Shown one piece after another: positions 1 through 64,000 of a DNA stretch of 64,000 nt. The stretch is taken from the sequence record PP408249.1; one strand, written 5' to 3'. Under the pieces are notes generated by a model that searched no databases, had not been told where the DNA came from, and saw only the letters and a program-made list of their open reading frames with translations. Numbering within the stretch: the first letter of the stretch is position 1; the number at the start of each line of letters is the position of its first letter. The translations under genes and the position numbers were made by a program.

Positions 1-38
1 TTTTTTTTAAAAATATAATTGTCAATTATATGTCGTAC

Positions 39-297
39 GCATCTACCCCGAAAAGGGGTAGATGTTTATGACTTTCGTTTACACTCATGTCATAATCAGT
101 ACACGCCATTTTAGGCCATTCTACATCAATACACTGCTAGAAGCAGTGTATTGGACATACAAAATAATCTTAAATTATATCAAATTTGTTTAATTACTTT
201 AATTTTGTTACTTTAGTAACTTGTATTTTGTTTATATGAGTTGTAGTTTACGAAAACGAATATAAACAAAATACATATGTGAACTGTAGTTCACATA
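39..297. repeat. Cluster of inverted repeats in AT-rich intergenic DNA
   Basis: Arms 39-49/55-65, 127-138/142-153, 222-237/260-275, 276-284/289-297. Confidence 0.8.
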
Positions 298-409
298 CTT
301 ACTAACGTTGTATATTACGGTAATTCTATAAAATATCTCTATATAATTATAAACGTTTTATGGCATACTACGACTGAACGAAATTGAAAATTAACTAGAG
401 ATTTAATTA

Positions 410-417
410 GATAAATA
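410..417 (+). promoter_or_regulatory. Late promoter (GATAAATA)
   Basis: Same octamer precedes many structural genes; variant of T4 TATAAATA. Confidence 0.6.
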
Positions 418-449
418 CTATTGTAAAAATTGTATAGAGGTATACATCA

Positions 450-902
450 ATGAACGATTACACACATTACACAGAGGAAGATTTCATATTTTTAGCATAT
501 GATTTAAATACTCAGCTTATAAATGATGGATATCCTGACGCTGCTGTAAAATTTATTACTAATCAGTTTATTTTAGAGCATAGACATCCTGACGAAATAA
601 AACGTTGTATAGGATGTAATTCTAAAATGTACGAAGATGTTATTGCTACTAAGAGAAATTTATCTGGTAAATCGCATTGCAGACATTGCGAATCGAAACT
701 TAGTATGTATAAGGAAGTTGTTAAGGAAGTAGCAAATACAACACAAATACTTCGCATACCAGAAAAACATTTAAATTCAGTTAAACGATTAATTAGAATA
801 TATAATGAGCAAAACAAAACTAGTGCATATCAGAGTATATTAGTTAAAACAAAGAAACTTAACACAGGAGTTTCTAAAAAGTCAAAAAGAAAGGGACGTT
901 AA
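450..902 (+). CDS. Hypothetical protein with putative zinc finger
   Basis: CIGC...CRHC, basic C-terminus, GAGG RBS. Confidence 0.7.
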   Translation: MNDYTHYTEEDFIFLAYDLNTQLINDGYPDAAVKFITNQFILEHRHPDEIKRCIGCNSKMYEDVIATKRNLSGKSHCRHCESKLSMYKEVVKEVANTTQILRIPEKHLNSVKRLIRIYNEQNKTSAYQSILVKTKKLNTGVSKKSKRKGR

Positions 903-918
903 TTGTCCCTTTCTTTTT
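884..918. terminator. Bidirectional intrinsic terminator
   Basis: AGAAAGGGAC/GTCCCTTTCT stem with A/T tracts between convergent genes. Confidence 0.75.
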
Positions 919-1138
919 ATAGGAAGCTTCTACCTGTTTCTGCTTCGATTTTTTGTTTAATAAATTCTCCTAAACGTACCCGCTCTTGATATGATAAAGA
1001 CCAAGCAGTGTGCCAGTCAAATCCATTAATTTTATCACATATTTGGACTATTTCGCCTTCTAATCCCAGTGATTCTTGTTCATATTCTTGTATAACGTTC
1101 CTAATATCATCTGGGGTTCCCGATACTAGGATTCTCTG
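917..1138 (-). CDS. Start-less 73-codon ORF, predicted -1 frameshift extension of the gp26-like protein (gp51-like position)
   Basis: QRILVSGTPDDIRNVIQEYEQESLGLEGEIVQICDKINGFDWHTAWSLSYQERVRLGEFIKQKIEAETGRSFL*; no in-frame ATG/GTG/TTG; opens at the slippery site. Confidence 0.7.
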   Translation of the reverse strand, partial: QRILVSGTPDDIRNVIQEYEQESLGLEGEIVQICDKINGFDWHTAWSLSYQERVRLGEFIKQKIEAETGRSFL

Positions 1139-1144
1139 AAAAAA
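1099..1144 (-). other. Programmed -1 ribosomal frameshift signal
   Basis: T TTT TTC (1144-1138), 6-nt spacer, 10-bp stem TCCTAGTATC/GATATTAGGA (1131-1122/1108-1099). Confidence 0.7.
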
Positions 1145-1980
1145 CTTACTGGGTTAAAATCTACAGGTACTACAAAACTTTTATTACAGTTGTCGCATAC
1201 TGCATCAAAGTCGCCATTAACTCCTACTTGATTTATTTCTTTTAAAAGACTATCTATTTTATTAACATCTGCTCTATCTATATTTGCTATAAATTCTTTT
1301 ATATCAGCCAGTGTCTGAGGAGTATTATTAACTATATCTATACCGTTAGTTTCATCTACAATACGAACTATTGTTTTTGCAATTAATTCGAAATTTAATG
1401 ATGACAGTTCATTTATTGTGTTAGAAAAGGCAGAAAGTTTTTCTTCATCTGAATACATATCGCTTTGCATTATTCTAATAAATTTTGCTTGTTCTAATGC
1501 AGTTTTTGCAACTGTCATATTATCTGAAAAATCATATGGTCTAATAAATATAGATAGACCGTTATCAAGATTCACGACGTATTGATCTTCTAAATAAGTG
1601 GACGTATTAATAACATTTAATAAGTCTATTCCATATAAATTTTTATGATTACAGTGCGGGCACGTAGAAGAAATATCTATTGTGTTACCGTATGATGCTG
1701 CTTTTATAGCAACACATATCATATGAATGTCATTAATCAAGAGTTTATTTACATCTTTAATTCCCGGTACACAACTCTTAATTACTTCTTTTAAGCCTTC
1801 GCCGTTCACTAATGCATCAGGATTTTTTATTAATACTTCATCTTTTCCTGTCATAGCATATACCCCTAGTTCTCCGGAATCGGTGTATTCTACAACATTT
1901 GATGGATAAAATGAATTTCCGCTGGGCAAACGAATATAAGATTTGAATGTTCTGTAATATTGATGTAATTTGTTGCTCAT
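1126..1980 (-). CDS. gp26: T4 gp26-like baseplate hub / tail assembly protein
   Basis: AMTGKDE...NPDAL.NG...SCVP, ASYG, CPHC and CDNC zinc pairs typical of gp26-like proteins. Confidence 0.75.
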   Translation of the reverse strand: MSNKLHQYYRTFKSYIRLPSGNSFYPSNVVEYTDSGELGVYAMTGKDEVLIKNPDALVNGEGLKEVIKSCVPGIKDVNKLLINDIHMICVAIKAASYGNTIDISSTCPHCNHKNLYGIDLLNVINTSTYLEDQYVVNLDNGLSIFIRPYDFSDNMTVAKTALEQAKFIRIMQSDMYSDEEKLSAFSNTINELSSLNFELIAKTIVRIVDETNGIDIVNNTPQTLADIKEFIANIDRADVNKIDSLLKEINQVGVNGDFDAVCDNCNKSFVVPVDFNPVSFFRES

Positions 1981-1999
1981 AATGTGTATATGCTCTTTT

Positions 2000-2027
2000 G
2001 ATAAATATGCTATATACCGTATTTATC
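2000..2027. promoter_or_regulatory. Overlapping divergent late promoters
   Basis: GATAAATA at 2000-2007 (+) and its complement TATTTATC at 2020-2027 (-). Confidence 0.7.
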
Positions 2028-2049
2028 ATAGCATTTTATAGAGGTTCTT

Positions 2050-4446
2050 GTGGCAGAAGATATTAGAATTGTTGGCGTTGATCCTAGTGTCCCAGGCTGG
2101 GCTAGAGAAGAAACTCTTAATAAAATAGTATCTGAGTTAAAAAAACTCAATGGATCTAATACAAGAGAAAACGACGAACTAAAAGATGCAGTAGATGAAC
2201 TAGTTAGGGTAACCCGTAGATCTAACGAAGATACATCTAGAACAGATAATAACACTGAAATAAAAGAAGCATTAAATAGATTATCTTCTTCGTTAAAACA
2301 ACAGAAAAAATCTGATAATTCTTTATCTGCAAAGCAAGGTGGAAACAAACCTCCCGTATTGCCGCCTGACAATAAGAAATCTAAATTAGATACAGATACT
2401 ATAGGCGCATTTATTACTGCCGTCGGTACTGCTTCAAAGGCAGTAGCAAAATTTACTTTAAGTATGGCATCTTTTGCAGTTGGCGGAAGTATATATGCTG
2501 CATTAAAGCAAGCTGCATCGTCGCAACTTACTTTATCTAGAGATTTATATAAATCAGGTTGGAACTTCGGAACGGTATTAGACGATGCATCTGGTATTAT
2601 TAAATCTACCAACTTAGACGGTATTTCGTATGCCATAAAAGGTTTAGGTATAAATTCATCTGCACTATCTGAAGTATTAAAAGGCAATGAATTAGCAATA
2701 CAAAAATACGGAATAAAATCGTTTGTAGATTTGTCTTCTAGCTTAAAAAGACAAGGCAATAGCTTAGGTATGTCTTTAAAAGAAACAGCAGATTATGTAG
2801 GAGAATATTTAGAATCTCAACGTTTAATGGGTACATTTGATAAAATGCGCCAAGTAAACATGACTGCCCTTGCATCTAAAGCACTTAAAGATACCCAAGC
2901 ATTTGCTACTGCGTTAAGAATGTCTACAGAAGACCTTCAGGCAAAAATGAATGAAAGTTTAAAAGATGTAGACTTTCGTGTAGCAATAGAATCAGTTAAC
3001 GCAAATTCTAAAGAAGCCGCTGCCCAAATTTATGCTGCTTTGCCGGAACAATTGCAAACTATGTTTAAGGTAGCTCTTAAAGATACTCCGTCTTTTATGG
3101 CATCTAAAGAATACGCCGATTTGATAAAATCTGGACAAGGAGAATTAGCTAGACAAATAATTGCAGTATCATCTGGACTGAAATCTGGTAATATAACTAA
3201 CGGTCAGGCAGATGATGCAATGAAACGACTTATAAAATCTACTAGTTTTGCAGAAAGTACAATGCGTAGACTTGCTATGCTAGATGCTCGTGGACTAATA
3301 GATAGTAATGTTGCCGCTGCTGCGTATGGATTAAAAGACCTTAGAGATAAAATGGATGGTCATTATGAAGGAATCCAAAATACAGAAGCTACAAATTTAG
3401 CAAAAGTCGAAGATGTAAGAAATAGAGCATTGGCTGTATTAGATACGTTTGTATCATCTATAATGAGGGCAGGATTCGAATCTGATGAATTTGCTAAATT
3501 ATTAGATAATGCAAATGAAATGTTAAAAACAATTCATAATACAGCAGAAGACTTAGGTAAACAATTAGGTCCGGAATTATTTAAATTTGTTAACAATGCT
3601 ATGGAATATCTAAATGGTTTATTTAGTAAAGATGTAGCAGGAAATATAAATGTAAATTATTCTAAAATAATAGGAGATATTTTAACAAGTTCCGGTGCTG
3701 CTATAGTAGTTGGCGTTCTTGCTATTATGACTACATTTAAAGGTGTTGTTATTTCTTCGTTATCGTCGTGGCTTAAAGGTGCATCGGGACCTATGTCATC
3801 ATTAGGTGGCACAGTAAAAACTATAGCAGGAAGATTAGGGGCATTTGCAGCACTAGCAGTATCGTTTACGAATGGAATAGGTAGATTAAGTCAATCAATT
3901 TCAGATGGCGGTGATGCAATAGAATCTGCATTGAATTTTTTATCAGGCGCAGGCGAAGGTATAATAGATCCTGTGTTTAAATCCCTTACATGGGCAGCTA
4001 ACAAATTAGGTATAGTATCTGATGAAGCAGCTGATGGATTTAGTAAATACATCAGTGATACTAATTTGCAACAGTTCTTGGGTCTACAAGATATACCTAT
4101 AAAAGTAGAAACTACTAATAAACCTGCATATACACCACCCGGACCTACTGCTACTAAAACATCTGCATACGGTAAAATAGAAACTCCGAAAGCTCCTGCT
4201 ATAATTCCTACAGCTCAGCCAGATGTAGCAGACGCAGCAAAACAAAGTCCTACTCCTGTAGATCCTACTAGCAATATAAAGCCTATAGAAAATACAGGAA
4301 TGAGTTCTCAAGACATGCTAAATAGAAGTACAGATAAACTTATACGTTTACAAGAAGAACAAATACGACAGTTACAAGAGCTTGTAGATATTCAGCGCAG
4401 AGCATTAGCTGCTACTAGAGAAACTGGATTTACAAGAACTAGGTAA
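2050..4446 (+). CDS. Tape-measure-like tail protein
   Basis: 798 aa, helical Ala/Gly/Ser-rich, hydrophobic segments, N-terminal P.WA.E.TL motif, GTG start with GAGG RBS. Confidence 0.6.
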   Translation: MAEDIRIVGVDPSVPGWAREETLNKIVSELKKLNGSNTRENDELKDAVDELVRVTRRSNEDTSRTDNNTEIKEALNRLSSSLKQQKKSDNSLSAKQGGNKPPVLPPDNKKSKLDTDTIGAFITAVGTASKAVAKFTLSMASFAVGGSIYAALKQAASSQLTLSRDLYKSGWNFGTVLDDASGIIKSTNLDGISYAIKGLGINSSALSEVLKGNELAIQKYGIKSFVDLSSSLKRQGNSLGMSLKETADYVGEYLESQRLMGTFDKMRQVNMTALASKALKDTQAFATALRMSTEDLQAKMNESLKDVDFRVAIESVNANSKEAAAQIYAALPEQLQTMFKVALKDTPSFMASKEYADLIKSGQGELARQIIAVSSGLKSGNITNGQADDAMKRLIKSTSFAESTMRRLAMLDARGLIDSNVAAAAYGLKDLRDKMDGHYEGIQNTEATNLAKVEDVRNRALAVLDTFVSSIMRAGFESDEFAKLLDNANEMLKTIHNTAEDLGKQLGPELFKFVNNAMEYLNGLFSKDVAGNINVNYSKIIGDILTSSGAAIVVGVLAIMTTFKGVVISSLSSWLKGASGPMSSLGGTVKTIAGRLGAFAALAVSFTNGIGRLSQSISDGGDAIESALNFLSGAGEGIIDPVFKSLTWAANKLGIVSDEAADGFSKYISDTNLQQFLGLQDIPIKVETTNKPAYTPPGPTATKTSAYGKIETPKAPAIIPTAQPDVADAAKQSPTPVDPTSNIKPIENTGMSSQDMLNRSTDKLIRLQEEQIRQLQELVDIQRRALAATRETGFTRTR

Positions 4447-4475
4447 TAAACACAATATATATTGAGATAGAGTAC

Positions 4476-6191
4476 ATGTCTAGTTGGAAAAAACATTTTA
4501 AGCCTGCATCAAATTCAGCGCTGCCTATACAAACTAAAAATACATCTGGTTATGCTTCTGCTGTTTCAAAATATAACACATGGCTTCCTGAAGTTTATAT
4601 GGGTCCGCCTAACAGATTGGAGCGGTACATTCAATATGAACAAATGGATCTTGATCACGAAGTAAACACTGCATTAGATACTATAGCAGAGTTTTCCACA
4701 CAACCGGACGGTGTAACCGGGTTGCCATTAAATATAAAATTTATAGAAGAACCTACTGAAACAGAATTAAAAATTTTAACAAAAAGCTTAAAAAGATGGA
4801 TACATCTTAATAAGTTTGAAGATAGGCTTTTTGGTATTTTTAGATCTACAATAATGTATGGAGATCAATTCTTTATAAGAGATCCAGAAACTTACGAATT
4901 ATATTGGGTAGACCCGCACAAAGTAGAAAAAATAATTGTTAACGAAAGCAAAGGAAAAGAAATAGAGACCTATTTCATTAAAGATGTCGATTTAAATACT
5001 GCAGAGTTAGTAGGATCTAATGTAACTAATAAAATACAAATAGGATACGGAAACACAGCATCTGCTTTCCCCCAAGCAACTATGGGAATAAATCCTGCAG
5101 GACCATACGCATCTGCAAATAATCCTAGTCAGAATGGCTCGTTAGCTAACAGCGAAGCTATGCCGATAAATGCAAAGCATATAGTTCATTTTTCTATGAC
5201 AGAAGGTATGAATTCTGCGTGGCCATTTGGTACTAGTGAATTAGAGACTATATTTAAAGTATATAAGCAAAAAGAAATGCTTGAAGATGCAATGCTTATA
5301 TATAGAATTCATCGCGCACCAGAAAGACGCGTGTTTATTATTGACACAGGTAACTTACCTCCTAACAAAGCTCAGCAAGTGTTAGAGCGCGTTAAATATG
5401 AAGTACAACAAAAAAGGATTCCTAATAAAACTGGCGGCGGAAGTAATATTCTAGACTCGTCATATAACCCTCTTTCTACTCTTGAAGATTATTATTTTGC
5501 TCAGTCAGCAGACGGCAGAGGATCGAAAGTAGATGTTTTACCGGGAGGTTCTAATCTAGGCGAAATAGATGATATGCGTTATTTTAATAATAAAATGATG
5601 CGTGCGTTAGGAGTTCCTAGTTCGTATCTGCCTACAGGACCCGATGATGGTACAGCAGGGTATAATGACGGAAGAGTAGGAACTGCATATATACAAGAAT
5701 TTAGATTTAGTGAAAGATGCAAAAGACATCAACGCCAAATAGTAAAAACATTAGATAAAGAATTTAAACTATATCTTAAGTTTAGTGGTATTACTATAGA
5801 CAATAGTATATTTAATATAACATTTGTAGAGCCACAAAATTTTGCTAAATATCGACAAATAGATATGGATTCTGCTCAAGTTGCAGTTTTCAATGGGATT
5901 GCTGATGTCCCCTACATAAGTAAGCGGTTTGCATTAAAACGTTATTTAGGTTGGGGAGAAGCTGAAATTCTAGAAAACGAAAAGATGTATGCAGAAGAAC
6001 AGAGTCTTAAAAACAAACGTGGTAAAAAAGCTGATGCTGGTATGAGACAAGTGGGTATTTCGCCAGCTGCGCTAGCTGGTGTTGGGGAGTTTGATACCAG
6101 TGCAGTTAGTGATAGTTCTGACTTCGGTGGCGACGATATAGTCGATGATATCGATTTAGATCAAACAGTAGAAGACTTTGGGAAAGAATAA
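4476..6191 (+). CDS. gp20: Portal protein
   Basis: EDAMLIYRIHRAPERRVFIID.GNLP and EDYYF...GRGSKVDVLPGG.NLGEIDD motifs of T4 gp20. Confidence 0.97.
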   Translation: MSSWKKHFKPASNSALPIQTKNTSGYASAVSKYNTWLPEVYMGPPNRLERYIQYEQMDLDHEVNTALDTIAEFSTQPDGVTGLPLNIKFIEEPTETELKILTKSLKRWIHLNKFEDRLFGIFRSTIMYGDQFFIRDPETYELYWVDPHKVEKIIVNESKGKEIETYFIKDVDLNTAELVGSNVTNKIQIGYGNTASAFPQATMGINPAGPYASANNPSQNGSLANSEAMPINAKHIVHFSMTEGMNSAWPFGTSELETIFKVYKQKEMLEDAMLIYRIHRAPERRVFIIDTGNLPPNKAQQVLERVKYEVQQKRIPNKTGGGSNILDSSYNPLSTLEDYYFAQSADGRGSKVDVLPGGSNLGEIDDMRYFNNKMMRALGVPSSYLPTGPDDGTAGYNDGRVGTAYIQEFRFSERCKRHQRQIVKTLDKEFKLYLKFSGITIDNSIFNITFVEPQNFAKYRQIDMDSAQVAVFNGIADVPYISKRFALKRYLGWGEAEILENEKMYAEEQSLKNKRGKKADAGMRQVGISPAALAGVGEFDTSAVSDSSDFGGDDIVDDIDLDQTVEDFGKE

Positions 6192-6412
6192 TGAAAATAA
6201 ACGATATTATAACAGAAGGTTATTATAATCCTGCAGACGATTCTAGTGCAATTGCACATAAGTCAGACACACGTAGACCTAGACTAACATTTTCTCATTT
6301 AAATAAGCTTAGAAAAATGAGAGAATTGCGTAAAGTGGAAACAGAAGAACATTTAGTGTTAGTTAGACAAATGTATAGCCAACCGATACAATCGGACGAT
6401 GCATTTGGATAA
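6191..6412 (+). CDS. Small prohead-associated protein (gp68 position)
   Basis: Between portal and core gene; RRPRLT..LNKLRKMRE motif. Confidence 0.6.
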   Translation: MKINDIITEGYYNPADDSSAIAHKSDTRRPRLTFSHLNKLRKMRELRKVETEEHLVLVRQMYSQPIQSDDAFG

Positions 6413-6435
6413 AATTTCTAAAAATGTTAGTTTTT

Positions 6436-6457
6436 GGGGCATAAATGCCCCTTTTTT
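6436..6457 (+). terminator. Intrinsic terminator
   Basis: GGGGCAT/ATGCCCC stem + T tract. Confidence 0.75.
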
Positions 6458-6478
6458 AATATTAAGTGTAAATACCGA

Positions 6479-6486
6479 TATAAATA
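6479..6486 (+). promoter_or_regulatory. Late promoter (TATAAATA)
   Basis: Exact T4 late consensus upstream of core gene. Confidence 0.65.
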
Positions 6487-6517
6487 ATATACAACGTTTT
6501 CCTAAAGGAGTAAAAAC

Positions 6518-7330
6518 ATGTCTCATCGTAAGGAACTAGAAAAAGTTCTAGATCTTCTACTAAATGAAAATGCAGAACAAGCTTCGGCTTTATTACATCA
6601 AATTGTTGTAGCTAAAGCTCGTGATATTTACGAACAAGAATCTGCAGATTTTGAAGAAGATTTTGTAAATGAAGAAGTAGGTGGCGACAGCCGCGAATCG
6701 TTTATTGACGACATTAAATCTGACGAAGAAGAAATCGATGCAGATGAAATGTTTGATGATCAGTCTAGCGAATTAAATTCTGAAGATGAAGAAGAAGCTG
6801 ATGTTGATCAAGATATAGAAGATAAAGTAGAAGATCTAGAAGCTCAGTTAGCTGCATTAAAAGCAGAATTTGAAACTCTAGTAAGTCAAGAAGAAGATGA
6901 ACCGTATCATCCTAATTTAGAACAAGATTTAGATGATGCTGCCGCTGATGCCTTAGAAAAATTTGAAAGTTTAGAAGAAGCAACTAAGTTTAGTGATTCT
7001 GTAAACGTAGATATGAAACAAGAAGGTAAATTAGCAGGAACAGGTAATAAAAGTAAAACTGGTTCTGTAGATAAAGAATCACCTTTTAGCAAACCTACTC
7101 AAAAGAAAAATTACGGAGTAGATCCTGTTAAATTTGCTAAATCTACTAATCAAGGCGCCGAAGCTTCAAAAAAAGCAGACGAATCGTGTGATTTGAATAC
7201 AGAAGCTACTCCTGAAAAAGTTAGCGATCCTGCAATGAAACAAGAAGGTAAATTAGCAGGAACAGGTAATAAAAGTAAAACTGGTTCTGTAGATAAAGAA
7301 TCACCCCTATCTAAAGCACCTAAGAAGTAA
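6518..7330 (+). CDS. Acidic prohead core protein (gp67-like position)
   Basis: Very D/E-rich, between portal and protease. Confidence 0.6.
   Translation: MSHRKELEKVLDLLLNENAEQASALLHQIVVAKARDIYEQESADFEEDFVNEEVGGDSRESFIDDIKSDEEEIDADEMFDDQSSELNSEDEEEADVDQDIEDKVEDLEAQLAALKAEFETLVSQEEDEPYHPNLEQDLDDAAADALEKFESLEEATKFSDSVNVDMKQEGKLAGTGNKSKTGSVDKESPFSKPTQKKNYGVDPVKFAKSTNQGAEASKKADESCDLNTEATPEKVSDPAMKQEGKLAGTGNKSKTGSVDKESPLSKAPKK
7013..7305 (+). repeat. Exact 71-bp direct repeat within core gene
   Basis: 7013-7083 = 7235-7305, encoding MKQEGKLAGTGNKSKTGSVDKESP twice. Confidence 0.95.
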
Positions 7331-7348
7331 TTTAGGATAAGTATAAGT

Positions 7349-7981
7349 ATGGCTAGACAGCTTTACGAATATATGTCCCAATCTAAGGGATCGATAATAA
7401 TAGAACACGGCACCGGACCTGACGGTGCTCGTGATCTATTCATGCGCGGAATATTTATTCAAGGTGATGTAAAAAATCATAATCAGCGCATCTATCCCCT
7501 ACATGAAATATCTCATGCAGTTGAATCAGTAAAAGCAAAAATACAGGAAGGGTTTTCTGTTTTAGGAGAACTCGACCATCCAGAAGAATTAACTATTAAT
7601 TTAGACAGAGTGTCTCATATAATCACAGAAATGTGGATGGAAGGCAACTGCGGCTACGGCAAATTAAAATTATTAGATACTCCTACTGGAATTATTGCTA
7701 AAAGCTTATTAACTGCCGGAGCCAAATTGGGCGTAAGTTCTCGCGGCTCAGGTAATGTAGGTTATGACGGTGTAGTGAGCGACTTTGATATTGTAACAGT
7801 TGACATTGTTGCACAACCGAGCGCGCCTAATGCATATCCTAAACCTATATATGAAAGTTTATACAACATGAAAGGCGGCGAAATCATTATGGATTTAGCC
7901 CGTAACACACCACAGGATCCTAGTGCAGATAAATATCTCAGTAGGGAAATAATAAAACTTATATCCGAATTGAAAAAATAG
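7349..7981 (+). CDS. gp21: Prohead protease
   Basis: GELDHP, LGVSSRGSG, DIVAQPSAPNAY motifs. Confidence 0.95.
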   Translation: MARQLYEYMSQSKGSIIIEHGTGPDGARDLFMRGIFIQGDVKNHNQRIYPLHEISHAVESVKAKIQEGFSVLGELDHPEELTINLDRVSHIITEMWMEGNCGYGKLKLLDTPTGIIAKSLLTAGAKLGVSSRGSGNVGYDGVVSDFDIVTVDIVAQPSAPNAYPKPIYESLYNMKGGEIIMDLARNTPQDPSADKYLSREIIKLISELKK

Positions 7982-7993
7982 TAGGAGATTTAA

Positions 7994-9100
7994 ATGACAG
8001 TGAAGTTCGAACATATCCTAAACGAACAAACTTCTTTAAGTGCAGAAGTAAAATCTGCTATTACAGAAGCATGGGAAGCTCGTATAGGACAAGTAAAAGA
8101 AGAACTCACTGCTGAGCTTCGTGAAGAATTTGCTCGTAAGTTTGCACACGACAAAGAACAACTTGTCGAAGCAATGGACAAATTCTTAGAAGAAAAAATC
8201 CGCAGTGAAATCGAAGAATTTGCTCAAGACAAACGAGAACTAGCTGCCGAACGAGTTCAAGCTAAAATGCAAGTAAAAGAACATATCGAAATGCTCGATA
8301 AGTTCTTAATAGATGCAGTTTCTAAAGAAGTCAAAGAACTTCGTGAAGATCGCCGTGCAATTAAAGGCAATCTAGAGAAATTAGAAGAGTTTGCACTCAC
8401 TAATCTTGCAACTGAAGTTAAAGAGCTTCGGGAAGAAAAGCAAGCATTAGTTCGTCAGAAAGTTAAATTAATAAGTGAAGCAAAAAAACAATTAGCAGAA
8501 ACTAAAAAGCAGTTCATAAAGAAAGCGTCGCAAATAGTAGACACAAACATTAACAGCGTATTGCAAGAAGAAATAAAGCAATATAAAGAAGATATTGATG
8601 CTGCTCGTCGAAATGACTTTGGACGTCGTTTATTTGAAGCTTTTGCTGCAGAGTACATGACTTCGCATCTAAACGAAGGTAGTGAACTTAAGAAACTCAA
8701 AAATATTCTTATACAAAAAGAAGAAGCCCTTAATGAAGCTTTATCTCATGTAGAAGAACGTGAAGCACTTGCAGAAAATCTACGCACTCGCATTTCTGTA
8801 TTAGAAGAGCGTGTTAAACGTAGCTCTGTAATGTCTGAATTGTTAGCTCCGCTAAATAAAGAAAAGCGTAGCGTAATGCAAGATCTTTTAGAGTCTGTAA
8901 AAACAGAACATTTAAAAGTTGCATATAACAAATATTTGCCAGCAGTGCTAGATTGTAGTGCAGCACCGGCAAGTAAAAAAGAAGCTCTAACTGAGTCAGC
9001 AAGAGCTGTAAAAACTGGTAACAGGGCGTCTAGCGTTGCCCAGCAAGATGACTCATCTGTAGGCGTTGATGAATTAAGACGCCTAGCAGGCATTAAGTAA
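7994..9100 (+). CDS. gp22: Prohead scaffolding protein
   Basis: Coiled-coil, between protease and capsid gene, C-terminal ELRRLAGIK. Confidence 0.85.
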   Translation: MTVKFEHILNEQTSLSAEVKSAITEAWEARIGQVKEELTAELREEFARKFAHDKEQLVEAMDKFLEEKIRSEIEEFAQDKRELAAERVQAKMQVKEHIEMLDKFLIDAVSKEVKELREDRRAIKGNLEKLEEFALTNLATEVKELREEKQALVRQKVKLISEAKKQLAETKKQFIKKASQIVDTNINSVLQEEIKQYKEDIDAARRNDFGRRLFEAFAAEYMTSHLNEGSELKKLKNILIQKEEALNEALSHVEEREALAENLRTRISVLEERVKRSSVMSELLAPLNKEKRSVMQDLLESVKTEHLKVAYNKYLPAVLDCSAAPASKKEALTESARAVKTGNRASSVAQQDDSSVGVDELRRLAGIK

Positions 9101-9119
9101 TTAGGAGAATAACTTAAAA

Positions 9120-10307
9120 ATGTCTAATCGTCTATTTGAAAGCAACTGGGCTGCTACTAAAAGCGCCCTCACTGAAGGTCTAAAAGGTCAACGTAAGTCG
9201 ACCATGGACGCAGTAATGGAAAACACTAAGCGTTTCTTAGTTGAAAATGCTTCCGCCGGTGCTACCCAAGCCGGTAACATAGCTACTATCAACAAAGTGA
9301 TGCTACCCCTAATCCGTCGTGTTATGCCTTCCGTTATTGCTAACGAAATTATGGGTGTACAGCCTATGACTGGTCCCGTAGGTCAGATACATACCCTACG
9401 TGTTCGTTATGCTGATACTGCATCTGGTGTTCAAGCTGGTACTGAAGCACTAAGCCCGTTCGATATTGCAAAAGCATATTCCGGTAACGAAGCTTTAAAC
9501 AACAGCACTAACCCAGTTCCAGGCGCTGCCAACACTTCTCGTATGGAAGGTTTTGCTGGTAATCGCATGAACATTCAAATTCTAAAAGAAACCGTAGAAG
9601 CACGTACTCGTCGTCTAAGCGCTCGCTGGACCTTCGAATCTGCACAGGATGCTAACGCTCTTCACGGTATAGATATAGAAGCTGAAATCATGCAAGCTTT
9701 AGCTCAAGAAATTACCGTCGAAATCGACCAAGAAATGCTAAATCGTCTACGTATTTTAGCTGGTCCAGCTCCTGTAACTTATAACCAAGCTGCTGTATCT
9801 GGTACTGCTACTTATGTTGGTGATGAACATGCTGCATTAGCTGTAATGATCAACCAACAGGCTAACTTAGTTGCTGCTCGTACTCGTCGCGGTGCTGCTA
9901 ACTGGGCTGTTATTTCGCCTAACGCACTAACTGTTCTACAGTCTGCAACTACTTCGACTTTTGCTCGTACTACTGAAGGTGTATTTGAAGCACCTACTAA
10001 CGTTAAATTTGCAGGTACCTTAAACGGAACTATGCGCATTTATGTAGATACTTATGCTGCTGAAGATGAAAAAGTTTTAATCGGTTATAAAGGTTCGACC
10101 GAAACTGATGCTGCTGCATTCTTCTGCCCGTATATTCCGTTAATGAGCACTGGTCCGGTAATTGATCCTACTACTTTCGAGCCTGTAGTATCATTTATGT
10201 CCAGATACGGTTACTTAGAACTCACCAATACTGCTAACTCGCTGGGTAACGGTGCTGACTATCTAAGTTCGATTGCTATAGATGCATCCACTCTTAAATT
10301 CTTCTAA
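9120..10307 (+). CDS. gp23: Major capsid protein
   Basis: GVQPMTGP.GQI, ARTRRLSARWT, AEI...EIDQE, FFCPYIPL, FMSRYG motifs. Confidence 0.97.
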   Translation: MSNRLFESNWAATKSALTEGLKGQRKSTMDAVMENTKRFLVENASAGATQAGNIATINKVMLPLIRRVMPSVIANEIMGVQPMTGPVGQIHTLRVRYADTASGVQAGTEALSPFDIAKAYSGNEALNNSTNPVPGAANTSRMEGFAGNRMNIQILKETVEARTRRLSARWTFESAQDANALHGIDIEAEIMQALAQEITVEIDQEMLNRLRILAGPAPVTYNQAAVSGTATYVGDEHAALAVMINQQANLVAARTRRGAANWAVISPNALTVLQSATTSTFARTTEGVFEAPTNVKFAGTLNGTMRIYVDTYAAEDEKVLIGYKGSTETDAAAFFCPYIPLMSTGPVIDPTTFEPVVSFMSRYGYLELTNTANSLGNGADYLSSIAIDASTLKFF

Positions 10308-10342
10308 TAATATCAAGTTATACTTGTTATTCGAAGAATACC

Positions 10343-10375
10343 AAAAAAAGTGTAGTAGAAATACTACACTTTTTT
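10343..10375. terminator. Intrinsic terminator after capsid gene
   Basis: AGTGTAGTA-GAAA-TACTACACT with A/T tracts. Confidence 0.8.
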
Positions 10376-10376
10376 A

Positions 10377-10405
10377 TTGACTAGAAAAAAATAATTTGTT
10401 AGTAT
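10377..10405 (+). promoter_or_regulatory. Sigma70-type promoter
   Basis: TTGACT-17-TAGTAT abutting the terminator. Confidence 0.55.
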
Positions 10406-10425
10406 TATAAAAAACTATTTTATAT

Positions 10426-12003
10426 ATGTCAGACTTAATAATACAAATAAAAGAATTGATAAAAAGTAAACCAAAGCATTTCAGTGTTTTGATTAAAAAA
10501 GATTTAAAATTAGCAGAATTTGTAGAGCAACACTGCACTAATCCCTATAATACTGTGTATGCTGCTAAAGTGTATACTGCTATAACCGGCGAAAAAGAAG
10601 AATGCAAATACGGAAACACAAAAAAATTTAATTCAATAAATGACGGGTTTAGATTTTGTGGTACTGCATCCTCGTGCAAGTGTTGTAAAGAAAGTGTATC
10701 TAATAACTTAGTGCAATTGAAAAAGATAGAAAATAAAGAAATATCAAAGAAAAAGCGTGAGAAAACTAATCTAAAAAAATACGGAGTATCAAATACTGGG
10801 CAATCTGCTATTGCTCTACAAAATCATGCAAAATTTTACGAAAATAAACAAAATGTAGACAAAGTAACGTCTAAGATAAAGCACACTAAGTCAGTAAAAT
10901 ACGGTAACAAAAATTTTAATGGTAATAAATGGTATTCTAAAATATCGGAAAAACTAAAAGAAAATAATTTATCTTTTACTATACAAGAACATGAATATAA
11001 GGGTATGGCAGAAACATATTGCATAAAATGTGGAACTTGTAATAACACTTTTATGTCTAAGGTTAGATATAGTAGTATACCGACGTGTGCAATATGTATG
11101 CCAGAATTGACAGTATGTAATTCAACACAAGAACAAGAATTATTTAATTTTATAAGACAACATTATTCCGGAGAAATAATAACTGGATCTAGAAAAATAT
11201 TAGATTCTGGAAAAAGTTTAGATATATACCTTCCTGAAAAAAATCTTGCAATAGAATATAATGAACTTTATTGGCATGTAATAGATAACGATCGTTTACC
11301 GCACATAACCAAAACGTATCATTATGACAAATATATAGGTTGTAAAGAAAAGGGAATATCGTTAATTACTATATATGGACATTTGTATAACTCTAAAAAA
11401 ACTATAATAGAAAACAGATTACTTCATAAATTAGGCTATACACAAGAAACAGTATATGCTAGAAAATGTATTATTAAAGATGTGCCTTCTGCAGAAGAAA
11501 AAGAATTTTTGAATAAAACGCATATACAAGGTTATGTTCCGTCATCTATAAAATACGGATTGTATTTTAATGATGTATTAGTTGCATTAATGAGTTTTAT
11601 AAAATCATCTAACAGAAACATTTCAGGAAATAACAGATACGACTACGAATTGCTTAGATATGCAACATCTTGTTCGGTACTAGGCGGTGCATCTAAATTG
11701 TTTTCTCATTTTGTAAAGAATAATATTCCTAATTCTATAGTTTCATATTCACAAAACGAATGGAATACAGGCAATGTTTACCGTATATTAGGGTTCAAAC
11801 AAGAACCTAAAATAAACATAGGATATTGGTATGTAAGTCCGGATTTTTGTAAAGTATATCATAGGACTAATTATACTAAAAAGAAATTAATAGAACATGG
11901 TTTTAATTCAAATAAGTCAGAACACCAGATAATGGAAGTGCGTGGATTTAGACGACTATATGATTGTGGTAATACCAAATGGGTGTGGGAAAACAAAATA
12001 TAA
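10426..12003 (+). CDS. Putative homing endonuclease (Vsr/PD-(D/E)XK-like) fused to Mom/GNAT-like domain, paralog 1
   Basis: LDIYLPE.NLAIEYN.LYWH nuclease motif; C-terminal ARKC...ELLRYA...GGASKL...SY...W..G.VY...GF...YDCG..KWVW; Cys-rich N-terminus. Confidence 0.7.
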   Translation: MSDLIIQIKELIKSKPKHFSVLIKKDLKLAEFVEQHCTNPYNTVYAAKVYTAITGEKEECKYGNTKKFNSINDGFRFCGTASSCKCCKESVSNNLVQLKKIENKEISKKKREKTNLKKYGVSNTGQSAIALQNHAKFYENKQNVDKVTSKIKHTKSVKYGNKNFNGNKWYSKISEKLKENNLSFTIQEHEYKGMAETYCIKCGTCNNTFMSKVRYSSIPTCAICMPELTVCNSTQEQELFNFIRQHYSGEIITGSRKILDSGKSLDIYLPEKNLAIEYNELYWHVIDNDRLPHITKTYHYDKYIGCKEKGISLITIYGHLYNSKKTIIENRLLHKLGYTQETVYARKCIIKDVPSAEEKEFLNKTHIQGYVPSSIKYGLYFNDVLVALMSFIKSSNRNISGNNRYDYELLRYATSCSVLGGASKLFSHFVKNNIPNSIVSYSQNEWNTGNVYRILGFKQEPKINIGYWYVSPDFCKVYHRTNYTKKKLIEHGFNSNKSEHQIMEVRGFRRLYDCGNTKWVWENKI

Positions 12004-12053
12004 GTTTTTAAAATACAGAGTTGTGTTATACTTTAAAAATAAAAGGGTTTTTA

Positions 12054-12518
12054 GTGTCAGACATAGTTGATATACGTTTTGAGTTTGTAGGATACGATTC
12101 AGACATAAAATACATAAATAATTGCGAAAATAGTGGATGTTATGATGAAGGTATATGTCGTTGCGGACATTTTGAAGATACAGATCTAAATGGTATACCA
12201 GATGATCCCGAATATATTTTTCCAACTAAAATGTCTGTATGGAGACGAGTAGGATATAATGGAATATATGATGATTACAAACATAGTTACTATGAAATTA
12301 CTGAATCCGATAGAAAATATTTTGCAAAAATAATGCATTTTATCGGTTATACACTAGATTCTTTTTATTTTGATATCGAATCGGGGTACTATGGCGAAGA
12401 AGGCGGAGATCTAGTACACGATAAACAGGGCTTGTTAAAATCTGCCATGATTGACATTTTAAACAGACCTGACGAAGAAGACAGACTGGTGTATTTATTA
12501 TCTAAAACTTGGGAATAA
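12054..12518 (+). CDS. Hypothetical Cys-motif protein (paralog A)
   Basis: Likely GTG start 12054 (track start 12021); C...C...GICRC and GYYGEE shared with next gene. Confidence 0.65.
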   Translation: MSDIVDIRFEFVGYDSDIKYINNCENSGCYDEGICRCGHFEDTDLNGIPDDPEYIFPTKMSVWRRVGYNGIYDDYKHSYYEITESDRKYFAKIMHFIGYTLDSFYFDIESGYYGEEGGDLVHDKQGLLKSAMIDILNRPDEEDRLVYLLSKTWE

Positions 12519-12519
12519 T

Positions 12520-13218
12520 ATGGATACATTCATTACATTTTATGGCAGATACTATGCAAATTTAGATTACGAACTACAACATAATTGTAATAACGATTGT
12601 ATAGAAAGCGGCATATGCAGATGTTCTGTAATAACATCCCCTGTAGTGGTATCTATCAATAACTATAAAGTGTATGATATGGTCGAGGTGTTAGTAAATA
12701 AACCCGATTTAAACGGAACACCTAGATGTGTTAGATATTTGTATAGTCAAATAGAGCAATATTGTGTGGAAAGAATCATAACAAAACATAAAATTTTAGA
12801 CGGTTCACTGTATTATGTAACTGTCGAGCGTGGTTATTACGGTGATGAAATAGGTGACATAATCCATGAAAATGAACAAAATGCAATGGATGATATATTA
12901 ACGATGATTTCGTTAAAAACCGATATAGAAAAACTACATTATGTTTTAATGTTAGAATACGGGTATATTGCTCCTATAATTTCTGAGTGTAAAAACTTGG
13001 CTATTAAAAAAGTATGTATAAACGATATAGTTCCTACTATTGCATATAAAAGTATGGAACCTCAGCATACCTATCATTTAGATGTATATGATGATATGAT
13101 AATGGGTGTGCTAAAGGGAAATAAATTGATCGATGGTAATCATAGATATTCATTTTATATGAATACAATGAGAGATAAAAACAAAGATAACTTTGTATAT
13201 TATATAGAATTATCTTAA
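12520..13218 (+). CDS. Hypothetical Cys-motif protein (paralog B) with ParB/Srx-like C-terminus
   Basis: GICRC, GYYGDE, LIDGNHR. Confidence 0.6.
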   Translation: MDTFITFYGRYYANLDYELQHNCNNDCIESGICRCSVITSPVVVSINNYKVYDMVEVLVNKPDLNGTPRCVRYLYSQIEQYCVERIITKHKILDGSLYYVTVERGYYGDEIGDIIHENEQNAMDDILTMISLKTDIEKLHYVLMLEYGYIAPIISECKNLAIKKVCINDIVPTIAYKSMEPQHTYHLDVYDDMIMGVLKGNKLIDGNHRYSFYMNTMRDKNKDNFVYYIELS

Positions 13219-13226
13219 AGGTATAT

Positions 13227-13532
13227 ATGAAAACAATAGGCGTTGATTATGATGACACTATATCGCAAGATGATAACGGATGGTTATCTGTATTACTTGC
13301 ACTCGAGCATATTGGATACAGGGTTGTTATTGTTACTTACCGTAATCCTACCTGCTATCCAGAAGATCTTCAATTTTTAATAGATAAAGGATATAAGGTA
13401 TACTTTACAAGTCAACATGCTAAAAGAACGTATATGGAAAATCTTGGCATAGATATAGATATTTGGATAGACGATAGTCCTGAATCTATATTATATAATT
13501 ATGATTCATATTTAGGTAAGTATATAAAATAA
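13227..13532 (+). CDS. HAD-superfamily hydrolase-like protein
   Basis: IGVDYDDT (DxD) and WIDDSP motifs. Confidence 0.7.
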   Translation: MKTIGVDYDDTISQDDNGWLSVLLALEHIGYRVVIVTYRNPTCYPEDLQFLIDKGYKVYFTSQHAKRTYMENLGIDIDIWIDDSPESILYNYDSYLGKYIK

Positions 13533-13568
13533 AAAAGGAGCATAATGCTCCTTTTTTATTGATAAATA
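13531..13568 (+). promoter_or_regulatory. Terminator followed by late promoter
   Basis: GGAGCA-TAA-TGCTCC + T tract (13531-13557), GATAAATA 13561-13568. Confidence 0.7.
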
Positions 13569-13592
13569 TATGCATCTTAAGGAATAAGGTGT

Positions 13593-16500
13593 ATGTCGAG
13601 TAAAATTAAATTCACGGATCAATATATCCTATCTAGTGTTGGGCAAACTTCTAATAATATAGTATATTTGCAAGTAAATGATGATCAACAATTAGTTGTT
13701 ACTCATCCTATGTATGCAACTGAATGGTCTACATTAGGTGGGCTTAGAGTAACAGGTGATCAGTCTAAATTTGATGGATCATTAGAAGTTGGATATGAAT
13801 TGCTAGTAGGACAAACATCTACCTTTAACAACGACATGGTAGTAAACGGTTTAGTTACAGTAAACAGAGATTCTCTAGATGCAATGCTCATTCACGGGAA
13901 TGTTACATTACATGGCAACTTAACTGTAGTAGGTAGCAGCTCAGGGACTACACCCGGGCAAGTAACTATTTCCGACAACATTATGGTCGTGAATACAGAT
14001 GACGTAGGTCCGGGCGTCACTGCAACATATTCTGGTTTTGAAGTCCAGCGTGGAATTCCCGTAGGCGAAACTAATAGTCACGGTGAACCTGGCCAAGGTA
14101 AATTGCCTTCTGCTGGATTAGTTTGGAATGAAGTGCAAAAATCCTGGGATCTTAATTATAACCCTATTCTTTCTGAAAAATTACCACAAAATCCTAGAAT
14201 AATTAACTTAGGGCAGCCAGTTGCTGACAACGATGCTTCTACAAAAAAATATGTGAATGATAGCATAACTGCTGCACTTGACGATGATATTTATTTAGAT
14301 AGACTTACTGATGTAACAATTTCTTCTCCGGCTAATAAAAATATACTACAGTACGATTCTTCTACATCGCAATGGAGAAATTTACCATATTCGTTTATAC
14401 GATTAACGGATGTAACTGGTGTATCTGTCCCGAGAGGATACGTGAGATGGAATGCAGCAGGAACACAGTTAGTATATGAAACCACTATAGATTATGCACA
14501 GTTAACTGGATTGTCTGATGTAGCTAAAGCAGGTCAAGGATCTCTAAGTTTTCTTAGTGATGTAACATTATCATCGTTATCTAATACACAGGCATTATTT
14601 TATAATGGAACCTCTTGGGTTAATAGACTAATTAATTACTCCGACATTCAAAATACTCCTACTAACAATTCGTATAGTTTTATTGGATTAAATGATACAA
14701 ATAATACAGTTGTTAATAACGGATATGTAAGATGGAATGCAGCAGGAACACAGTTAGTATATGAAACCACTATAGATTATGCACAGTTAACTGGATTGTC
14801 TGATGTAGCTAAAGCAGGTCAAGGATCGTTAGATTATTTAACAGATGTTAGTATAGGAACTGCTAGCTCCGGTAATGTACTAAGATATAACGGAACTGAT
14901 TGGGTAAACCAAGTATTATCATATACTGATCTTTCTAATACCCCTACTAACAATTCGTATAGTTTTATTGGGTTAAATGATACTAATGATACTGCACTTT
15001 CGGGTGGTTATTTACGATGGAATCCCACCGGAACACAGATAGTATATCAATCCACTATAGATTATGCACAGTTAACTGGGTTATCTTCTGTTGCTAAAGC
15101 AGGACAAGGGGCTCTAAGTTTTCTTAGTGATGTAACTATATCGTCACCTGGCGCTAGTAATACATTGCGATACGATACTACTTCATCTAAATGGGTAAAC
15201 ACCAGACTTGCTTATTCCGATTTAACAGGTCAACCGACTTCTGCTAATTATCAACTAGTTGGGTTAAGTGATACTGCAAGCACATCTGTACCATTGGGAT
15301 ATCTTAGATGGAACGCCGCCGGAACTCAAGTAACATATGCTACTACTATAGATATATCAGTTATATCTGGTAAATCTACTGTAGCTTCTGCTGGTTCGGC
15401 AACACTATCTAATCTAGAAGATGCTGCTGTCACAACGCCTGCTGCTGGGAATACTTTAATATGGAATACGTCTACAAATAAATGGACAAACGGCATATTA
15501 GATGTATCTAATATTACTAATGCTGTACCTGTTAGTAGAACAGTATCTGCAGGGACTGGACTATCCGGCGGAGGAAATTTATCTAGTAATATTACGTTGT
15601 CGGTTAATAGAACATTAACCGATACATGGTATGCTGCTGCATCACATACTCATGATGCATCTAATATTACGTCTGGTGTTATTGCGAATGCTAGACTGCC
15701 AGTTGGAAGCACAACAGCACAAGGTATTTTACAGTTAACAGATGGTGTTGCTAGCACATCTACAACTACTGCCGCTACACCCAATTCGGTGAAAACTGCA
15801 TATGACTTAGCAACGACAAAAGCTAATATATCACATACTCATGATGCATCTAATATTACGTCTGGTACTATTGCTGTAGCCAGACTTCCAGTTTCGTCTA
15901 CTACTGCACAAGGTATAGTTCAGCTTACTGACGGTGTTGCTAGCACATCTACAACTACTGCTGCTACACCTAATTCAGTAAAAACTGCATATGATTTAGC
16001 AACGACAAAAGCTAATGCTTCTCACACCCATGATGCATCTAATATTACGTCTGGTGTTATTGCGAATGCTAGACTGCCGTTTGCCTCAACTACTGTATAT
16101 GGTATAGTAACTCTGTTAGATTCAGTTGCCAGTACATCTATATCTACTGCTGCTACACCGAATTCGGTGAAAACTGCATATGACTTAGCAACGACAAAAG
16201 CTAATATATCACATACACATACTCCTGCTCAAGTAGGTTTATCGAATATTTCTAATAACGGAAATACTATAACGGGAAATACAACTATATCCGGTGCATT
16301 GTCAGTAACAGGAAATGCTGTTTTTAATACATCTGATATAAAATTAAAAGATAATATACAGCCCATTAAAAATCCAGTAGAACTTCTTAGCAAAATTTCA
16401 GGATATACCTATACTAGAAATGATTGTAATAACGAAAAACAAACCGGTATTATTGCGCAGGAAGTTGAAACGATACAACCTGAAAGTGTAAGAGAAGTAG

Positions 16501-16619
16501 ACGGTATAAAAACTGTAAACCATAATGGAATAATTGCACTGTTAGTTAGTGCAGTTAATGAACTTTCTAAAGAAATAGAAGAATTAAAACAACAACTTTC
16601 TTACAAAAAAAGGGACTAA
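13593..16619 (+). CDS. Tail fibre with C-terminal peptidase S74 intramolecular chaperone
   Basis: Fibre repeats (ST.AQG..QL.D...STS...AATP.SVK.AYD), SD.KLKDNI...GIIAQEVE...coiled-coil end. Confidence 0.85.
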   Translation: MSSKIKFTDQYILSSVGQTSNNIVYLQVNDDQQLVVTHPMYATEWSTLGGLRVTGDQSKFDGSLEVGYELLVGQTSTFNNDMVVNGLVTVNRDSLDAMLIHGNVTLHGNLTVVGSSSGTTPGQVTISDNIMVVNTDDVGPGVTATYSGFEVQRGIPVGETNSHGEPGQGKLPSAGLVWNEVQKSWDLNYNPILSEKLPQNPRIINLGQPVADNDASTKKYVNDSITAALDDDIYLDRLTDVTISSPANKNILQYDSSTSQWRNLPYSFIRLTDVTGVSVPRGYVRWNAAGTQLVYETTIDYAQLTGLSDVAKAGQGSLSFLSDVTLSSLSNTQALFYNGTSWVNRLINYSDIQNTPTNNSYSFIGLNDTNNTVVNNGYVRWNAAGTQLVYETTIDYAQLTGLSDVAKAGQGSLDYLTDVSIGTASSGNVLRYNGTDWVNQVLSYTDLSNTPTNNSYSFIGLNDTNDTALSGGYLRWNPTGTQIVYQSTIDYAQLTGLSSVAKAGQGALSFLSDVTISSPGASNTLRYDTTSSKWVNTRLAYSDLTGQPTSANYQLVGLSDTASTSVPLGYLRWNAAGTQVTYATTIDISVISGKSTVASAGSATLSNLEDAAVTTPAAGNTLIWNTSTNKWTNGILDVSNITNAVPVSRTVSAGTGLSGGGNLSSNITLSVNRTLTDTWYAAASHTHDASNITSGVIANARLPVGSTTAQGILQLTDGVASTSTTTAATPNSVKTAYDLATTKANISHTHDASNITSGTIAVARLPVSSTTAQGIVQLTDGVASTSTTTAATPNSVKTAYDLATTKANASHTHDASNITSGVIANARLPFASTTVYGIVTLLDSVASTSISTAATPNSVKTAYDLATTKANISHTHTPAQVGLSNISNNGNTITGNTTISGALSVTGNAVFNTSDIKLKDNIQPIKNPVELLSKISGYTYTRNDCNNEKQTGIIAQEVETIQPESVREVDGIKTVNHNGIIALLVSAVNELSKEIEELKQQLSYKKRD
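14270..15500 (+). repeat. Tandem ~95-aa (285-bp period) modules in tail fibre
   Basis: 98-bp exact copies 14445-14542 and 14730-14827; further diverged copies; array limits approximate. Confidence 0.85.
15641..16215 (+). repeat. Three 63-aa (189-bp period) tail-fibre repeats
   Basis: CATGATGCATCTAATATTACGTCTGG at 15651, 15840, 16029. Confidence 0.9.
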
Positions 16620-16635
16620 CCTAAGTCCCTTTTTT
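16605..16635. terminator. Bidirectional terminator
   Basis: AAAAAAAGGGACT/AGTCCCTTTTTT between convergent genes. Confidence 0.8.
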
Positions 16636-17224
16636 CTGAAATTCCTAATAGCATTAAACTAAAATCATTTAAGCAGTATTCTAGTTTATCTCTTATTTTA
16701 TTTAATTCTTTTATATTTTTATTAAAATATTTGTAATCTTTATTATATTTTGATTTAAAAACACATATTTTGTTTAAATCGCAGTTTATATCTGAAATTA
16801 CAGATAATAAAAAATATTCTGTATAGAATGTAGATATAATCCATGATGTTTTTAGAGTAACTAAATCAGATAACAATGCTGCCTGTAACTCTTGATGTAT
16901 ACTATAAACGGGATTTATATTCTTTTTATAATTAGCAAGTATGGCAGGGTATTTATATTTAGATGTTTCTGTTTCTAGCGTGTTATATAATGTACATAAT
17001 TCTGAATCGAATTTTATGGTTTCGTTATAATAATTTAACGCAATTTTAGTTGCTATATCTAATTCTAATTTTTTATATAATTCTTTTGTGCAAAGATTTT
17101 TTATATTAGAATTAATACCTTTATTATTATATAATTCTTTGTTTATTATACCGGTTTTATTATATATGTTTAAATATTTTTTATATTTAAATTCAATTAA
17201 ATTAGTTACTTCATTGTGTACCAT
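16616..17224 (-). CDS. Hypothetical protein
   Basis: 202-aa ORF coupled to upstream NUDIX gene. Confidence 0.6.
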   Translation of the reverse strand: MVHNEVTNLIEFKYKKYLNIYNKTGIINKELYNNKGINSNIKNLCTKELYKKLELDIATKIALNYYNETIKFDSELCTLYNTLETETSKYKYPAILANYKKNINPVYSIHQELQAALLSDLVTLKTSWIISTFYTEYFLLSVISDINCDLNKICVFKSKYNKDYKYFNKNIKELNKIRDKLEYCLNDFSLMLLGISEKRDLG

Positions 17225-17226
17225 TT

Positions 17227-17718
17227 TTATACTTCTTTATGGTTTGACAATATTAATTTAAGTTTATCGATACTTTTAGCAGATTTAAAACTTTGCTTTG
17301 CACCATAGTGCATAGGATTCGGCCAAGTACCCAATGAAACCCAAGCATATCCTGACGATTCCGAATTAAGTATAGGAATGAATTCGTCTTCTACAACACA
17401 AACAAAACTGTAATATCTAAAATTTTTATCTTTACTTTCGTAAATATCAAACGGATAAATTTTATCTATATTGGGTACAAAACCCATTTCTTCTTGAAGT
17501 TCTCTTAGAAGTCCATCCTTTGGTAATTCGTTATTTTCTAACATACCTCCCCATAAACTCCATGTAAGACTGTATGTCTTGTGTTCTGCACGCAAATTAT
17601 ATAGAATTCTATTAGTTTTGCATGAAATAAAAAGAGTCCCTACAGCTATCTTTTTAGCTAATTGAGCAGATGTTATCGACGCGCCAATATCCTGCTTTAT
17701 AATCCCCTGCGTATCCAT
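17227..17718 (-). CDS. NUDIX hydrolase
   Basis: Nudix box GGMLENNELPKDGLLRELQEEMG; start taken at Met20 of the track ORF (17775 alternative). Confidence 0.85.
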   Translation of the reverse strand: MDTQGIIKQDIGASITSAQLAKKIAVGTLFISCKTNRILYNLRAEHKTYSLTWSLWGGMLENNELPKDGLLRELQEEMGFVPNIDKIYPFDIYESKDKNFRYYSFVCVVEDEFIPILNSESSGYAWVSLGTWPNPMHYGAKQSFKSAKSIDKLKLILSNHKEV

Positions 17719-19024
17719 ATTGCCATTCTCTATCTTTAAATTTGTATAATTCTTTATCGTATAAATTTCTAACATACACAGGACTATTATTTGTTACTCT
17801 TGCATTAAATGTAACTACCCATTGTGTTCCTGTATATTCTATTATATCAGAATCGTATGCAATAAAACTATTACCCCATGGGTATGAATTTTTTATTGCA
17901 GGTTCTTCTCCTTTAGTTAACGAATTTAGTACCATATATCTTTGGCCTATTTGTGCTTCTGGTAATTTATTTCCAGGAAACATTTTAGATGGATCTATAA
18001 TTCTATTTATAGGCGGAATAGTAGCAGAAGGCAAAGTTTCGTCTATTGGGGTAAATGTAGTTGTATTTGTAGACGAAGGTTCTATATATCCTATTATTTC
18101 TATATCGGGATTATCTATATTTCCCTGAATGAGTTTAACTGTAGTAACATTTTGTTCAACTGAACCGTATATATTAAGTAATTTGTCCCACGAATCAGAT
18201 GATACATCTCCGTATGTATTAAGTAATGTTAGTTTGTTATCAATTACTCTTAGACCATAATTCCCGGGTGTCACACATAACTGTTCTTTAACTGTACCGG
18301 GGGTTATATTAAAGAAATCGGTCGTACTTTTTATATCAGAAAAACTATCTGTATAAATGTTACTTATGATTGTATTGATTATCTTTTGTTTTTTAACTTT
18401 AGCTGGCGGATTTATATATACAATCATTTGAAATATAAGAGACGATATATCGTAGTCAGTAGATGTTCCTACAGGTATAGTCCTGTTAGACCATTGTGTT
18501 TCTTTTAATTCTAATTCAAATATTCTAGACCAATCTAAGGGGTTTTGATTTTGTTCTAGCTGTATACTAGGATTAAATAATACTAATATTTGTTCTAAAA
18601 TTTGTAATTTATTATCTGTATTAGAAGTCAATATATCTAATCGTGTTGTTAGTTTATAAGGCACAGGCATATATGCTTCGACTGTGTATCTATTTCCAGG
18701 TTTGTTAATATAACTACCATTTGCATCTGTAGCCAATTCTGTAACATTAGATACTTTTACCCCTTGTGTATCAACCCGATAATCTGGTGCCAAATCTAAA
18801 CCAGTGATATAACCTGCCATAATAGGCACAGGTATTACTGTATTTTGATTATTTCCGTTAATAATAGATGCAACTTGTCTAGACATATCTCCGTATATAA
18901 CTGGGACTCTTTTTTGAATAGATACGCCGTTATCGTCAGGTGCAGTTCTTATGTTTATATCTGAAAAAACTCGTAGAAACTGTAAAAGATATCGTCTTAA
19001 CTGCTCGTCGTAAAAATAGTTCAT
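17654..19024 (-). CDS. gp15: Tail sheath stabiliser / tail terminator
   Basis: YFYD.Q.RRY..QF...F, RVP..YG, PVPY.L...L.I...N.D..LQILEQIL..FNP. Confidence 0.85.
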   Translation of the reverse strand: MNYFYDEQLRRYLLQFLRVFSDINIRTAPDDNGVSIQKRVPVIYGDMSRQVASIINGNNQNTVIPVPIMAGYITGLDLAPDYRVDTQGVKVSNVTELATDANGSYINKPGNRYTVEAYMPVPYKLTTRLDILTSNTDNKLQILEQILVLFNPSIQLEQNQNPLDWSRIFELELKETQWSNRTIPVGTSTDYDISSLIFQMIVYINPPAKVKKQKIINTIISNIYTDSFSDIKSTTDFFNITPGTVKEQLCVTPGNYGLRVIDNKLTLLNTYGDVSSDSWDKLLNIYGSVEQNVTTVKLIQGNIDNPDIEIIGYIEPSSTNTTTFTPIDETLPSATIPPINRIIDPSKMFPGNKLPEAQIGQRYMVLNSLTKGEEPAIKNSYPWGNSFIAYDSDIIEYTGTQWVVTFNARVTNNSPVYVRNLYDKELYKFKDREWQYGYAGDYKAGYWRVDNICSIS

Positions 19025-20115
19025 TATTTTTTACCGTATATTTCGTTGAGTTTATCTTCGTTTAGATTTACTCTGGCTTTTACTGCTTTAGATAGTGCTT
19101 GTTTTTCTGGTGCTGTAGTACAATCATTATTTGTAACAATGTTTGTGTTATCAATGAATGTATCTAATAGCATATTTACAGGAGTCCATTTTCTCCTAGC
19201 ATCATCTTCTATTTTTATATAGCGATTTCCTACTTTTCTAAATAATCTGTCTGGCTTGAAGTCTGTTCTTAAAAAGAATTCTCCCTCTTGCATATCATCT
19301 GGAAATTCTGTACCAGACCCTTTTAGTTTGTATGCATTTGGCGGCACACCAGTTCCAGTCCATAATAATAATTCGAACGAACCGTCTTCTTTTTCTGCCA
19401 TCCAGAGATGTGCAGCATCCGACCATGTAGGATCGAACATAACATTTTTTCTTGCTTCTTCTATTATACCGTCTGTTATGTCCTGATATTTGTCGTCGTT
19501 TGTTATAGGGCATTTATTATCATCATAACATCCGGCAGGACCTATTTCTTCTCCGTTGGGACCTATTGCTGTTCCGTCTGTTCCTATAATATCTTCGTAT
19601 TCTTGACCGCCTTTTAGTTGTTGAGCTTTTACTCTCCATAAATGAGACCACCAGCCCGGACCATATCCTTCTGCAGAATGGGTAGCATCTTGAATTACAT
19701 AATATCTATTTAATATAGGATCGTTAATATCTAGTGTATCGGGATCTCTTAAATGCGGTAATTCTAAGACATCGCCGGACATTAATTTTCTACCTATTTG
19801 ATTTAGCATAGAATTATAATGAAATGTTATGAAAATGGTATCGTTTGTTAAAAATATACCGAACTGTGATAAATCGAATTCAGAATTTTGCGGCTGATAA
19901 CACCCCCTTAAGTCAAACAAACTACTATCATATTTTCTATTTCTATTTTCTAAAAATAAAATATCTTCTATTGTAGTTTCGTCGCCTTTACCTGTCCCTA
20001 CATATTTGTGAACTATAATTCCAGTACCGCCCATTTCGACAAAATCTTTTACAGTTCTGTCTACGAAACTATAGTCTTTTCCTTTGTTAGGATTCCAAAG
20101 TGATAACCGTGCCAT
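19024..20115 (-). CDS. gp14: Neck protein
   Basis: DLSQFGIFL.ND, GRKLMSGDVLELPHL; late promoter complement at 20135-20142. Confidence 0.8.
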   Translation of the reverse strand: MARLSLWNPNKGKDYSFVDRTVKDFVEMGGTGIIVHKYVGTGKGDETTIEDILFLENRNRKYDSSLFDLRGCYQPQNSEFDLSQFGIFLTNDTIFITFHYNSMLNQIGRKLMSGDVLELPHLRDPDTLDINDPILNRYYVIQDATHSAEGYGPGWWSHLWRVKAQQLKGGQEYEDIIGTDGTAIGPNGEEIGPAGCYDDNKCPITNDDKYQDITDGIIEEARKNVMFDPTWSDAAHLWMAEKEDGSFELLLWTGTGVPPNAYKLKGSGTEFPDDMQEGEFFLRTDFKPDRLFRKVGNRYIKIEDDARRKWTPVNMLLDTFIDNTNIVTNNDCTTAPEKQALSKAVKARVNLNEDKLNEIYGKK

Positions 20116-20169
20116 ATAAACTCCTAGTTATAGGTATTTATCTGATAAAATAAACAAAAATATCTCAAT

Positions 20170-20198
20170 AAAAAAGCAACCTTAGGTTGCTTTTTTTT
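20170..20198. terminator. Intrinsic terminator
   Basis: AAAAAAGCAACC-TTA-GGTTGCTTTTTT. Confidence 0.75.
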
Positions 20199-20679
20199 CT
20201 CTTTGCTTTTTTCTTAAATCGTTGTATTTTTTTTCATAATTAACCGATAGTTCGGGGAATTCTATTTTTAATAAATCTTGTGCTTTTTTTATTTTAGAAA
20301 AATCTATTTTTTCTGGTAAGTCTCGTAAAATATCTTTATCTTTTTCTATAATAGATAATATATCGGGGTTAGTTATATACTTAACTGCTTCTCTGTCGAG
20401 GGAAGCCAAAACCATATTTCTTTCAGTTCTTATATTTTTTAATGTTTTATTTGCAGCAGAATCTAAATCTATTACTACTTTAGTTGGATTTTGTATTTTA
20501 TCAAATTTTAATGAATCGAAAAATTGTTGTTCTAATGTGTCGGGAAGTTTATCGTATATAACATATTGGGTATTTTCATTAAATATACCCAGCGTATATA
20601 ATTCTTCTGTAGATTTGTCTGTTATTAATTTAGCAACCCTTGTTTCGTCGATAGGGTTTGTATAAAAGATGGTTTTCAT
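20182..20679 (-). CDS. Putative tail-fibre assembly chaperone
   Basis: Follows fibre genes; IRTERN..LA.LD...LRDLP motif. Confidence 0.55.
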   Translation of the reverse strand: MKTIFYTNPIDETRVAKLITDKSTEELYTLGIFNENTQYVIYDKLPDTLEQQFFDSLKFDKIQNPTKVVIDLDSAANKTLKNIRTERNMVLASLDREAVKYITNPDILSIIEKDKDILRDLPEKIDFSKIKKAQDLLKIEFPELSVNYEKKYNDLRKKQREKKAT

Positions 20680-20692
20680 GTGTATCTATCCT

Positions 20693-22228
20693 TTAGTAGT
20701 ATATTACAAGTGAGAAGAACGGTGCATCGAAATAATCTTCGCCGAATCTGTTAGTCCAACCCGATGGATTGTAATTTATTATGTGATCTGCTTTTGTTAT
20801 TTTACAGTTAACATCAAAATATGTGGTAGTTTTTGTTGTTACCCATTGTTCAGTTATATTTAGTTGATTATTCCATACCATTGCATCGGCGTTTCCTAAT
20901 ACAACTACATAATTTGTATCTGGCGCAGGCACAGATAGATATACTCTATAGCGACCTGATGCTAATTTACTAACTGTTAAATTCCAGGAATCTAGTCTAC
21001 TGCCAGTAGGACCGGACCAAGATATCCATCCTTTTGATTTTTTTATTAAAGTGTTATATCCGGCCCATTCATTTAATGCTTGCGCCGGAGTAAATCTCAT
21101 AGTATTGTTTGAATTACTTCTTACAAAACCTATTTTGCTATTTCTAGTAAATTGATCACTAGTATTGTTGCCCGTAGACCTTAACAATCTACCAATGATG
21201 GCACCTGAGGAATCTCGTTCTACTACAGTGCCCGGAGTAGCAAGTGTAGAGTTTATTCTACCGTCTAATGCAGCAGAATCTGATGCTTTACCGTTAACAG
21301 GAAGAGCCCCTATTTGTGCAGGCGTCGGTCTATATCCCAAATGAAATACTTGATTATTGCCAATGTATAGTTGATTTGGAGATAATCTATATTGTAATGC
21401 CAGAACAGGAGCTGTATTAAGTGAGCCTCTATTATACAGTTTAATAAAAACAGATGACGTACTAAGAGTAGTATTATTTAATTCTAATATAGTAGCTGAT
21501 GAATTGTTAGTAGCTATTGTATTATTAATAGATAGACCGTTAGAAATACCCCTAGATTCTAAGTATGATTTTCCTGATCTAAACGACATTAATCCGTCGG
21601 ATGGTGTTACATTGATGGCTGCATTTGCTACAGGAGCAGCAACCTTCATAAATTTTGCAGCAGGTATTCCGTTTAAATTATTCGAGTTTGCTGCTTTATC
21701 TGTTTTCTTTAGAAATAAAGCATCTGCTTCTGCTTTAGTGTAAGTAACATCCTTGCCGAAAACACCTAAATTTGTTCTAGCAGAACTTGCGTTCAATACG
21801 TCTGCAAAATTTTTAGATATATCGAATATAGGGTAATTTTCTAATTTATCTAGTTTTACTGAATATTTGTCTACTAAGTGAGGGTTATTATAGTTAGTAA
21901 TATGAGCCCATACTGCATCTTCTTCGAATTTAGTAATAGGAACCCAGTTATTTATATTTGTACTATCTAATCCATTTGGTCCAGGGAATATGTACATTTG
22001 CCTTGTATTTTCTTTCCACCATAACTGCCCTGTTACGGCAGATACAGGCGGAAGATGATATGAGAAATTATTTAGTATATTAATTAAATTCTCACCGACA
22101 TCTTGTACATATGATTTTACATAAGTTCCTGTGAATACTAATGAAGTTTCTGTATTTTTTTTTAAATCTTTGACTAAATATCCGCCGTCGATTAATCTAT
22201 ATCGATAATGTTTTACTCTGTAATTCAT
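20693..22228 (-). CDS. Tail fibre paralog 3
   Basis: NF...P....GQLW, H....NPH.V.K, SARTNL modules; C-terminal GWI.W...L.V.KL..G.YRV. Confidence 0.75.
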   Translation of the reverse strand: MNYRVKHYRYRLIDGGYLVKDLKKNTETSLVFTGTYVKSYVQDVGENLINILNNFSYHLPPVSAVTGQLWWKENTRQMYIFPGPNGLDSTNINNWVPITKFEEDAVWAHITNYNNPHLVDKYSVKLDKLENYPIFDISKNFADVLNASSARTNLGVFGKDVTYTKAEADALFLKKTDKAANSNNLNGIPAAKFMKVAAPVANAAINVTPSDGLMSFRSGKSYLESRGISNGLSINNTIATNNSSATILELNNTTLSTSSVFIKLYNRGSLNTAPVLALQYRLSPNQLYIGNNQVFHLGYRPTPAQIGALPVNGKASDSAALDGRINSTLATPGTVVERDSSGAIIGRLLRSTGNNTSDQFTRNSKIGFVRSNSNNTMRFTPAQALNEWAGYNTLIKKSKGWISWSGPTGSRLDSWNLTVSKLASGRYRVYLSVPAPDTNYVVVLGNADAMVWNNQLNITEQWVTTKTTTYFDVNCKITKADHIINYNPSGWTNRFGEDYFDAPFFSLVIYY

Positions 22229-22229
22229 A

Positions 22230-23828
22230 TTAGAAGAACCATGTAAATGTTATGTTGTTAGCGTCTGCATATACATTAGTAAACGAATCTAAAGAATAGT
22301 TATTATAATTAATATTGTATGTTCTGAAGAATTCTAAATCTGTATAAGTAGTGCTTCTTAAATATACCAATGATGAATTGTAGCTAAGTCTCCCAGTGCC
22401 AGCAGCCATACCGGTAGATATTTGACCGTCACTAGTAACTCCTACAAACGGAACAACAGAACCCGCAGCAGGCGTAGAAAATGAATTGTAATATATTCTA
22501 TATTTCCCTGTACCTAGTTTAGTTAGTGTACAGTTGTGTGACTTATAAGTAGAACCTGTTATTCCGTTAAATTGTATCCAAGCTTTAACTACACCTTTCG
22601 GTTCGTTAGCCCTAAACCATGACTGGAATGAAGAGACATTTGCTCGTCTAACATAGTTATCGCTTGTATTTGAATTTCTAAATAGAATTAAATTTCCTGT
22701 TTCTATATTTTCGTCTGGATTAGAAACTTGAATGTGTCTAACATGTACATCTCCTGCACCATCTCTTAATACAACTGCATTGTCATTTGGACTGCTAGAT
22801 TGATACATGCCATTTAATAATAATGTATTGACAGCCTTTCCGTTTAGTGGAAGTGAACCGACAGCAGCGTTAGACGGTATTCTTCCTGTATGATACATTT
22901 CACTAGGATTAGTATCGTAGTCTATTATTAAATTAGTTTTTGTAAATCTATATGATTTTACTGGTTGTGCTGTTTGATTGTTTGCAGTAGCACGATTAAA
23001 TAAAACCATAGTAACTATAGGATCACTATTATCGTTAATAAACGATAACATAGCACCAGTATCGTTTGCAGATGCAATTCTTCCGTCTGACCTTATTCCG
23101 GACAACAAATCTATATTTCCTGCACCTGTGTTAACTACTATAGAACCTTTAGAGTTATTATACGTTAACGCAGTATTAGTGATTATACTGGTTGTATCAA
23201 ATGTTCTATAAACAACAGGGTTGTCTACAAGGACAAAATCAGCACTAGTTAAGCCATCTAATCTGTCAGTATTATTTACTGTACCACCTTTTGTCATAAA
23301 AAGATTGTTTACAGTAGTTTTATTGTAAGTTTCTGAAGTCCCGTATACTTCTAAATTAGATCGGCATATAGATGCATCTAATACATCTGCAAGATTTAAT
23401 GTTTTATTAAATGTGTAAACATTAGGAACATTTCCCAATCCCACTTGTTCTTTTGTTGTCTCGTGGGGATCGTTAATACCTGTTCTTGATTCGTGATCTG
23501 TTAGCTCATTTAAAATAGTAGATCCTAGATTTTTCCAATCAGAAGAAACAGACGTAGGTTTATCATTACTTATGTAAACTTTAACACTTTTTTCATCTGG
23601 ATTAAACCATAATTGACCTTCTATCGGATTTAACGGAGCAATAGTATGACTAAAATTTTCCATCTTCCATAGCATATTTTGGAAGAACTGACTTTTGTAA
23701 GATTCATTATACGATCCTATTAGTCCAATAGAAGAGTACGTATTGTCTATTTGTATATCGTTAACGGTTTTATTTGGTTTAGAAGAGCCGCCGTTGACAG
23801 ATGAATAACGTTTAATAGTGTAAGGCAT
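22230..23828 (-). CDS. Tail fibre paralog 2
   Basis: Same modules (MENF...GQLWF, DPHETTKEQVGL, KAWIQFNG...TKLGTGKYR). Confidence 0.75.
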   Translation of the reverse strand: MPYTIKRYSSVNGGSSKPNKTVNDIQIDNTYSSIGLIGSYNESYKSQFFQNMLWKMENFSHTIAPLNPIEGQLWFNPDEKSVKVYISNDKPTSVSSDWKNLGSTILNELTDHESRTGINDPHETTKEQVGLGNVPNVYTFNKTLNLADVLDASICRSNLEVYGTSETYNKTTVNNLFMTKGGTVNNTDRLDGLTSADFVLVDNPVVYRTFDTTSIITNTALTYNNSKGSIVVNTGAGNIDLLSGIRSDGRIASANDTGAMLSFINDNSDPIVTMVLFNRATANNQTAQPVKSYRFTKTNLIIDYDTNPSEMYHTGRIPSNAAVGSLPLNGKAVNTLLLNGMYQSSSPNDNAVVLRDGAGDVHVRHIQVSNPDENIETGNLILFRNSNTSDNYVRRANVSSFQSWFRANEPKGVVKAWIQFNGITGSTYKSHNCTLTKLGTGKYRIYYNSFSTPAAGSVVPFVGVTSDGQISTGMAAGTGRLSYNSSLVYLRSTTYTDLEFFRTYNINYNNYSLDSFTNVYADANNITFTWFF

Positions 23829-26203
23829 TATAGATTTACCCAGGATGAAAAATATACTTGTAATGATGCTAATCCCGGATCGTCATATTCCCTTGAATAA
23901 TCTTGATAACCGGTTCCGTCGTTGTTATTAAAATTACTGTTTAATGTACTAGCAACGTCAAAGTATGATAATGTTTTGTTATAGCAATATATAGACACTG
24001 CTCTAAATGCTTTAGAATAGTTAACAACATCTCCCTCTATGGCACCTACGTGCCCCTCTGACATACATTGTGTCATAACAACATAATTTGTATTTGTTGG
24101 ACGCAAAGTAGTAAAATAGAATCTATATAATCCTGTTCCTAATTTTGTTATAGATAAGTTTAAAGTGTTTATTACAAAGAAGGAACCGCCCGTAAGGTTT
24201 GTGTCTGAGAATGATGCCAGACCTTTTGGCATATCTATTTCTACTTTCCAGTCATATCCTAAATAAGTTACTAATTGGTCCCTGCTAGCAAAACGAACAT
24301 AATTGTCATTGGTATTATTGTTTCTAAATGTTACTTGGGCATTCACTGACATAGGGTCTGCATTAGTGTATGTCATACTAAATGAAGATGCAGATAGATA
24401 CCCGCCGTTTGCATCAGGAAGATTAGAAGGTGTATATCTTACTGCTATTGTGTTGGCACCCGGACTAGTTGAATTTATTTTACCGTTAAGTAAATATGAA
24501 TCTACAGCAGTACCGTTCCACGCCAATGCTCCTACTTCGGCAGCGGTCGGTGGCCGTCTGTCGTGGAATGCTAAATTACCAGAACCTATATATAGATTGT
24601 CTGCTTTAAATGATATGATACTATTTGCTACTAATGGTGTATTTATTGCACCAGTATTATAGAAGACAAACTGTATTCCGTTATCTAATGTATTGTTAGT
24701 AACCATATTCATACTAACAGCAGTAGTATTATTTTGAGAATGAATATCTGTAACAGTACCGCCTAGTATTAGACTAGTTCCGTAATTGGGTTTATATGCT
24801 AATCTGAAACTATTATCATTCATTACTATTACATCTCCTGATGTAACAGATGAAGTTATAGACGAAGTAACAAACGGTGTTTGTTTTTTAACGTAAGCTG
24901 TGCTATCTAACCCGCCTAGTAATTCTGAATCTGGAGAAGAACTATTTGATTTATCTACGAATAGATTATTATATTCTTGGGAATTGTATGTTTCGTTTTT
25001 ACCATATATAGATAAATTATTTCTAGCGGCTGCCTTATTTAAAACATCTGCTAGGTTCAGTGTTTTATCGAATGTATTTACGTTATCTACTAACCCTAGA
25101 CCTATCTGTTCTTTTGTAACTTGATGAGGGTCGTTTTTATCATTAATGTGAGCACTAAGTAAATCTAATGTGCCCTGAGTTAATGGATGCCATTTTGCTA
25201 GATTTGTAAATTCACCGGGTTCTCCTACATATACATAAAATGATCCTTGTGTCCCGGGTCCCTCTGTTTTATACCATAGTTGTCCTTTTATAGCATTTTG
25301 GGGAGGAGAAGAACTAGCAAAGTTTTCTACCATCCATATCATGGATTCACTAAATGCTTTTTCGTAACCTGCTGAATTATATCCTGGCATAGATATAGAA
25401 AGTAAGTTAGAAGAAATATAGTTATCAGGTACATTTAATCCTGGAATCTTGTTATAGCACTTTGCAGAAAAAGATAATACCTCGAAAGTACATAAATCCT
25501 GATTACCCGATACAAACCCAAATAATGCAGATGTTTTAAAATCAGTTAGTGTATCATCGTTTAGATCTATAGTAAACGCCGAGTTATCTAATATTACGTT
25601 AGAATTCCAGTCGGAACACTTAGCTGTTATTTTATTATTTTCTCTAATTACATTAATAATTGTATATCTATTTGACCAACCGAGATACCCTGTAGATGAT
25701 GTAGAAGTAGCCCCAGCAGGACTATTAATTCCTATTGTTTTACTAGAAAGAATCGTTCTAGTTTTATTGTTATCTAAAATTAGTTCCCAATTCCTTCCGG
25801 ATCCGCTGCTAGATGTGTTACCCAATGACCGGACAGCAGATATATATTTTCCTTTTTGTCCAGCAACACACAAACCTAACCTGTTATTTCTTATAGAACT
25901 ACTAGATATTTTTATTGTAATATTAAAATCACTAACTTGATCCATGTATAACGCATAGCTATATAACGATGCTGCATTAGTTGATATAGGATCAGGAGTT
26001 CTTGTGTAAGAAAGAATAGAAGTAGCTGACCACCCCGCAGTGACGCCGCCTATTGCTTTTCCTTCCCATGCATCATACAAGTTAACTGATGTAGCTTTTG
26101 ACCAATCGGAAACAACTTCTTGGTAACTAGGAAAAGAAGTTAGTTCTCTATTTTGGTAATAATTATTTGATAAACGTAATTCGTAACCCATGACAATGCT
26201 CAA
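23828..26203 (-). CDS. Tail fibre paralog 1 with extra N-terminal beta-rich domain
   Basis: Same modules after ~250 extra residues; late promoter complement at 26216-26223. Confidence 0.75.
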   Translation of the reverse strand: MSIVMGYELRLSNNYYQNRELTSFPSYQEVVSDWSKATSVNLYDAWEGKAIGGVTAGWSATSILSYTRTPDPISTNAASLYSYALYMDQVSDFNITIKISSSSIRNNRLGLCVAGQKGKYISAVRSLGNTSSSGSGRNWELILDNNKTRTILSSKTIGINSPAGATSTSSTGYLGWSNRYTIINVIRENNKITAKCSDWNSNVILDNSAFTIDLNDDTLTDFKTSALFGFVSGNQDLCTFEVLSFSAKCYNKIPGLNVPDNYISSNLLSISMPGYNSAGYEKAFSESMIWMVENFASSSPPQNAIKGQLWYKTEGPGTQGSFYVYVGEPGEFTNLAKWHPLTQGTLDLLSAHINDKNDPHQVTKEQIGLGLVDNVNTFDKTLNLADVLNKAAARNNLSIYGKNETYNSQEYNNLFVDKSNSSSPDSELLGGLDSTAYVKKQTPFVTSSITSSVTSGDVIVMNDNSFRLAYKPNYGTSLILGGTVTDIHSQNNTTAVSMNMVTNNTLDNGIQFVFYNTGAINTPLVANSIISFKADNLYIGSGNLAFHDRRPPTAAEVGALAWNGTAVDSYLLNGKINSTSPGANTIAVRYTPSNLPDANGGYLSASSFSMTYTNADPMSVNAQVTFRNNNTNDNYVRFASRDQLVTYLGYDWKVEIDMPKGLASFSDTNLTGGSFFVINTLNLSITKLGTGLYRFYFTTLRPTNTNYVVMTQCMSEGHVGAIEGDVVNYSKAFRAVSIYCYNKTLSYFDVASTLNSNFNNNDGTGYQDYSREYDDPGLASLQVYFSSWVNL

Positions 26204-26286
26204 TATTCTTTATGATATTTATCATAGTAATTTTAGGTAAATTTATGAAATTATATTTATTTTCTTTTATAAAACATAAAATATAG

Positions 26287-26315
26287 TTGTTTAATTTAAC
26301 TAGGTGTAATATAAT
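26287..26315 (+). promoter_or_regulatory. Sigma70-type promoter
   Basis: TTGTTT-17-TATAAT; next plausible + ORF starts ~470 nt downstream. Confidence 0.55.
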
Positions 26316-26321
26316 TTGTAG

Positions 26322-26590
26322 TGTATGCAATGCATTTGCATATATACCAAGCACTGTATGGTGAGTTGCATACAGCGATGGGCAATCGTAGTGCCGACAT
26401 TGATCTAGTATGATCTGAAATAGGTCCCTTACGCCGAGGTAAGGCTATCTGGCACGGATAGTAGTGGATGTGTATGTTCGAAATAACGATATCATATTTT
26501 AGACATACGCCGCCATCAGCATTTTTAGTTTGCAACTGCTGATATCTTTAAGTTTTGTTGATGGCCGGGGGTGGTGCCCAGTGCATTTTT
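26322..26590 (+). ncRNA. Candidate structured non-coding RNA, family unknown
   Basis: GC-rich island with at least 6 stems and two loop-distal complementarities, flanked by promoter and T tract. Confidence 0.55.
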
Positions 26591-26786
26591 ATTGTAGAGT
26601 TAATGTGTAAAAGAAATAAATGTGATTAAAGACGAGGTTCTTTTCTAAAACTGTTTCTAAAAGTAATTGCGTTAAAACCTTGGGTTTAATTAATGTATTA
26701 TATATGCTATATAATTAGCCCTACATAAACATGTATGTTTAACTTGTTTAGTTAACAATAAAATATGCAAATTAAGGAATTAACTG

Positions 26787-26954
26787 ATGACTAAATTTAA
26801 TAAAAAATCGTTAGATACATATGAAGATAGAGAAGATTATAGAGATGAAGAAACCGGTGACAGGTTAAATAATAAGAAATCTGAACCTAAAAAAAATAAT
26901 ACTGATTATAAGCCGTTTGGTAAAATTACCAACCGCTATAATAATGATAATTAA
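26787..26954 (+). CDS. Small charged hypothetical protein (55 aa, below track cutoff)
   Basis: AAGGA RBS; MTKFNKKSLDTYEDREDYRDEE... Confidence 0.55.
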   Translation: MTKFNKKSLDTYEDREDYRDEETGDRLNNKKSEPKKNNTDYKPFGKITNRYNNDN

Positions 26955-26982
26955 ATAGTAAATATTATTATCATTTACTACG

Positions 26983-27402
26983 GTGATAATAATGATAGAA
27001 ACTATTTTAACTTCGAGAGTATTTGCTTATGTAGTTTGCATAGGTATAATATCGTTAGCAATAACGCTCTCATATCAAAAATATCAAAAGCTTATTAGTG
27101 TAAATAAATCTCTTGAACAATCTATAGAAACGTTAACTAATGATAATAATTCATTGCAGTTAACTATTTCTGAACAAAATAAAAAGATTGAAACATATAT
27201 TCAACTTAGATTATATGAAGAATCTATAGCCAAACAAAAAGCAGAATCACATGCTGCTTTAGAAAAACAATTACAAGATACTAAATCTCAGTTAAATGAA
27301 TTAATAGAACGTAGAAAGAATGAGGCACCAAATGATCAAAGTGTGTTATGCTCTACTGTCAGGATTGATCCTGCTTTACGCAACTGGATGCTCGCAAACT
27401 AA
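26983..27402 (+). CDS. Inner-membrane spanin (Rz-like)
   Basis: N-terminal TM helix, coiled-coil, C-terminal Cys, overlapped by lipoprotein gene. Confidence 0.7.
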   Translation: MIIMIETILTSRVFAYVVCIGIISLAITLSYQKYQKLISVNKSLEQSIETLTNDNNSLQLTISEQNKKIETYIQLRLYEESIAKQKAESHAALEKQLQDTKSQLNELIERRKNEAPNDQSVLCSTVRIDPALRNWMLAN

Positions 27403-27649
27403 ACCAGTTAAATCTGTAGTGATAGAAAAGGAAATAGTTCCTGTTCTTCCGCCAGATTCTCTTATAGTATATTGTTACGAAAATGAAAATCCCGATACGT
27501 ATGGCGAAACGGTAGGTTCGGTTAAAAAACTAAAATCTATAATTAAAAATTCTTGTAATAAAAATATGAAAGATATAGAACTTTGGAAATCTGAAGTTAA
27601 AAAACTATATCCTACTGCGAATGACTTAGAAATAAAAAAGCAGCCTTAA
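27320..27649 (+). CDS. Outer-membrane lipoprotein spanin (Rz1-like)
   Basis: Lipobox LLYATGC, Pro-rich PVLPPDSL, overlap in other frame; start may be 27332. Confidence 0.7.
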   Translation: MRHQMIKVCYALLSGLILLYATGCSQTKPVKSVVIEKEIVPVLPPDSLIVYCYENENPDTYGETVGSVKKLKSIIKNSCNKNMKDIELWKSEVKKLYPTANDLEIKKQP

Positions 27650-27660
27650 GCTGCTTTTTT
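27634..27660. terminator. Bidirectional terminator
   Basis: AAAAAAGCAGC/GCTGCTTTTTT between convergent lysis genes. Confidence 0.8.
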
Positions 27661-27909
27661 ATTGTCCGAGTCACATGGGTTTATTTTATCTTTTATATTC
27701 TGTTTTATATAACTTCCTGCAATACCTAGTATACTAAACAAACATACTAATCCTATAAATACGTGAGTTTCTATCAAAGAACTAAATCCAATAATTGCCG
27801 GAACACCGTATTGTGCAATAGCCATTAATAAATTCACTACATGGAAAATATAAGAATATCTTTTATATATTTTAGTCCAATTATCTGTTAATTTAAGTTT
27901 CCTAAACAT
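27646..27909 (-). CDS. Putative holin
   Basis: 87 aa, two hydrophobic segments, KL.DNW..YK.YS N-terminus, overlaps endolysin stop. Confidence 0.6.
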   Translation of the reverse strand: MFRKLKLTDNWTKIYKRYSYIFHVVNLLMAIAQYGVPAIIGFSSLIETHVFIGLVCLFSILGIAGSYIKQNIKDKINPCDSDNKKAA

Positions 27910-28403
27910 ACATTCCTCTCTTCAGTTCTTCGTTTTACTAATCCTTTTAAAACAACTCCTCCTGCTTTAGTCCATTTTAGCAATTCGTTGCATGCTCCTA
28001 CTTTATCGCCTGCATTTAATTTTCTAAGCATTGTGGATTGATTTCCATTTTTTAATGTGACAAATCCGTCTTTAACCCCTTTTTTCCCCGGTCCTACGTT
28101 ATATAAGAACGAAAGAAATGCAGCATGTTCGTATGGCGTTAATTCTACCTTTACTACATTTGTTAAGATTTTATTATGTTCTAAAAGATCTTTTGCTAAT
28201 TGATCCAAACATTGGTCGTCTGTAAATTGTTGTCCTTTTTTTAGCTCAGGTCCGGTGTGACCGTAGCAAGATGTTAAAATTCCTACCGGATCTACATATA
28301 CCTCGTTTACTTTACCTTCAAACGGAGCCAATAATGCTCCTCCTAGTGCAATTGCACCGGATAATCCCATTGCAATTAATTTTTTTCTAATATTATTATC
28401 CAT
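27888..28403 (-). CDS. GH24 lysozyme endolysin with SAR-like N-terminus
   Basis: Gly/Ala-rich LIAMGLSGAIALGGALL then FEG...YVDPVGILTSCYGHT (E-D-T triad), GLVKRR. Confidence 0.9.
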   Translation of the reverse strand: MDNNIRKKLIAMGLSGAIALGGALLAPFEGKVNEVYVDPVGILTSCYGHTGPELKKGQQFTDDQCLDQLAKDLLEHNKILTNVVKVELTPYEHAAFLSFLYNVGPGKKGVKDGFVTLKNGNQSTMLRKLNAGDKVGACNELLKWTKAGGVVLKGLVKRRTEERNVCLGNLN

Positions 28404-28524
28404 ACTAAACCTTTATAAAATAAAACGTGTTAACATATATGTCAACTATATGTATAACGGCAGCTTTGCAATAGTAGCATTATGCTATATACTGTTTTTT
28501 ATAACATAAACCGTTGGAGTATAT

Positions 28525-28956
28525 ATGACACTTATTTCCCAAATAAAAGCAGATCAACTTTCTGCTCGTAAATGTAAAAATAAAATAGCTACATCTCTCC
28601 TTACTACACTACTTTCAGAAGCATCTCAACCCGGCATAAATGACGGAAAGAGAGAATCTACAGATAACGAAGTAATAAGTGTAATTAATTCGTTTATCAA
28701 GAATAACAAAATAGCACAAGAAAATGCTAGCAAAGATATTCTTTGCGTATTACAAGAAGAATTAGCTATCTTAGTTTCTTATCTACCCGAACAATATACA
28801 AAAGATAAATTAACTGAGATTATATCTAAATATATAAATAATAATCCTGATTTTACTATTTCGTCTGTTATGCAGTATTTACGACAAAATCATTCAGGAA
28901 AATATGAAGGTAGAATGGCAAAAGAAATAATCGATACTTGTATGTACGGAGTTTAG
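28525..28956 (+). CDS. GatB/YqeY domain protein
   Basis: IK.D...A.K......L.TLL.E...K....TD.EVI.VI...E..IL..YLP.Q. Confidence 0.8.
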   Translation: MTLISQIKADQLSARKCKNKIATSLLTTLLSEASQPGINDGKRESTDNEVISVINSFIKNNKIAQENASKDILCVLQEELAILVSYLPEQYTKDKLTEIISKYINNNPDFTISSVMQYLRQNHSGKYEGRMAKEIIDTCMYGV

Positions 28957-28957
28957 T

Positions 28958-29170
28958 GTGAAAATTTTAGAAATGGCAGAATCTAGTTGGATAGAATTTG
29001 TAGAAAGAAAAGACAATGATGTTATATTGCAGACAAAGTCTGGATATACATATCTTATAAAACGAGTTCCAGATGACGTGTGGCTTGAATGGAATATAGC
29101 TCCTTCTGCAGGGGCGTATTTTGTTGCAAATATAAGAAACAAATATCAAATTAATAAAGTTGTAGGATAA
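28958..29170 (+). CDS. KTSC-domain protein
   Basis: SS.I......L....SG..Y....VP...W......PSAG.YF..NIR..Y. Confidence 0.7.
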   Translation: MKILEMAESSWIEFVERKDNDVILQTKSGYTYLIKRVPDDVWLEWNIAPSAGAYFVANIRNKYQINKVVG

Positions 29171-29640
29171 TGATAGAAATAATAGCAGCAATTGGACCTA
29201 AATTAGAAATAGGACTCAATGGACGATTGCCATGGAATTACATATCAGAGGATATGGCTCATTTTAAAAAACACACAATAGGGAAATGTGTTATAATGGG
29301 CAAGACGACGTTCGAGAGTTTAAATAAAATACCTCTGTCAGGTCGCACTAACATTGTGATGTCTACTAATGAAATTTACACAGGCGTATGTAACGTAAGA
29401 TCGGTTAAAGATGCGTTAGATACAGCAATGATAAAAGACAAAGGTATTGCAGTGATAGGCGGCGCCAGCGTTTATAAACAATTTGAAGGTATAGCAACTA
29501 AACTTGTAATAACACATATACCGGAAAAGTATATATCGTCTGCAGATACTTATTTTCCAATAGATCTAAATAACTGGAATGTTTTTAATGAATATAATAT
29601 AACATCTGATATAATTGTTAAGGAATATGTTAAAAAATGA
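29170..29640 (+). CDS. frd: Dihydrofolate reductase
   Basis: IGLNGRLPW...EDMAHFK..T, MGKTTFES, L.GR.NIV, IGGASVY. Confidence 0.95.
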   Translation: MIEIIAAIGPKLEIGLNGRLPWNYISEDMAHFKKHTIGKCVIMGKTTFESLNKIPLSGRTNIVMSTNEIYTGVCNVRSVKDALDTAMIKDKGIAVIGGASVYKQFEGIATKLVITHIPEKYISSADTYFPIDLNNWNVFNEYNITSDIIVKEYVKK

Positions 29641-29882
29641 TATTTTTTCATATTTTAGGGGTTGTAGGTACAGTATGTGTATTATTCTGTTATTGGATGA
29701 TAGCAGAAGGAAAATGGACAAATAAAACTAAAAAATATTATTTAATTAATGGAATCGGCGCGTTATTTTTATTAGCTAGTTTGATTGTTAATTTTAATTT
29801 AGGATCTGTAATTCTAGAGATATTCTTTTTGATTATTACTGTTCGTGGATATTTAAAGGCAATAAAAGAAAACAATGTATAA
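29637..29882 (+). CDS. Small three-TM membrane protein (CBU_0592-like)
   Basis: Y.LIN.IGA..L..SL...FNL.S..LE.F pattern. Confidence 0.6.
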   Translation: MIFFHILGVVGTVCVLFCYWMIAEGKWTNKTKKYYLINGIGALFLLASLIVNFNLGSVILEIFFLIITVRGYLKAIKENNV

Positions 29883-30144
29883 CGAAATAATAAACCTTAT
29901 AAATTCTGAACAAGAATTTAAGAGATTATTAAAGGCGTCTGATACTAATTTTCCTGTAAAAATATCTAAACATTTTATATTTGATAAATCTTCTAATGTT
30001 TCTCTAAATATGAAAGATATAATTTATCCTGTTGCATGTATAACTGTGTTTTCATTTGTACAAAATACAGATATAGGTGTATGTAATCATCATGTATATC
30101 CATTAGAGTGCATTAAAGCTAAATTGTTTACTGAGGAAAATTAA
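29875..30144 (+). CDS. Hypothetical protein
   Basis: Coupled ORF in operon. Confidence 0.55.
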   Translation: MYNEIINLINSEQEFKRLLKASDTNFPVKISKHFIFDKSSNVSLNMKDIIYPVACITVFSFVQNTDIGVCNHHVYPLECIKAKLFTEEN

Positions 30145-30699
30145 ATGGGATCTCATTTAATAAAAACTGGTGTAAAAAATATAAAAAATAATTCTCAACA
30201 GATAGAATTTGACGATATAGTTAAGTTAGTATCTGATTCGTATAACAGATGTGTAAATGAAATAAACAAATCAAAAATAGAATCCGATCTGTTATTAGAA
30301 ACAACGTACTCTGAAGAAATAGAATATGTCGAACGGATAATTAATTTTTATAGGAAAAAAAATACAAAATTATTGTTAAATGCAATGAAAATTACTAAAA
30401 CAAAACATTTACTTTTTTCTATTAAGTCTGCAACTGCTCGCCCTGCTCACGGCGAAGTGCTATGTATTGGTAGATATAAAGGTTGGCCATCTGCTTGGGC
30501 TATACTTGAAAATGTAATAGGTATACACACATTTTGTGGTAATTCTAATCAACAACAATTTCAACTATTAAATATAAACTTAATAGACAAAAAATTTATT
30601 AATAACGTAGTGGATGAAAATGGAAATATAATTAATGATTCCGAAATTCGTAAGGAATTAGAAGAATACGCTGTAGTAACCAGGAAAAGTTGGTATTAA
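30145..30699 (+). CDS. Hypothetical protein
   Basis: Coupled ORF in operon. Confidence 0.6.
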   Translation: MGSHLIKTGVKNIKNNSQQIEFDDIVKLVSDSYNRCVNEINKSKIESDLLLETTYSEEIEYVERIINFYRKKNTKLLLNAMKITKTKHLLFSIKSATARPAHGEVLCIGRYKGWPSAWAILENVIGIHTFCGNSNQQQFQLLNINLIDKKFINNVVDENGNIINDSEIRKELEEYAVVTRKSWY

Positions 30700-30714
30700 T
30701 AATAGGGGTAAAAC

Positions 30715-31278
30715 ATGAATATTTCCTTGCGCCGCGCCAGAAAATTAGAAATTAAATTAAAGAATTTTTTAAATGAATCTGCAAATTATAAAGCACAGAT
30801 TAGGGTAAATTCTAATAGTGAACAAATCATAGAAACACTACATGTATCTAGGGTAAAATTTGAAACTGAACTAGAAAATAAAAGAAAACTAATATCTGCT
30901 AGATTTAAAATAAGAGAACTAATTGGTAAAAATAATCACAACGTAGGTATTGATAATCTTATTACCCAGAGAGAGCACATAAAAGAACAAATAGTTCTTC
31001 TGCAAACTATGTTACTTAATGATACTGTAGAAGATTGTATTGCATGTGATATAATAGAAGCAGAACGAAAACTCAATGAATCTATGGGTAAGAAAACTAC
31101 TGTAGTTCCTGTTTCTATTATAAATTCTAATTTAAAATCAAAATACTTATTAGAAAAAAATTCATTAAAAGCACGTTTAGACGAAATTGATGAAAAGATT
31201 TTATCGTTAAACAATTCTACTACTATAACAATTGATGACGATATAAAAGAATTATTGTTAGATAATAGACTTATTTAA
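30715..31278 (+). CDS. Hypothetical coiled-coil protein
   Basis: Heptad pattern, GGGG RBS. Confidence 0.6.
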   Translation: MNISLRRARKLEIKLKNFLNESANYKAQIRVNSNSEQIIETLHVSRVKFETELENKRKLISARFKIRELIGKNNHNVGIDNLITQREHIKEQIVLLQTMLLNDTVEDCIACDIIEAERKLNESMGKKTTVVPVSIINSNLKSKYLLEKNSLKARLDEIDEKILSLNNSTTITIDDDIKELLLDNRLI

Positions 31279-31349
31279 TAATCATATATAACTATTGACG
31301 TTATATTTTAATTGTGTTTTACTATGTAAAAATTTTAAGGAATAAAAAT

Positions 31350-31601
31350 ATGAAAGTAGAAATTTACGGTAAAGAAAATTGTCCGCATTGTAAAAATGCA
31401 GTTCAGTTATGTGAAATGAGGGGATTAGAATACCATTATTACGATGTTAGTGATCAAGAAACCGGACCGGATTTAATAACGGAATTAACTAATCGCATAG
31501 GAACTAGACCGAAATCTGTTCCTCAAATTTTTATCGATAATCAACATGTGGGGGGATATACTCAGTTTCATTGTGCATTAGATGCAGCAAGGAATATGTA
31601 A
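31350..31601 (+). CDS. Glutaredoxin
   Basis: IYGK..CPHC, SVPQIFI...VGGY; ATG 31350 with AAGG RBS. Confidence 0.9.
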   Translation: MKVEIYGKENCPHCKNAVQLCEMRGLEYHYYDVSDQETGPDLITELTNRIGTRPKSVPQIFIDNQHVGGYTQFHCALDAARNM

Positions 31602-31751
31602 ATAAAACTATTGTATGTTTTTGTGTAAAGATGTAATACTTCGTTTTATCGGTTAAATTTTAAAAATTTTCTAATTCAGTAAACAAAAAGGTCGTGTTAG
31701 AAACATTTTGTAAAAATTTCTTTAAAACTTATATAGATATTTGGTTATTAC

Positions 31752-32282
31752 ATGTCTAGCATATATAGTAAGTTAAAAGATATAATAATTATCGATGTGG
31801 AAGCTAGTGGATCGTATCCTATTGAGATTGGATTTATAACTAGTTCGGGCAAAATAGAATCTAATTTAATAAGAAGACACCATTCTTGGTTATCTTGGGA
31901 CTATAGAGCAGAAAGAAAAGTCCATAAAATTTCTAAGAGTATGCTTAGCTCGCACGGAATAAGTGTCAGGAATGCTTGCACATGGTTAAATGAGTCATTA
32001 TGCGGAAAGACTGTATATTCTGATTGCGCACAAAATGATAATAAGTGGTTACGTGCATTATTTTCTGCAGGAAACTGCGGGCAGAATTTTAGAGTATTAG
32101 ATACTAACAATCTAATGCCGCAGTATCCGAAACGGTTTTATAATGAAAAATTTTTAGAATTTAAGAGAAAGAATTATAAATTAACTCAACAACACAGAGT
32201 AGATTCAGATGTTTTAGTAATTAAAGATTCTTTATTGGAACTAGCAGAATTGGAAGAGTTTATTAATGAGCAGTTTAACTGA
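31752..32282 (+). CDS. DEDDh 3'-5' exonuclease
   Basis: IIDVEASG, YPIEIG, D..WL, HR.D.D. Confidence 0.8.
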   Translation: MSSIYSKLKDIIIIDVEASGSYPIEIGFITSSGKIESNLIRRHHSWLSWDYRAERKVHKISKSMLSSHGISVRNACTWLNESLCGKTVYSDCAQNDNKWLRALFSAGNCGQNFRVLDTNNLMPQYPKRFYNEKFLEFKRKNYKLTQQHRVDSDVLVIKDSLLELAELEEFINEQFN

Positions 32283-32445
32283 TATAAAAGAATTGATAGA
32301 AAAGAAGAGCATTAATATAGCCATACTAGAATTTTCTGGCTGGTACTTAAAGACTAATATTGGTATTTTTACATTAATAGGAGACCAGTATTATAAAGAT
32401 GGAACACCTATTTCTAAAAAAGAAATTGAGGAACTTCTAAAATGA
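32266..32445 (+). CDS. Small hypothetical protein (59 aa, below track cutoff)
   Basis: Fills the gap; ATGA overlap with next gene. Confidence 0.6.
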   Translation: MSSLTDIKELIEKKSINIAILEFSGWYLKTNIGIFTLIGDQYYKDGTPISKKEIEELLK

Positions 32446-32729
32446 AACGAGTTGCATTATTGATACCATTGTGTGTTTTATATGGTTGCAGTTCTAATCC
32501 ATATGAAAACAATATAGTCAATAATGCAACTCGTTATGTAACAGTAGAAACACCAGAAACAATAAGCAGAAACATTGCAAACCGATATGTATTAAATACC
32601 GATGAATTTCCTGCAAAACCCCACGACACATATAAAATGTATGGCGAACAAATTAAATCTACCTTTAGGGGAAATGCAAGAAGATTAATAGAATCTACTA
32701 TTATTTCTATATTTAGAAATAATAGATAA
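32442..32729 (+). CDS. Putative lipoprotein
   Basis: MKRVALLIPLCVLYGC lipobox. Confidence 0.65.
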   Translation: MKRVALLIPLCVLYGCSSNPYENNIVNNATRYVTVETPETISRNIANRYVLNTDEFPAKPHDTYKMYGEQIKSTFRGNARRLIESTIISIFRNNR

Positions 32730-32731
32730 TA

Positions 32732-33160
32732 TTATTTCTTTCTTTTCTTAGATGCTACAGGTTTTATTTCGTCTGCTGCATGTTCTGTTTTAGATTCGTT
32801 ATTAACTGTAGTTTCATTAGAAACAATTGCTTTATTTGTCGGTTTCTCTTCTATTTTAGAAAAATCTTTACATGCATCCCATTCGAACTCTTTAAAATGT
32901 GCAGGACCATCGTATACAACTACTCTTACTTCTTCGATTTTTAAAGTAGGATATATTACACCATCTATTTCTACTAAGCCGCAAATTTCAAACTCCTTTA
33001 AGAGCGAAGGATCGGTTTGATTAGTTAACACACATCTTCCGGTGCATTTACCTACCTCTACATTAAATTTTCTATTGCTTATTTGGGATAATATTGTTGC
33101 TTTTCCTGCAGGTTCATAAGGAACTTTGGCAAAAAATTTTACTTTATTAAGAAATATCAT
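32732..33160 (-). CDS. Hypothetical late protein
   Basis: GGAG RBS, late promoter complement 33184-33191. Confidence 0.65.
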   Translation of the reverse strand: MIFLNKVKFFAKVPYEPAGKATILSQISNRKFNVEVGKCTGRCVLTNQTDPSLLKEFEICGLVEIDGVIYPTLKIEEVRVVVYDGPAHFKEFEWDACKDFSKIEEKPTNKAIVSNETTVNNESKTEHAADEIKPVASKKRKK

Positions 33161-33202
33161 AATCTTCTCCTAAGTTTATTTAATATTTATCTGCTAATAC
33201 AT

Positions 33203-33231
33203 TTGACGAAACACATTGAATATTTTAAAAT
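33203..33231 (+). promoter_or_regulatory. Sigma70-type promoter for rIIA
   Basis: TTGACG-17-TAAAAT. Confidence 0.6.
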
Positions 33232-33271
33232 ATTGCAAATAAACACGTATAATTCAGTTTAGGAGTGTAGC

Positions 33272-35458
33272 GTGAAATTAGAATCGGATAATTCTGTAAC
33301 AATAGAATCTACAAATATGGTAGGTGGAAAATCTTTCACTATTAAAAATAGTCCGAAAGCCTTTTCTATTCTATCTAACGGATTATATAAAGATAAAATT
33401 CGTGCAATTGTAAGAGAAATTGGGTGTAATGCACGAGATAGTCATGTTGCAGCAAATAAATGTGATGTTCCTTTTGAATATCATGTTCCTACTGATTTAG
33501 AGCCGTTTTTTAGCATAAAAGACTTCGGTGTAGGTTTAGATTACAACGAAGTAATGAATATTTATACTACTTATTTTGATTCTACAAAAACCCAATCAAA
33601 TGATTTTATTGGTGCTTTTGGGCTCGGATCAAAGTCACCGTTTTCCTATGTAGATAATTTTTCTATAATTTCTACAAAAGATGGAATAACAAGAACTTTC
33701 GCTGCATTTATAAGTGAATCTGGTGTTCCGGATATGCTTATGCTAAGCGAAATAAAAACAAATGAGCCCAACGGAGTTGAAGTAAAGATTCCTGTATCAA
33801 ATCGGGCTGATTACAAAATTTTTGATAAAAACTGTGTAGATGTATATTCGTGGATGAATGTGTTGCCAGTAGAAGTAAATGGCCACCATGTATTAAAAAC
33901 CCCAGAAGTTTTTCTGTCTGTAACAAACAGAGCTACAATATATAAAGGCACTAACGAATCACATAAACTATACGCAAGACAGGGCGGAGTATTATATCCA
34001 ATTGATATAGAATCTATATCCGAAGAATATCTCGATGATAGCTATGTCCGTAAATTAGATAATAGAAACTTTTATTCATATTTTGTTGTAATAGATTTTA
34101 GTATAGGAGAATTAGATGTATCTGCATCTAGAGAAGAATTATCTTATATTCCGTTAACTCAGAAAAATTTATCTACTGCATTAATTGATTTCGTATGTTC
34201 CTTTACTAAAGCTATTACAGATGATATAAATTCGAATATAGACGCAGTAACGAAAACAAAAGTGTTATATGAATATAAACAGAAATCATTTAATATATTT
34301 GTTCCTGATATAAAAACATTAACCAATATCATATATGCCAATATTTCGGATTCTGTAGAGATAGGTCAAGTATATATACCGATATCTGAAGTAAAAGCAT
34401 TGTTTACCAATGTTAACTATTATACACTGGATTATGGTATTTTTAGGAAGGCAAGATTTTTAGTTACATACTATAAACATCTAAGTACAGGTGAAATAAA
34501 AAGATATAGAAATTATACTACTTCCAGTGCCTCATACGAAGGTATAACATATATTTCTGATAATATAGCAATTGACGATAGTAATACTGTAAAATATTTT
34601 ATAATAGATGATAATACATCGACAAGAGCAATAAGAGACTATATATCGAATATTTACAGAGCACGGTGTAAAGTTATAATTTGTAAAAATAAAAATGGAA
34701 AAATAAAAAGAAACGATATATATAATTTCGCAAGAAAATATTATATTTCTAAATCGCAAATTATATTTTCGTCTGATCTAAATATTCCTGTTATTCCTAA
34801 GCAAAATAACAGAATCAAAAAAGAAGATGAAGAATGTATTTTGTTATGCAGAAGTTATAATGTATGGAAAGAATCGATAGTAAAGCTGTCTGATATAAAG
34901 GATGATTGCTATTATGTAGAATTTTCTGGATGGAATATGACTACTGATTTGTCTGATTCGGATATTACTGCACTTACATTATATCATTCTAAACCAATAT
35001 ACGGGGTAAGAAAGATAAACTTAGATCAGGTCAAGAAAAATAAACATTTTATTCCTATTACTGATCATGTAATAGATGAAATGTATAATAATGTTAAGGA
35101 TGTTATAAAACAGTGTAGACCAGATTCTACTTACTCTGATGTAGACAAATTGCTTCATTATATAAATTCTGCAAACTTAAAGGACTCATTAACAAATACT
35201 GAAATAAAAGAATATGAAAAATACAAAAATACTTATAAACCGATTAGTGAGTCGTCGATTAAAAATATCATACGACATTTAGATACAGAAAAACTAGATA
35301 ATCAATTAAAAATAATACATAAACGCGCCAGCCGGTACGAAAATATTCTATCTAAGTATCCGCTTATTGAACACGTCAATTTAAGTAAAGTAGGTATACT
35401 ACACGTAGTGAATTATATGAATATGATAGATAACAACGGAGAATCTAAAAATGACTAA
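33272..35458 (+). CDS. rIIA: rIIA protein
   Basis: GHKL-like N-terminus REI..NA.D.H, D.GVG, G.FGLGSKSPF.Y; SREELSY. Confidence 0.9.
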   Translation: MKLESDNSVTIESTNMVGGKSFTIKNSPKAFSILSNGLYKDKIRAIVREIGCNARDSHVAANKCDVPFEYHVPTDLEPFFSIKDFGVGLDYNEVMNIYTTYFDSTKTQSNDFIGAFGLGSKSPFSYVDNFSIISTKDGITRTFAAFISESGVPDMLMLSEIKTNEPNGVEVKIPVSNRADYKIFDKNCVDVYSWMNVLPVEVNGHHVLKTPEVFLSVTNRATIYKGTNESHKLYARQGGVLYPIDIESISEEYLDDSYVRKLDNRNFYSYFVVIDFSIGELDVSASREELSYIPLTQKNLSTALIDFVCSFTKAITDDINSNIDAVTKTKVLYEYKQKSFNIFVPDIKTLTNIIYANISDSVEIGQVYIPISEVKALFTNVNYYTLDYGIFRKARFLVTYYKHLSTGEIKRYRNYTTSSASYEGITYISDNIAIDDSNTVKYFIIDDNTSTRAIRDYISNIYRARCKVIICKNKNGKIKRNDIYNFARKYYISKSQIIFSSDLNIPVIPKQNNRIKKEDEECILLCRSYNVWKESIVKLSDIKDDCYYVEFSGWNMTTDLSDSDITALTLYHSKPIYGVRKINLDQVKKNKHFIPITDHVIDEMYNNVKDVIKQCRPDSTYSDVDKLLHYINSANLKDSLTNTEIKEYEKYKNTYKPISESSIKNIIRHLDTEKLDNQLKIIHKRASRYENILSKYPLIEHVNLSKVGILHVVNYMNMIDNNGESKND

Positions 35459-36194
35459 TGCAATTCCATATATTATTAGAAAAGATAGTGTAACGGTGGT
35501 ATTAACTGATACTCCGTATATCATAAGGGAATCTGATAAAAAATATAAAAAAGCAATTAAATTTATAAAAGCCGAACAGTGGGATGAATTAAAGAAATTA
35601 ATTGATGTTAAAAATCATATTTCTGAATTCCTGAATGGTAAAATTAAAGTAGTCCGCGGTCGGTTTGAGTATAATGGTCAGGTAATTCATAATTCCTTAA
35701 CTAAACGGATTATGCAAATGCATTCTGACGGTTTTCCAGTAGACCCGATGATTAATTTCCTTGTAAATTTAATGGAAAATCCTAGTTTTACTGCGGTTAA
35801 TGGTTTGTATGATTTCTTAGAAACAAATAATCTTCCTATTACTACTGACGGATTCTTTTTAGCATACAAACGAATTCGTGAAGATTATACTGATGTAAGA
35901 ACTGGCACAATAGATAACAGCGTAGGTAAAGTTGTTTCTATGCCAAGAAATGAAGTACAAGATAACAGCAATATTACTTGCGCTCCTGGATTGCATGTAT
36001 GTTCGCGCGAATATCTACAACATTTTAGTGGTGAAAAGGTAATATTAGTAAAAGTAAATCCTAAAGATGTAGTGTCTGTTCCTAAGGATTATAATTTTTC
36101 TAAAATGCGTACTTGTAAATACGAAGTAATATCTGAGCTGTCGTTAGAAGATGCGTTTGAAGATATTGCATCTAACAAGCCAGTTCACAGTTAA
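35451..36194 (+). CDS. rIIB: rIIB protein
   Basis: LY.FL...LPIT.DG.FLAYK, MPRNEV, C..GLH, K.R.C.YEV. Confidence 0.9.
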   Translation: MTNAIPYIIRKDSVTVVLTDTPYIIRESDKKYKKAIKFIKAEQWDELKKLIDVKNHISEFLNGKIKVVRGRFEYNGQVIHNSLTKRIMQMHSDGFPVDPMINFLVNLMENPSFTAVNGLYDFLETNNLPITTDGFFLAYKRIREDYTDVRTGTIDNSVGKVVSMPRNEVQDNSNITCAPGLHVCSREYLQHFSGEKVILVKVNPKDVVSVPKDYNFSKMRTCKYEVISELSLEDAFEDIASNKPVHS

Positions 36195-36207
36195 TAAAAC
36201 TGTACAT

Positions 36208-36234
36208 AAAAAGGGATGCATTGCATCCCTTTTT
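36208..36234. terminator. Intrinsic terminator
   Basis: AAAAAGGGATGC-ATT-GCATCCCTTTTT. Confidence 0.8.
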
Positions 36235-36277
36235 ATTTTATTATAAAATATGTTACTATCCGGTAATGGTATAAAAT

Positions 36278-38299
36278 ATGAAAAATTATTTGTTAACTGT
36301 ACCTGTCAATTCTAATGTAGATTATACTAAACTAGATATACACGATTTTATTCCTGCAATAAAAGAATTAACAACTAGATTATTTTATAACACAGGTGTA
36401 ACACTTCAAAAAGAAACTATTTTGTTTAATGATTTGGTAGTATCCGAAGATGCTAGTCGATTAGCATTTATTAATAGCATTTTGCATAATCTATTGAATA
36501 CTTGCTCTACTACTGAGTTAGAAAATATTGCAGATGAGTGTGATACCATTTGCACAGAATACTATAATAATTCTAGAATCGCATATTCTGAAAGAGAATA
36601 CAATGCATATAAAAATATAAAAAATAATGAATCGTATTTTTCAAGTCTAAAATATTATGAACAAAAATATGTAATTGATGCTATAGAATATTACGAAGAA
36701 GAATCTGATATTAATTTCTCGCATGATACAAAAATATACCTATCATCTTTATATTCGAAACTTAATAAAGCACAGCAGAATTTTTCTAATAATATAATAA
36801 AACATACTGCAAAAAACAGGTATTATTTTGAACACGATTTCCAAGTTGAAGGTATACCAGATAACATAAAAGATATAATGCGGGAGAATGCAAGGGCAGA
36901 CGGTCATGAATCCGGATATGTAGCTACAACTGAACACTACATCTACACAGCTATAATGCAATATTGTTCGTACGAGTATACTAGAAAAACAATGTTAGAA
37001 GCTTTTTATGTAGCTAGTAACGGCGAATATAGCAATACAACTAATATAACAGATATTGTATCTATTAAATCCGAAATAGCAAAATTGTTTGGGTTTAGTA
37101 CGTTTGCAGAAAAATCATTAAAGCATAAAATGGCAAAAACACCCGATAATGTATTTTCTGTATTAAATAAATTGAAAGACTTAGTAGTAGATAAAGCATT
37201 AGAAGAAGAAAAAGAACTTTTAACTTTCGCTAAATCTAAAGGATACCAACGACCTTCTGTCCGCGCCGCTGACAGAAATTATTATTCTACTATGAGATTA
37301 AAAGAAGAATATAATTTAGACAAAAAGGTTATAGAAGAGTATTATACATATGCCGGTGTTCTTCCTTGTATATATGGTGTTATAAAAAAACTTTTTGATG
37401 TTACATTTGTAGAAGACCCTAATACATCTGTGTGGCATGAAGATGTTAAATGCTATAAGGTATTCGAAGATAGCAAGCATATTGCATATATTTTTATAGA
37501 TCCGTTTTCTAGGAACGGAAAACAATCCGGGGCATGGATGAATGGTATTATTAAAAGGGATTTTGCTTATAATACCACTCTACCGGTTGCAGTAATAGTG
37601 ACTAATCTGTCAAAAACATCTATTACGTTAGATGATGTACGTACACTCTTGCATGAATTTGGTCATGCATTACACCATGTACTTACTAAAGTAGAATTTC
37701 CTAATTATAATGGAATTTCTGTAGAATGGGATGCAGTAGAATTGCCGAGCCAATTATTGGAAAATTGGATTAATGATAAAGAGCTTTTAATTGAAATGTC
37801 GTCTCATTATTCTACAAAAGAAAAAATTCCAGAATATATAATTGATAACTGGTTGGCTATAGATAATTATATGGCTGCGTCTTCGTTAAGAACACAGTTA
37901 TTATATTCATTAGTAGATATGAAAATTTTTAATAGCAATGCAAAGACAGATAAAGATTGTATAGAAATTTTTAATGAAGTAGCAAAAGATTTAAAATTAA
38001 ACACAGAAGATAATCCGTTTATGCATTTGTTTTTATATTCGTTTTCTCATATATTTTCCGGAGGATATACAGCAGGTTATTATAGCTATTTGTGGGCAGA
38101 AATTATGTCAAGTGATGTTTATTTAGAATTTAAAAATAAAGGAATGTATAATATAGAATTTGCTAATAAAATTAAAAAAGATATTCTATATGCAGGTTCT
38201 ATTAATGACTTTGATGTAATGTATAGAACATTAATGGGTAGAGATCCTGACCCAGAATCTCTGCTAATAGTTAGGGGATTGCAGAATAGCAAAAAATAA
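36278..38299 (+). CDS. prlC: M3A oligopeptidase A-like zinc peptidase
   Basis: HEFGHALHH, WDAVELPSQLLENW, K.SGAWM, FSHIF.GGY.AGYYSYLWAE. Confidence 0.92.
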   Translation: MKNYLLTVPVNSNVDYTKLDIHDFIPAIKELTTRLFYNTGVTLQKETILFNDLVVSEDASRLAFINSILHNLLNTCSTTELENIADECDTICTEYYNNSRIAYSEREYNAYKNIKNNESYFSSLKYYEQKYVIDAIEYYEEESDINFSHDTKIYLSSLYSKLNKAQQNFSNNIIKHTAKNRYYFEHDFQVEGIPDNIKDIMRENARADGHESGYVATTEHYIYTAIMQYCSYEYTRKTMLEAFYVASNGEYSNTTNITDIVSIKSEIAKLFGFSTFAEKSLKHKMAKTPDNVFSVLNKLKDLVVDKALEEEKELLTFAKSKGYQRPSVRAADRNYYSTMRLKEEYNLDKKVIEEYYTYAGVLPCIYGVIKKLFDVTFVEDPNTSVWHEDVKCYKVFEDSKHIAYIFIDPFSRNGKQSGAWMNGIIKRDFAYNTTLPVAVIVTNLSKTSITLDDVRTLLHEFGHALHHVLTKVEFPNYNGISVEWDAVELPSQLLENWINDKELLIEMSSHYSTKEKIPEYIIDNWLAIDNYMAASSLRTQLLYSLVDMKIFNSNAKTDKDCIEIFNEVAKDLKLNTEDNPFMHLFLYSFSHIFSGGYTAGYYSYLWAEIMSSDVYLEFKNKGMYNIEFANKIKKDILYAGSINDFDVMYRTLMGRDPDPESLLIVRGLQNSKK

Positions 38300-38390
38300 T
38301 AAATTTTGCTGCATATATAAAAAGCTATGTAACGCTGTGCTATTTGGCTTTTGTTGCATTTTATAGCACAAAAACCCCATAAAAATAGCC

Positions 38391-38419
38391 TAGACAAGCA
38401 ACTGTAAACACTGTATAAT
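38391..38419 (+). promoter_or_regulatory. Sigma70-type promoter
   Basis: TAGACA-17-TATAAT with extended TG. Confidence 0.65.
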
Positions 38420-38446
38420 TGCTTTATTATAGTAAGGGATAAAATA

Positions 38447-38743
38447 ATGAACATTCATTTATCTTTTAAGGAACAACTTTCTAAGCTAATTGATGAAAAC
38501 ATAAATAAATACCCCGATGCTATAGATTGGATAGTATCTCAAATGGCTTTAATAGATATTGAATCTAAAAAGACAAAAGCAGAATCTATTATGGAAGCTC
38601 TTATAGGTGATACTGAATTTTTTAATAACCCTTTAGAACAGGGTGGAAGTAATAAAGATTTTATAGTGTGGTATGTAACTAAATATAATTGTACTACTAA
38701 ATACGCTATAGAACGGTTACTTCATTATTGTAAACAGAATTAG
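38447..38743 (+). CDS. Hypothetical protein
   Basis: 98 aa, AGGGA RBS. Confidence 0.6.
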   Translation: MNIHLSFKEQLSKLIDENINKYPDAIDWIVSQMALIDIESKKTKAESIMEALIGDTEFFNNPLEQGGSNKDFIVWYVTKYNCTTKYAIERLLHYCKQN

Positions 38744-38832
38744 CCCTTAGGACCGCCAAATGTTTTGGCTTAAGGCGCACCGGTGCTGTATCGGAGCTTA
38801 GTGATTCGCTACCACAAAAGCATAAGCAGCTA
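38741..38832 (+). ncRNA. Candidate small multi-hairpin RNA element
   Basis: Three hairpins closed by TAGC/GCTA, immediately before a terminator. Confidence 0.35.
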
Positions 38833-38858
38833 GGAGACTTAAAACGTCTCCTATTTTT
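38831..38858 (+). terminator. Intrinsic terminator
   Basis: TAGGAGAC/GTCTCCTA + TTTTT. Confidence 0.7.
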
Positions 38859-38879
38859 ATATATACAGGAGTAAAGTAT

Positions 38880-39071
38880 ATGAATAGCGATTATGCTTCT
38901 ATGTTTATAGTATTATTTGCCATATTAGTTGTGTTTATTTGTAAACCGACAACATTTAACGAGCCTAAAAACACCGTCGATACAAACAACAGCAATGTAG
39001 CGAACAACAGTATTCCCCTTACAGGAAACATTTCTAGAACACCGGGTATAGGTACAGGTATAGGATTATGA
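38880..39071 (+). CDS. Small single-TM protein
   Basis: Hydrophobic N-terminus, GGAG RBS, Gly-rich tail. Confidence 0.55.
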   Translation: MNSDYASMFIVLFAILVVFICKPTTFNEPKNTVDTNNSNVANNSIPLTGNISRTPGIGTGIGL

Positions 39072-39220
39072 AAAAGAAAAACCCAATCGAGCGCAATCCA
39101 GTTGCACATCATGTAAACACATTTAACAAACCTAAAGTAGAAAAAGACAAGACAAAATACTCTAGGAAACAAAAACACAGGACTAGGAATAGTCCTGATT
39201 TTTTATGTATAATATATTGA
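39068..39220 (+). CDS. ArfA-like small basic protein (50 aa, below track cutoff)
   Basis: MKKKNPIERNPVAHHVNTFNKPKVEKDKTKYSRKQKHRTRNSPDFLCIIY*; ATGA coupling and AGGA RBS; F...VEK.K..Y.RK.KH pattern. Confidence 0.6.
   Translation: MKKKNPIERNPVAHHVNTFNKPKVEKDKTKYSRKQKHRTRNSPDFLCIIY
39178..39204 (+). terminator. Intrinsic terminator inside the ArfA-like ORF, upstream of its stop
   Basis: CAGGACTA-GGAA-TAGTCCTG-ATTTTTT; stop codon at 39218-39220. Confidence 0.75.
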
Positions 39221-39246
39221 CAGATATTGTATTTGGAATATACAAT
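39217..39246 (+). promoter_or_regulatory. Sigma70-type promoter
   Basis: TTGACA-18-TACAAT. Confidence 0.55.
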
Positions 39247-39268
39247 ACGCATAACAAGGAGTGTTATT

Positions 39269-40387
39269 GTGGCAAAAACGAAACATATTTTTAAAGTTCC
39301 AGATTATTCTCTTTTAAAATTAGATTCTAAGACATATACCAAGGATTATAGGAATGCAATTTGGTATTTGCATTATGAAGCATCTGCTGCTACTCTTAAA
39401 TCTGCAACACTAAAATGGATTAAAAATAATACATCTTATGATGTAAAAGATTTATCTTCGTTGAGTGATTCTGATTTTTCTATTATCGGAAAATATTGTA
39501 CTATACTAAATGCCGGTGGACAACTTCCTAGTCATGCTAATTTCGTCGAATCACACATAGACAAGATATTTCTATCTATTAAAAAAGAAGAAATTACAGA
39601 AATTGTCGAAGAACCAGAACCTAAAATAGAGGATGATAGTTGCAAAGTTAAAAAAATAAGTATACAGGATAGAATTAAGAGCCAGGCATATAAAGCTTGC
39701 GGAGAAATTGAAGGATTAATAGATCAATTTTATAGTAATCCTAGTGAGTTTGTAGTATCCCAGCAAGAAATAGAATCCTTATTTAAAAAATCAGAAATAA
39801 AATCCCATCATGTAAAATATATTACCGAAATATATAGCACTAATAAAAAAGAATTAGAGGAGCTTTCGGCAGGAAAATCCGAACAGTTAAACGAAGGTTA
39901 TAATTTTTTAACTAAACGGGATATAAACAAAGCCATAAAGCTATTTAATTTAATTATAGAAACTGCGTCTAGTAGTAAAATAATTACTGTTAAAAAACGA
40001 GCTAAAAAACAAAAGCCATTGGATATTTCTAAATTAGTTAAATCATTTAAATATTTAGAAAAAAGCACAGATCTTAACTTAGAAAGTATTAATCCTGTCC
40101 ATATTGTTGGTGCAAAAGAAGTATGGGTGTTTAATACAAAAAGTAGAAAGTTAGGAAAATATATTGCTTTAGACACTACAGGTCTATCAATAAAAGGAAC
40201 TACTATAACTAATTTTTCTGAAAAAAGTATAGAAAAAACTATTCGTAAACCAGAAGAATATTTTAAAAATATTAAGAAAATTTCTAAAAAGGCAAAAGAA
40301 AAATTATTTGTAGATACTAAATCTGTCGAAACTAAACTAAAAGGAAGAACAAACGAGCATTGTATCATTCTTGAGGTTATAAAATAA
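39269..40387 (+). CDS. Hypothetical protein
   Basis: GTG start 39269 with AAGGAG RBS (track start 39227); C-terminal VWVFNTK.RKLG.Y...GL.IKGTTI. Confidence 0.7.
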   Translation: MAKTKHIFKVPDYSLLKLDSKTYTKDYRNAIWYLHYEASAATLKSATLKWIKNNTSYDVKDLSSLSDSDFSIIGKYCTILNAGGQLPSHANFVESHIDKIFLSIKKEEITEIVEEPEPKIEDDSCKVKKISIQDRIKSQAYKACGEIEGLIDQFYSNPSEFVVSQQEIESLFKKSEIKSHHVKYITEIYSTNKKELEELSAGKSEQLNEGYNFLTKRDINKAIKLFNLIIETASSSKIITVKKRAKKQKPLDISKLVKSFKYLEKSTDLNLESINPVHIVGAKEVWVFNTKSRKLGKYIALDTTGLSIKGTTITNFSEKSIEKTIRKPEEYFKNIKKISKKAKEKLFVDTKSVETKLKGRTNEHCIILEVIK

Positions 40388-40420
40388 ATAGTGTTATCTA
40401 CATAGAGGCACTTTATAAAA

Positions 40421-41173
40421 ATGGCTACAAGTACAGCAAGAACAGAAATAAAGAAACAAATAATGCGAAGACTGGGAAATAGTATGACTGATGTAGAACT
40501 AGACCCAGAAGATTTAGATTTAGCAATAGATTTTGCAATAGATAGATACCGCCAGCGTGCCGAAAATGCTTGCATGGAAAGTATGCTGTTTATAACTCTT
40601 CAAAGAGATGAAACTGAATACACTTTACCTACTGAAGTTCAAGAAGTAAGACGACTATATCGTAGATCGGTTGGATCAGGAACATCTGGCGGTACTAACT
40701 TTGATCCGTTTGAATCTGCATTTTCGAATATATTCTTTTTACAAGCAGGACGAACTGGCGGTCTAGCAACATGGCATCTATTTTCTGAATACCAAGAGAC
40801 CTTAGGAAGAATATTTGGATCTGAAATAAACTTTACATGGAACTATGCAGATAGAAAACTTACTATCATGCGAAAATTCCAAGGTGCCGAAACAGTATTG
40901 GTAGTTGTGTGGGTAGCAAAATCTGAAGATGTGCTTTTGACTGATGTATATAGTAGACCGTGGTTAAGAGATTATGCTATTGCCCAGTCTAAATATATGT
41001 TGGGTGAAGCACGTAGTAAATTTACTAATGGCTTACCAGGACCGAACGGTAGTGTTACTTTAAACGGCGATCAGTTAAAACAAGAAGCATTTGCTGAAAT
41101 GGAACGTTTAGAAAACGAAATTATAAATTATACAACCGGAACATCGTTTGGTATGCCATTCATTATTGGATAA
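40421..41173 (+). CDS. gp13: Neck / head-tail adaptor protein
   Basis: LG...DVEL, W.R.YA.A..K..LG.AR.KF...LPG..G..LNG..L..EA..E..LE. Confidence 0.85.
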   Translation: MATSTARTEIKKQIMRRLGNSMTDVELDPEDLDLAIDFAIDRYRQRAENACMESMLFITLQRDETEYTLPTEVQEVRRLYRRSVGSGTSGGTNFDPFESAFSNIFFLQAGRTGGLATWHLFSEYQETLGRIFGSEINFTWNYADRKLTIMRKFQGAETVLVVVWVAKSEDVLLTDVYSRPWLRDYAIAQSKYMLGEARSKFTNGLPGPNGSVTLNGDQLKQEAFAEMERLENEIINYTTGTSFGMPFIIG

Positions 41174-41177
41174 ATGG

Positions 41178-41819
41178 ATGATTATAGGGACGTTAGGATT
41201 TATTGGGTCAGGAAAAAATACTGTAGCAAAATATTTAGTTGAAAATCATAATTTTATACAGGATAGTTTTGCGGCAGCGTTAAAGGATTTACTGTCATCT
41301 ACTTTTAGTTGGGACAGAACGTTATTAGAAGGGACTACACCGGAATCTAGGCGTTGGAGAGAAACTACAGACACATGGTGGGCGACAAAGTTAGGTATAC
41401 CTAATTTTACTCCTAGGTATGCAATGCAATATATAGGAACTGATGTATTACGGATGCATTTTAATGATAATTTATGGATATTAACATTAGAAAAGCGATT
41501 AGAATCATTTATACAAAATAATAAGAATGTAGTAGTATCAGATGTAAGATTTAAAAATGAATATAATATGCTAAAGCAATATGGTACAAAGTTCATATAT
41601 GTAGAAAACGTTATCCCAGAATGGTATAATATTGCATTAGACTTAAATACATCAGATTATACTGATAAAGAAAAACAAAATATTATCGAGAATTCGTCAT
41701 TAAATGGTGTCCATATATCTGAATGGGACTGGGTAGGATTGGGTTACGATGAGAAAATTATTAATAATAGTACACTGGAAGAACTGTTTCTAACTGTAGA
41801 TAGTATTATTAATAAATAA
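41178..41819 (+). CDS. gp1: Deoxynucleoside monophosphate kinase
   Basis: G.IGSGK.T, FA..LK, R..MQ..GTD..R, DVRF.NE, H.SE; start at Met11 of track ORF. Confidence 0.88.
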   Translation: MIIGTLGFIGSGKNTVAKYLVENHNFIQDSFAAALKDLLSSTFSWDRTLLEGTTPESRRWRETTDTWWATKLGIPNFTPRYAMQYIGTDVLRMHFNDNLWILTLEKRLESFIQNNKNVVVSDVRFKNEYNMLKQYGTKFIYVENVIPEWYNIALDLNTSDYTDKEKQNIIENSSLNGVHISEWDWVGLGYDEKIINNSTLEELFLTVDSIINK

Positions 41820-41822
41820 TAT

Positions 41823-41890
41823 AAATAGGGGCATTGCCCCTATTTTATTGAGTGTTATATCTGCAATGATTATTAAGTATGCGATAAATA
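41823..41890 (+). promoter_or_regulatory. Terminator and late promoter for sheath gene
   Basis: GGGGC-ATT-GCCCC hairpin 41823-41846; GATAAATA 41883-41890. Confidence 0.7.
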
Positions 41891-41936
41891 CTGATATCGT
41901 AATACTGTATAATTCATAAAGGGAGATTATAACACA

Positions 41937-44576
41937 ATGGCAACTCTCATTTCTCCGGGTGTAAGTGTAACTATAACAGACGAATCTTTTTATGCATCGT
42001 CTGGTCCGGGAACTGTACCGCTTATAATCATAGCAACTGCTCAAGATAAAACTGATAGTGCCGGTACTGGAATTGCACCGGGAACCACTAGACAAAATGC
42101 AGGTAGACTATGGCTAATTAGTTCTCAAAGAGAACTACTACAAACGTTTGGTGTCCCGACTTTTAAAACAGTCGGCGGAACTGCATTACACGGATATGAA
42201 CTAAATGAATATGGATTGTTAGCAGCACATTCGTATTTAGGAATATCTAATAGAGCATATGTTGTGCGGGCAGATGTAGACACATCTCAGCTAGAACCGT
42301 CTGATACTGAGCCCACTGCTAATCCTGCAGACAACACCTATTGGTTAAACCCTACAAAAGTTGTGTCGGGGTTGTATGAATCTAACGGCACTGACTGGGT
42401 AAAAGCAAATGTATTCTATGCAACTGAATTTGACGCAGCTGGTCGTCCAGCAAATGTTCCGTCTAGTTACAAATATGCAATGTCAGTAGGACAAGCTGCT
42501 CCTAACGTAGAAAATGCAATATATAGACGCAATATATCCGGCGCCTGGGTTTTAATTACTGCTAACGATAATACAGTTGTATATAATAAGGTATATCCTG
42601 TAGTGGGTGCTGTAGGGAATCTATGGGTAAACCTAAGGGAAACTTCATATGCATTGTCTAGATTCGATGCAAATGTAGGAAGTTTTGTATCCGTATCTAC
42701 TCCTTTGTACAAAACGAGCGATGATGCTACTGACGGTTTCGGAACTACACTACGCCAGGGCTCGGTGTTTGTGCAATATAATGCAAAAGGAACATTATCT
42801 AGTGCAGTTAATCCTGCAGTAACTGAACTACAACATAAGGTAAAAATACACAACGGTAACACTTTCACTGCTGTTTCTGTAACCTTAGCAGCAACTGGTC
42901 CTTATAGCGATACATTAGTATTAGGACGCTATAACGGAACATCAGTGACAGTTAACGCATCTGGTTCTAGCGTAGAGGCATTTGCTCAATCGTTAGGACA
43001 AGCTTTAATTTCTAACGGTGTTACTGATATTTCAGTTAATTACAATACTGCCACTAGAATGGTAGCGTTAGTTAATGATAGTGGAAAAGATATAATAGTT
43101 ACATCATCCACTATGTTTAGTGCCGGCATATATTCTAATTGGGTTCCACTAGAATATAGTTCTGATGTAAAACAACCGTCCGGTCAATTAGATAACGGTA
43201 CATTGTGGTACAGCACAGATTATAAAGTTGATATTCTAGTTAATGATGGCGTAGGAGCATGGACTGATTTAGCTGGCAGTTTATTTGTACAAAGTGCTGA
43301 ACCTACTACTAACGTAGCTGACGGCGATGTATGGGTAAGCACTTCGTCTGCAGGCAATTATCCAGTTATATATCGTAGGGTAAATAACCAGTGGAGATTA
43401 GTAGATAATACTGATCAAACAACACCTAACGGTGTAATATTTGCTGATGCAAGACCTGTAAATTCCGGAGCATTAGATGCAGACGCTCCAGACGCACTTG
43501 CATATCCGCAAGGAATCTTGCTATTTAACACTCGCTATTCCACACGTAACGTTAAACAATGGAACAATAATTATACCTTTGAAGGTAACGTTATAGGAGA
43601 TAGATGGGTATCTGTTAGTGGTTTAAGATCGGATGGTTCTTTATACACTGGTGGTGAAGCAGTTAAACAAGTAGTCGTTCGTTCTATTGCTAGCACAATA
43701 CAGGCTAATGAAGATATTCGTTCTGAAAACGTGTTTTATAACCTAATTGCTGCGCCTGGCTATCCTGAATTAATAGACGAGTTAGTAGCATTAAACGTTG
43801 ATAGAAAACAAACTGCATTTGTTATAGGCGATTCGCCATTTACTTTGAGTGCAACTGGTACTAATTTACAAGAATGGTCTTCTAATTCTAAATTAGCAAC
43901 AGAAAACGGTTCAGATGGATTAGTTACTGCTGATCCGTATTTAGGTGTATATTATCCGTCCGGTCTAAGTACAGATCTAAATGGTAATAATGTAGTTGTT
44001 CCTCCTAGTCATATGTTACTTCGTACTATCGCGTATAATGACCAAGTTGCATATCCGTGGTTCGCCCCGGCAGGATATCAACGCGGTATAGTGTCTAACG
44101 CAACTTCGGTAGGTTATATAAACAGCGAAGGTGAATTCGTTGCAGTTTCGTTAAATGAAGGGCAGCGGGATACTCTGTATACTAATAATGTTAACCCAAT
44201 ATCGCAAGTGCCTAATAGAGGTATAGTGGTATGGGGTCAAAAATCTAGAAATCCAGTTACTTCGTCATTGGATAGAGTTAACGTAGCAAGATTGGTAAAC
44301 TATGTTAGATATCAATTAGATTTGTTGCTAAAACCGTTTGTATTCGAGCCAAACGATTCACGTACTCGTCAAGCAGTACAGGTAGCAGTAGAGGCTTTCT
44401 TAAGCGAAATAGTAACATTACGCGGTATCACTGATTTCGTTGTAGACTGTTCTGATTCTAATAATACTTCGGATCGTATAGATAGAAACGAATTGTGGGT
44501 TGACGTTGCAATAGTGCCCACCCGTGCAGTTGAATTTATTTATGTTCCGATTCGTTTGCAAAATACTGGATCTTAA
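41937..44576 (+). CDS. gp18: Tail sheath protein
   Basis: LISPGVSVT.TDES, PWFAPAG..RG, Y.N.VNPI, WGQK, LDRVNV.RL, FEPND..TR, EFIYVP. Confidence 0.96.
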   Translation: MATLISPGVSVTITDESFYASSGPGTVPLIIIATAQDKTDSAGTGIAPGTTRQNAGRLWLISSQRELLQTFGVPTFKTVGGTALHGYELNEYGLLAAHSYLGISNRAYVVRADVDTSQLEPSDTEPTANPADNTYWLNPTKVVSGLYESNGTDWVKANVFYATEFDAAGRPANVPSSYKYAMSVGQAAPNVENAIYRRNISGAWVLITANDNTVVYNKVYPVVGAVGNLWVNLRETSYALSRFDANVGSFVSVSTPLYKTSDDATDGFGTTLRQGSVFVQYNAKGTLSSAVNPAVTELQHKVKIHNGNTFTAVSVTLAATGPYSDTLVLGRYNGTSVTVNASGSSVEAFAQSLGQALISNGVTDISVNYNTATRMVALVNDSGKDIIVTSSTMFSAGIYSNWVPLEYSSDVKQPSGQLDNGTLWYSTDYKVDILVNDGVGAWTDLAGSLFVQSAEPTTNVADGDVWVSTSSAGNYPVIYRRVNNQWRLVDNTDQTTPNGVIFADARPVNSGALDADAPDALAYPQGILLFNTRYSTRNVKQWNNNYTFEGNVIGDRWVSVSGLRSDGSLYTGGEAVKQVVVRSIASTIQANEDIRSENVFYNLIAAPGYPELIDELVALNVDRKQTAFVIGDSPFTLSATGTNLQEWSSNSKLATENGSDGLVTADPYLGVYYPSGLSTDLNGNNVVVPPSHMLLRTIAYNDQVAYPWFAPAGYQRGIVSNATSVGYINSEGEFVAVSLNEGQRDTLYTNNVNPISQVPNRGIVVWGQKSRNPVTSSLDRVNVARLVNYVRYQLDLLLKPFVFEPNDSRTRQAVQVAVEAFLSEIVTLRGITDFVVDCSDSNNTSDRIDRNELWVDVAIVPTRAVEFIYVPIRLQNTGS

Positions 44577-44594
44577 CATAAATTAGTAATGCAA

Positions 44595-44651
44595 AATAAA
44601 AAGGCACTTAGTGCCTTTTTATTTGACTACAAATTATATCTATAGTATACT
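44595..44651 (+). promoter_or_regulatory. Terminator abutting sigma70-type promoter
   Basis: GGCAC-TTA-GTGCC hairpin; TTGACT(44623)-17-TATACT. Confidence 0.7.
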
Positions 44652-44677
44652 ATTGTTTAAAACTAAGGATTGCTTTT

Positions 44678-46294
44678 ATGTCTATTGTATGTAAAATTTG
44701 TAATAAATCATTTCCTAGTATGATTACAAGTACACATCTAAAAACACATAACATCACTACTGCAGAATACAAAGATCTTTATGGAAAATATTCTCTTGTA
44801 TCAGATGAATATAGATCAAAGCGGTCAGAACAGTCATCTGGCATTAATAATCCTAATTATGGAAATAAATGGTCAGACAGCATGAAAGAATCTATGTCTA
44901 ATAAAAAATCCGGAATTATTCCATGGAATAAAGGCATAGAGTTACACGATACTACTATGTACGTGAAATCTGCAGAACAGAGAGAACTAAAGTACAAAGA
45001 AGGGATACTAACTAGGAAATCATATGTTAGAACTGTAGAAATAAATAAAAAAATTTCTGATAGTGTGAAGAAGTATGCTGCAGAAAATAAAGAAGAAGTA
45101 AAACAGAGAAGTGCCAAAGCAAAAGATACATATAGTACAAAGAAAACGTTAGGGTTAGTGCAAATACGAAAAGGATATAAGTTAACCAAATCACATAAAG
45201 AAATAGCTATACAAACATTAAACAATTATAGGGCTTCTAAAATAGCTGAATCTAATAAACAAATAGAAAGTAATATATCTCTTGCAAATCTAACATTATT
45301 AAATGACATAAATGAAAACAGCTTAGTGTTAAGGTGTAATATATGTAATAATGAATGTTCTTTTACAAAACAATATTTTAGAGCTAGTAAATTTAAAATA
45401 GAATTATGTCCTGTATGTTATCCTAGAAATAGTAATAGATCTGAAAAAGAAAAAGAATTAGAATATTTTATAACAAGTTTAGGTATTTCATGTATAAATT
45501 CTGCACGTATAAACAATAAAGAAATAGATATATTTTGTAAAGAATTAAATATTGGATTTGAATTTAACGGATTATACTGGCATAGTGAGGATGTGTTAGA
45601 GTATTCTGGGTACAGTAAAACAAAAGATTACGAAAAGAAAATATTTTTTAGAGATAAAGGAATTAGATTAATTCAAATATTTGAAGATGAGTGGGACTTA
45701 AAGCAAGATATAGTAAAGAGTAGAATAAGAGCTATATTAGGAAAAACAGAACACAAAATATATGCAAGGAAATGTACTGTTAAAGAAATAAATTCTAAAG
45801 TTGCAAATGATTTTGTAGAAAAAACACATTTACAAGGTAAAGGTAGAGCAAATGTAAGATTGGGGTTGTATTATAACAATGAACTAGTTTCTGTGATGAC
45901 ATTTTTAAATAAAGATATTACTAATAAAACATCGAGCTGTCAGATAAATCGTTTTAGTGTAAAACATAATACATCTATCCCCGGCGCCGCGGGAAAATTA
46001 TTTGCTTACTATATAAATAACTATAATCCATCTAGTGTTATTTCGTATGCAGATTCTCGCTGGTCCGACGGTAATTTATATGAACAGCTAGGATTTAAAT
46101 TAGATAAACAGACACTCCCTAATTACTGGTATATAAAAGATAATGATCTTAAAAGATATCATAGATACAATTTTAGAAAAGATAAGTTGCCCGAAACTTT
46201 ACTAACAGAAAAAGAATATATGGATAGTTTGGGATGGAATAGAATATGGGATTCGGGATCTACTAAATGGGTTTGGACAAATAAAGGGGCATAA
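44678..46294 (+). CDS. Putative homing endonuclease + Mom/GNAT-like domain, paralog 2
   Basis: C2H2-like N-terminus, NUMOD3-like NPNYG.KWS...PWNKG, IDIF...GFEFNGLYWH, SYAD.RWSDG.LY..LGF. Confidence 0.7.
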   Translation: MSIVCKICNKSFPSMITSTHLKTHNITTAEYKDLYGKYSLVSDEYRSKRSEQSSGINNPNYGNKWSDSMKESMSNKKSGIIPWNKGIELHDTTMYVKSAEQRELKYKEGILTRKSYVRTVEINKKISDSVKKYAAENKEEVKQRSAKAKDTYSTKKTLGLVQIRKGYKLTKSHKEIAIQTLNNYRASKIAESNKQIESNISLANLTLLNDINENSLVLRCNICNNECSFTKQYFRASKFKIELCPVCYPRNSNRSEKEKELEYFITSLGISCINSARINNKEIDIFCKELNIGFEFNGLYWHSEDVLEYSGYSKTKDYEKKIFFRDKGIRLIQIFEDEWDLKQDIVKSRIRAILGKTEHKIYARKCTVKEINSKVANDFVEKTHLQGKGRANVRLGLYYNNELVSVMTFLNKDITNKTSSCQINRFSVKHNTSIPGAAGKLFAYYINNYNPSSVISYADSRWSDGNLYEQLGFKLDKQTLPNYWYIKDNDLKRYHRYNFRKDKLPETLLTEKEYMDSLGWNRIWDSGSTKWVWTNKGA

Positions 46295-46345
46295 TGCCCC
46301 TTTATTTGTATCCTATAATGAAAAATTGTTAGTTACTGATAAATA
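46279..46345 (+). promoter_or_regulatory. Terminator and late promoter for tube gene
   Basis: GGGGCA-TAA-TGCCCC hairpin; GATAAATA 46338-46345. Confidence 0.7.
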
Positions 46346-46382
46346 TGTTTATCGTAATAACGAGACATTAATAGGAGAATGT

Positions 46383-47003
46383 ATGGCAACATTAGACAAA
46401 TTTGGGGTACCAAGTTCGGCAGGTTCAGAACGCGGTATTTTGCAACCCAAGCTCCAGTACAAGTTTCGCGTGAGTTTTGATGGTTTTGGCGATGGATCTA
46501 ATTCTCGCCAGTTAACCCAGAGCGTAGTTTCTGTCGAAAGACCGAAAATAAACCATGCGTCGACTGCTGTTCATTCGTATAACTCTGTAGCATATGCTAT
46601 GGGGAAACACGAATGGCAAACTATCGAAATTGTATTGCGTGACGATATTCAAAACTCAGTTGTTAATGTAGTTGGTAAACAATTGCAGAAACAAATGAAC
46701 CATTTTGAACAATCTAGCCCAGTAGCTGGTAGAAACTATAAATTTACTATGAGAATAGAATCTCTAGACGGAAACAACAATACTGCACCATTAGAATACT
46801 GGGATGCAGAAGGTTGTTTTTTACTTGATGTAAACTATGGTTCTCGTGCATATGATAGCTCTGAACTTACCTTAATAACCCTTACTGTTCGTGCAGATAA
46901 CTATACTCATCATGCAGGCGGCAACGAAGTTGCACTCGGCGGCGATCCGTTTACTGACGACGATGCCGGATTACGCGGTGCACCTGGTGCTCGTGTAAAC
47001 TAA
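46383..47003 (+). CDS. gp19: Tail tube protein
   Basis: LQPKLQYKFRV, GKHEWQ.I...RDD, E.W...GCF; ATG 46383 with GGAG RBS. Confidence 0.9.
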   Translation: MATLDKFGVPSSAGSERGILQPKLQYKFRVSFDGFGDGSNSRQLTQSVVSVERPKINHASTAVHSYNSVAYAMGKHEWQTIEIVLRDDIQNSVVNVVGKQLQKQMNHFEQSSPVAGRNYKFTMRIESLDGNNNTAPLEYWDAEGCFLLDVNYGSRAYDSSELTLITLTVRADNYTHHAGGNEVALGGDPFTDDDAGLRGAPGARVN

Positions 47004-47062
47004 TAAGAAATCTGCAAGCTATTTTACTTAGCTTGCAGTTATTCTTTTTATTGGATTTATAT

Positions 47063-48541
47063 ATGGCATTTGATGATATATTCGGTACAATAGCCGGCGC
47101 TGCTGGTGATATATTTGGGGCAACAGTGGGAGAAGCAGGAAATATTTTGTCTTCTGTTGCTACCCGGTCTGCTAAGAAATTTTTAGGCGGTTTAATTGGC
47201 GACGGGCATGGCGCATATCTAAGAGATAGTAGACATGCAACATATAATTTTGGTCTTAGGGGTTCGTATATACAACAGAACTATCCTAGGTCTAAGTTTC
47301 AATATCTTGTAAAAATAAACTATAATACTATAGATCCGGTAAAATCGTTTGTTGATACTTATTTAAATAGAGATGAACAAGATATGATAGTTCCTCTAAT
47401 AAAACGTATCGATATGCCATCTATGCAAATAGATACAGAAAAATTAAATCAATATAATAAATGGCGTATTTCTCAAACAAAGATAAAATTCCAGCCTATT
47501 ACAATGGTGTTACACGATGTAGTAGATGGAAAAACATTACGTTTTTGGGAAATGTATTATGAATATTATTTTAATGATGGTGTTTACGCCAAGAAAACAT
47601 CAGATTCTATAAGTAATTTTGATCCCATTAGAAATACATTAAGAAGGGGCGAGTTAAACGTATCTGAGTTTTATAATGATATTATCTCTAAAGAAGGTGT
47701 TTTTAAACGAGATTTTGGATTTAGGTTAGATACTCAAGTGTTTAATACAACTTCGTTTATAGGAAAATATAGTAGATATTTGTTTGACTCTATTGATATA
47801 TATCAGGTTCACGGACAATCATATTCTAGAGCAAGATTAGTAAATCCCAGAATAACAGATTTTAGACATGATGCATTAGCATATGACAATTCTAGCGATT
47901 TAATGGAATTAACATTTACATTTGAATACGAAGATGTAGTGTATGATAACTTTGTTAGGCCATTGGCTGAAACTGAACTTGAATTTTATGATAATGCTAA
48001 TAATTTAGAATTAGATTATCAACCTGCCCGTCCGCCAGTTAGTGTTAGGGTAAGAAACGACAGTACTGAGGGTGGTTTCGGCAGATCTTCGTCTGGATTA
48101 GGTAATGTATTGGGTGATATTACGGGGGATATATTCGGCGGAATTCGGTCTGGTGTATCTACAGTTTTAGATGCAACTGGTGTAAATGGTGTGTTAGATA
48201 ATATAGGAGTAGGCGCAGTATTAGGAAGCGCTGCTAATAGCGTATTAGGAAATATTGAGCGAAATGTAACAGACTATGTTACTACTTTTCCTGAAAATGC
48301 AGCCAGGGCAGTAGGTGAAAGTATATTTACAGGAGAAGTAGAATTCCCGGTAGATCCGAAAGGTTCTATGAGAAAAATATTAGATCAAGCAAAATCAGAA
48401 ACTACTGGAACTATACGAAGAACATTTGAAACTGGTGTAAATACTGCTATAACTGGTGTTTTAAATGGCGCAGGAAAAATTATAGATAATCCCAGGGGAT
48501 CTAGAAATACAAACGTATCTAACAGGAGTGTTGGATTATAA
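47063..48541 (+). CDS. Tube-fold baseplate protein (gp48/gp54-like)
   Basis: KF.Y.V, IDMPS....E.LNQYNK, PI...LHD, L.NP.IT.F.HD.L.Y, F.YE.V. Confidence 0.65.
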   Translation: MAFDDIFGTIAGAAGDIFGATVGEAGNILSSVATRSAKKFLGGLIGDGHGAYLRDSRHATYNFGLRGSYIQQNYPRSKFQYLVKINYNTIDPVKSFVDTYLNRDEQDMIVPLIKRIDMPSMQIDTEKLNQYNKWRISQTKIKFQPITMVLHDVVDGKTLRFWEMYYEYYFNDGVYAKKTSDSISNFDPIRNTLRRGELNVSEFYNDIISKEGVFKRDFGFRLDTQVFNTTSFIGKYSRYLFDSIDIYQVHGQSYSRARLVNPRITDFRHDALAYDNSSDLMELTFTFEYEDVVYDNFVRPLAETELEFYDNANNLELDYQPARPPVSVRVRNDSTEGGFGRSSSGLGNVLGDITGDIFGGIRSGVSTVLDATGVNGVLDNIGVGAVLGSAANSVLGNIERNVTDYVTTFPENAARAVGESIFTGEVEFPVDPKGSMRKILDQAKSETTGTIRRTFETGVNTAITGVLNGAGKIIDNPRGSRNTNVSNRSVGL

Positions 48542-48996
48542 TGGCACTTGATAGATTTAGTATAGACATGTTGAAGCGTAGAGGAGCTTCTAAGAAAGTA
48601 ATACAAACGGGTTCGTCTTTAGTTAACACATTTGAAAATGGATCTGGCTTTGATAATGCTTTGGATGCTACTAGTCTTATTCTAGACAATTACGGAAATT
48701 CTTCAGTCGGCGCCGTTAATTCGAATATGTTTTTTGCTCTACGATCATTCTTTGTAAGTAAACATACTTCTTTACCTAACGCAGAAACCCTAGCATTGAT
48801 GATGTTAGATGCAGCCAAGTTACTAAATAAACCACCGATGACATTAGCAGAAGAAGTGGCAAGTACGGGACAATTAATGTTAGGAAATGACACATATACT
48901 GTATTAAATTTTTTAAGACCTGCCGGCGAAAAGCAAAATCTATTAATAATAAACGATAATTCTGGGAAATTCAGAGGAAGGAATGTAAAGTTATAA
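48541..48996 (+). CDS. Hypothetical protein
   Basis: Coupled ORF in late operon. Confidence 0.6.
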   Translation: MALDRFSIDMLKRRGASKKVIQTGSSLVNTFENGSGFDNALDATSLILDNYGNSSVGAVNSNMFFALRSFFVSKHTSLPNAETLALMMLDAAKLLNKPPMTLAEEVASTGQLMLGNDTYTVLNFLRPAGEKQNLLIINDNSGKFRGRNVKL

Positions 48997-49424
48997 TGGG
49001 TAGTTACAAGCAAGGAACATATATTCCGAAGAATCCTGGAAAATATATAGGAAAAAAATTACCATATTATAGATCTGCATGGGAATATAAATTTATGCAG
49101 ACAGTTGACGAAAATATGGCTGTAATTGAATGGGCCAGCGAACCCATTTCTATTCCTTATTTTAATCCAGTTACAAACAAACAATCGTTATATGTGCCAG
49201 ATTTTTTAATGGTATACGTTGATAGTAAGGGCAACAAACACACCGAAATAGTCGAAATAAAACCGAGAAAAGAAACATTTTTAGAACATGCTAAAACTAA
49301 ACAAGATAAATATCGGTTAGCAATGAATGCAGCAAAATGGCAAGCGGCCGCCAAGTTTTGCTCTGCACGGGGTATAAGATTTAGAGTAATTAACGAAGAC
49401 CATATTTATAGGAATCCTAAATAA
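48996..49424 (+). CDS. gp4: Head completion protein (TnsA-like nuclease fold)
   Basis: YRS.WE..FM, SEP..IPY, YVPDF, EIKP, N.AKW.AA..FC. Confidence 0.88.
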   Translation: MGSYKQGTYIPKNPGKYIGKKLPYYRSAWEYKFMQTVDENMAVIEWASEPISIPYFNPVTNKQSLYVPDFLMVYVDSKGNKHTEIVEIKPRKETFLEHAKTKQDKYRLAMNAAKWQAAAKFCSARGIRFRVINEDHIYRNPK

Positions 49425-49425
49425 C

Positions 49426-49932
49426 ATGACTAAAAGATTAGAAGAGGTATTTGATTTTGCTTCGTTTGACGAAGAAGCGCCAGCAGAAATTATAGAAACT
49501 GCTAACGAAGAGGATGTTTCTGGCCAAATAGTAGACATAAATTCTCAATCGGATAAAATTGATGCAGCATTAGTTGGTGTAACTCAATTAGATAGTCATG
49601 ACAGAGATATGGATGAAATTGCAAAAACTGCAATGGATGCATACCGCGATTTGTGGGATATAAGTCAAAACATACATGATGCCCAGGTAGGTAAAGTGTT
49701 AGAAGTGGCACATAATATGCTTAAAACTGCCCAAGACGCCAAGGAAGCAAAAAATTATAGAAAATTAAAAATGGTAGAGTTACAAATTAAAAAAGCAAGA
49801 TTGGATTGGGAAATGACTCATAAAAAAACGTCCACTGATGCCCCTGCCGGATCTAATGGTGTATATTTTGATAGAAATGAGCTAATCGGTCTTCTTTTAA
49901 ATAAGGATAACGATAACTCTGCAGATAAATAA
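49426..49932 (+). CDS. Putative terminase small subunit
   Basis: Helical, DRNEL..L C-terminus, near large terminase; positional inference. Confidence 0.45.
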   Translation: MTKRLEEVFDFASFDEEAPAEIIETANEEDVSGQIVDINSQSDKIDAALVGVTQLDSHDRDMDEIAKTAMDAYRDLWDISQNIHDAQVGKVLEVAHNMLKTAQDAKEAKNYRKLKMVELQIKKARLDWEMTHKKTSTDAPAGSNGVYFDRNELIGLLLNKDNDNSADK

Positions 49933-49956
49933 AATAAATTATAAAGGAAGATATAA

Positions 49957-50559
49957 ATGAAATCTTTCAGAGATTATTATGATGCGTCAAAACGCAAATA
50001 TTCGTTTGTAATTAAAATAGCTACAGACGAAATAAATTCTGAACAAAAATCTGTATTAGAATCTAGTTTAGTAAAATATGATATACTTTCGTTTTCTAAT
50101 TTTAAAGAAACTCCTTATCAATTAAATCCGTTAGATTTTCCTAATATACCTTGTTCTAAAGTATTCATAGCAGAAATAGAGATGGTATATCCGGCTACAC
50201 CGGATTTATTAAGAAATTATATATCTAAAGCACTCTGTATAAAAGAAAGCAATGTTCTGGTATTTACTTCTGAAGATCCTAGATTAGAAGACGCAAAAGA
50301 ATTCGTGTACAGACAAAGTAAAGAATATAAAGATAATTATAAACCAGTATTAGGTTCGGAAGAAATATGGAAAACTGAAGCACCATATGGCGACGAATCA
50401 GTTAAAGAAGCACTAGCGGCAGCTCCTGCAAAAGAAGATAGTTATGTAACTAACAATCTAATTCCGGCGCAAAAACTAGATAAAATAAACAATAAAGAAG
50501 TTGTAGTTCCTAATAACAATGCTGTTATAGGTACTAATGATTATAGAAATAAAAGATAA
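49957..50559 (+). CDS. Hypothetical late protein
   Basis: GATAAATA at 49924-49931. Confidence 0.65.
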   Translation: MKSFRDYYDASKRKYSFVIKIATDEINSEQKSVLESSLVKYDILSFSNFKETPYQLNPLDFPNIPCSKVFIAEIEMVYPATPDLLRNYISKALCIKESNVLVFTSEDPRLEDAKEFVYRQSKEYKDNYKPVLGSEEIWKTEAPYGDESVKEALAAAPAKEDSYVTNNLIPAQKLDKINNKEVVVPNNNAVIGTNDYRNKR

Positions 50560-50588
50560 AGGGCCCAGGGTCCTAGATAGGAGAAATC

Positions 50589-52094
50589 ATGTTTAATATT
50601 AATGACATTCTGCGTCTAGCAGGAGTTCAGGCAGTTAAAGAATCAGAAATATGCGATGATAAAGACTGCACTGATGCCGAATGCCCTGTGCATGGCAAAG
50701 ACAAAGTAGAAGAAACTGCATCTGCAGGAGCATCATCGGCAGGCGGAATAGCTTCTGTTGCAAAACCATTTACCGAAGATGACGACGATAATTATGATTG
50801 GTTGGCAGCCCAACAACGTCGTTCTCGTCAATATCGCCCAGGCGAATTTGAATTTGATGAGGTCAGTAAATTAGATGAAGAAAAGGATGAAGATGGAAAT
50901 AGAATTTTCCACACATTTAAATCTTGGGTCCGCGCATGTAAAGCATTAAAACCCGGTGTTAGATTTGAGGGTGACGAAGACATATGCCAGGCGTTCGGCT
51001 GTGGGGAATGGGACGGAGAAACCGGATATATTTCTAAAGATGCACCGTATCCTACTAAATGGGATAATTCAGTTAATGAAGATTCTGCGTTTGATGAATT
51101 AGCAGGAACTGCAGATGATTATTCTGATGATATTTCTTTTGACATAGATGATAACGATGACGTCACACATTACAGAAATAACTTTGAAGTAACTGATGTC
51201 GATGATATGATACAAGATATACTTGCATATAGTGATATATATAAGGATCAGGCAAAACTAGAAACTTTACCATATGCAGTTATAAAGCGAATTCACGATA
51301 AAGTTATGGGTGAAACATTTGAATCTACTTTAGATGAAATATCTAAATTGGCTGGAATATCTAATGTAGAAGAAAGTGTGCATGATATGGATATTCCTAA
51401 GACTGGATATGCATTTAATGATCCTAAAAAAGACCCCACATTAGATGATGATTACAAAGCTGTTTCTTTAGAAGAATTAGAGAATGCATATAGAATTCTT
51501 AAAAACGCAGGTCTTAATGTATCTGCAGAAGAAATAAAAACAGTAATAGATAGAAGAAAAAATGTGTCAGAAGCATCGCCTAATTTAGATAAAGCAGCTA
51601 GTGATTATACTTTAAAAAATTTCGGCGACTTCGATAACGACGACGAAGACGATGAAGACGACGAATACCTAAATGATTTAGAAAATTCGGAAGATTTTGA
51701 AGATATACCTGTAGATTTCGATATAGATCTTGGACCCGGAACAGTCGGAAGCGAAGTTGCTAATTCAGTAGATGATATTGCAGAAATTATAGCAGATATA
51801 TTGATGACTAGTAACAAGTATAATAGCGAGCAAGAATTAGTCAATATGCCAGTTCAGAGACTCCGTGCTATACATAAATCGTTAATGGATGAAGGTGCAG
51901 TCACTTCAATAAATACTAATACCGTAGATGCTAACGACTATTTCCCTAACGGATATGATGGAAATGTAGTAGGCGCGGCAGGACCGTCTAGTGCAAAATC
52001 TGGCGATAATGCTTTACAAAAAGCATTTGCATCCGAGAGTATAGATGATATAAGAGCGTCGTTGCATGAAGCCCTTAATAAATTTAAAGGTTAA
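50589..52094 (+). CDS. Acidic modular protein, probable internal head protein
   Basis: Repeated hydrophobic-x-E sites, two LAG[IV] motifs, duplicated ~40-aa module. Confidence 0.55.
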   Translation: MFNINDILRLAGVQAVKESEICDDKDCTDAECPVHGKDKVEETASAGASSAGGIASVAKPFTEDDDDNYDWLAAQQRRSRQYRPGEFEFDEVSKLDEEKDEDGNRIFHTFKSWVRACKALKPGVRFEGDEDICQAFGCGEWDGETGYISKDAPYPTKWDNSVNEDSAFDELAGTADDYSDDISFDIDDNDDVTHYRNNFEVTDVDDMIQDILAYSDIYKDQAKLETLPYAVIKRIHDKVMGETFESTLDEISKLAGISNVEESVHDMDIPKTGYAFNDPKKDPTLDDDYKAVSLEELENAYRILKNAGLNVSAEEIKTVIDRRKNVSEASPNLDKAASDYTLKNFGDFDNDDEDDEDDEYLNDLENSEDFEDIPVDFDIDLGPGTVGSEVANSVDDIAEIIADILMTSNKYNSEQELVNMPVQRLRAIHKSLMDEGAVTSINTNTVDANDYFPNGYDGNVVGAAGPSSAKSGDNALQKAFASESIDDIRASLHEALNKFKG

Positions 52095-52107
52095 TATTAT
52101 GTTAAGG

Positions 52108-52140
52108 AAATAAAAGGGTGTTATACACCCTTTTATTTTT
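52108..52140. terminator. Intrinsic terminator
   Basis: AAAAGGGTGT-TAT-ACACCCTTTT. Confidence 0.75.
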
Positions 52141-52149
52141 TATTTAGAT

Positions 52150-53718
52150 ATGGCAGCAGAAGATTATTTAATTAAAAAGGCTTTTAAAAAGGTCCTATAC
52201 ACAGACAAACAGATAGAAGAATTAAAAAAATGCATGGATCCTATAAATGGTCCTATGTATTTTATGACAAATTTTGTCTACATTCAGCATCCTACAAAAG
52301 GTCGTCTGTTATTTAAACCGTTTCCATACCAAGTAGGTTTATTAGAAGCATTTCACAATTATAGATATTCTATAGCTATGCTAGGAAGGCAGCTAGGTAA
52401 ATCTACTGTAGCTGGATCTTATTTACTATGGTACGCAATGTTCGTACCTGATAGTTTTATTTTAGTTGCATCGAAAACAGGCGGCGACGCCAAAGAGATT
52501 ATGGGTCGAATTCGATTTGCATATGAAAGTTTGCCAGATCACATTAGGGCAGGTGCAATTACTTATAATAAACATAGTATAGAATTTGATAACGGATCTA
52601 AGATTAAATCAACTACTACTACCGAAAATACAGGTAGGGGAATGTCCATTTCGCTAGTATATTTAGATGAAATGGCATTCGTGCCGTACAATGTGGCTAT
52701 AGAAATGTGGACTTCTCTATCACCCACATTATCCACTGGCGGTAAATGTATAATAACTTCTACGCCTAATACCGACGAGGATTTGTTTGCCGATATATGG
52801 CATAATGCAAACAAATTAACTGACGAATACGGAAATGAACGAAAAATAGGTGCTAATGGATTTAAGCCGTTTAAAGCTACTTGGAAAGATCATCCTGACA
52901 GAGATGAAAATTGGGCAACAATAGAGCGTGAAAAGATAGGGGAAGAAAGATTTCGTAGAGAACACGAAGTGGAGTTTATTTCTTTTGAAGAAACTCTTAT
53001 AAATTCTATAAAATTAAATCAACTAGAATCTAAAACTCCTATAAGAAAAACAGGCCAAGTCCGTTGGTATGAAGAAATAAAGCCGACAAATACATATGTT
53101 GTTGGATTAGATCCATCTATGGGAGCAGGCGGCGACAATGCTGCAATACAAGTGTTAGAATTACCTACAATGAAACAAGTAGCTGAGTGGCAGCACAACA
53201 GAACACCAGTTGAGGGTCAAGTTAGGTTGTTAAATGAAATACTTACAGAAATACAAAACGCAGGTGTAGTAGAATTATATTGGTCGCTGGAATCTAATAA
53301 TTTAGGAGAAGCTGCATTAGTGGTAATACGTGATACAGGAGAAGAATATTTTCCTGGAACATTTTTGCATGATCCTGTAAAACAAGCAGGGGCGAATAGT
53401 CGTAAAAGACAAGGTTTTCTTACTACTAATCGGACAAAAATAGAAGCATGTTCTAGATTGAAATCCTTAATAGAAAATAATAAAATAAAAATATCATCTT
53501 CTGCATTGATTAGTGAATTAAAGAATTATGTACACAGAGGAGCCACGTTTGAAGCTCGACCGGGAACTACAGACGATTTGGTGTCTGCACTTATATTAAC
53601 ATTAAGGATGACTCAGTTTATTGCATTATGGGATGATAATACAAATGGTGCAATCAGTGCAAGTATAGAAGTCGTCGATGAGGATGACGATAGTATGCCC
53701 ATGCCTTTCTTATTTTAA
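52150..53718 (+). CDS. gp17: Terminase large subunit
   Basis: GRQLGKST Walker A, LVYLDE Walker B, ITSTPN, GLDPS.G.G.D, DDLVSA. Confidence 0.96.
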   Translation: MAAEDYLIKKAFKKVLYTDKQIEELKKCMDPINGPMYFMTNFVYIQHPTKGRLLFKPFPYQVGLLEAFHNYRYSIAMLGRQLGKSTVAGSYLLWYAMFVPDSFILVASKTGGDAKEIMGRIRFAYESLPDHIRAGAITYNKHSIEFDNGSKIKSTTTTENTGRGMSISLVYLDEMAFVPYNVAIEMWTSLSPTLSTGGKCIITSTPNTDEDLFADIWHNANKLTDEYGNERKIGANGFKPFKATWKDHPDRDENWATIEREKIGEERFRREHEVEFISFEETLINSIKLNQLESKTPIRKTGQVRWYEEIKPTNTYVVGLDPSMGAGGDNAAIQVLELPTMKQVAEWQHNRTPVEGQVRLLNEILTEIQNAGVVELYWSLESNNLGEAALVVIRDTGEEYFPGTFLHDPVKQAGANSRKRQGFLTTNRTKIEACSRLKSLIENNKIKISSSALISELKNYVHRGATFEARPGTTDDLVSALILTLRMTQFIALWDDNTNGAISASIEVVDEDDDSMPMPFLF

Positions 53719-53749
53719 ACTAAATATAGTTAAATTGGATTTAGATTTA

Positions 53750-55240
53750 ATGAAACTATTTGAAGTGTTTACTTTATATGAAGATAAAGCAGAACTGATT
53801 GTAAAAAATCAAGGACCCAAGCTCCTTACTGCTGTTAAAAATTATGGATCGAATATTCGTACGGCTGAAGAAATAATGAATGTTCTTAAGAGTGCAGATC
53901 CCACATCTAATCAGACATATTTGCAATGGATTACTAATAGATTTATTGCAGGTGAATTTAGATTAGAAGATACTAATAGAATAAGGGCAGAGCTTATATC
54001 ATTCGAAAGATATAAACGTGTTTTACCGAAAAAAGATATAAATCAGTATAAAACACTAGGAGAATTGTATGCAGTAATTGACCCATTAAATGACGCAGCA
54101 ACAGGCAACGATCTGATTGGTGTATCTAATAAACAAGTTAAAAAGCATGCATATAATGCCAAACGCCAAGAATTAATTTCGTCTGGTCAGGCAGATGTAA
54201 TTTATAAAGGCCAAGAAGGAATGCTAGTTAATCCCAAAACAGAAGATGCAGCAATATTCTTTGGTCAAGGAACTAGGTGGTGTACCGCAGCAACTAGTAG
54301 TGATAATATGTTTAGTCACTACCATAGTCAGGGACCGTTATATACTTGGTTAGGTTCTGATGGATTCAAAGCACAATTCCATTTAGAAACTAATCAATGG
54401 ATGGATTCAAAAGACGAGCCTTTAGACGACGCTCAAATGTCTAAGCTATTGTTAATTCCTATAATTAAAAAATTGTACGACGACGGTATAATTAAATCTG
54501 AGAAATCACTTGTCGGCGATCGCGGCGGCTTCGATGACGAATATGATAATAGACTATCGGATGACTATTATTTCGATCTGTGGGCTGATCGAAAATACCG
54601 TATCAAACAACATATTGAGAAACACGGCATGTCTGAGAATTTAATAGATACACTTTCTGTTAAAGATCCTTTATTACCGTTGTTTGTTTTACCGGAATAC
54701 TCAAAATACCCTGCGTCGAAATCACTCGATGATTATTTTTTAAAATTATCCAAAATAGAACCGCTCGACCAATATAAAGAGATAAATGGGTATTTTGAAA
54801 GCGATATGTTACTTCGATTAACTAGATACCTTGAAGATTCTACAGGGTCTCATTCTAAATCTTTAGATGATGCTGGATTTAATTTTGTTCGTCGATTACT
54901 GGACATAGGCGGAAAGGATTTTGATTTAATAATATCGAACTATCTAAAACATGTAGCTGAGAATTCTAAAACAAAACAATACCTTCTGTCTAATCTTCCG
55001 TTAGCTGTTGAGATTGCTAATTCGATCGAATGGCCGGAACTTATGACAGCAATTGAGCATGAGCTTAGCAATGCTAAAACACCAAAAGAAGAGAACGATG
55101 CAATAAAACTAGGCAGTGATTTAATGTTTAAATCTAATAGCCTGCCTGTATCTAAATGGTTTATTAATTTACTTAAAACTACAGATGCAGGTAAACGATA
55201 CTTATCATCATTACCTGAGTATGACAACACAAAACAATAA
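53750..55240 (+). CDS. Hypothetical protein with PcfJ-like segment
   Basis: ADPT....Y..WI, KDINQYK, G..TRWCTA...F..Y...GPLY; start taken at ATG 53750. Confidence 0.55.
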   Translation: MKLFEVFTLYEDKAELIVKNQGPKLLTAVKNYGSNIRTAEEIMNVLKSADPTSNQTYLQWITNRFIAGEFRLEDTNRIRAELISFERYKRVLPKKDINQYKTLGELYAVIDPLNDAATGNDLIGVSNKQVKKHAYNAKRQELISSGQADVIYKGQEGMLVNPKTEDAAIFFGQGTRWCTAATSSDNMFSHYHSQGPLYTWLGSDGFKAQFHLETNQWMDSKDEPLDDAQMSKLLLIPIIKKLYDDGIIKSEKSLVGDRGGFDDEYDNRLSDDYYFDLWADRKYRIKQHIEKHGMSENLIDTLSVKDPLLPLFVLPEYSKYPASKSLDDYFLKLSKIEPLDQYKEINGYFESDMLLRLTRYLEDSTGSHSKSLDDAGFNFVRRLLDIGGKDFDLIISNYLKHVAENSKTKQYLLSNLPLAVEIANSIEWPELMTAIEHELSNAKTPKEENDAIKLGSDLMFKSNSLPVSKWFINLLKTTDAGKRYLSSLPEYDNTKQ

Positions 55241-55268
55241 ATACAATTAAAGTTTTGAGGTAAGAATT

Positions 55269-56759
55269 TTGATTAATTATAACAGAACTGCTAAAAAAAT
55301 ATTTTCTGTATTAAAAGGGCACAGCTATCGGGTTAAAATGTATGACCTAACAGGCAATGAAGTGATAGACCCAGAAAAAGCTCGTCGATTTTATGTTCAA
55401 TATCCGAACATGATGATAACACTAGATGAAGACACTGGTGAAATTCGTATGAGCAAAAACAATAATATTTCTTTAACTGAATACGAAAGCACATTAGTTC
55501 AGTTAAAGAACATAGCAGTGCATTACATGCTAAATTTTACCTTGAAAGACTTCGGGAGAGAAATAACACCGAGGGATTTTGCATACCAAGCAAAAGTCAA
55601 AAAGGAAAAAGAAATGTCTAACGGATCTGTATCTGAATCTATATCTCCTCTAGCTGGTTCTAGAAAAACAAGTTATCAAACAATAGAAAATGTTAAAATA
55701 CATGTAAAGCATAAGACACATGTCGACGAAGAGATTAGGGGAGCTCGTTCTAGAAATATTTCTGCAATTTTTATAGAACACTCGGGAGAAAGGTTTCGTT
55801 TTCCTCACAATAACTTAGTTGGTGCCCGCGCCATGGCAAGACATATACAGCAAGGCGGCAATCAATACGATTCGATCGGTTCTTATATAATAGAAAGCTG
55901 TGCTAACTATACTAAGTTAAGAGAATTTATGAGATATATTCGTTCTAACAATCTTATAACAGAAGATAGCAACGATGTTATTGCTAATATTAAGGAAAGC
56001 ATAGATAGTATAGCTACAGATTTAAAACGTCTATCTGGTGTAAATACCTACGGTATAGTAAAATCTAGGATCGAAGAAACGGAAGAAGCAGAATGCGATG
56101 TATCTGATGTAGATAAGTTTAAGGATATGTTTACTATTCGTAAGTTTGATGATAAGTTTACTGATGTTCTTCCTATAGTGAGTAAACTCGTTAAGGAAAA
56201 ACAATCATATTTAAAGAAAATAGAAGAAGCAGTTTCTAAACAAATTTATATAGAGTCTATGCCTATTTTAGAAACTAATGCTATAATATATGAAAATCCT
56301 AATATTAAGTTAGGACATAGCTTACAAGAACTTAGTTCTAGAATATTAGAAAATACATTATTAGCTAATTATATTTCGTCAATGGGATCTAAGCTAATAA
56401 AAGAAAATACTTTAAATAAATTCGAATGTTCTATAATTAAATCATTTTTTGAAAACGTTAGTGTTAAAAAAGCAAATACTAATCAAACTAATGGGTTATT
56501 TGCAGAATCGATTAACGAATTTGGGATAAATATTCCTGACTTCCCGGATAATAATCCCTTTAATAAAAATAAAGACAACAAATACAGTAATACAGATTTA
56601 GATAAACACGCATCTGATCAAAAAGTAGATGCAAATGACACTGTCTCTAAAATTGATTTTATTATAAGCAATAGCCACGGAAGATATAATGACAGAGAAA
56701 AATTACTAAAATTGCCAGATGATGTTATTAACAGAATATATTCTAAAATTGCTAAATAA
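55269..56759 (+). CDS. Hypothetical (probably structural) protein
   Basis: GARSRNI.AIFIE...GERFRFP...L.GARAMARH. Confidence 0.65.
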   Translation: MINYNRTAKKIFSVLKGHSYRVKMYDLTGNEVIDPEKARRFYVQYPNMMITLDEDTGEIRMSKNNNISLTEYESTLVQLKNIAVHYMLNFTLKDFGREITPRDFAYQAKVKKEKEMSNGSVSESISPLAGSRKTSYQTIENVKIHVKHKTHVDEEIRGARSRNISAIFIEHSGERFRFPHNNLVGARAMARHIQQGGNQYDSIGSYIIESCANYTKLREFMRYIRSNNLITEDSNDVIANIKESIDSIATDLKRLSGVNTYGIVKSRIEETEEAECDVSDVDKFKDMFTIRKFDDKFTDVLPIVSKLVKEKQSYLKKIEEAVSKQIYIESMPILETNAIIYENPNIKLGHSLQELSSRILENTLLANYISSMGSKLIKENTLNKFECSIIKSFFENVSVKKANTNQTNGLFAESINEFGINIPDFPDNNPFNKNKDNKYSNTDLDKHASDQKVDANDTVSKIDFIISNSHGRYNDREKLLKLPDDVINRIYSKIAK

Positions 56760-56839
56760 AATTATTATCAAGATCATTAAAATGGATTCGAAATAAAATT
56801 AATTCTGTATACTTTGCATATTACACTAAAAATAAATGG

Positions 56840-56868
56840 TTGACAAATAGATAACTGCATTATATAAT
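56840..56868 (+). promoter_or_regulatory. Consensus sigma70 promoter for gp32
   Basis: TTGACA-17-TATAAT. Confidence 0.85.
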
Positions 56869-56881
56869 TACACCATAACTT

Positions 56882-56925
56882 AGTTTTGCAGCTAACCCGA
56901 GCAAAACTGTATTAAAAGGGTTTAG
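56882..56925 (+). promoter_or_regulatory. H-type pseudoknot in gp32 leader (putative autoregulatory operator)
   Basis: S1 56882-56889/56901-56908; S2 AACCC 56894-56898/GGGTT 56918-56922; A-rich tract to RBS. Confidence 0.65.
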
Positions 56926-56958
56926 GATAAAATAAAAAAATATTAAGGATAATTCATT

Positions 56959-57945
56959 ATGGCTTCTCTTGCTGAACTACGTCAAAAATTAAAAGATCAA
57001 GAAACAAAACGTGGCACAAAATCATCTGGCAGTGCAGATAAAAGTAATTTCCCATTCTGGGACATGAATGAAAACGACAGTGCTACTGTAAGATTTCTTC
57101 CTGATGCAAACACTGATAATACCTTTTTCTGGGTAGAAAAACAACAAATTAAAATTCCATTTAGTGGCATTGTAGGTATGAATAGTAAACCTACAGTTGT
57201 TACTGTACCGTGTGTAGAAATGTGGGGGGAATCTTGCCCTATTCATCAAGAAATCCGTCCGTGGTTTAAAGATCCTTCGTTAGAGAAATTAGCGCGTACT
57301 TATTGGAAGAAACGTTCTTATATTTTCCAAGGACTTGTTCGTAAGTCACCTCTTGTAGAACAAGAACTACCAGAGAATCCTATTCGCAAATTTACATTCG
57401 GAAGTCAGATTTTTAATCTAGTTAAATCATCTCTATTAGACCCCGAAATGGAAAACATTCCCACCGATTATTTAAATGGTACTGATTTCCAGATAACTAA
57501 ATTAATGAAGGGCCAATATGCCGATTACGCTACATCTAAATGGGCAAGGAAAGAATCTTCGTTAACTGAAGAAGAATTCCAGGCAATCCAAACATATGGT
57601 CTGTATGATTTAAGTAAATTTTTACCTGCTAAACCTGATGCAGAAGCATTAGCTGCTATATTCGAGATGTTCGAAGAATCAGTAGAAGGTAAAGAATATG
57701 ATCCGCAGCGTTGGGGGAAATACTATCGCCCTTACGGGGTTGAAGTTCCTACTAATACTTCCGTAAGTGTACCTGTATCTAAACCAGAACCTAAGACTAC
57801 GGTATCTAGTTCTTCAGTTATAGAAGACGATAACGATGATCTTCCTTGGGAAGATACTACTAAACCTGTAGAGCCTGTCAAATCTGCTTCTAATGCGCAA
57901 GATATAATTGCGCTCATCCGCGCCCGCCAAAACAGCGGCAACTAA
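56959..57945 (+). CDS. gp32: Single-stranded DNA-binding protein
   Basis: VRFLPD...FFW, CVEMWGE.CP, KRSY, G.DF.I.K..KG.YADY..S, acidic tail. Confidence 0.9.
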   Translation: MASLAELRQKLKDQETKRGTKSSGSADKSNFPFWDMNENDSATVRFLPDANTDNTFFWVEKQQIKIPFSGIVGMNSKPTVVTVPCVEMWGESCPIHQEIRPWFKDPSLEKLARTYWKKRSYIFQGLVRKSPLVEQELPENPIRKFTFGSQIFNLVKSSLLDPEMENIPTDYLNGTDFQITKLMKGQYADYATSKWARKESSLTEEEFQAIQTYGLYDLSKFLPAKPDAEALAAIFEMFEESVEGKEYDPQRWGKYYRPYGVEVPTNTSVSVPVSKPEPKTTVSSSSVIEDDNDDLPWEDTTKPVEPVKSASNAQDIIALIRARQNSGN

Positions 57946-57947
57946 AT

Positions 57948-57978
57948 AGGGAGAGGGGATCGCTGATCCCCTCTCTTT
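57948..57978 (+). terminator. Intrinsic terminator
   Basis: GAGAGGGGATC-GCT-GATCCCCTCTC-TTT. Confidence 0.75.
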
Positions 57979-58051
57979 AATATAACCTAAAATAGCCAAA
58001 AAGTACAACTACAATGTTGGAAGGACGGCAGTATTATAAAAAGGACATTTT

Positions 58052-58297
58052 ATGACAAAACCATTCGATATTTCTAAATTTAGAAAAGATATTACCAAAA
58101 GTATCACTGGCATTAGTACAGGATTTAATGACCCAACTATCTGGATTAGTACCGGCAACTATACTCTTAATTATCTTATTAGTAGCGACTTTAATAAAGG
58201 CGTACCTATGGGTAAAGTAACTATGTTCGCCGGCGAGTCGGGTTGTTTGCCTGAAACTGCTAAAGTGAAAATTAGACTATCTAAGAAGCAATCTTAA
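58052..58297 (+). CDS. uvsX: UvsX/RecA N-extein (64 aa) + split intein N-fragment (17 aa)
   Basis: WISTGN..LN..IS....GVP.GKVT.FAGESG then CLPETAKVKIRLSKKQS*. Confidence 0.92.
   Translation: MTKPFDISKFRKDITKSITGISTGFNDPTIWISTGNYTLNYLISSDFNKGVPMGKVTMFAGESGCLPETAKVKIRLSKKQS
58244..58294 (+). mobile_element. Split intein N-fragment
   Basis: Cys1 block A (CLP.T..V) directly after the first half of Walker A. Confidence 0.85.
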
Positions 58298-58306
58298 CTG
58301 TCCAGT

Positions 58307-58346
58307 GTCTCCGTCGAGGATAAATACTTTTATCTAAAACGGAGAC
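58307..58346 (+). promoter_or_regulatory. RBS-occluding hairpin containing a late promoter
   Basis: GTCTCCGT/ACGGAGAC outer stem, GATAAA/TTTATC inner stem, GATAAATA 58319-58326. Confidence 0.7.
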
Positions 58347-58349
58347 TTT

Positions 58350-59783
58350 ATGGGAAATTACAATGTTCTTTCTACAAAAAACTTTAAGAAGCTATGTAAT
58401 GAGTTAAACATAGTAACGATATCAGAAAAGTACATTTCTGATATACGTAAGATAGAAGATTCTGCTAAGAGCAAAGTGGATTCTGCATCTCAGCGTATGA
58501 TATTAACTATGATAACTGTGAAAGTTCCCGACTTATATGATGCATATAACAGATACTATCAGCTCAGAACAGATGGTATTAGTACAAAAACTCAAGACAG
58601 TATTTCTTATATTTTTGGAAAAGACTTCCTCGAATCTGTTAATTTACTAATCAGTAATAGATATAAAACTGCATTCCGTAAAGGAATGACAGTGGAAGAG
58701 GCATTTATAACACGTAATAAAGACTTTTCCAATAATGGTGTGTATTATAACCAGATGACTGATAAGCAAAAGAAACGTTTATCATTATTGCTTAGTGTGT
58801 ATACACCAGAAAGGTTGGAGTTTTATAAAAAGACAATTTCGTTTTTTATTAAGTTAGATTTGACTAATTATGCAGGAAGAATGAAAAGACTGATGAAACT
58901 GGGATCTAGTACGTCTTTATATGCTAGCGTATTACGGTATGGTAAATCTGTCGGAAAAAGCACACATTCATCTGTATCTGCGGTAAAGAGAAACTATTTG
59001 CCTACTTCGATACAATATTGGATGGCAAAGGGGTTTGATGAAGATACTGCATTAGTGAAGATAAACGAACATCAACAGAAAGCAAGTGCCATGTCTTCCA
59101 AAAAACTAAAAGGCACTAGCGAATACTCTGTTCGATCAGTTGCATATTGGATTAAAAACGGGTATAGCGAAGAAGAGGCAAAAGGGAAAGTATCTAATAT
59201 ACAGAATACTTGGAAAAATGTATCTCAAGAAGAGCGTGATCGAAGAATAGAATTGTGGATGACTACAATGAGTCTTAAAACAGACGAGGAGAAATCTTTG
59301 ATAAACCTTAAAAAAACTCACAGCCCGGAAGGGATAATGGCAAGGACAAATTGCGATTATGATATTGCATTTAAGCAAAGCGTTGATTTTTTTAAGAAAC
59401 GAAATAATTCTTCTAAAGTATCTCAAGAACTATTTTGGGGAATTGCCGAGGATATCGATACCGATGGAGTTTACTTTTCTGAACTAAACTACGAATACCC
59501 TGTTATGGGGAAAATAGTAGATTTCTATGATTCTAAAAGCAAAACAGTAATCGAATTTTATGGAAACTTTTGGCATGCAGATAGTACATATACTGATGAC
59601 ACACTGATATATGGAAAAACTGCTAAAGAAATAAGAGAATCGGACATTTACAGAGAAACGTTAATTAGATCATCTGATTTGGTTAGTGATTTTATAGTAG
59701 TTTGGGAAAAGGACTTTAGGAAGAATCCGAAAGAAACAATTAAAAATTTAGTTAATATTTTAAATAATAAAAGGAAATTTTAA
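58350..59783 (+). mobile_element. Free-standing Vsr-like homing endonuclease between the intein halves
   Basis: C-terminal VDFYD...VIEFYG.FWH...VVWE.D; tandem S..YW..KG..E..A repeats. Confidence 0.75.
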
Positions 59784-59786
59784 TAA

Positions 59787-61058
59787 ATGGAATACATCGA
59801 AAAGGAAGTAACAGTTAGTGAACTGAAGTCTCTCTACAGTAGTAATGAATACGAAATTGAGTTAGACACACCAGATGGCTGGCAAAAACTGGGATCTTGG
59901 TTCGATAAAGGCCCTCTTAGTATGGTGACGGTAGAAACGCAGGATGGGTTAGTTACTAGATGTGCAGTAAACCATATGATCGAAGTGGTAGACGGATCGG
60001 AAACTTTTTGGACACTTGCAAAAGACTTGTACGAAGGCCAACAAGTGCTTACTGTAAACGGTGTCTCAACAATTAGTTCTGTAACTGAAAGTGGCATCGA
60101 AGAATGTTTCGATTTCGAAATACTCCACGAAAATCATCGTTACTATGGTGATGGATTCTCTTCTCACAATAGTGGCAAATCGTATATAGTATCAGGAAAC
60201 ATTGTAAAAGATGCACAAGAAAAGGGAATTTTTGTTGTATTACTTGATTCAGAAAATGCACTCGACGAATCTTGGCTACATGCACTAGGTGTAGACACTG
60301 GACCGGAAAAAATGTTACGCATCTCTGTATCGATGATAGATGATGTAGCAAAAATTATTAGTGATTTTGTTAAAGATTACAAGACTAATTATGCCGAACT
60401 ACCTAACAATGATCGACCAAAGGTGCTTTTTGTTATTGACTCGCTCGGAATGTTATTGACACCAACGGAAACTGCACAATTTCAAAATGGTGATATGAAA
60501 GGAGATATGGGCAGGAAAGCAAAACAATTAAAAGCATTGATTTCTAACTGTACAAATATGTTCGGCAACTTAGACATAGGCCTTGTTTGTACTAACCATA
60601 CATATGCATCTCAAGATTTATTTCAGCCTGACGCTGTAATTTCGGGTGGCAGCGGCGCAGTCTATGCCGCGTCAATTGTAGTGGCAATGCAAAAGTTAAA
60701 GTTAAAAGAAGACGAAGCAGGTAATAAAATTTCTGAAGTAGCTGGTATTCGTGCAGTATGCAAAGTTGTAAAATCTCGATATGCAAAGCCGTTTGAGACA
60801 GTAAAAGTAAATATTCCATATGATACAGGTATGAGTCCGATATCGGGTCTATTTGACTTGTTTGAAAAAACAGGTAAACTTGTAAAACAAGGCAATAGAT
60901 ACAAGTACATAACCAAAGATGGTACCGAAATGCTGTATTATAGGAAAGAATGGAATGATTACGATAAACTAAAAGTAATTATGAATGAATTTACAGACGA
61001 AGACCTAGGCAATGTCGTAGAAGTGGAAGAGGGTCATTTAGAAGAGTTCGATGAATAA
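59787..61058 (+). CDS. uvsX: Split intein C-fragment (128 aa) + UvsX/RecA C-extein
   Basis: CAVNH block B, CFDFEI block F, SSHN end at 60170, +1 Ser; then SGKS, LDSENALD, IDSLG, DMG.KAK, SGG.G..YA. Confidence 0.93.
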   Translation: MEYIEKEVTVSELKSLYSSNEYEIELDTPDGWQKLGSWFDKGPLSMVTVETQDGLVTRCAVNHMIEVVDGSETFWTLAKDLYEGQQVLTVNGVSTISSVTESGIEECFDFEILHENHRYYGDGFSSHNSGKSYIVSGNIVKDAQEKGIFVVLLDSENALDESWLHALGVDTGPEKMLRISVSMIDDVAKIISDFVKDYKTNYAELPNNDRPKVLFVIDSLGMLLTPTETAQFQNGDMKGDMGRKAKQLKALISNCTNMFGNLDIGLVCTNHTYASQDLFQPDAVISGGSGAVYAASIVVAMQKLKLKEDEAGNKISEVAGIRAVCKVVKSRYAKPFETVKVNIPYDTGMSPISGLFDLFEKTGKLVKQGNRYKYITKDGTEMLYYRKEWNDYDKLKVIMNEFTDEDLGNVVEVEEGHLEEFDE

Positions 61059-62886
61059 ATTATGCGAAACAGATCGTATTAATATTATCAAATTACACTT
61101 CGATGATTTAAAATCTGTATCTGAATTAAAGAAAATATATGGAGTCTCTTATGATGTCATTAAAACCATCATAAGAGATGAAACGAATCGTCTGCCGTTG
61201 CAAGAAACTGATATAAAAATTTTGAAATTTAAAAAACTTGTTTCAAAGGAGTTGTTATTTGAATTACATGTAATTAAAAAACAATCATTTAATGAAATAA
61301 GAAAAACTTATAAGATTAATGAACTTCATTTAAAACAAGTGTTTAATGATTACGGAATACCAATTGAAAAGTGTTTATATACTGCTACTAACAAGAAGCG
61401 TAAAACAAAAAAGCCTGAAGATTTTACTAAAGACTTTTTCGAACACTTAGTATATAACGAAAGACGAACAATTAGTTGGATAAAAAATAATTATAACTTT
61501 AATTTTGAAGAACTAAAACATCATTTAACACATTTAAAAATCGATTATACTAATTCGTTGCCACCTGCTGTAAAACATCAACAAGATAAAATATCTAGAG
61601 AAACTCTAGCAGAAGAATTAAAAATTAAATCTATTGTTGATATAATAAATGAATACGGAATTTCTAGAACTTATGTAGAAAGCGTTATAAAAGAATACAA
61701 TATACAGTATTTTACAAAACCGAAACATTCTATATTAAGTGGTAAAGAATCAGAAATTTATCGGATGTATTATGATGAATGTATGACTACATACCAAATA
61801 GCAGAAAAATTGGGAGTATGTCAATACACCATATGGAAAATAATGGCAGATAACGGATGGAAAACACGAGAACCGATTAAAAAAATTGATTTGATTTGGA
61901 ATGATATAAAAGAAGAAGTTGTTAAATTAATAGACAACGGTTATACATTAGCTGCTTTATGTGAAAAATACGAAATAACATCTATTACTGAAAAGTTAAT
62001 AGAAGAAGGTATAAAATATACAAAGGGAAATATTTCTTCTGGTCATGCAGAAATATCTGAATATGTGCGTTCATTGGGATTTAATGTAATCGACAATGAT
62101 CGTACTATTATATTTCCGCGAGAAATTGATATTTTTATTCCCGAACTTAACATAGGAATAGAATACAACGGATTATATTTTCATAGCACACGAACAGAAG
62201 GAAATGTAACAAAGCATAGAGAAAAATATAGCATATGTAAACAAAAAGGTATTCGTTTAATACAAATTTTTGAAGATGAATTTATTCATAAGAAAGAACT
62301 AGTAAAGAGAAAATTAGCGCACATTTTAGGAAAATCTAATAATAAATGTTATGCAAGGAATTGTATAGTTAAAGAAATATCGGTAGCAGACAAACGAAAT
62401 TTCTTTAAAAAATATCACATACAAGAAGATTCTGCATCCTCGTATGCATATGGATTATATTATGATAATGAATTAGTTTGTGCTATGTCTTTTCTTAAAA
62501 AGAAGAAATGTACAGAACTAGTTAGATATGCATCTTCTATGCACGTGATCGGCGGATTTTCTAAGTTGTTGAAATATTGTATTAATAATAACAAAATAGA
62601 TGTTATAAACACATATGCTGATCTCAGATGGTCGAATCCGACAAATAATGTATATGTAAACAATGGGTTTGATATACTGTATGAGACTGATTTTAATTAC
62701 ACTTATGTGAGTAAAGAGGATTTTTCAAAAAGGCTTAATAGGCAAAAATTTATGAAACACAAGTTGAAAAACATTTTATCAGATTTCGATAAATCATTAA
62801 CAGAAGAAGAGAATATGAAAAATAATGGATTTTATCGAGTATACGATGCTGGCCATTTAAAATTGCAATATAAGGTTAATAAATGA
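61051..62886 (+). CDS. Putative homing endonuclease + Mom/GNAT-like domain, paralog 3
   Basis: Tandem HTH-like repeats, EIDIFIPE.NIGIEYNGLYFH, ELVRYAS...GGFSKL, TYADLRWS, VYDAG. Confidence 0.7.
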   Translation: MNKLCETDRINIIKLHFDDLKSVSELKKIYGVSYDVIKTIIRDETNRLPLQETDIKILKFKKLVSKELLFELHVIKKQSFNEIRKTYKINELHLKQVFNDYGIPIEKCLYTATNKKRKTKKPEDFTKDFFEHLVYNERRTISWIKNNYNFNFEELKHHLTHLKIDYTNSLPPAVKHQQDKISRETLAEELKIKSIVDIINEYGISRTYVESVIKEYNIQYFTKPKHSILSGKESEIYRMYYDECMTTYQIAEKLGVCQYTIWKIMADNGWKTREPIKKIDLIWNDIKEEVVKLIDNGYTLAALCEKYEITSITEKLIEEGIKYTKGNISSGHAEISEYVRSLGFNVIDNDRTIIFPREIDIFIPELNIGIEYNGLYFHSTRTEGNVTKHREKYSICKQKGIRLIQIFEDEFIHKKELVKRKLAHILGKSNNKCYARNCIVKEISVADKRNFFKKYHIQEDSASSYAYGLYYDNELVCAMSFLKKKKCTELVRYASSMHVIGGFSKLLKYCINNNKIDVINTYADLRWSNPTNNVYVNNGFDILYETDFNYTYVSKEDFSKRLNRQKFMKHKLKNILSDFDKSLTEEENMKNNGFYRVYDAGHLKLQYKVNK

Positions 62887-63083
62887 TTACAGATGTTGAA
62901 GCAATAAATGAAATTTGGGCTGCCGTGCGACCATATATTAAGTCATCTGAGCGCATTCATGCAGCGGACGCGTTTATAGAAGTTTTAGATGAATACGGAA
63001 TGCTTGATGTAGATATTCAAATGTTTGAAAAAGAACTTAAAATAGCAGCAAAAACACATTTAGGTGAAGCAGATGACGACTAA
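62883..63083 (+). CDS. Small hypothetical protein
   Basis: ATGA coupling. Confidence 0.6.
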   Translation: MITDVEAINEIWAAVRPYIKSSERIHAADAFIEVLDEYGMLDVDIQMFEKELKIAAKTHLGEADDD

Positions 63084-63399
63084 TTTAGAATTTAGTGACG
63101 AATTTCTATCAACTGTATCGTCGTTGAAAGCCAATATAACATCCAAAAATAAAGATGCTGTCATAGAACAATTAGACAAATTGTTAGATATGGTAACAAA
63201 AGATATGAATGCAGTTATATGGGTAATACAACCTGAAAATATTAATAACCTACATATACTATGTTCTGATTCATTTAATATTCCTATTAGTCAATTTAGA
63301 CTAAAACGAAGAATACCGTCAAAATCTCAACGAGCTCATTTATTTTTAAAAGTAATTAGGATTGCACTTGCTGGAAAAGAAAATGAACAATTGGTATAA
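63073..63399 (+). CDS. Hypothetical protein
   Basis: Coupled ORF; start 63073 or 63064. Confidence 0.55.
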   Translation: MTTNLEFSDEFLSTVSSLKANITSKNKDAVIEQLDKLLDMVTKDMNAVIWVIQPENINNLHILCSDSFNIPISQFRLKRRIPSKSQRAHLFLKVIRIALAGKENEQLV

Positions 63400-63847
63400 C
63401 ATTGTCTATGCAGATTTATCTAAGATACCTGATTTCATTTCTTTTTTTGAAAAAGAAATAGATATTTCTAAGTCTACAGAAATGTCTTTAAAGGGTAAAA
63501 CTTTAGAGAAACATTGCGCAGAGTTGCCGGGTATAGTGGAGAATAGATTTGCACAGCTTCAAGAAATTGAAGCTGTACTAGAATTACTTAATATTCAGTA
63601 TAAACAAGAAAAAAGCGACAGATTCAAATTTTATCTACAGCAGTTTCCTAAAGCACTTTCTTCTAGGGATGCAGAGAAATATGCAGAAGGAGATCCACTT
63701 GTAGTAAACAGGGCAATATTAGTTAATGAAGTTGCATTGCTAAGAAACAAATATCTTTCGCTAATGAAGGGTTTAGATTCTAAGAATTGGATGGTAGGCC
63801 ACATAGTTAAACTTCGTTGTGCAGGACTAGACGACGCACAAATTTAA
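63383..63847 (+). CDS. uvsY: UvsY-like recombination mediator
   Basis: LPG....RF.QLQEIEA.LE.L, R.AEKY..G; located between uvsX and uvsW. Confidence 0.75.
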   Translation: MNNWYNIVYADLSKIPDFISFFEKEIDISKSTEMSLKGKTLEKHCAELPGIVENRFAQLQEIEAVLELLNIQYKQEKSDRFKFYLQQFPKALSSRDAEKYAEGDPLVVNRAILVNEVALLRNKYLSLMKGLDSKNWMVGHIVKLRCAGLDDAQI

Positions 63848-63859
63848 ATAGGATTCGTA

Positions 63860-64000
63860 ATGGCAAAGGATTGCAAATTAGTAATAAAAGATGAAGTAAA
63901 TATTGCATTTACTGGACTTGATATAAACACTCGTAGAAAACTATCTGATTCGTTAAAATTCTTTTTACCTCATGCAAGACACCAACCTGCATACAAGTTA
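63860..64000 (+). CDS. uvsW: UvsW-like helicase, 5' part (truncated by window)
   Basis: MAKDCKLVIKDEVN...KFFLPHARHQPAYKL. Confidence 0.65.
   Translation, partial: MAKDCKLVIKDEVNIAFTGLDINTRRKLSDSLKFFLPHARHQPAYKL

Follow-up and report, generated by a model that had tools for sequence, protein, structure and literature searches.

Hef genes, Mom domains and their fusions

The hef (homing endonuclease-like function) gene of the T4-related phage U5 sits between nrdA and nrdB, and its product was reported to cleave nrdB (PMC2988022). The Dickeya phage LIMEstone1 encodes "Hef-like" endonucleases (F-LimIII, VII, VIII, and X; PMC3296691). Like hef of U5, these genes are free-standing and lie behind conserved genes. 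Taylor 2011 reported that Hef proteins belong to a Vsr-like family (PMC3239194). That study's EDxHD family includes I-Bth0305I (PDB 3r3p), an intron-encoded enzyme in which a NUMOD/HTH DNA-binding part is followed by the nuclease, where the protein stops. I-Bth0305I dimerises for double-strand cutting.

Mom of phage Mu (PDB 8bv8) is a stand-alone dimer that acts genome-wide. Its donor is now reported to be Gly-tRNA(Gly), for the modification of adenine at N6, and its S124A mutant is inactive (Silva 2026, PMC13219725). Iyer, Anantharaman, Krishnan, Burroughs, and Aravind (2021) described fusions of Mom domains to restriction-endonuclease-fold domains in jumbo phages, including "five momylating enzymes" in PA5oct; they read the fusions as restriction-modification-like and did not mention homing (PMC7824862).

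The three genes that we describe here encode the same proteins as those fusions, and they fall in the same family (PHROG 3339) as Hef of U5 and the Hef-like proteins of LIMEstone1. They are almost certainly paralogous, free-standing Hef-family endonuclease genes that carry a true Mom-type domain. Both the Hef gene family and the fusion of Mom to a nuclease have already been published, so the identification of the domains is not new. In contrast to the restriction-modification-like reading, our evidence favours homing-endonuclease genes.

Three Hef-like genes behind conserved genes

The window, a stretch of 64,000 nucleotides from sequence record PP408249.1, comes from vB_Pa-PAC2, a Pseudomonas jumbo phage that resembles PA5oct and belongs to the genus Wroclawvirus. 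The first-pass annotation had placed three open reading frames directly behind the capsid, sheath, and uvsX genes, and ORF calls, annotation, and Pfam and PHROG matches confirm them (Table 1). The proteins have 525, 538, and 611 amino acids (genes 1, 2, and 3, or ORFs 10426, 44678, and 61051; all on the + strand). It had also been said that such proteins are often labelled homing endonucleases. Indeed, GenBank labels all three genes as Hef-like homing endonucleases (gene 1 is a "putative Hef-like homing endonuclease"), and the PHROG family hit by each of them is 3339, "homing endonuclease", with E values of 4e-95 to 4e-98, which puts their similarity far above chance. The uvsX piece upstream of gene 3 matches Pfam RecA (2e-10), PHROG 97 UvsX (2e-46), and the VidaL intein.

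Table 1. Coordinates of the Hef-like genes, their parts, and their surroundings in the window
Feature	Position	Strand	Description
Major capsid gene	9120..10307	+	Annotation; conserved, upstream of gene 1; likely target region
Gene 1 upstream	10344..10405	+	Hairpin and T-run 10344-10375, then sigma-70-like TTGACT-17-TAGTAT 10377-10405; pattern matches
Hef-like gene 1	10426..12003	+	ORF; downstream of major capsid gene; PHROG 3339, E 4e-97
Gene 1, N-terminal region	10426-11121		Cys-rich
Gene 1, nuclease	11122-11454		Vsr-like
Gene 1, C-terminal domain	11455-12000		Mom-like GNAT domain
Tail sheath gene	41937..44576	+	Annotation; conserved, upstream of gene 2; likely target region
Gene 2 upstream	44598..44651	+	Hairpin and T-run ~44598-44620, then TTGACT-17-TATACT 44623-44651; pattern matches
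Hef-like gene 2	44678..46294	+	ORF; flanked by tail sheath and tail tube genes; PHROG 3339, E 4e-98
Gene 2, N-terminal region	44678-45439		C2H2/NUMOD3-like
Gene 2, nuclease	45440-45760		Vsr-like
Gene 2, C-terminal domain	45761-46291		Mom-like GNAT domain
Split UvsX/RecA-like gene, C-terminal piece	59787..61058	+	Intein C part and extein; conserved, upstream of gene 3
Hef-like gene 3	61051..62886	+	ORF; overlaps stop codon of uvsX C-terminal piece; PHROG 3339, E 4e-95
Gene 3, N-terminal region	61051-62034		HTH repeats
Gene 3, nuclease	62035-62349		Vsr-like
Gene 3, C-terminal domain	62350-62883		Mom-like GNAT domain

The N-terminal regions differ, as first described. A Pfam search with the Cys-rich N-terminus of gene 1 gave no match; the C2H2 and NUMOD3 matches of gene 2 are weak in the ORF itself and strong in its homologs; and gene 3 matches HTH_28 (E 6e-8). 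They are not wholly unrelated, however, as genes 1 and 2 have in common a CxxC...CxxC stretch just N-terminal to the nuclease. Compared to Hef of U5 and LIMEstone1, the three genes have other DNA-binding parts and other neighbours (capsid, sheath, and uvsX), and they are known here from sequence alone.

The C-terminal unit is present in all three proteins and is longer than the ~260 amino acids first estimated (293, 284, and 283 amino acids for genes 1, 2, and 3). Identity to the gene 2 unit is 37% and 42% for the other two. A T-even protein (from phage SG1) also combines the nuclease with the Mom-like domain (35% identical to the gene 2 unit), and its gene is positioned exactly between nrdA and nrdB, at the hef locus. 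Across phage records, we found the two-domain unit at 983 places in 419 records, with at most 11 copies per genome, and in 410 of the 419 records at least 80% of the unit was covered at a single place. The Mom-like domain alone matched 16,736 protein clusters.

These distributions bear on the proposal of Iyer and colleagues, in which the Mom domains modify the phage's adenines genome-wide, the nuclease attacks unmodified DNA of the host or of superinfecting phages, and the paralogs broaden protection. This is a published prediction for exactly these proteins (PMC7824862). Furthermore, tblastn also gives five places with the unit in PA5oct, and PA5oct DNA resists several restriction enzymes (PMC12191111). 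However, every paralog has its own modular, sequence-specific DNA-binding N-terminus, which is typical of homing endonucleases; the genes are placed singly behind conserved genes and not in a modification operon; the T-even hef locus belongs to the family; the copy number suits selfish spread better than defence; and two of the three copies in the window do not have the residues that are essential in Mom (see below). We consider this proposal very unlikely.

A Vsr-like nuclease followed by a Mom-family domain

The nuclease half is Vsr-like (EDxHD): the family profile matches the catalytic domain of I-Bth0305I (PDB 3r3p) with E = 1.2e-5. The nuclease motif that was noticed at first occurs in all three ORFs, as D-I-[YF] ... 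E-[YF]-N-x-L-Y-[WF]-H, and each retains the D, E, N, H, and K residues of the core (D284, E295, N297, and H302 are among them in gene 2). In gene 1, the FEDEW motif reads Y-G-H-L-Y. As in I-Bth0305I, the nuclease follows a DNA-binding part; but I-Bth0305I does not have a Mom-like domain and dimerises, while the partner of the nuclease here is the fused GNAT domain.

The first-pass annotation had compared the C-terminal domain to the Mom family of GNAT-fold proteins, and this comparison holds. Homologs at ~50% identity score 28-32 bits against the Pfam model for Mom (PF25680, cut-off 27.1). The program hhalign, run against an alignment of Mom, gave a probability of 91.4% (E = 9e-7; 134 columns). 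Finally, the AlphaFold model of the gene 2 unit (45440-46291; pLDDT 95, pTM 0.91) has a GNAT fold, and its top match in Foldseek is the crystal structure of Mu Mom (8bv8, E = 1.4e-7). VIA-align superimposed the model on Mom with Z = 13.2 over 164 residues, and alignments with ordinary one-domain GNATs were shorter (~120-145). Residues 109-284 of the model were matched to 37-224 of Mom, including a Mom-specific region beyond the GNAT core. As judged from profiles and a predicted structure, three independent methods agree that the C-terminal half is a true Mom-family GNAT domain, homologous to Mu Mom in both fold and sequence family. In contrast to Mu Mom, it forms the C-terminal part of a predicted site-specific nuclease.

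The aligned columns from hhalign pair the positions of H58, E108, N110, R111, S124, D149, R151, and Y159 of Mom. Among the three proteins, only the uvsX-linked copy (gene 3) keeps the full set of essential Mom residues: it has the equivalents of H58, E108, R111, S124, D149, R151, and Y159, and its sole difference is N110 to V. In gene 2, the equivalent of S124 is G and that of E108 is Q. In gene 1, the equivalents of D149 and R151 are Q and E, and the T-even protein carries N where Mom has D149. The short motifs originally listed for this domain are roughly correct, but not in every copy: EL.R[YF] and GG.SKL are found in genes 1 and 3, but gene 2 reads Q-I-N-R-F and G-A-A-G-K-L; and [ST]Y[AS]D is found in genes 2 and 3, but gene 1 has Q in place of D.

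Across 376 sequences from the family, the equivalents of H58, E108, R111, and Y159 are near-invariant, which speaks for genuine chemistry, or for the binding of a specific ligand, in the predicted Mom-like cleft. S124, D149, and R151 are mostly kept, and the S124-equivalent serine is absent in ~18% of the family. The near-invariant cleft residues are a counterpoint to the DNA-holding role that we propose below, which plays them down.

Might the Mom-like domain, as the first-pass annotation suggested, be an active transferase, which would decorate an adenine within or close to the protein's own target with a bulky group? The carrier would then be immune and unmodified incoming genomes would be cut, so that a single chain would serve as a homing element in the manner of a restriction-modification system. 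Type IIG/IIC restriction-modification enzymes such as MmeI follow the same logic, with nuclease, modification domain, and DNA recognition in one polypeptide. Their domains are unrelated, however (PD-(D/E)XK and a SAM methyltransferase), and modification is proven for MmeI-type enzymes but only hypothetical for the three genes here. The completeness of gene 3 at the essential positions, the retention of the constellation in most of the family, and the Mom-specific region outside the GNAT core are all in keeping with a transferase. Also, the targets would be conserved essential genes, where immunity by mutation of the site is costly. In 2005, Sandegren and colleagues reportedly found that Hef cut its own phage's DNA as well as the DNA of phages without the gene; such cutting would fit protection by modification and not by sequence. 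On the other hand, gene 2 combines an intact nuclease core with G at the position of S124, where alanine inactivates Mu Mom (PMC13219725), and the loss of this serine extends to the fraction of the family given above. Whole subfamilies replace the R151 equivalent along with its partner in the nuclease, gene 1 is under purifying selection without the D149 and R151 equivalents (both below), and the restriction resistance of PA5oct DNA has been put down to modified guanine rather than adenine (PMC12191111). Overall, we think that a cut-and-modify element is unlikely.

Covariation between the nuclease and the Mom-like domain

We computed corrected mutual information for 39,340 pairs of columns across the 376 family units (numbering is for the gene 2 protein). 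The top inter-domain pair, at rank 5, was E338 of the nuclease with R461 of the Mom-like domain, which corresponds to R151 of Mom, and D337 of the nuclease with R493 of the Mom-like domain was at rank 6. The states of the first pair are E/R (293 sequences), D/S (13), S/Q (12), Q/D (9), W/D (8), and L/E (4); those of the second are D/R (300), N/L (16), and H/V (5). The capsid-linked copy (gene 1) falls in a subfamily in which the covarying pairs are altered. Such strong covariation of two acidic residues with two arginines implies that the domains meet at a fixed surface by the Mom active site, and we infer from the alignment that D337/R493 and E338/R461 would contact each other and pack the Mom-like domain against the nuclease. 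The domain would then be more than an enzyme hung loosely on the nuclease. In part of the family, both the R151 equivalent and its partner in the nuclease have changed, which suggests that this arginine serves structure.

Through an interface that joins the nuclease to a Mom-type active-site arginine, a ligand bound in the GNAT cleft could also switch the nuclease. The first-pass annotation had suggested acyl-CoA; more broadly, the ligand could be small or large, such as an acyl-CoA or the end of an aminoacyl-tRNA, and cleavage would then depend on metabolism or translation in the infected cell. Just ahead of the S124 position, the family has a glycine-rich loop, V-[VI]-G-[GA]-A-S-[KR]-L (of 376 sequences, 375 have the first G and 347 the A), that is similar to the G-x-G/A loop with which CoA-using GNATs bind phosphate and is absent in Mu Mom. 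A weak profile match of the family to glyphosate N-acetyltransferase spans this loop. But this argument comes purely from motifs, a catalytic role would predict the same conservation, and with Gly-tRNA as the reported donor of Mu Mom (PMC13219725), acyl-CoA has ceased to be the natural first guess. We therefore regard a ligand-gated nuclease as highly doubtful.

Insertion, transcription and selection

The three genes have GC contents of 0.27-0.30, as compared to 0.36-0.45 for neighbouring genes (~0.30 for gene 1 versus 0.445 for the major capsid gene, and 0.27 for gene 2 versus 0.37-0.42 for the tail sheath gene). EJP2 and XbC2 are jumbo phages that are distantly related to vB_Pa-PAC2; in both, the tube homolog directly follows the sheath gene, with no gene between, which shows that gene 2 is an insertion relative to distant relatives. 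Among 11 Wroclawvirus genomes, there is no presence/absence polymorphism, as all three genes are in all 11. In the closest phages outside Wroclawvirus, the sheath protein is only ~38% identical.

Upstream of genes 1 and 2, a TTGACT-17 pattern abuts the upstream hairpin, as originally noted, but as a bare pattern TTGACT-N17-TANNNT is no rarer than chance (3 found versus 1.3 expected; 13 of 100 shuffles reach 3). Gene 3 overlaps the stop codon of the uvsX piece by 8 nucleotides and lacks a separate promoter-like site. The element upstream of gene 1 is identical in five Wroclawvirus genomes. Upstream of gene 2, the stem and both hexamers are constant in five genomes, and changes are confined to the loop and the spacer. 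Furthermore, contigs from RNA-seq break between the sheath gene and gene 2 in all four of the runs examined, with ends at 44519-44614 and new starts at 44640-44832, and their depth over gene 2 differs from that over the sheath gene.

Across five genomes, pN/pS was 0.06, 0.04, and 0.08 for genes 1, 2, and 3 (61, 44, and 22 segregating sites). These values are as low as for the tail sheath gene, and pN/pS was low in every domain taken separately. Synonymous diversity was at least that of the flanks, so there was no recent sweep of these genes. In contrast, the intein-associated ORF 58350-59783 has just 1 segregating site, versus 14 in uvsX.

All of this (fixation, constraint, the lack of a recent sweep, conserved upstream signals, and the distinct RNA-seq depth of gene 2) would fit genes that were domesticated, that is, immobile and kept for the phage's benefit, for instance by excluding related phages, stimulating recombination near essential genes, or regulating the neighbouring late genes. 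However, purifying selection is also expected of an element that needs its activity to win mixed infections, and the sample is thin, with eleven near-identical genomes of one genus. We judge domestication to be quite unlikely.

A proposed function

Overall, we lean towards the view that these are Hef-family homing genes whose Mom-like domain acts jointly with the nuclease on DNA. The three genes would have been inserted in the intergenic space behind the capsid, sheath, and uvsX genes. The variable N-terminal part (zinc fingers, NUMOD3, or HTH repeats) would give site specificity: in a phage genome that lacks the element, it would dock on an extended site within the adjacent conserved gene. 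The Vsr-like nuclease, with one active site, would then nick or cut the docked site. In a mixed infection, recombinational repair from the element-bearing genome would copy the element and the flanking allele. As for the Mom-like domain, we tentatively suggest that it and the nuclease jointly engage one stretch of DNA, which it would hold or probe beside the cut. Because most members and the uvsX-linked copy keep the catalytic constellation of Mom, they could transfer a group to DNA. Yet the capsid-linked copy and the subfamily around it have a broken constellation, and purifying selection still acts on the domain, so Mom chemistry is probably not the function that all family members share. 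Cleavage, the target sites, homing, and whatever the Mom-like domain does are all put forward here as predictions.

What our analysis adds to the published descriptions is the fixation of the genes in 11 genomes with purifying selection, the survey of Mom residues across the family, and the covariation of the nuclease with the Mom-like domain. Long fixation and strong purifying selection are unlike a classic element that is purely selfish and decaying, and the genes may have a function that is useful to the phage.

Three Hef-like genes with a common C-terminal unit

Over its full length, the window equals positions 62001-126000 of PP408249.1, the record of Pseudomonas phage vB_Pa-PAC2. This jumbo phage (286 kb) belongs to the genus Wroclawvirus (PA5oct-like phages), and 10 further Wroclawvirus records match the window at 98.5-99.8%. 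The first-pass annotation described three genes with unrelated N-terminal halves and a common C-terminal unit. These ORFs (10426, 44678 and 61051) do exist, and a three-way alignment bears out both the unlike N-terminal halves and the common unit, which is 283-293 residues long. In an alignment of 65 family sequences, identity to the unit of ORF 44678 is 37% for that of ORF 10426 and 42% for that of ORF 61051. GenBank annotates all three as "(putative) Hef-like homing endonuclease" and their upstream neighbours as major head subunit, tail sheath monomer, and RecA-like protein, respectively. Each protein matches PHROG 3339 ("homing endonuclease") over nearly its full length (E = 4.4e-97, 4.3e-98, and 3.6e-95 for ORFs 10426, 44678, and 61051). 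That they are free-standing homing endonuclease genes of the Hef family is the best-supported reading.

Coordinates of the features discussed, with pN/pS and segregating sites from five genomes
Feature	Coordinates	Strand	Description	pN/pS	Segregating sites
Capsid	9120-10307		upstream of ORF 10426	0.01	22
Hypothetical protein	10282-10380		32 codons in GenBank
ORF 10426	10426-12003	+	Hef-like	0.06	61
Sheath	41937-44576		upstream of ORF 44678	0.05	76
ORF 44678	44678-46294	+	Hef-like	0.04	44
uvsX, first piece	58052-58297		81 aa; UvsX N-terminus (PHROG 97, E = 3e-13)
ORF between uvsX pieces	58350-59783		477 aa
uvsX, second piece	59787-61058	+	VidaL-like intein part, then recombinase
ORF 61051	61051-62886	+	Hef-like	0.08	22

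The family is widespread. We found the nuclease and Mom-like unit at 983 places in 419 phage records, and in 410 of the 419 a single place covered at least 80% of the two-domain unit. Campylobacter phages have the most copies (10-11). Using tblastn, we found five places in PA5oct and also five in phage 30-3. As three of the five PA5oct places lie in the window, there are two further family members outside it. A search with just the Mom-like domain hits 16,736 clusters (at 50% identity); in most, the match lies at the C-terminal end of a protein with 450-700 residues. Some GenBank records name relatives "putative nuclease/acetyltransferase protein".

A homolog in the T-even phage SG1 (Tequatrovirus) sits exactly between nrdA and nrdB; it has 35% identity across the complete unit, with the Mom-like domain included. 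In phage U5, hef lies in this same gap and was reported to cleave nrdB (PMC2988022). By the SG1 homolog at the hef locus, the Hef of T-even phages belongs to the same family (the comparison is via SG1 and not via the U5 sequence).

The nuclease half

The unit begins with a nuclease that the first-pass annotation took to be Vsr-like, and a profile of 65 units agrees: its positions 26-100 match PDB entry 3r3p (E = 1.2e-5). This crystal structure covers the catalytic domain of I-Bth0305I, which is the prototypical Vsr-like "EDxHD" homing endonuclease. Matches to Pfam Vsr and MTES_1575 are at most weak, both in the window proteins and in their homologs. The I-Bth0305I paper had already added the "bacteriophage Hef type homing endonucleases" to the EDxHD family (PMC3239194).

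All three window proteins keep the D, E, N, H, and K residues of the core, including the equivalents of D196, N208, and H213 of I-Bth0305I (D284, N297, and H302 in ORF 44678). The column equivalent to D222 is less than 90% conserved in the family; it has D in ORF 44678 and H in the other two. ORF 10426 has G-H-L where the family's F-E-D-E-W motif has E-D-E.

The Mom-like half

When we scanned the three window proteins directly against Pfam and NCBIfam, we found no match to Mom (Pfam Mom at E <= 1). The link to Mom, like that to Vsr, emerged only via homologs and profiles. Metagenomic homologs that are about 50% identical to ORF 44678 score 28-32 bits against the "Mom protein family" (PF25680, cut-off 27.1 bits). 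Comparing the alignment of the unit to one of 39 Mom proteins, which was seeded with Mu Mom (NC_000929), gave a profile-profile probability of 91.4% (E = 9e-7). An AlphaFold2 model of the ORF 44678 unit (pLDDT 95, pTM 0.91) has as its top Foldseek match among solved structures the crystal structure of Mu Mom (8bv8, E = 1.4e-7), followed by many ordinary GNATs. VIA-align superposes residues 109-284 of the model on residues 37-224 of Mom (Z = 13.2, 164 residues), which is longer than its alignments to ordinary one-domain GNATs (about 120-145 residues). On this model, the GNAT fold would be closest to Mom, with the region beyond the GNAT core included. These four lines of evidence are concordant. 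The domain does model as a GNAT, as the first-pass annotation had proposed from the motifs, and Mom is its best structural match. Those motifs are approximately right; the exceptions are EL.R[YF] and GG.SKL in ORF 44678 and [ST]Y[AS]D in ORF 10426.

Mu Mom moves glycine from Gly-tRNA(Gly) onto N6 of adenine (Silva et al. 2026, PMC13219725). R111, S124, and R151 are essential in Mu Mom, and H58, Y59, and Y159 are important; it was known earlier that mutating D149 to alanine greatly cuts activity (PMC13219725). Our alignment to Mom places the catalytic positions unambiguously. Among 260 family units, the equivalents are kept in 259 (H58), 253 (E108), 258 (R111), 208 (S124), 245 (D149), 248 (R151), and 258 (Y159); the S124 position is otherwise G (34 units) or N (10). 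The three window proteins retain these residues unequally. ORF 61051 keeps all seven and differs only in having V for N110. ORF 44678 has Q at the E108 position and G at the S124 position, and ORF 10426 has Q at the D149 position and E at the R151 position.

Because the equivalents of H58, E108, R111, and Y159 are near-invariant, the cleft probably still binds something specific. Before the S124 position lies a glycine-rich loop that hardly varies (G in 375 of 376 units and A in 347 of 376). It resembles the phosphate-binding loop of the CoA-using GNATs, whereas Mu Mom has no glycine in this loop. The donor, if there is one, need not be that of Mom. We retain a ligand-gated nuclease among the rival readings.

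Covariation across the two domains

ORF 10426 has relatives that group as a subfamily, with changes at both the E-D-E motif of the nuclease and the R151 position. We considered whether the nuclease and Mom sites are lost jointly, as in decaying restriction-modification systems. A naive table of nuclease-motif against Mom-motif residue loss (12/15 versus 9/245) gave a Fisher p of about 1e-13. A tree-based independent-pairs test found only 3-5 supported pairs (median p = 1), which is too few, and we dropped this idea. The association appears to be better explained by covariation of residues in contact.

By corrected mutual information across 376 units, the strongest inter-domain pair is E338-R461 (ORF 44678 numbering), which ranks 5th of 39,340 pairs, and D337-R493 is next in rank. 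E338 is in the nuclease, and R461 is the equivalent of R151 of Mom. The states of the first pair are E/R (293 units), D/S (13), S/Q (12), Q/D (9), W/D (8), and L/E (4), and those of the second are D/R (300), N/L (16), and H/V (5), so that charge pairs are swapped for neutral or hydrophobic pairs. From these states we infer two inter-domain contacts that would tie the acidic motif of the nuclease to the Mom-type active-site cleft. Such contacts fit the high pTM of the two-domain model.

All three copies are under purifying selection

We compared five genomes (PAC2, PA5oct, Deifobo, MIJ3, and 30-3). In all five, the three genes are intact, have the same length, and are under strong purifying selection (table), with per-domain pN/pS of 0.00-0.13. 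We retain domestication of these genes as another rival reading.

The missing acidic FEDEW motif and the missing D149 and R151 equivalents suggested that the capsid-linked copy (ORF 10426) might be a decaying pseudo-enzyme. We rejected this because its pN/pS is low (0.06 in every domain), because it belongs to a subfamily with the same kind of changes, and because the changed positions are the covarying partners at the interface.

Across the five genomes, the synonymous diversity (pS) of ORF 10426 is 0.076, above the 0.032 of the adjacent capsid gene; likewise, ORF 44678 (0.058) exceeds the tube gene (0.020). Possible causes are a mutational bias in AT-rich genes and recombination with alleles that have diverged.

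Insertion and expression

The three genes have a GC content of 0.27-0.30, as compared to 0.36-0.45 for their neighbours. The gene order neck, kinase, sheath, tube is common to the distant jumbo phages EJP2 and XbC2, where a homolog of the tube protein (37% identity, E = 4e-46) is encoded directly after the sheath gene. The absence of a gene between sheath and tube in these phages implies that ORF 44678 is an insertion. Among 11 Wroclawvirus genomes we found no element-free alleles, as all of them have the three genes, and the next-nearest phages are too distant for mapping the target sites.

The first-pass annotation also reported that two of the genes have their own TTGACT-17 promoter abutting the upstream terminator, and we found this arrangement of a hairpin and a TTGACT-17 promoter-like pattern upstream of ORFs 10426 and 44678. 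(ORF 61051 starts 8 nt before the stop codon of uvsX.) The bare promoter pattern is not significantly enriched across the whole window. Across the five genomes, the hairpin stems and both hexamers are identical, as compared to differences of 3-8% at synonymous sites nearby. In the assembled contigs of four RNA-seq runs, those of the sheath gene end at 44519-44614 and new ones begin at 44640-44832, and the depths of the ORF 44678 contigs are unlike those of the sheath gene. This break, seen in contigs rather than as a mapped start site, is suggestive of a separate transcription start.

In one of the four runs (X3), many short contigs cover the 5' two-thirds of ORF 44678 (44692-45960), and their word depths of 1,500-7,700 compare to 110-440 for the sheath gene and 144 for the 3' end of ORF 44678. 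This peak may stem from an early or partial transcript in very high abundance, from antisense RNA, or from the assembly.

The "hypothetical protein" that GenBank places before ORF 10426 overlaps the end of the capsid gene and crosses the terminator-like hairpin. It is probably not a real gene.

A split uvsX beside ORF 61051

An atypically split intein interrupts the uvsX (RecA-like) gene upstream of ORF 61051 within the Walker A motif. After FAGESG, the first piece closes with 17 residues, of which the first is Cys. The first ~127 residues of the second piece match the VidaL intein (PDB 6vgv, E = 1.7e-35); this part ends in H-N and is followed by S-G-K-S of the recombinase. With an ORF between the two pieces, the locus has the layout of a "fractured gene". 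For this phage group, a split intein in the DNA polymerase is described in the MIJ3 paper, where we saw no mention of one in uvsX.

For the intervening ORF, searches of Pfam, NCBIfam, PHROGs, and PDB sequences found no match. The ORF contains a D-F-Y ... I-E-F-Y-G-N-F-W-H motif, like the core of Vsr-type nucleases (the hhalign match to the nuclease motif is weak, E = 0.002 over only 34 columns), and it ends without a Mom-like domain. Its 1434 nt contain 1 segregating site across the five genomes, versus 14 in the adjacent uvsX piece, which would fit a recent sweep by homing.

Two literatures on the same proteins

The first-pass interpretation of the domains (a Vsr-like nuclease and a Mom-type GNAT) is correct and had already been published, so this is a known family and not a discovery. 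In phage genetics, Hef is known as a homing endonuclease whose nuclease is Vsr-like. In comparative genomics, these proteins are listed as "momylating enzymes" with a fused nuclease of the restriction type: Iyer et al. 2021 predicted a role like that of restriction-modification systems and never mention homing (PMC7824862). They count "five momylating enzymes" in PA5oct (PMC7824862), which agrees with the five places from our tblastn search. Between the Hef/Vsr paper and Iyer et al., the architecture and even these genes were already known. As far as the searchable literature shows, these two literatures do not refer to each other; we found no paper in it that joins "homing endonuclease", "Mom", "GNAT", and "phage", and the two readings seem not to have been connected before. 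Of modest new interest are the purifying selection on all copies, their unequal retention of the Mom residues, and the covarying interface at the Mom active site.

For Hef-family homing endonucleases, we propose that the Mom-derived domain would be an integral and rigidly docked partner of the nuclease, acting on the same DNA. Its family-wide role is probably independent of the full Mom chemistry, because ORF 10426 and the subfamilies without the R151 or S124 equivalents remain under selection. To judge from the conserved residues, a transfer reaction is possible in the majority of the family, including ORF 61051.

The rival readings that we retain also include restriction-modification, as predicted by Iyer et al., and cutting and modification by a single chain. 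In the latter, members of the Hef family would be "restriction-modification-like" homing elements whose Mom-type domain marks an adenine at the element's own target, using an activated acyl or aminoacyl donor; the carrier would be epigenetically immune, unmarked rivals would be cut and converted, and the charged interface would couple the two activities. We consider this unlikely. The DNA of PA5oct resists several restriction enzymes, which was attributed to modified guanine (PMC12191111).

Now that the mechanism and the crystal structure of Mu Mom are published, the role of a Mom-like domain in a homing endonuclease can be tested directly. Ready-made mutants come from the charge pairs that covary and from three variants that occur naturally in a single genome (one with the full catalytic set, one without the serine, and one with an altered interface). 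Modification of DNA by the domain would reveal a new strategy by which a selfish element guards its target within essential genes; without such activity, the domain would clearly exemplify the recruitment of an enzyme fold as a fixed partner of a nuclease.

Follow-up and report, generated by a model that had tools for sequence, protein, structure and literature searches.

Large orphan RNAs of phages and prophages catalogued in Rfam, such as GOLLD (~800 nt), ROOL (~580 nt), HEARO and raiA, are phage-borne, G+C-rich, multi-helix and non-coding elements set amid AT-rich surroundings. Large virulent phages also make small RNAs that are not tRNAs: stable RNAs C and D (species 1 and 2) of phage T4 are processed from the transcript of a tRNA gene cluster, and we know of no established function for either. 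In phage lambda, the pR'-tR' '6S' RNA is a short terminated transcript ahead of the lysis genes, and put of HK022 and EAR are RNA-based antiterminators.

The DNA analysed here, a 64-kb window (64,000 nt of record PP408249.1), comes from a PA5oct-type (Wroclawvirus) jumbo phage of Pseudomonas aeruginosa; Wroclawvirus is the sole genus of the Arenbergviridae. A first-pass annotation drew attention to a G+C-rich island on the plus strand (26322–26590) as a candidate structured RNA held by two pseudoknots, possibly a new phage non-coding RNA or ribozyme. The island is real, with 38–48% G+C inside it against 12–25% in the flanks, and it lies within a 583-nt intergenic gap. On its left, the minus strand carries a tail-fibre ("YomR-like") gene for 791 aa, with its start at 26203. 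On its right, the plus strand carries a 55-aa gene (26787–26954) beginning 196 nt downstream of the element and an overlapping Rz/Rz1 spanin pair (26983–27402 and 27320–27649), past which a holin-like gene and an endolysin gene follow on the minus strand. Between the element and the 55-aa gene stretches an AT-rich, fast-evolving spacer (26591–26786) with a second −10-like TATAAT at 26710–15. Like the Rfam orphans, the element is phage-borne and rich in G+C and helices, but at ~265 nt it is shorter than ROOL and GOLLD, matches nothing in Rfam at E ≤ 10, is found in one genus and lacks covariation that would define a class. The parallel with T4 RNAs C and D is an analogy; unlike them, the Pseudomonas RNA is preceded by a promoter of its own and is not close to any tRNA gene.

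The transcript on record

The structured RNA (26322–26590, plus strand) corresponds to ncRNA003 of PA5oct. The region MK797984 102931–103530 aligns with the locus over 601 nt at 98.7% identity, and its GenBank record carries a plus-strand feature, "putative lncRNA; ncRNA003; annotation based on RNA-Seq data" (locus_tag EST35_0168). Locus, strand, sequence and flanking genes all match. A discrete plus-strand transcript, the absence of which would by the first-pass annotation's own standard have refuted the candidate, is thus already documented by published RNA-seq, and as an entity the structured RNA gene is known, having been catalogued in 2020. Since the locus coincides with ncRNA003 (EST35_0168; PMC7318152), the RNA is not a new discovery and the novelty first suggested for it lapses.

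PA5oct was annotated with strand-specific RNA-seq, from which 49 CDSs were added, and ncRNA003 is one of four ORF-less transcribed regions in that genome (PMC7318152). Its abundance is low: 0.01% of phage reads early in infection, 0.05% midway and 0.03% late (PMC7318152). The publication reports its transcription and lack of an ORF only; promoter, structure, nucleotide-resolution boundaries and function are not given (PMC7318152). The feature starts at 103065, equivalent to 26334 of the window and 12 nt inside the start at 26322 proposed in the first-pass annotation. The two sources disagree on where it ends. Table 1 of Lood et al. 2020 gives 103065..103368 on the plus strand, a 304-nt feature (PMC7318152) equivalent to 26334–26637 that stops before the 55-aa gene. 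GenBank gives 103668, at about 26938 and inside the 55-aa gene, for a feature of 604 nt. One of the two figures, 103368 or 103668, is a typographical error. Depending on the source (paper or GenBank), the feature extends 47 nt or 348 nt beyond the T tract, and if the GenBank end is right the transcript reads through that tract. No paralogy was found with PA5oct ncRNA001, 002 or 004 or elsewhere in the 64-kb window, where the best exact matches to the RNA are 14-nt AT-rich stretches (E = 0.07).

Promoter and 3' end

A sigma-70-type promoter (26287–26315, plus strand) precedes the element, with TTGTTT at 26287–92, a 17-nt spacer and TATAAT at 26310–15, and a T tract follows at 26586–90; both are where the first-pass annotation had placed them. 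Both hexamers are invariant in the 16 sequences of the alignment described below, the only variable sites, 26299 and 26302, being in the promoter spacer. Transcription would start at about 26321–23, 6–8 nt past TATAAT, a position ~12 nt upstream of the annotated start of ncRNA003; for comparison, the PA5oct ncRNA004 feature starts ~18 nt past a sigma-70-like −10. PA5oct has been reported to rely on the host polymerase (PMC7318152), and its start sites have been described as having TTGAC / TATAATA promoters (2018 preprint). Promoter-like hexamers as such are no commoner in this DNA than in shuffled sequences, 11 having been found against 9.9 expected.

The 3' end resembles a terminator: the 3' strand of the closing stem P1, CAGUGC (26579–84), is followed by an A and then by U5 (26586–90), the whole spanning 26579–26590. 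The U5 tract adjoins CAGUGC directly, and the pairing partner, GCACUG, is 220 nt upstream. A simple terminator scan of the plus strand reports nothing at the T tract, because the 'loop' of this stem is those 220 nt. As a putative terminator it is atypical and long-range.

Predicted fold

The foldability of the RNA exceeds chance. The plus-strand minimum free energy is −88.9 kcal/mol (z = −2.81), equalled by 1 of 200 dinucleotide shuffles, and that of the minus strand over the RNA region is −66.6 kcal/mol. Perfect short-loop local hairpins of at least 6 bp also exceed those of dinucleotide shuffles (P about 0.005; 2000 shuffles). All ten complementarities of the first-pass annotation exist and are Watson-Crick apart from one G.U pair in each of two stems, 26445–50/26456–61 and 26470–77/26503–10. 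Not all of them can coexist, because the end stem 26351–56/26579–84 overlaps the hairpin strand 26354–60 by 3 nt and shares C26579 with a claimed pseudoknot. In the predicted ensemble, the stems here called P1, A, D, F and G stand (pair probability 0.67–1.0), whereas 26376–79/26385–88 (0.06) and 26445–50/26456–61 (0.01) do not, and the alternative stem 26515–21/26537–43 has a pair probability of 0.

From the 5' end, the minimum-free-energy fold begins with a terminal hairpin (26322–26344) of 9 bp and a 5-nt loop, a near-duplicate of hairpin A; position 26332 in its loop varies between G and A. Its 5' strand, 26322–30, is also perfectly complementary to 26366–74, and pairing with 26336–44 is therefore one of two alternatives. 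The 5' strand of closing stem P1 follows (26351–26356, partner 26579–84), with pair probabilities of 0.85, 0.85, 0.81, 0.67, 0.38 and 0.01 along its length. Hairpin A (26354–26375) has 7 bp, the inner 5 of which are predicted at 0.96–0.97, and an 8-nt loop in which 26367 varies. In the hairpin B region (26376–26402), invariant in all sequences, either CGAU pairs with AUCG around the loop GGGCA, as first proposed, or the nested CGAUG-GGCA / UGCC-CAUUG forms, as in the minimum-free-energy and alifold structures. The likewise invariant region 26403–26469 is folded by the minimum-free-energy, centroid and alifold predictions into one long irregular hairpin with stem D (26427–32/26439–44) at its tip; the first-pass annotation had split it into three small hairpins. 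Stem D has a pair probability of 0.99–1.0, and the neighbouring hairpin E of that earlier model one of 0.01. Hairpin F (26470–26510) has an 8-bp base (0.84–0.99) and an A/U-rich extension, and its loop contains GUUCGAAAU. Hairpin G (26512–26565), with a base of 7–10 bp (0.85–1.0), is joined to the 3' strand of P1 by a G-rich linker (26566–26578), the least constrained part of the RNA.

Both proposed pseudoknots rest on complementarities that exist, GGGCA (26380–84) with UGCCC (26575–79) and GUGCC (26391–95) with GGCAC (26451–55), and all 20 nucleotides are invariant in the available sequences. The pairings themselves fare less well, since nested helices on the same bases are lower in predicted energy: GGCA 26381–84 pairs locally with UGCC 26392–95, and enforcing the first-pass hairpins gives −72.0 kcal/mol against −78.9 kcal/mol for the nested fold, a cost of ~7 kcal/mol before any gain from a pseudoknot. 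Several pairings are possible because the GGCA and UGCC motifs (GUGCC as well) occur twice each. Complements between 5-nt loops are in excess (P about 0.005), a figure confounded by the larger hairpin count, and are frequent in shuffled sequences too. On these models, neither the nested nor the pseudoknotted structure appears preferable.

Conservation

The alignment comprised the window, nine distinct phage genomes and six contigs (ENA, Logan) reached through the neighbouring 55-aa gene, making 16 sequences of which 7 are distinct, all 97–100% identical. By blastn, the RNA region is 100% identical to that of Pseudomonas phage vB_Pa-PAC2 and 97–99% identical to ten other PA5oct-type records. 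A core of 147 nt (26368–26514) is invariant in all 16 sequences. Within the RNA, 8 of 269 nt vary, compared with 16 of 196 nt (8%) in the downstream spacer (Fisher P = 0.018); for 26340–26565 against the spacer 26591–26786 the difference is sharper (Fisher P = 0.002). Nearby genes vary at 1.5–3.8% of sites. The spacer also has indels of one base, and 12 nt of it are deleted in one contig; its TATAAT (26710–15) is invariant. These comparisons point firmly to strong purifying selection on the RNA, above that on the adjacent non-coding spacer, although conservation among genomes this closely alike is weak evidence.

Six of the eight variable sites of the RNA fall in predicted loops or linkers, and the other two, 26515 and 26562 in stem G, are partners. 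They form the sole pair that changes and yet remains paired: the window and PAC2 have A-U, most sequences have G.U, and MIJ3, ERR3279683 and SRR24309835 have G-C. The six extra contigs supplied one of these G.U to G-C changes, apparently independent, along with the 12-nt deletion outside the RNA; MIJ3 and ERR3279683 share three clustered linker changes (26566, 26570 and 26572), and the SRR24309835 contig is without MIJ3's other changes. The pair favours the plus strand, because where that strand has G.U the minus strand would have a mismatched C.A. A covariation test had no power, since 63 of the 64 pairs tested never vary; in this set of 97–100% identical sequences its score was equalled by 363 of 500 shuffles. 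The change at 26515:26562 is consistent with a plus-strand RNA structure and carries no statistical weight.

Searches for known families and relatives

The first-pass annotation saw no hallmark of tRNA, tmRNA, RNase P, SRP or intron RNAs. Indeed, Rfam 15 at gathering thresholds and ARAGORN (tRNA and tmRNA) each gave 0 matches in the 64-kb window, and 26340–26595 matches no Rfam family even at E ≤ 10. Extending the Rfam search to 26150–26800 (651 nt; E ≤ 10) returned SAM-V only, a chance-level match to the promoter segment that scored 18.8 bits (E = 2.2) where the threshold is 41 bits. Also rejected as candidates, having no Rfam or ARAGORN signal, were RNase P, 6S, tmRNA, group I introns and small ribozymes. 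The linker sequence GGGUGGUGCC (26568–77) resembles the T-box consensus, which in T-box leaders has a UGGN bulge for pairing with the 3' end of a tRNA and makes up the 5' side of an antiterminator located upstream of the terminator. This likeness was rejected because the position is wrong, GGGUGGUGCC adjoining the T tract instead of preceding a terminator, and because MIJ3 alters it (UGG to CGG at 26572); the T-box models of Rfam also give no match.

Relatives were sought widely. Blastn (word size 11) against 50,697 phage records produced 11 matches, all Wroclawvirus, and a blastn search of a plasmid collection found no relative. Exact 22-mer and 17-mer scans of IMG/VR gave no match; the 16-mer GGGCAATCGTAGTGCC has 27 matches there, none RNA-like beyond the 16-mer and most belonging to one unrelated, coding-looking family. 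Pattern searches covered IMG/VR, JGI metagenomes and 185,579 species genomes. GGGCA-N4-TAGTGCC-N40-70-GGCAC-N6-TAGTG, with the stems left free, occurred nowhere in the metagenome, viral or genome collections, and GAAATAGGTC-N6-GCCGAG-N6-CTATC nowhere in the metagenome or genome collections. The neighbouring genes offered no way outward: neither the N-terminus of the tail fibre nor the Rz spanin has a relative beyond the genus in a set of 5.8 billion proteins or in IMG/VR, and YqeY-domain homologues are spread over unrelated large phages and so provide no synteny anchor. Among the collections searched, the RNA element thus appears confined to the genus Wroclawvirus, and with no homologue beyond one genus it has no independent evolutionary support. 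As a kind, it seems to belong to no described family and to share only a general likeness with the orphan structured RNAs of phages.

Other roles suggested by short motifs were considered and rejected. One was a regulatory motif, TTGCATA or TGTAT..ATACA; the heptamer is enriched, but its other copies are intragenic and share no common context. Iterons of a replication origin are not indicated, convincing direct repeats being absent from the intergenic region, and few bases seem to be shared with the CRISPR repeats of P. aeruginosa that the RNA might mimic. A crude duplex screen for antisense targets, covering 75 start regions in the window, found nothing above shuffled sequences.

Possible origin and function of the RNA

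The data presented above lead us to propose, tentatively and with somewhat less than even confidence, that the locus is a gene in its own right, encoding a stable structured non-coding RNA specific to PA5oct-type phages. Host sigma-70 RNA polymerase would initiate ~6–8 nt after TATAAT (26310–15), and the RNA would begin with a protective hairpin. The terminal stem (26351–55/26580–84) would then clamp a multi-helix junction of about five hairpins into a closed domain, and the A-U5 stretch (26585–90) right after the 3' strand of the clamp would end at least part of the transcripts. We suggest that the folded RNA works in trans by virtue of its shape, the likeliest route being the binding of a protein of the phage or the host; antisense pairing and catalysis seem less likely. 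That loops, like stems, are almost invariant is in keeping with recognition of a specific sequence, and the spacer before the next gene, AT-rich, tolerant of indels and provided with its own TATAAT, argues for an independent unit. Against a stand-alone RNA stand its very low expression (0.01–0.05% of phage reads) and a would-be terminator stem that is long-range and missed by a standard scan.

The main rival is a cis-acting structured leader or attenuator, which we regard as unlikely though still a serious contender. One promoter would drive the 55-aa and Rz/Rz1 genes, and the element with its T tract would set the level of read-through. The GenBank form of ncRNA003, 604 nt long, would run from the element across the spacer and through most of the 55-aa CDS, but the feature in Table 1 of the paper, 304 nt, stops before the 55-aa gene and the locus is described as ORF-less. 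The next three genes, from 196 nt downstream, are on the same strand and include lysis genes; the intervening 196 nt, however, are the fastest-evolving stretch of the region, tolerate a 12-nt deletion and hold an invariant TATAAT of their own (26710–15). The putative terminator, being atypical, could plausibly be leaky or conditional. Segment 26322–30 can pair with either 26336–44 or 26366–74 and hairpin A competes with a full P1, and mutually exclusive 5' pairings are of the kind that attenuators use. A short promoter-proximal RNA with a terminator upstream of same-strand lysis genes also recalls lambda 6S, put and EAR and fits such a leader by analogy. Here, unlike in those systems, a variable 196-nt spacer with its own −10 intervenes, the holin-like gene and the endolysin gene face the other way, and Rfam detects no similarity; the leader, riboswitch and antiterminator families of Rfam are all unmatched. 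We know of no antiterminator protein for this phage.

It is also conceivable, if improbable, that the locus is a non-functional relic, a G+C-richer remnant of a decayed gene or foreign fragment with a chance sigma-70-like promoter and incidental hairpins. The scarcity of the transcript would suit a relic, as would a count of promoter-like hexamers close to that of shuffled sequences (11 vs 9.9), the lack of homologues and of significant covariation, and genomes so alike that their conservation is weak evidence. Decay does not readily account for 147 nt with 0 changes beside a spacer that varies at 8% of sites and genes that vary at 1.5–3.8%, nor for foldability and a hairpin excess beyond shuffled sequences. 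Substitutions avoid the stems, the sole stem change being compensated, seemingly in two backgrounds, and no protein-like remnant is present in any frame.

We consider it improbable that this RNA, restricted as it is to one genus, founds a new class of compact, pseudoknotted phage RNAs that have their own activity. If it did, that activity could be that of a ribozyme, of a scaffold or decoy for a host or phage protein important to infection, or of a protein-independent antiterminator of the spanin genes.

A protein-coding origin is very unlikely. On the minus strand a 79-aa ORF (26296–26535) overlaps the RNA, and it could in principle head the leftward tail-fibre operon, whose orientation it shares. 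It is open in all 16 sequences, and automated pipelines have annotated it in five genomes as a hypothetical protein (PAC2, Cassandra, Deifobo, Paride and, as 96 aa, Ettore). Only three substitutions fall within it, a number too small to inform, although two of them are third-position and silent. Its codon log-odds, −0.05, compare with 0.45 ± 0.13 in real genes and lie below their first percentile (0.20, same-length pieces), and its GC3 is 0.35 against 0.22. The ORF starts with TTG, lacks a Shine-Dalgarno sequence and has no match in Pfam or PHROG; phmmer against 1.84 billion representative proteins recovered only the ORF itself and repeat-type matches in proteins of 406–3386 aa. The PA5oct authors placed a plus-strand RNA and no CDS at this position, and the G.U state of 26515:26562 suits that RNA. 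No coding signal was detected at the locus on either strand. Conserved coding of this ORF, which the first-pass annotation had named as grounds for abandoning the RNA, is not borne out by codon usage or phmmer, and by these measures we judge the ORF spurious.

Least probable of all is a new ribozyme, self-cleaving or with some other catalytic activity, that the two pseudoknots would hold together: both 5-nt complementarities exist with invariant nucleotides, and the size, closed multi-helix architecture and absence of a known family are compatible with a large ribozyme, but GGCA and UGCC occur twice each and allow alternative pairings, the nested helix 26381–84/26392–95 and the long hairpin 26403–69 occupy the same bases (−78.9 vs −72.0 kcal/mol), the sequence set holds no variation at either pseudoknot, Rfam finds no known ribozyme motif in the element or in 26150–26800, and nothing in the surroundings, whether an intron, a rolling-circle element or a processing site alongside, calls for catalysis.

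Significance

Comparative methods cannot take ncRNA003 further at present, because the RNA is an orphan confined to one genus and its sequences are near-identical. What the present analysis adds to the published transcript is a conserved promoter, a predicted closed multi-helix fold, an indication of which strand is functional, purifying selection above that on the adjacent spacer, and evidence against the overlapping ORF that has been annotated as a protein. PA5oct-type phages are candidates for therapy and a model of jumbo phages that depend on the host RNA polymerase. If a function is found for it, ncRNA003 would join the handful of structured RNAs from virulent Pseudomonas phages that have been characterised.

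Structural Alternatives and Variation

The structured RNA at window 26322-26590 coincides with the plus-strand PA5oct transcript ncRNA003, and its 5' part holds two near-duplicate elements within window 26322-26375, the 5' hairpin (26322-26344) and hairpin A (26354-26375), which share the pattern UGUAUG...UUGCAUAYA. Since 26322-30 can alternatively pair, without a mismatch, with 26366-74, the pairings are mutually exclusive and could constitute a switch. The heptamer TTGCATA clusters here, at window 26324-26372, with a further copy at 26764; the whole window holds 31 copies against 18 expected, a count reached in none of 100 shuffles, and the majority are intragenic and without common context.

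In the Logan contig SRR24309835, 12 nucleotides are deleted just beyond the RNA, at window 26642-26653. In the same contig the 26562 T>C substitution, which restores the stem (26562 being the partner of 26515 in stem G), occurs without the three other nearby changes of the related phage MIJ3, suggesting that the substitution may have had a second origin or been acquired by recombination. On the minus strand, antisense to the RNA, an ORF of 79 aa (96 aa in Ettore; window 26296-26535) is annotated as a hypothetical protein in five genome records (PP408249, OR805292-OR805295). Its codon usage and lack of homologues make it look like an annotation artefact.

The other three PA5oct ncRNAs (ncRNA001, ncRNA002 and ncRNA004; MK797984 8263-8498, 21951-22401 and 246116-246734) show no sequence similarity to ncRNA003, and their Rfam matches were all weak, at chance level and below the gathering threshold. 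They too are G+C-enriched islands, with ncRNA002 reaching 61% G+C. Transcript abundance is high for ncRNA001 and ncRNA002, with values of 1-5% of phage reads.

Downstream Genes and the 3' End of ncRNA003

Downstream of the RNA, a plus-strand ORF (window 26787-26954) encodes a highly charged, probably disordered protein of 55 aa; all 24 contigs on which it was read (NCBI, ENA and Logan) give one identical sequence, and its cluster holds no further member. At least three of the gene's four variable nucleotides are silent, as they fall in loci with an identical product, and the ORF appears to be a genuine small gene on which purifying selection acts. The lysis cassette follows at window 26983-28403, with an Rz-like i-spanin (139 aa), an overlapping gene for an Rz1/LysC o-spanin (109 aa; PF23793) and, on the opposite strand to the spanins, a holin-like gene (87 aa) and an endolysin (171 aa). 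The PA5oct record labels both spanins solely as "structural protein (ESI-MS/MS)".

The published 3' ends of ncRNA003 differ by exactly 300 nucleotides: Table 1 of the paper (Lood et al. 2020) gives MK797984 103065..103368 (window 26334-26637), while the GenBank feature gives 103065..103668 (window 26334-26938), a version that would traverse the 55-aa CDS. Which end holds, 103368 or 103668, decides whether ncRNA003 is a stand-alone RNA or a leader for the downstream 55-aa and spanin genes.

Follow-up and report, generated by a model that had tools for sequence, protein, structure and literature searches.

The source study of the VidaL split intein is said to be that of Burton et al. 2020. As relayed in PMC13014065, VidaL (PDB 6vgv and 6vgw) interrupts UvsX and was drawn from a metagenome of Lake Vida in Antarctica; it is cysteine-dependent, is split at the S1 site with an IntN of 16 aa, and splices fast (half-life about 1 min at 37 °C). 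The fractured genes of Dassa et al. 2009 (PMC2677866) have a free-standing Vsr-like endonuclease gene between the halves of a split intein, with a 5' UTR hairpin that can sequester the endonuclease ribosome-binding site (RBS) and often carries a late-promoter-like element of the TATAAATA type. Variants with a decayed endonuclease or none form part of their evolutionary model; eight fractured host types were described, and all but one of the inteins (a terminase intein) were split at the canonical site. AceL-TerL and GOS-TerL, from environmental phages, are naturally split inteins of the large terminase; their IntN is short (25-37 aa), their IntC is long and the break is at the S2 site after the first helix (PMC13014065), and GOS-TerL also lies in a fractured gene. 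The PolB16 OarG intein (PMC10189870) is naturally S1-split, sits in PolB, a phage-like gene of DNA metabolism, has an IntN of 15 aa, uses Ser1/Ser+1 chemistry and was reported to be slow and prone to side reactions.

The window analyzed here, 64,000 nt of record PP408249.1, is from the Pseudomonas jumbo phage vB_Pa-PAC2, a Wroclawvirus of the PA5oct group. Its uvsX gene resembles VidaL in the host protein, the predicted class-1 Cys1 chemistry, the S1 split and an IntC with blocks B, F and G, although the two IntC sequences are only about 51-52% identical and about half of the residues differ. The IntN is 17 rather than 16 aa, and the element occurs in cultured, sequenced isolates with a laboratory host and not in a metagenome. 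VidaL has been characterized biochemically and structurally, whereas the vB_Pa-PAC2 element is described here from its sequence and predicted models. The free-standing Vsr-like endonuclease, the RBS-sequestering hairpin and the occurrence of endonuclease-less and decayed variants are shared with the fractured genes of Dassa et al., but UvsX lies outside their eight host types and the split is not at the canonical site. The terminase inteins are alike in being naturally split with a short IntN, but differ in host, in split site and in their longer IntN, and show only about 31% identity to the vB_Pa-PAC2 IntC (phage collection). PolB16 OarG differs in its chemistry and host and belongs to an unrelated lineage. 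The vB_Pa-PAC2 element is thus a further member of the VidaL-type atypically split inteins and of the fractured genes, both already known. We think it very probable that uvsX in this phage is a fractured gene, in which a VidaL-type class-1 intein in the P-loop has been broken after strand 2 by a free-standing Vsr-like homing-endonuclease gene, and we propose that the element trans-splices and acts as a homing cassette.

Organization of the uvsX locus

The uvsX gene consists of three ORFs on the same strand, encoding the N-extein with IntN, the endonuclease, and IntC with the C-extein (Table 1). A first-pass annotation of this DNA had described this arrangement, and every uvsX feature and position that it listed was found exactly in the sequence. 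The Walker A motif, which it reported as split GESG / C... and ...SSHN / SGKS, can be read in this form in ORF1 and ORF3, and the 128-aa IntC does carry blocks B, F and G. IntC also has its own start, since its ATG (59787) comes directly after two in-frame stops. Each structural element of the split-intein reading stood up when tested, and the interpretation is supported.

Table 1. Features of the vB_Pa-PAC2 uvsX locus, numbered from the first nucleotide of the window
Feature	Position	Strand	Description
RBS-like AAGGA	58041-58045	+	6 nt upstream of the ORF1 ATG; read from the sequence
ORF1	58052-58297	+	81 aa: 64-aa N-extein (...VTMFAGESG), 17-aa IntN CLPETAKVKIRLSKKQS, stop
uvsX N-extein	58052-58243	+	64 aa, ends in first half of Walker A, GESG
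IntN	58244-58297	+	17 codons (58244-58294; Cys1, block A, CLP...) and stop
Mobile cassette (putative)	58244-60170	+	IntN, hairpin, endonuclease gene and IntC; low-diversity island in Wroclawvirus isolates
RNA hairpin	58307-58346	+	Endonuclease 5' UTR; outer stem of 8 bp, 58307-58314 / 58339-58346
ORF2, free-standing homing-endonuclease gene (predicted)	58350-59783	+	477 aa, own ATG, between IntN and IntC; helical N-terminal region (presumed DNA-binding) and C-terminal Vsr-like nuclease
Vsr-like nuclease domain	59457-59783	+	About residues 370-477
Candidate catalytic residues of ORF2	59520-59522; 59553-59555; 59574-59576; 59643-59645	+	D391; E402; H409 (FWH); D432
RBS-like AAGGA	59771-59775	+	11 nt upstream of the IntC ATG, within the 3' end of the endonuclease gene
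ORF3	59787-61058	+	423 aa: 128-aa IntC (...GDGFSSHN), 295-aa C-extein (SGKSYIVSG...)
IntC	59787-60170	+	128 aa: block B ..TRCAVNH.., block F ..CFDFEILHENHRYY.., block G ..SSHN
uvsX C-extein	60171-61058	+	295 aa and stop; Ser+1, second half of Walker A, SGKS

The AAGGAAAU element is also present upstream of the IntC ORF in the endonuclease-less relatives L026, L043 and L058. The endonuclease stop and the IntC ATG are separated by a 3-nt spacer (TAA), and the ORFs do not overlap. By comparison, the endonuclease ORF overlaps the downstream ORF by 6-69 nt in 15 loci of Dassa et al. (PMC2677866) and in most metagenomic relatives, among them L005 and L007-L010, in which it overlaps the IntC ORF by 8-37 nt. 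Such an overlap is a frequent, not a universal, feature of fractured genes and is absent from vB_Pa-PAC2.

We found no paper that describes the cassette for the PA5oct phage group. The GenBank records and papers on Wroclawviruses carry no intein annotation and name the pieces RecA-like, UvsX-like, structural or hypothetical, so the annotation of these uvsX pieces can now be corrected.

Exteins, intein halves and predicted splicing

The N-extein matched PHROG 97 (UvsX-like recombinase; E 3.3e-13) over residues 1-65, and the C-extein matched both Pfam RecA (E 2.2e-10) and PHROG 97 (E 1.7e-46). When aligned to the phage UvsX structure 9gbg, the N-extein covered residues 26-64, that is, up to residue 64, and the C-extein residues 66-291, with C-extein residue 2 at position 66; the C-extein also matched T4 UvsX (3io5). 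In a comparison with three uninterrupted UvsX proteins (P0090, P0134 and P0095), residues 1-64 of the N-extein corresponded to residues 1-64 and the C-extein followed from residue 65. The junction reads FAGESGSGKS in P0090 and P0134 and GESGAGKS in P0095. As judged by these alignments, the exteins abut exactly, residue for residue, on intein-less UvsX. This agreement, like the IntC match described below, is much closer than chance would give. Walker B and the other invariant positions of the RecA core are retained. Among seven isolates, all 29 variable sites in the exteins were synonymous (11 in the N-extein and 18 in the C-extein, with no non-synonymous change in either), which argues for functional uvsX halves.

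The first-pass annotation had called the element an atypically split intein and proposed an alignment with known split inteins. IntC proved to be a homologue of the VidaL intein chain (PDB 6vgv; E = 1.7e-35 by sequence), and the alignment pairs residue 5 of IntC with residue 23 of that fused chain. The sequence alignment thus places the split after strand 2, at the S1 site, as in VidaL. When the AlphaFold model of ORF3 was compared with the PDB, VidaL 6vgv again ranked first (E 5.2e-13, TM 0.80, rmsd 1.7 Å, 52% identity), ahead of the inteins Mtu RecA, Ssp DnaB and gp41-1; pLDDT within IntC was 74-94 and the model has the HINT fold. There were 37 invariant columns in IntC among seven split relatives, including H63, D109, H117, H127 and N128. 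In blocks F and G, together with the first extein residue, C107, D109, F110, H114, N116, H117, R118, Y119, H127, N128 and S129 (Ser+1) are invariant in split relatives. The catalytic His63 of block B is likewise invariant, while the canonical Thr position is occupied by Ala (AVNH). Since the whole family, the active VidaL included, has this Ala, it is only weak evidence against splicing. By sequence and predicted fold the element is a class-1 intein, with blocks A, F and G and a variant block B. The element is predicted to splice, given these residues and the activity that its homologue VidaL shows (PMC13014065).

In ORF1 a Cys directly follows GESG, and all 69 split relatives and all 19 contiguous ones have this Cys1. 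The 69 distinct IntN pieces among the split homologues range from 15 to 20 aa, with 15 aa the commonest length (about half). The remark on a short IntN in the first-pass annotation needs amending, as 17 aa is of middling size within this family. In IMG/VR, the loci most similar to VidaL (L043-L046) carry an IntN of 16 aa that follows the CLPxxAxVxxRLxKK pattern of vB_Pa-PAC2. The IntN of vB_Pa-PAC2 has a net charge of +4 and its IntC one of -17, within a range of -9 to -17 among IntC pieces. The median charge is +4 for split IntN pieces versus 0 for the N-terminal 17 residues of the contiguous relatives, which are not basic (P 6e-10).

We propose that the 81-aa and 423-aa products are made separately, each from its own RBS, and that the basic IntN would dock into the acidic, nearly complete IntC, bringing strands 1-2 and Cys1. 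Class-1 trans-splicing would then proceed through an N-S acyl shift at Cys1, trans-esterification to Ser+1, cyclization of Asn128 and an O-N shift. The predicted output is a 359-aa UvsX with the P-loop GESGSGKS and the junction peptide VTMFAGESGSGK, with non-covalent IntN/IntC as the by-product. If the P-loop of UvsX is rebuilt in this way, the recombination-dependent functions of the phage would depend on trans-splicing.

Three other accounts of the interrupted gene were weighed. The halves might be joined as RNA by a group I or other self-splicing intron that carries a homing-endonuclease gene, and the interruption does contain a stable hairpin. However, a cmscan of positions 57500-63500 against the covariance models of Rfam 15 detected no group I intron core (P3-P9) and gave no match of any kind even at E <= 1. 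At its borders the interruption codes for intein blocks A, B, F and G, which are homologous to those of a solved intein. Every piece is equipped with a stop, a start and an RBS, and relatives read the same element through in frame as a contiguous intein. Given the lack of an Rfam match and the in-frame contiguous homologues, RNA splicing is without support, and we regard it as extremely improbable. It is also very unlikely, if slightly less so, that uvsX is broken or decaying, with non-functional fragments and recombination left to host RecA or another phage protein. Some GenBank records do call the pieces hypothetical proteins. Such decay is at odds with the purely synonymous variation of the exteins, with the retention of the intein catalytic residues, Walker B and the RecA-core invariants, and with the persistence of the split layout in many divergent phages, even after loss of the endonuclease. 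The ORF3 product is also made: the PA5oct record marks it as detected by ESI-MS/MS, without stating the peptides. A third account, which we consider improbable, is that the intein halves only tether the UvsX pieces without a covalent bond, or that splicing is slow or conditional; active UvsX would then be a complex, or would form only in some conditions. The halves, being strongly complementary in charge, would associate tightly, Cys1 chemistry can in principle respond to redox state, and conditional splicing has been documented for other P-loop inteins; against this, nucleotide binding by RecA-family ATPases needs an uninterrupted P-loop backbone. The residues for all four splicing steps are moreover invariant, and VidaL, a close homologue, needs only about a minute to splice completely (PMC13014065).

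Trans-splicing of a fractured uvsX thus remains our preferred reading. An ultra-short split intein of the VidaL type is thereby found in phages that are in culture (PA5oct, MIJ3, Paride, PAC2 and others). Because a standard laboratory strain supports their growth, in vivo tests can address natural trans-splicing, when it happens and the need for it in recombination-dependent replication, which engineered constructs alone would not allow.

The endonuclease gene and the probable spread of the cassette

The sequence of ORF2 itself gave no direct match in Pfam, PHROG, NCBIfam or PDB. We identified 23 homologues, two of which are named very-short-patch-repair endonuclease by their sources, and family profiles matched PF18741 in 8 of 22 members and DUF559 in three of 22. 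D391, E402, G405 and H409 do not vary across 21-22 homologues, and W408 and D432 hardly do. The motif spacings are 11/7/23, versus 11/7/28 for D51-F62-H69-D97 of Vsr, and F407-W408-H409 lies at the position of Vsr Phe67-Trp68-His69. The invariant E402 takes the Vsr Phe62 position, where a Glu is the hallmark of Vsr-like homing endonucleases (PMC2677866). The AlphaFold model had a pLDDT of 85 overall and >90 in the nuclease domain. In BFVD it matched the Aes123 'putative VSR endonuclease' (E 5.9e-10), DUF559 (7e-5) and a DNA mismatch endonuclease (7e-4); the PDB Vsr structures 1cw0 and 1vsr were matched by fold with a prob of 0.75-0.77, yet with an E of about 2 for the full-length query. By family-level matches, motif spacing and predicted fold, ORF2 is thus Vsr-like (Vsr/DUF559/MTES_1575, PD-(D/E)XK superfamily), in agreement with the gene first noticed between the two halves.

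The 5' UTR hairpin of the endonuclease gene has a dG of -22.8 kcal/mol (z = -4.1), and none of 200 shuffled sequences folded as well. The GGAG of the endonuclease RBS (58341-58344) lies in its 3' arm and GATAAATA (58319-58326), in place of the TATAAATA of other fractured genes, in the inner stem-loop. An equivalent hairpin with differing stem sequences was found in 13 of 17 distinct endonuclease-bearing relatives, with [T/G/A]ATAAATA in 12 of the 17, and was absent at the three endonuclease-less loci in this analysis. The hairpin may silence the endonuclease on read-through transcripts, and the enzyme is probably translated from late transcripts that start within the hairpin. This model follows other fractured-gene hairpins, which Dassa et al. 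likened to that of the Aeh1 endonuclease.

Among Wroclawvirus isolates the 1927-nt cassette contains a single variable site, where 35.7 were expected (Poisson P 1e-14), while every other non-overlapping 1927-nt window across 27 kb has at least 16. The edges of this island lie within 13 nt and 105 nt of the intein boundaries, inside otherwise diverged uvsX alleles. The scarcity of variable sites argues for recent horizontal spread, and the cassette seems to have moved recently among related phages. In a mixed infection the endonuclease would cut cassette-free uvsX alleles and repair would copy the entire cassette; such nuclease-driven copying would explain a nearly identical cassette amid diverged flanking uvsX. 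The gene that the cassette interrupts encodes the recombinase that homing repair would itself use.

The cassette is present in all 11 sequenced Wroclawviruses. No empty site is known in the genus, and the case for homing is made from the diversity pattern only. It is possible, and we suggest it tentatively, that the cassette is a currently active mobile unit that recently swept Wroclawvirus, with isolates from three continents, homing in one piece into the P-loop codons of uvsX. Somewhat unlikely, though deserving serious consideration, is the view that splicing works while the endonuclease is an inactive passenger, the low diversity having come from one recent recombinational import or a local sweep. 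With the cassette in every isolate the sampled population offers no present target, its sole variable site is an amino-acid replacement in the endonuclease (L302S) that only vB_Pa-PAC2 carries, and endonuclease decay or loss is common in relatives. An inactive passenger sits less easily with the full-length ORF, the invariant candidate catalytic D391, E402 and H409 and nearly invariant D432, and the retained regulatory hairpin. The coincidence of the island edges with the intein boundaries is predicted by nuclease-driven copying and less well by a sweep with ordinary recombination breakpoints.

The sharp trough in diversity over the cassette suggests, at the population level, that its movement continues, and the fractured-gene model of how split inteins arose can be put to a concrete test with it. 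Should the cassette be an active mobile unit, these PAO1 phages, which are easy to grow, would be the first tractable in vivo system in which a free-standing Vsr-like endonuclease mobilizes a split intein. The model of Dassa et al., including the origin of split inteins, their charge-complementary halves and their outliving of the endonuclease, would then be testable.

Relatives in environmental phages

The fractured layout had been described as rare in the first-pass annotation. This did not hold, as IMG/VR contained 301 relatives and the layout is abundant in environmental phage data. Some of these relatives are mini-inteins in one piece at this insertion point; others are split, and their endonuclease is intact, decayed or missing. 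The three-gene layout also occurs in independent metagenomic phages, and both intein halves are kept after decay or loss of the endonuclease in L011, L026, L035, L043, L050, L058 and L061. The 69 distinct short IntN peptides and their IntC partners form a natural library for protein engineers; 15 aa, the length of half of these peptides, is also that of the shortest characterized IntN.

The contiguous same-site relatives are gp204 of Salicola phage SCTP-2 and seven metagenomic UvsX proteins (P0003, P0008 and P0011-15), which, like the split forms, open with CLPxxAxVxIR. They share the insertion point GxSG / C...HN / SGKS, the CLPEDA.V.VR start and 52% identity to IntC, but are read in one frame and have no endonuclease. 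A short variable linker between CLPxxAxVxI.. and ..TVxEL lies at the break point, replacing the stop, endonuclease and start of the split form. The SCTP-2 UvsX also holds a second, unrelated intein further downstream.

The split uvsX gene and its intein

Over positions 57900-61200 the sequence shows 100% identity to Pseudomonas phage vB_Pa-PAC2 (PP408249; window positions are the record positions minus 62000) and at least 99.4% identity to ten other records of the genus Wroclawvirus, family Arenbergviridae, namely PA5oct (two records), MIJ3, Paride, Cassandra, Deifobo, Ettore, Callisto, 30-2 and 30-3. These are jumbo phages of ~287 kb that infect P. aeruginosa. Across the records the three uvsX ORFs are labeled 'RecA-like protein', 'UvsX-like recombinase', 'structural protein', 'hypothetical protein' or 'recA', and none of the 11 carries an intein annotation. 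The text of the PA5oct paper mentions none of these genes, inteins or UvsX, the Paride paper is likewise silent on inteins and on uvsX, a comparative paper on jumbo phages has no mention of this uvsX intein, and the sole split intein described in the MIJ3 paper lies in the DNA polymerase B gene. Literature combining 'UvsX' and 'intein' yielded no description of the Wroclawvirus element, which, as far as we found, is unannotated and undescribed in these phages.

Features in and around the split uvsX gene (window positions)
Feature	Position	Strand	Description
Upstream Hef-like gene	~44678-46294		~15 kb upstream, PAC2 record
Hypervariable block	~53900-55400		within the ORF that follows the large terminase gene
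gp32 gene	56959-57945		ssDNA-binding protein; EST35_0207 in MK797984
Palindrome	57951-57975		11 bp, GC-rich, directly after the gp32 stop codon
Variable sites in palindrome loop	57962-57964		
ORF1	58052-58297	+	64 UvsX residues ending ...FAGESG, then CLPETAKVKIRLSKKQS (IntN) and stop
N-extein	58052-58243		192 nt
Cassette	58244-60170		1927 nt, first IntN codon to last IntC codon
Hairpin	58307-58346		3' end 3 nt short of the ORF2 ATG
ORF2	58350-59783	+	477 aa, middle endonuclease
ORF3	59787-61058	+	128-aa IntC ending ...GDGFSSHN, then SGKSYIVSG..., 295 UvsX residues; EST35_0210 in MK797984
ORF4	61051-62886	+	free-standing Hef-like homing-endonuclease gene, 611 aa, begins 8 nt inside the uvsX end

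Over residues 1-65 the N-extein matches the UvsX PHROG, and it matches the PDB UvsX structure 9gbg to residue 64, and the C-extein matches Pfam RecA, the UvsX PHROG and 9gbg, with its residue 2 at 9gbg residue 66. On three uninterrupted metagenomic UvsX proteins (P0090, P0134 and P0095) the N-extein aligns to residues 1-64 and the C-extein from residue 65; therefore, taking out the insert leaves an ordinary Walker A motif in which no residue is missing or repeated. The first-pass annotation had read this motif as split into GESG/C... and ...SSHN/SGKS, which the ORF list and the sequence bear out, and had proposed that joining restores GESGSGKS, a junction found uninterrupted in P0090 and P0134 (FAGESGSGKS; P0095 reads GESGAGKS). 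The 128-aa IntC does have an ATG of its own, as was claimed, and it is the first codon past two stops. One AAGGA motif each lies upstream of ORF1 and of ORF3, and that before IntC is kept in endonuclease-less relatives. Ligated UvsX would yield the tryptic junction peptide VTMFAGESGSGK.

IntC matched the VidaL intein, a UvsX split intein from an Antarctic Lake Vida metagenome (PDB 6vgv/6vgw), with E = 1.7e-35 and ~51% identity over residues 5-127; weaker matches were to other inteins (DnaX, DnaE, GyrA and DnaB). An AlphaFold model of ORF3, with pLDDT of 74-94 across IntC, had 6vgv as its top PDB match (E 5.2e-13, TM 0.80 normalised to VidaL, rmsd 1.7 Å, 52% identity), followed by UvsX and RecA structures, matching the C-extein, and other inteins, matching IntC. 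The comparison with known split inteins that had been called for thus identifies IntC as a VidaL homologue. All of the splicing residues are present and invariant in relatives (Cys1, block B His63, block F C-x-D-F...H-x-N-H-R-Y, His127-Asn128 and Ser+1), confirming blocks B, F and G as originally assigned to IntC, with Ala in place of the canonical Thr in block B, a substitution common to the whole family including VidaL. An Rfam scan of 57500-63500 at a permissive threshold returned no introns or other RNA families, which argues against an RNA intron as the interrupting element.

ATPase P-loops are a known intein hot spot (PMC4760082), and naturally occurring atypically split inteins are known with IntN pieces of 15-37 aa (PMC13014065, PMC10189870). 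VidaL itself has a 16-aa IntN and reportedly splices at 37 °C with a half-life near one minute (PMC13014065). We took the facts on VidaL from PMC13014065 and the PDB entry, with its nearest IMG/VR relatives, loci L043-L046, standing in for the VidaL IntN. The uvsX insert is a VidaL-type, S1-split, Cys1/Ser+1 intein in a fractured gene of the type described by Dassa et al. with a Vsr-like endonuclease, and the first-pass finding is both real and correctly interpreted. That the two halves of UvsX are joined by trans-splicing is very probable. A VidaL-type split intein is thereby located in cultivable phages.

In the GenBank record of PA5oct (MK797984), ESI-MS/MS detection is noted for the ORF3 product and for gp32. 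Both proteins carry the label 'structural protein' there because ESI-MS/MS of virion preparations picked up their peptides; as they serve replication and recombination, co-purification is a likelier source of this label than a structural function.

The middle endonuclease and its probable control elements

Searched alone, ORF2 gave zero matches in Pfam, PHROGs, NCBIfam and the PDB sequence and profile searches, and its family assignment came only through homologues, motifs and predicted structure. Two of 23 homologues are named very-short-patch-repair endonuclease by their sources, and 8 of 22 family members match PF18741 (REase_MTES_1575) and 3 of 22 match DUF559. No variation occurs at D391, E402, G405 or H409 (in FWH) and almost none at W408 or D432; the motif spacings are 11, 7 and 23, compared with 11, 7 and 28 for Asp51, position 62, His69 and Asp97 of Vsr. 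The invariant Glu at the Phe62 position is shared with the Vsr-like homing endonucleases of Dassa et al. (PMC2677866). The AlphaFold model (mean pLDDT 85, >90 in residues ~370-477) combines a helical N-terminal part with a C-terminal alpha/beta domain. In a Foldseek search of the PDB, the only compact-domain matches at a probability of at least 0.6 were E. coli Vsr (1cw0, 1vsr) and a DUF559 protein (3hrl), with PvuRts1I at 0.41-0.47 and AbaSI lower still; the E-values were all non-significant because the query was the whole 477-aa model. Significant matches in BFVD were a 'putative VSR endonuclease' of Aeromonas phage Aes123 (E 5.9e-10), a DUF559 protein (7e-5), a NUMOD3 protein (5e-4) and a 'DNA mismatch endonuclease' (7e-4). 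The presence of a Vsr-like endonuclease gene between the halves, noted at first pass, is thus upheld by family matches, motif spacing and predicted fold, and we accept ORF2 as a putative Vsr-like homing endonuclease.

The hairpin before ORF2 has a dG of -22.8 kcal/mol (z -4.1), and no shuffled sequence was equally stable. The GGAG of the likely ORF2 ribosome-binding site lies in its 3' arm and GATAAATA in its inner stem-loop. A comparably strong hairpin pairs the region just before the ATG in 13 of 17 distinct endonuclease-bearing relatives, where stem sequences differ and complementarity is kept, and [T/G/A]ATAAATA is present in 12 of the 17; both features are absent from the three endonuclease-less loci in the analysis. 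The same hairpin feature was found in 15 of 16 UTRs of fractured-gene endonucleases by Dassa et al., who likened it to the hairpin of the endonuclease fracturing Aeh1 nrdA, which sequesters the ribosome-binding site and attenuates translation (PMC2677866). By analogy, the hairpin would block endonuclease translation from read-through transcripts, and late transcripts beginning inside it would allow translation.

A consensus scan for promoters and terminators was uninformative, with 19 promoter-like sites where 15.2 would be expected. Copies of the T4-type late-promoter octamer TATAAATA are fewer in the window than in shuffles (10 against 22.9 ± 4.4 expected), and each of the 100 shuffles had at least 10. 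The scan marks the palindrome after gp32 as a terminator-like element of the minus strand; on the plus strand the palindrome precedes a weak T-tract, and its loop holds three of the sites that vary between isolates.

The uvsX gene is preceded by gp32 and followed by the Hef-like homing endonuclease, UvsY and UvsW. The Hef-like product has HTH repeats, a weak MTES_1575 nuclease match and a match to PHROG 3339 'homing endonuclease' (E 3.6e-95). Kinship between it and ORF2 was considered and rejected, the two being unrelated by BLASTP. With the Hef-like gene at the 3' end and ORF2 inside, two different selfish nuclease genes flank or invade uvsX.

Relatives and origin of the split

Among 50,697 phage records, no cultured phages other than the Wroclawviruses carried a split relative of this intein. 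Salicola phage SCTP-2 encodes in one ORF (gp204; L003:3743-5713, annotated 'hypothetical protein') a UvsX with a contiguous mini-intein at GDSG/C...HN/SGKS, which is 52% identical to IntC and whose start, CLPEDAIVNVR..., matches IntN. The same protein holds a second contiguous mini-intein, unrelated to the P-loop VidaL-type one, at ...ISGG/C...VVSHN/SGQ.

An IntC search of a 5.8-billion-protein collection returned 15 UvsX proteins, seven contiguous (456-509 aa) and eight starting at IntC (413-453 aa); gene context covered seven of the latter eight, P0005 lying outside. Six (P0001, P0002, P0006, P0007, P0009 and P0010) have the layout of the window, an ORF of ~80 aa ending in a 15-16-aa IntN (read in the five loci with DNA available), then an ORF2-family ORF of 344-482 aa, then IntC-UvsX. 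The seventh locus, L011, which encodes P0004, keeps a 15-aa IntN ORF and IntC, and its endonuclease is down to a 58-aa C-terminal remnant. A pattern scan of IMG/VR with the IntC alignment gave 301 relatives. Among the best 80 of these were at least 30 split UvsX loci and at least 17 contiguous ones; some relatives occupied P-loops of different ATPases, six loci (L026, L043, L044, L058, L061 and L062) had a split uvsX with 55-104 nt between the ORFs and no endonuclease, and three (L035, L050 and L051) had visibly decayed endonuclease remnants. Endonuclease-bearing and endonuclease-less forms both occur among L043-L046, the closest VidaL relatives.

The break point is identical in all split UvsX members and falls in a short variable linker of the contiguous forms (CLPxxAxVxI.. 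/ ..TVxEL), the equivalent of the S1 site that follows strand 2 in VidaL. The series formed by the relatives, from contiguous, to split with an endonuclease, to split with a decayed endonuclease, to split without one, is the evolutionary route put forward for fractured genes (PMC2677866). Both intein halves are intact in every one of the endonuclease-less and remnant loci, and their outlasting the endonuclease argues that the split intein works. Intein and extein pairwise identities were only moderately correlated (r 0.52; 47 loci, 1081 pairs), and at the amino-acid level this comparison did not clearly indicate that inteins had passed from one distant lineage to another.

Split UvsX loci and proteins supplied 69 distinct IntN sequences, with lengths of 15 (35 sequences), 16 (16), 17 (8), 18 (5), 19 (4) or 20 aa (1). 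The 17-aa length first reported for the window's IntN is correct, and it is ordinary for the family. The survey supplies many natural short IntN variants. Half of them are only 15 aa, a length matching that of PolB16, which has the shortest natural IntN characterised; unlike it, they combine Cys1 chemistry with VidaL-like partners, and they could serve semisynthesis. The median net charge of IntN is +4 in split forms (+4 in the window) against 0 for the equivalent 17 residues of 19 contiguous relatives (Mann-Whitney P = 6e-10), and IntC ranges from -9 to -17 (-17 in the window). A basic IntN and an acidic IntC are in keeping with electrostatic docking of the kind reported for other split inteins (PMC2677866), and the pattern looks like an adaptation after the break.

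Related atypically split inteins, 36-39% identical to IntC, interrupt P-loops of other ATPase genes (loci L004 and L074-L101). L004 (LR756500, an uncultured 462-kb phage; 1662-4924) has a PIN/PhoH-like gene broken as GKAG/C... with a stop after 26 aa, a Vsr-like endonuclease, and ...SSHN/TGKT; in other hosts TGVGKS, TGCGKS or SGSGKS follows the intein. With several ATPase types interrupted, this intein lineage targets the Walker A motifs of several protein families.

Diversity of cassette and exteins among isolates

Seven isolates were aligned over 57900-61200. The exteins contain 29 variable sites, 11 in the N-extein and 18 in the 888-nt C-extein, the closest lying 13 nt before the N junction and 105 nt past the C junction. 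The cassette contains a single one, endonuclease L302S, private to the window. Five isolates aligned over 27 kb give a background of 0.0185 variable sites per nt, at which the cassette would be expected to hold 35.7 (Poisson P = 1e-14), and no other non-overlapping 1927-nt window of the 27 kb had fewer than 16.

All 29 extein changes are synonymous, so purifying selection on both halves of uvsX is strict, a result that fits poorly with a dead gene. Since the cassette is nearly invariant and the exteins have diverged, the common ancestor of the cassette is much more recent than that of its host gene. The simplest reading of these alignments would be homing, a recent horizontal spread of the whole intein and endonuclease unit into already diverged uvsX alleles. 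Low cassette diversity may instead reflect a local sweep unrelated to the nuclease; the cassette is present in all 11 sequenced Wroclawvirus isolates, with no empty site among them. We consider homing driven by the endonuclease reasonably likely, and the diversity trough provides population-level evidence of recent cassette movement.

Variable sites in the N-extein, adjoining the invariant cassette, occur at about three times the background density (5.7% vs 1.85%), and many are private to single isolates. One possibility is that this excess is a footprint of repeated repair or co-conversion at a homing site. Elsewhere among Wroclawvirus isolates, the hypervariable block has 120-210 variable columns per 500 nt compared with ~9 in other parts; it sits in an ORF annotated as a hypothetical or structural protein and looks like an allelic replacement.
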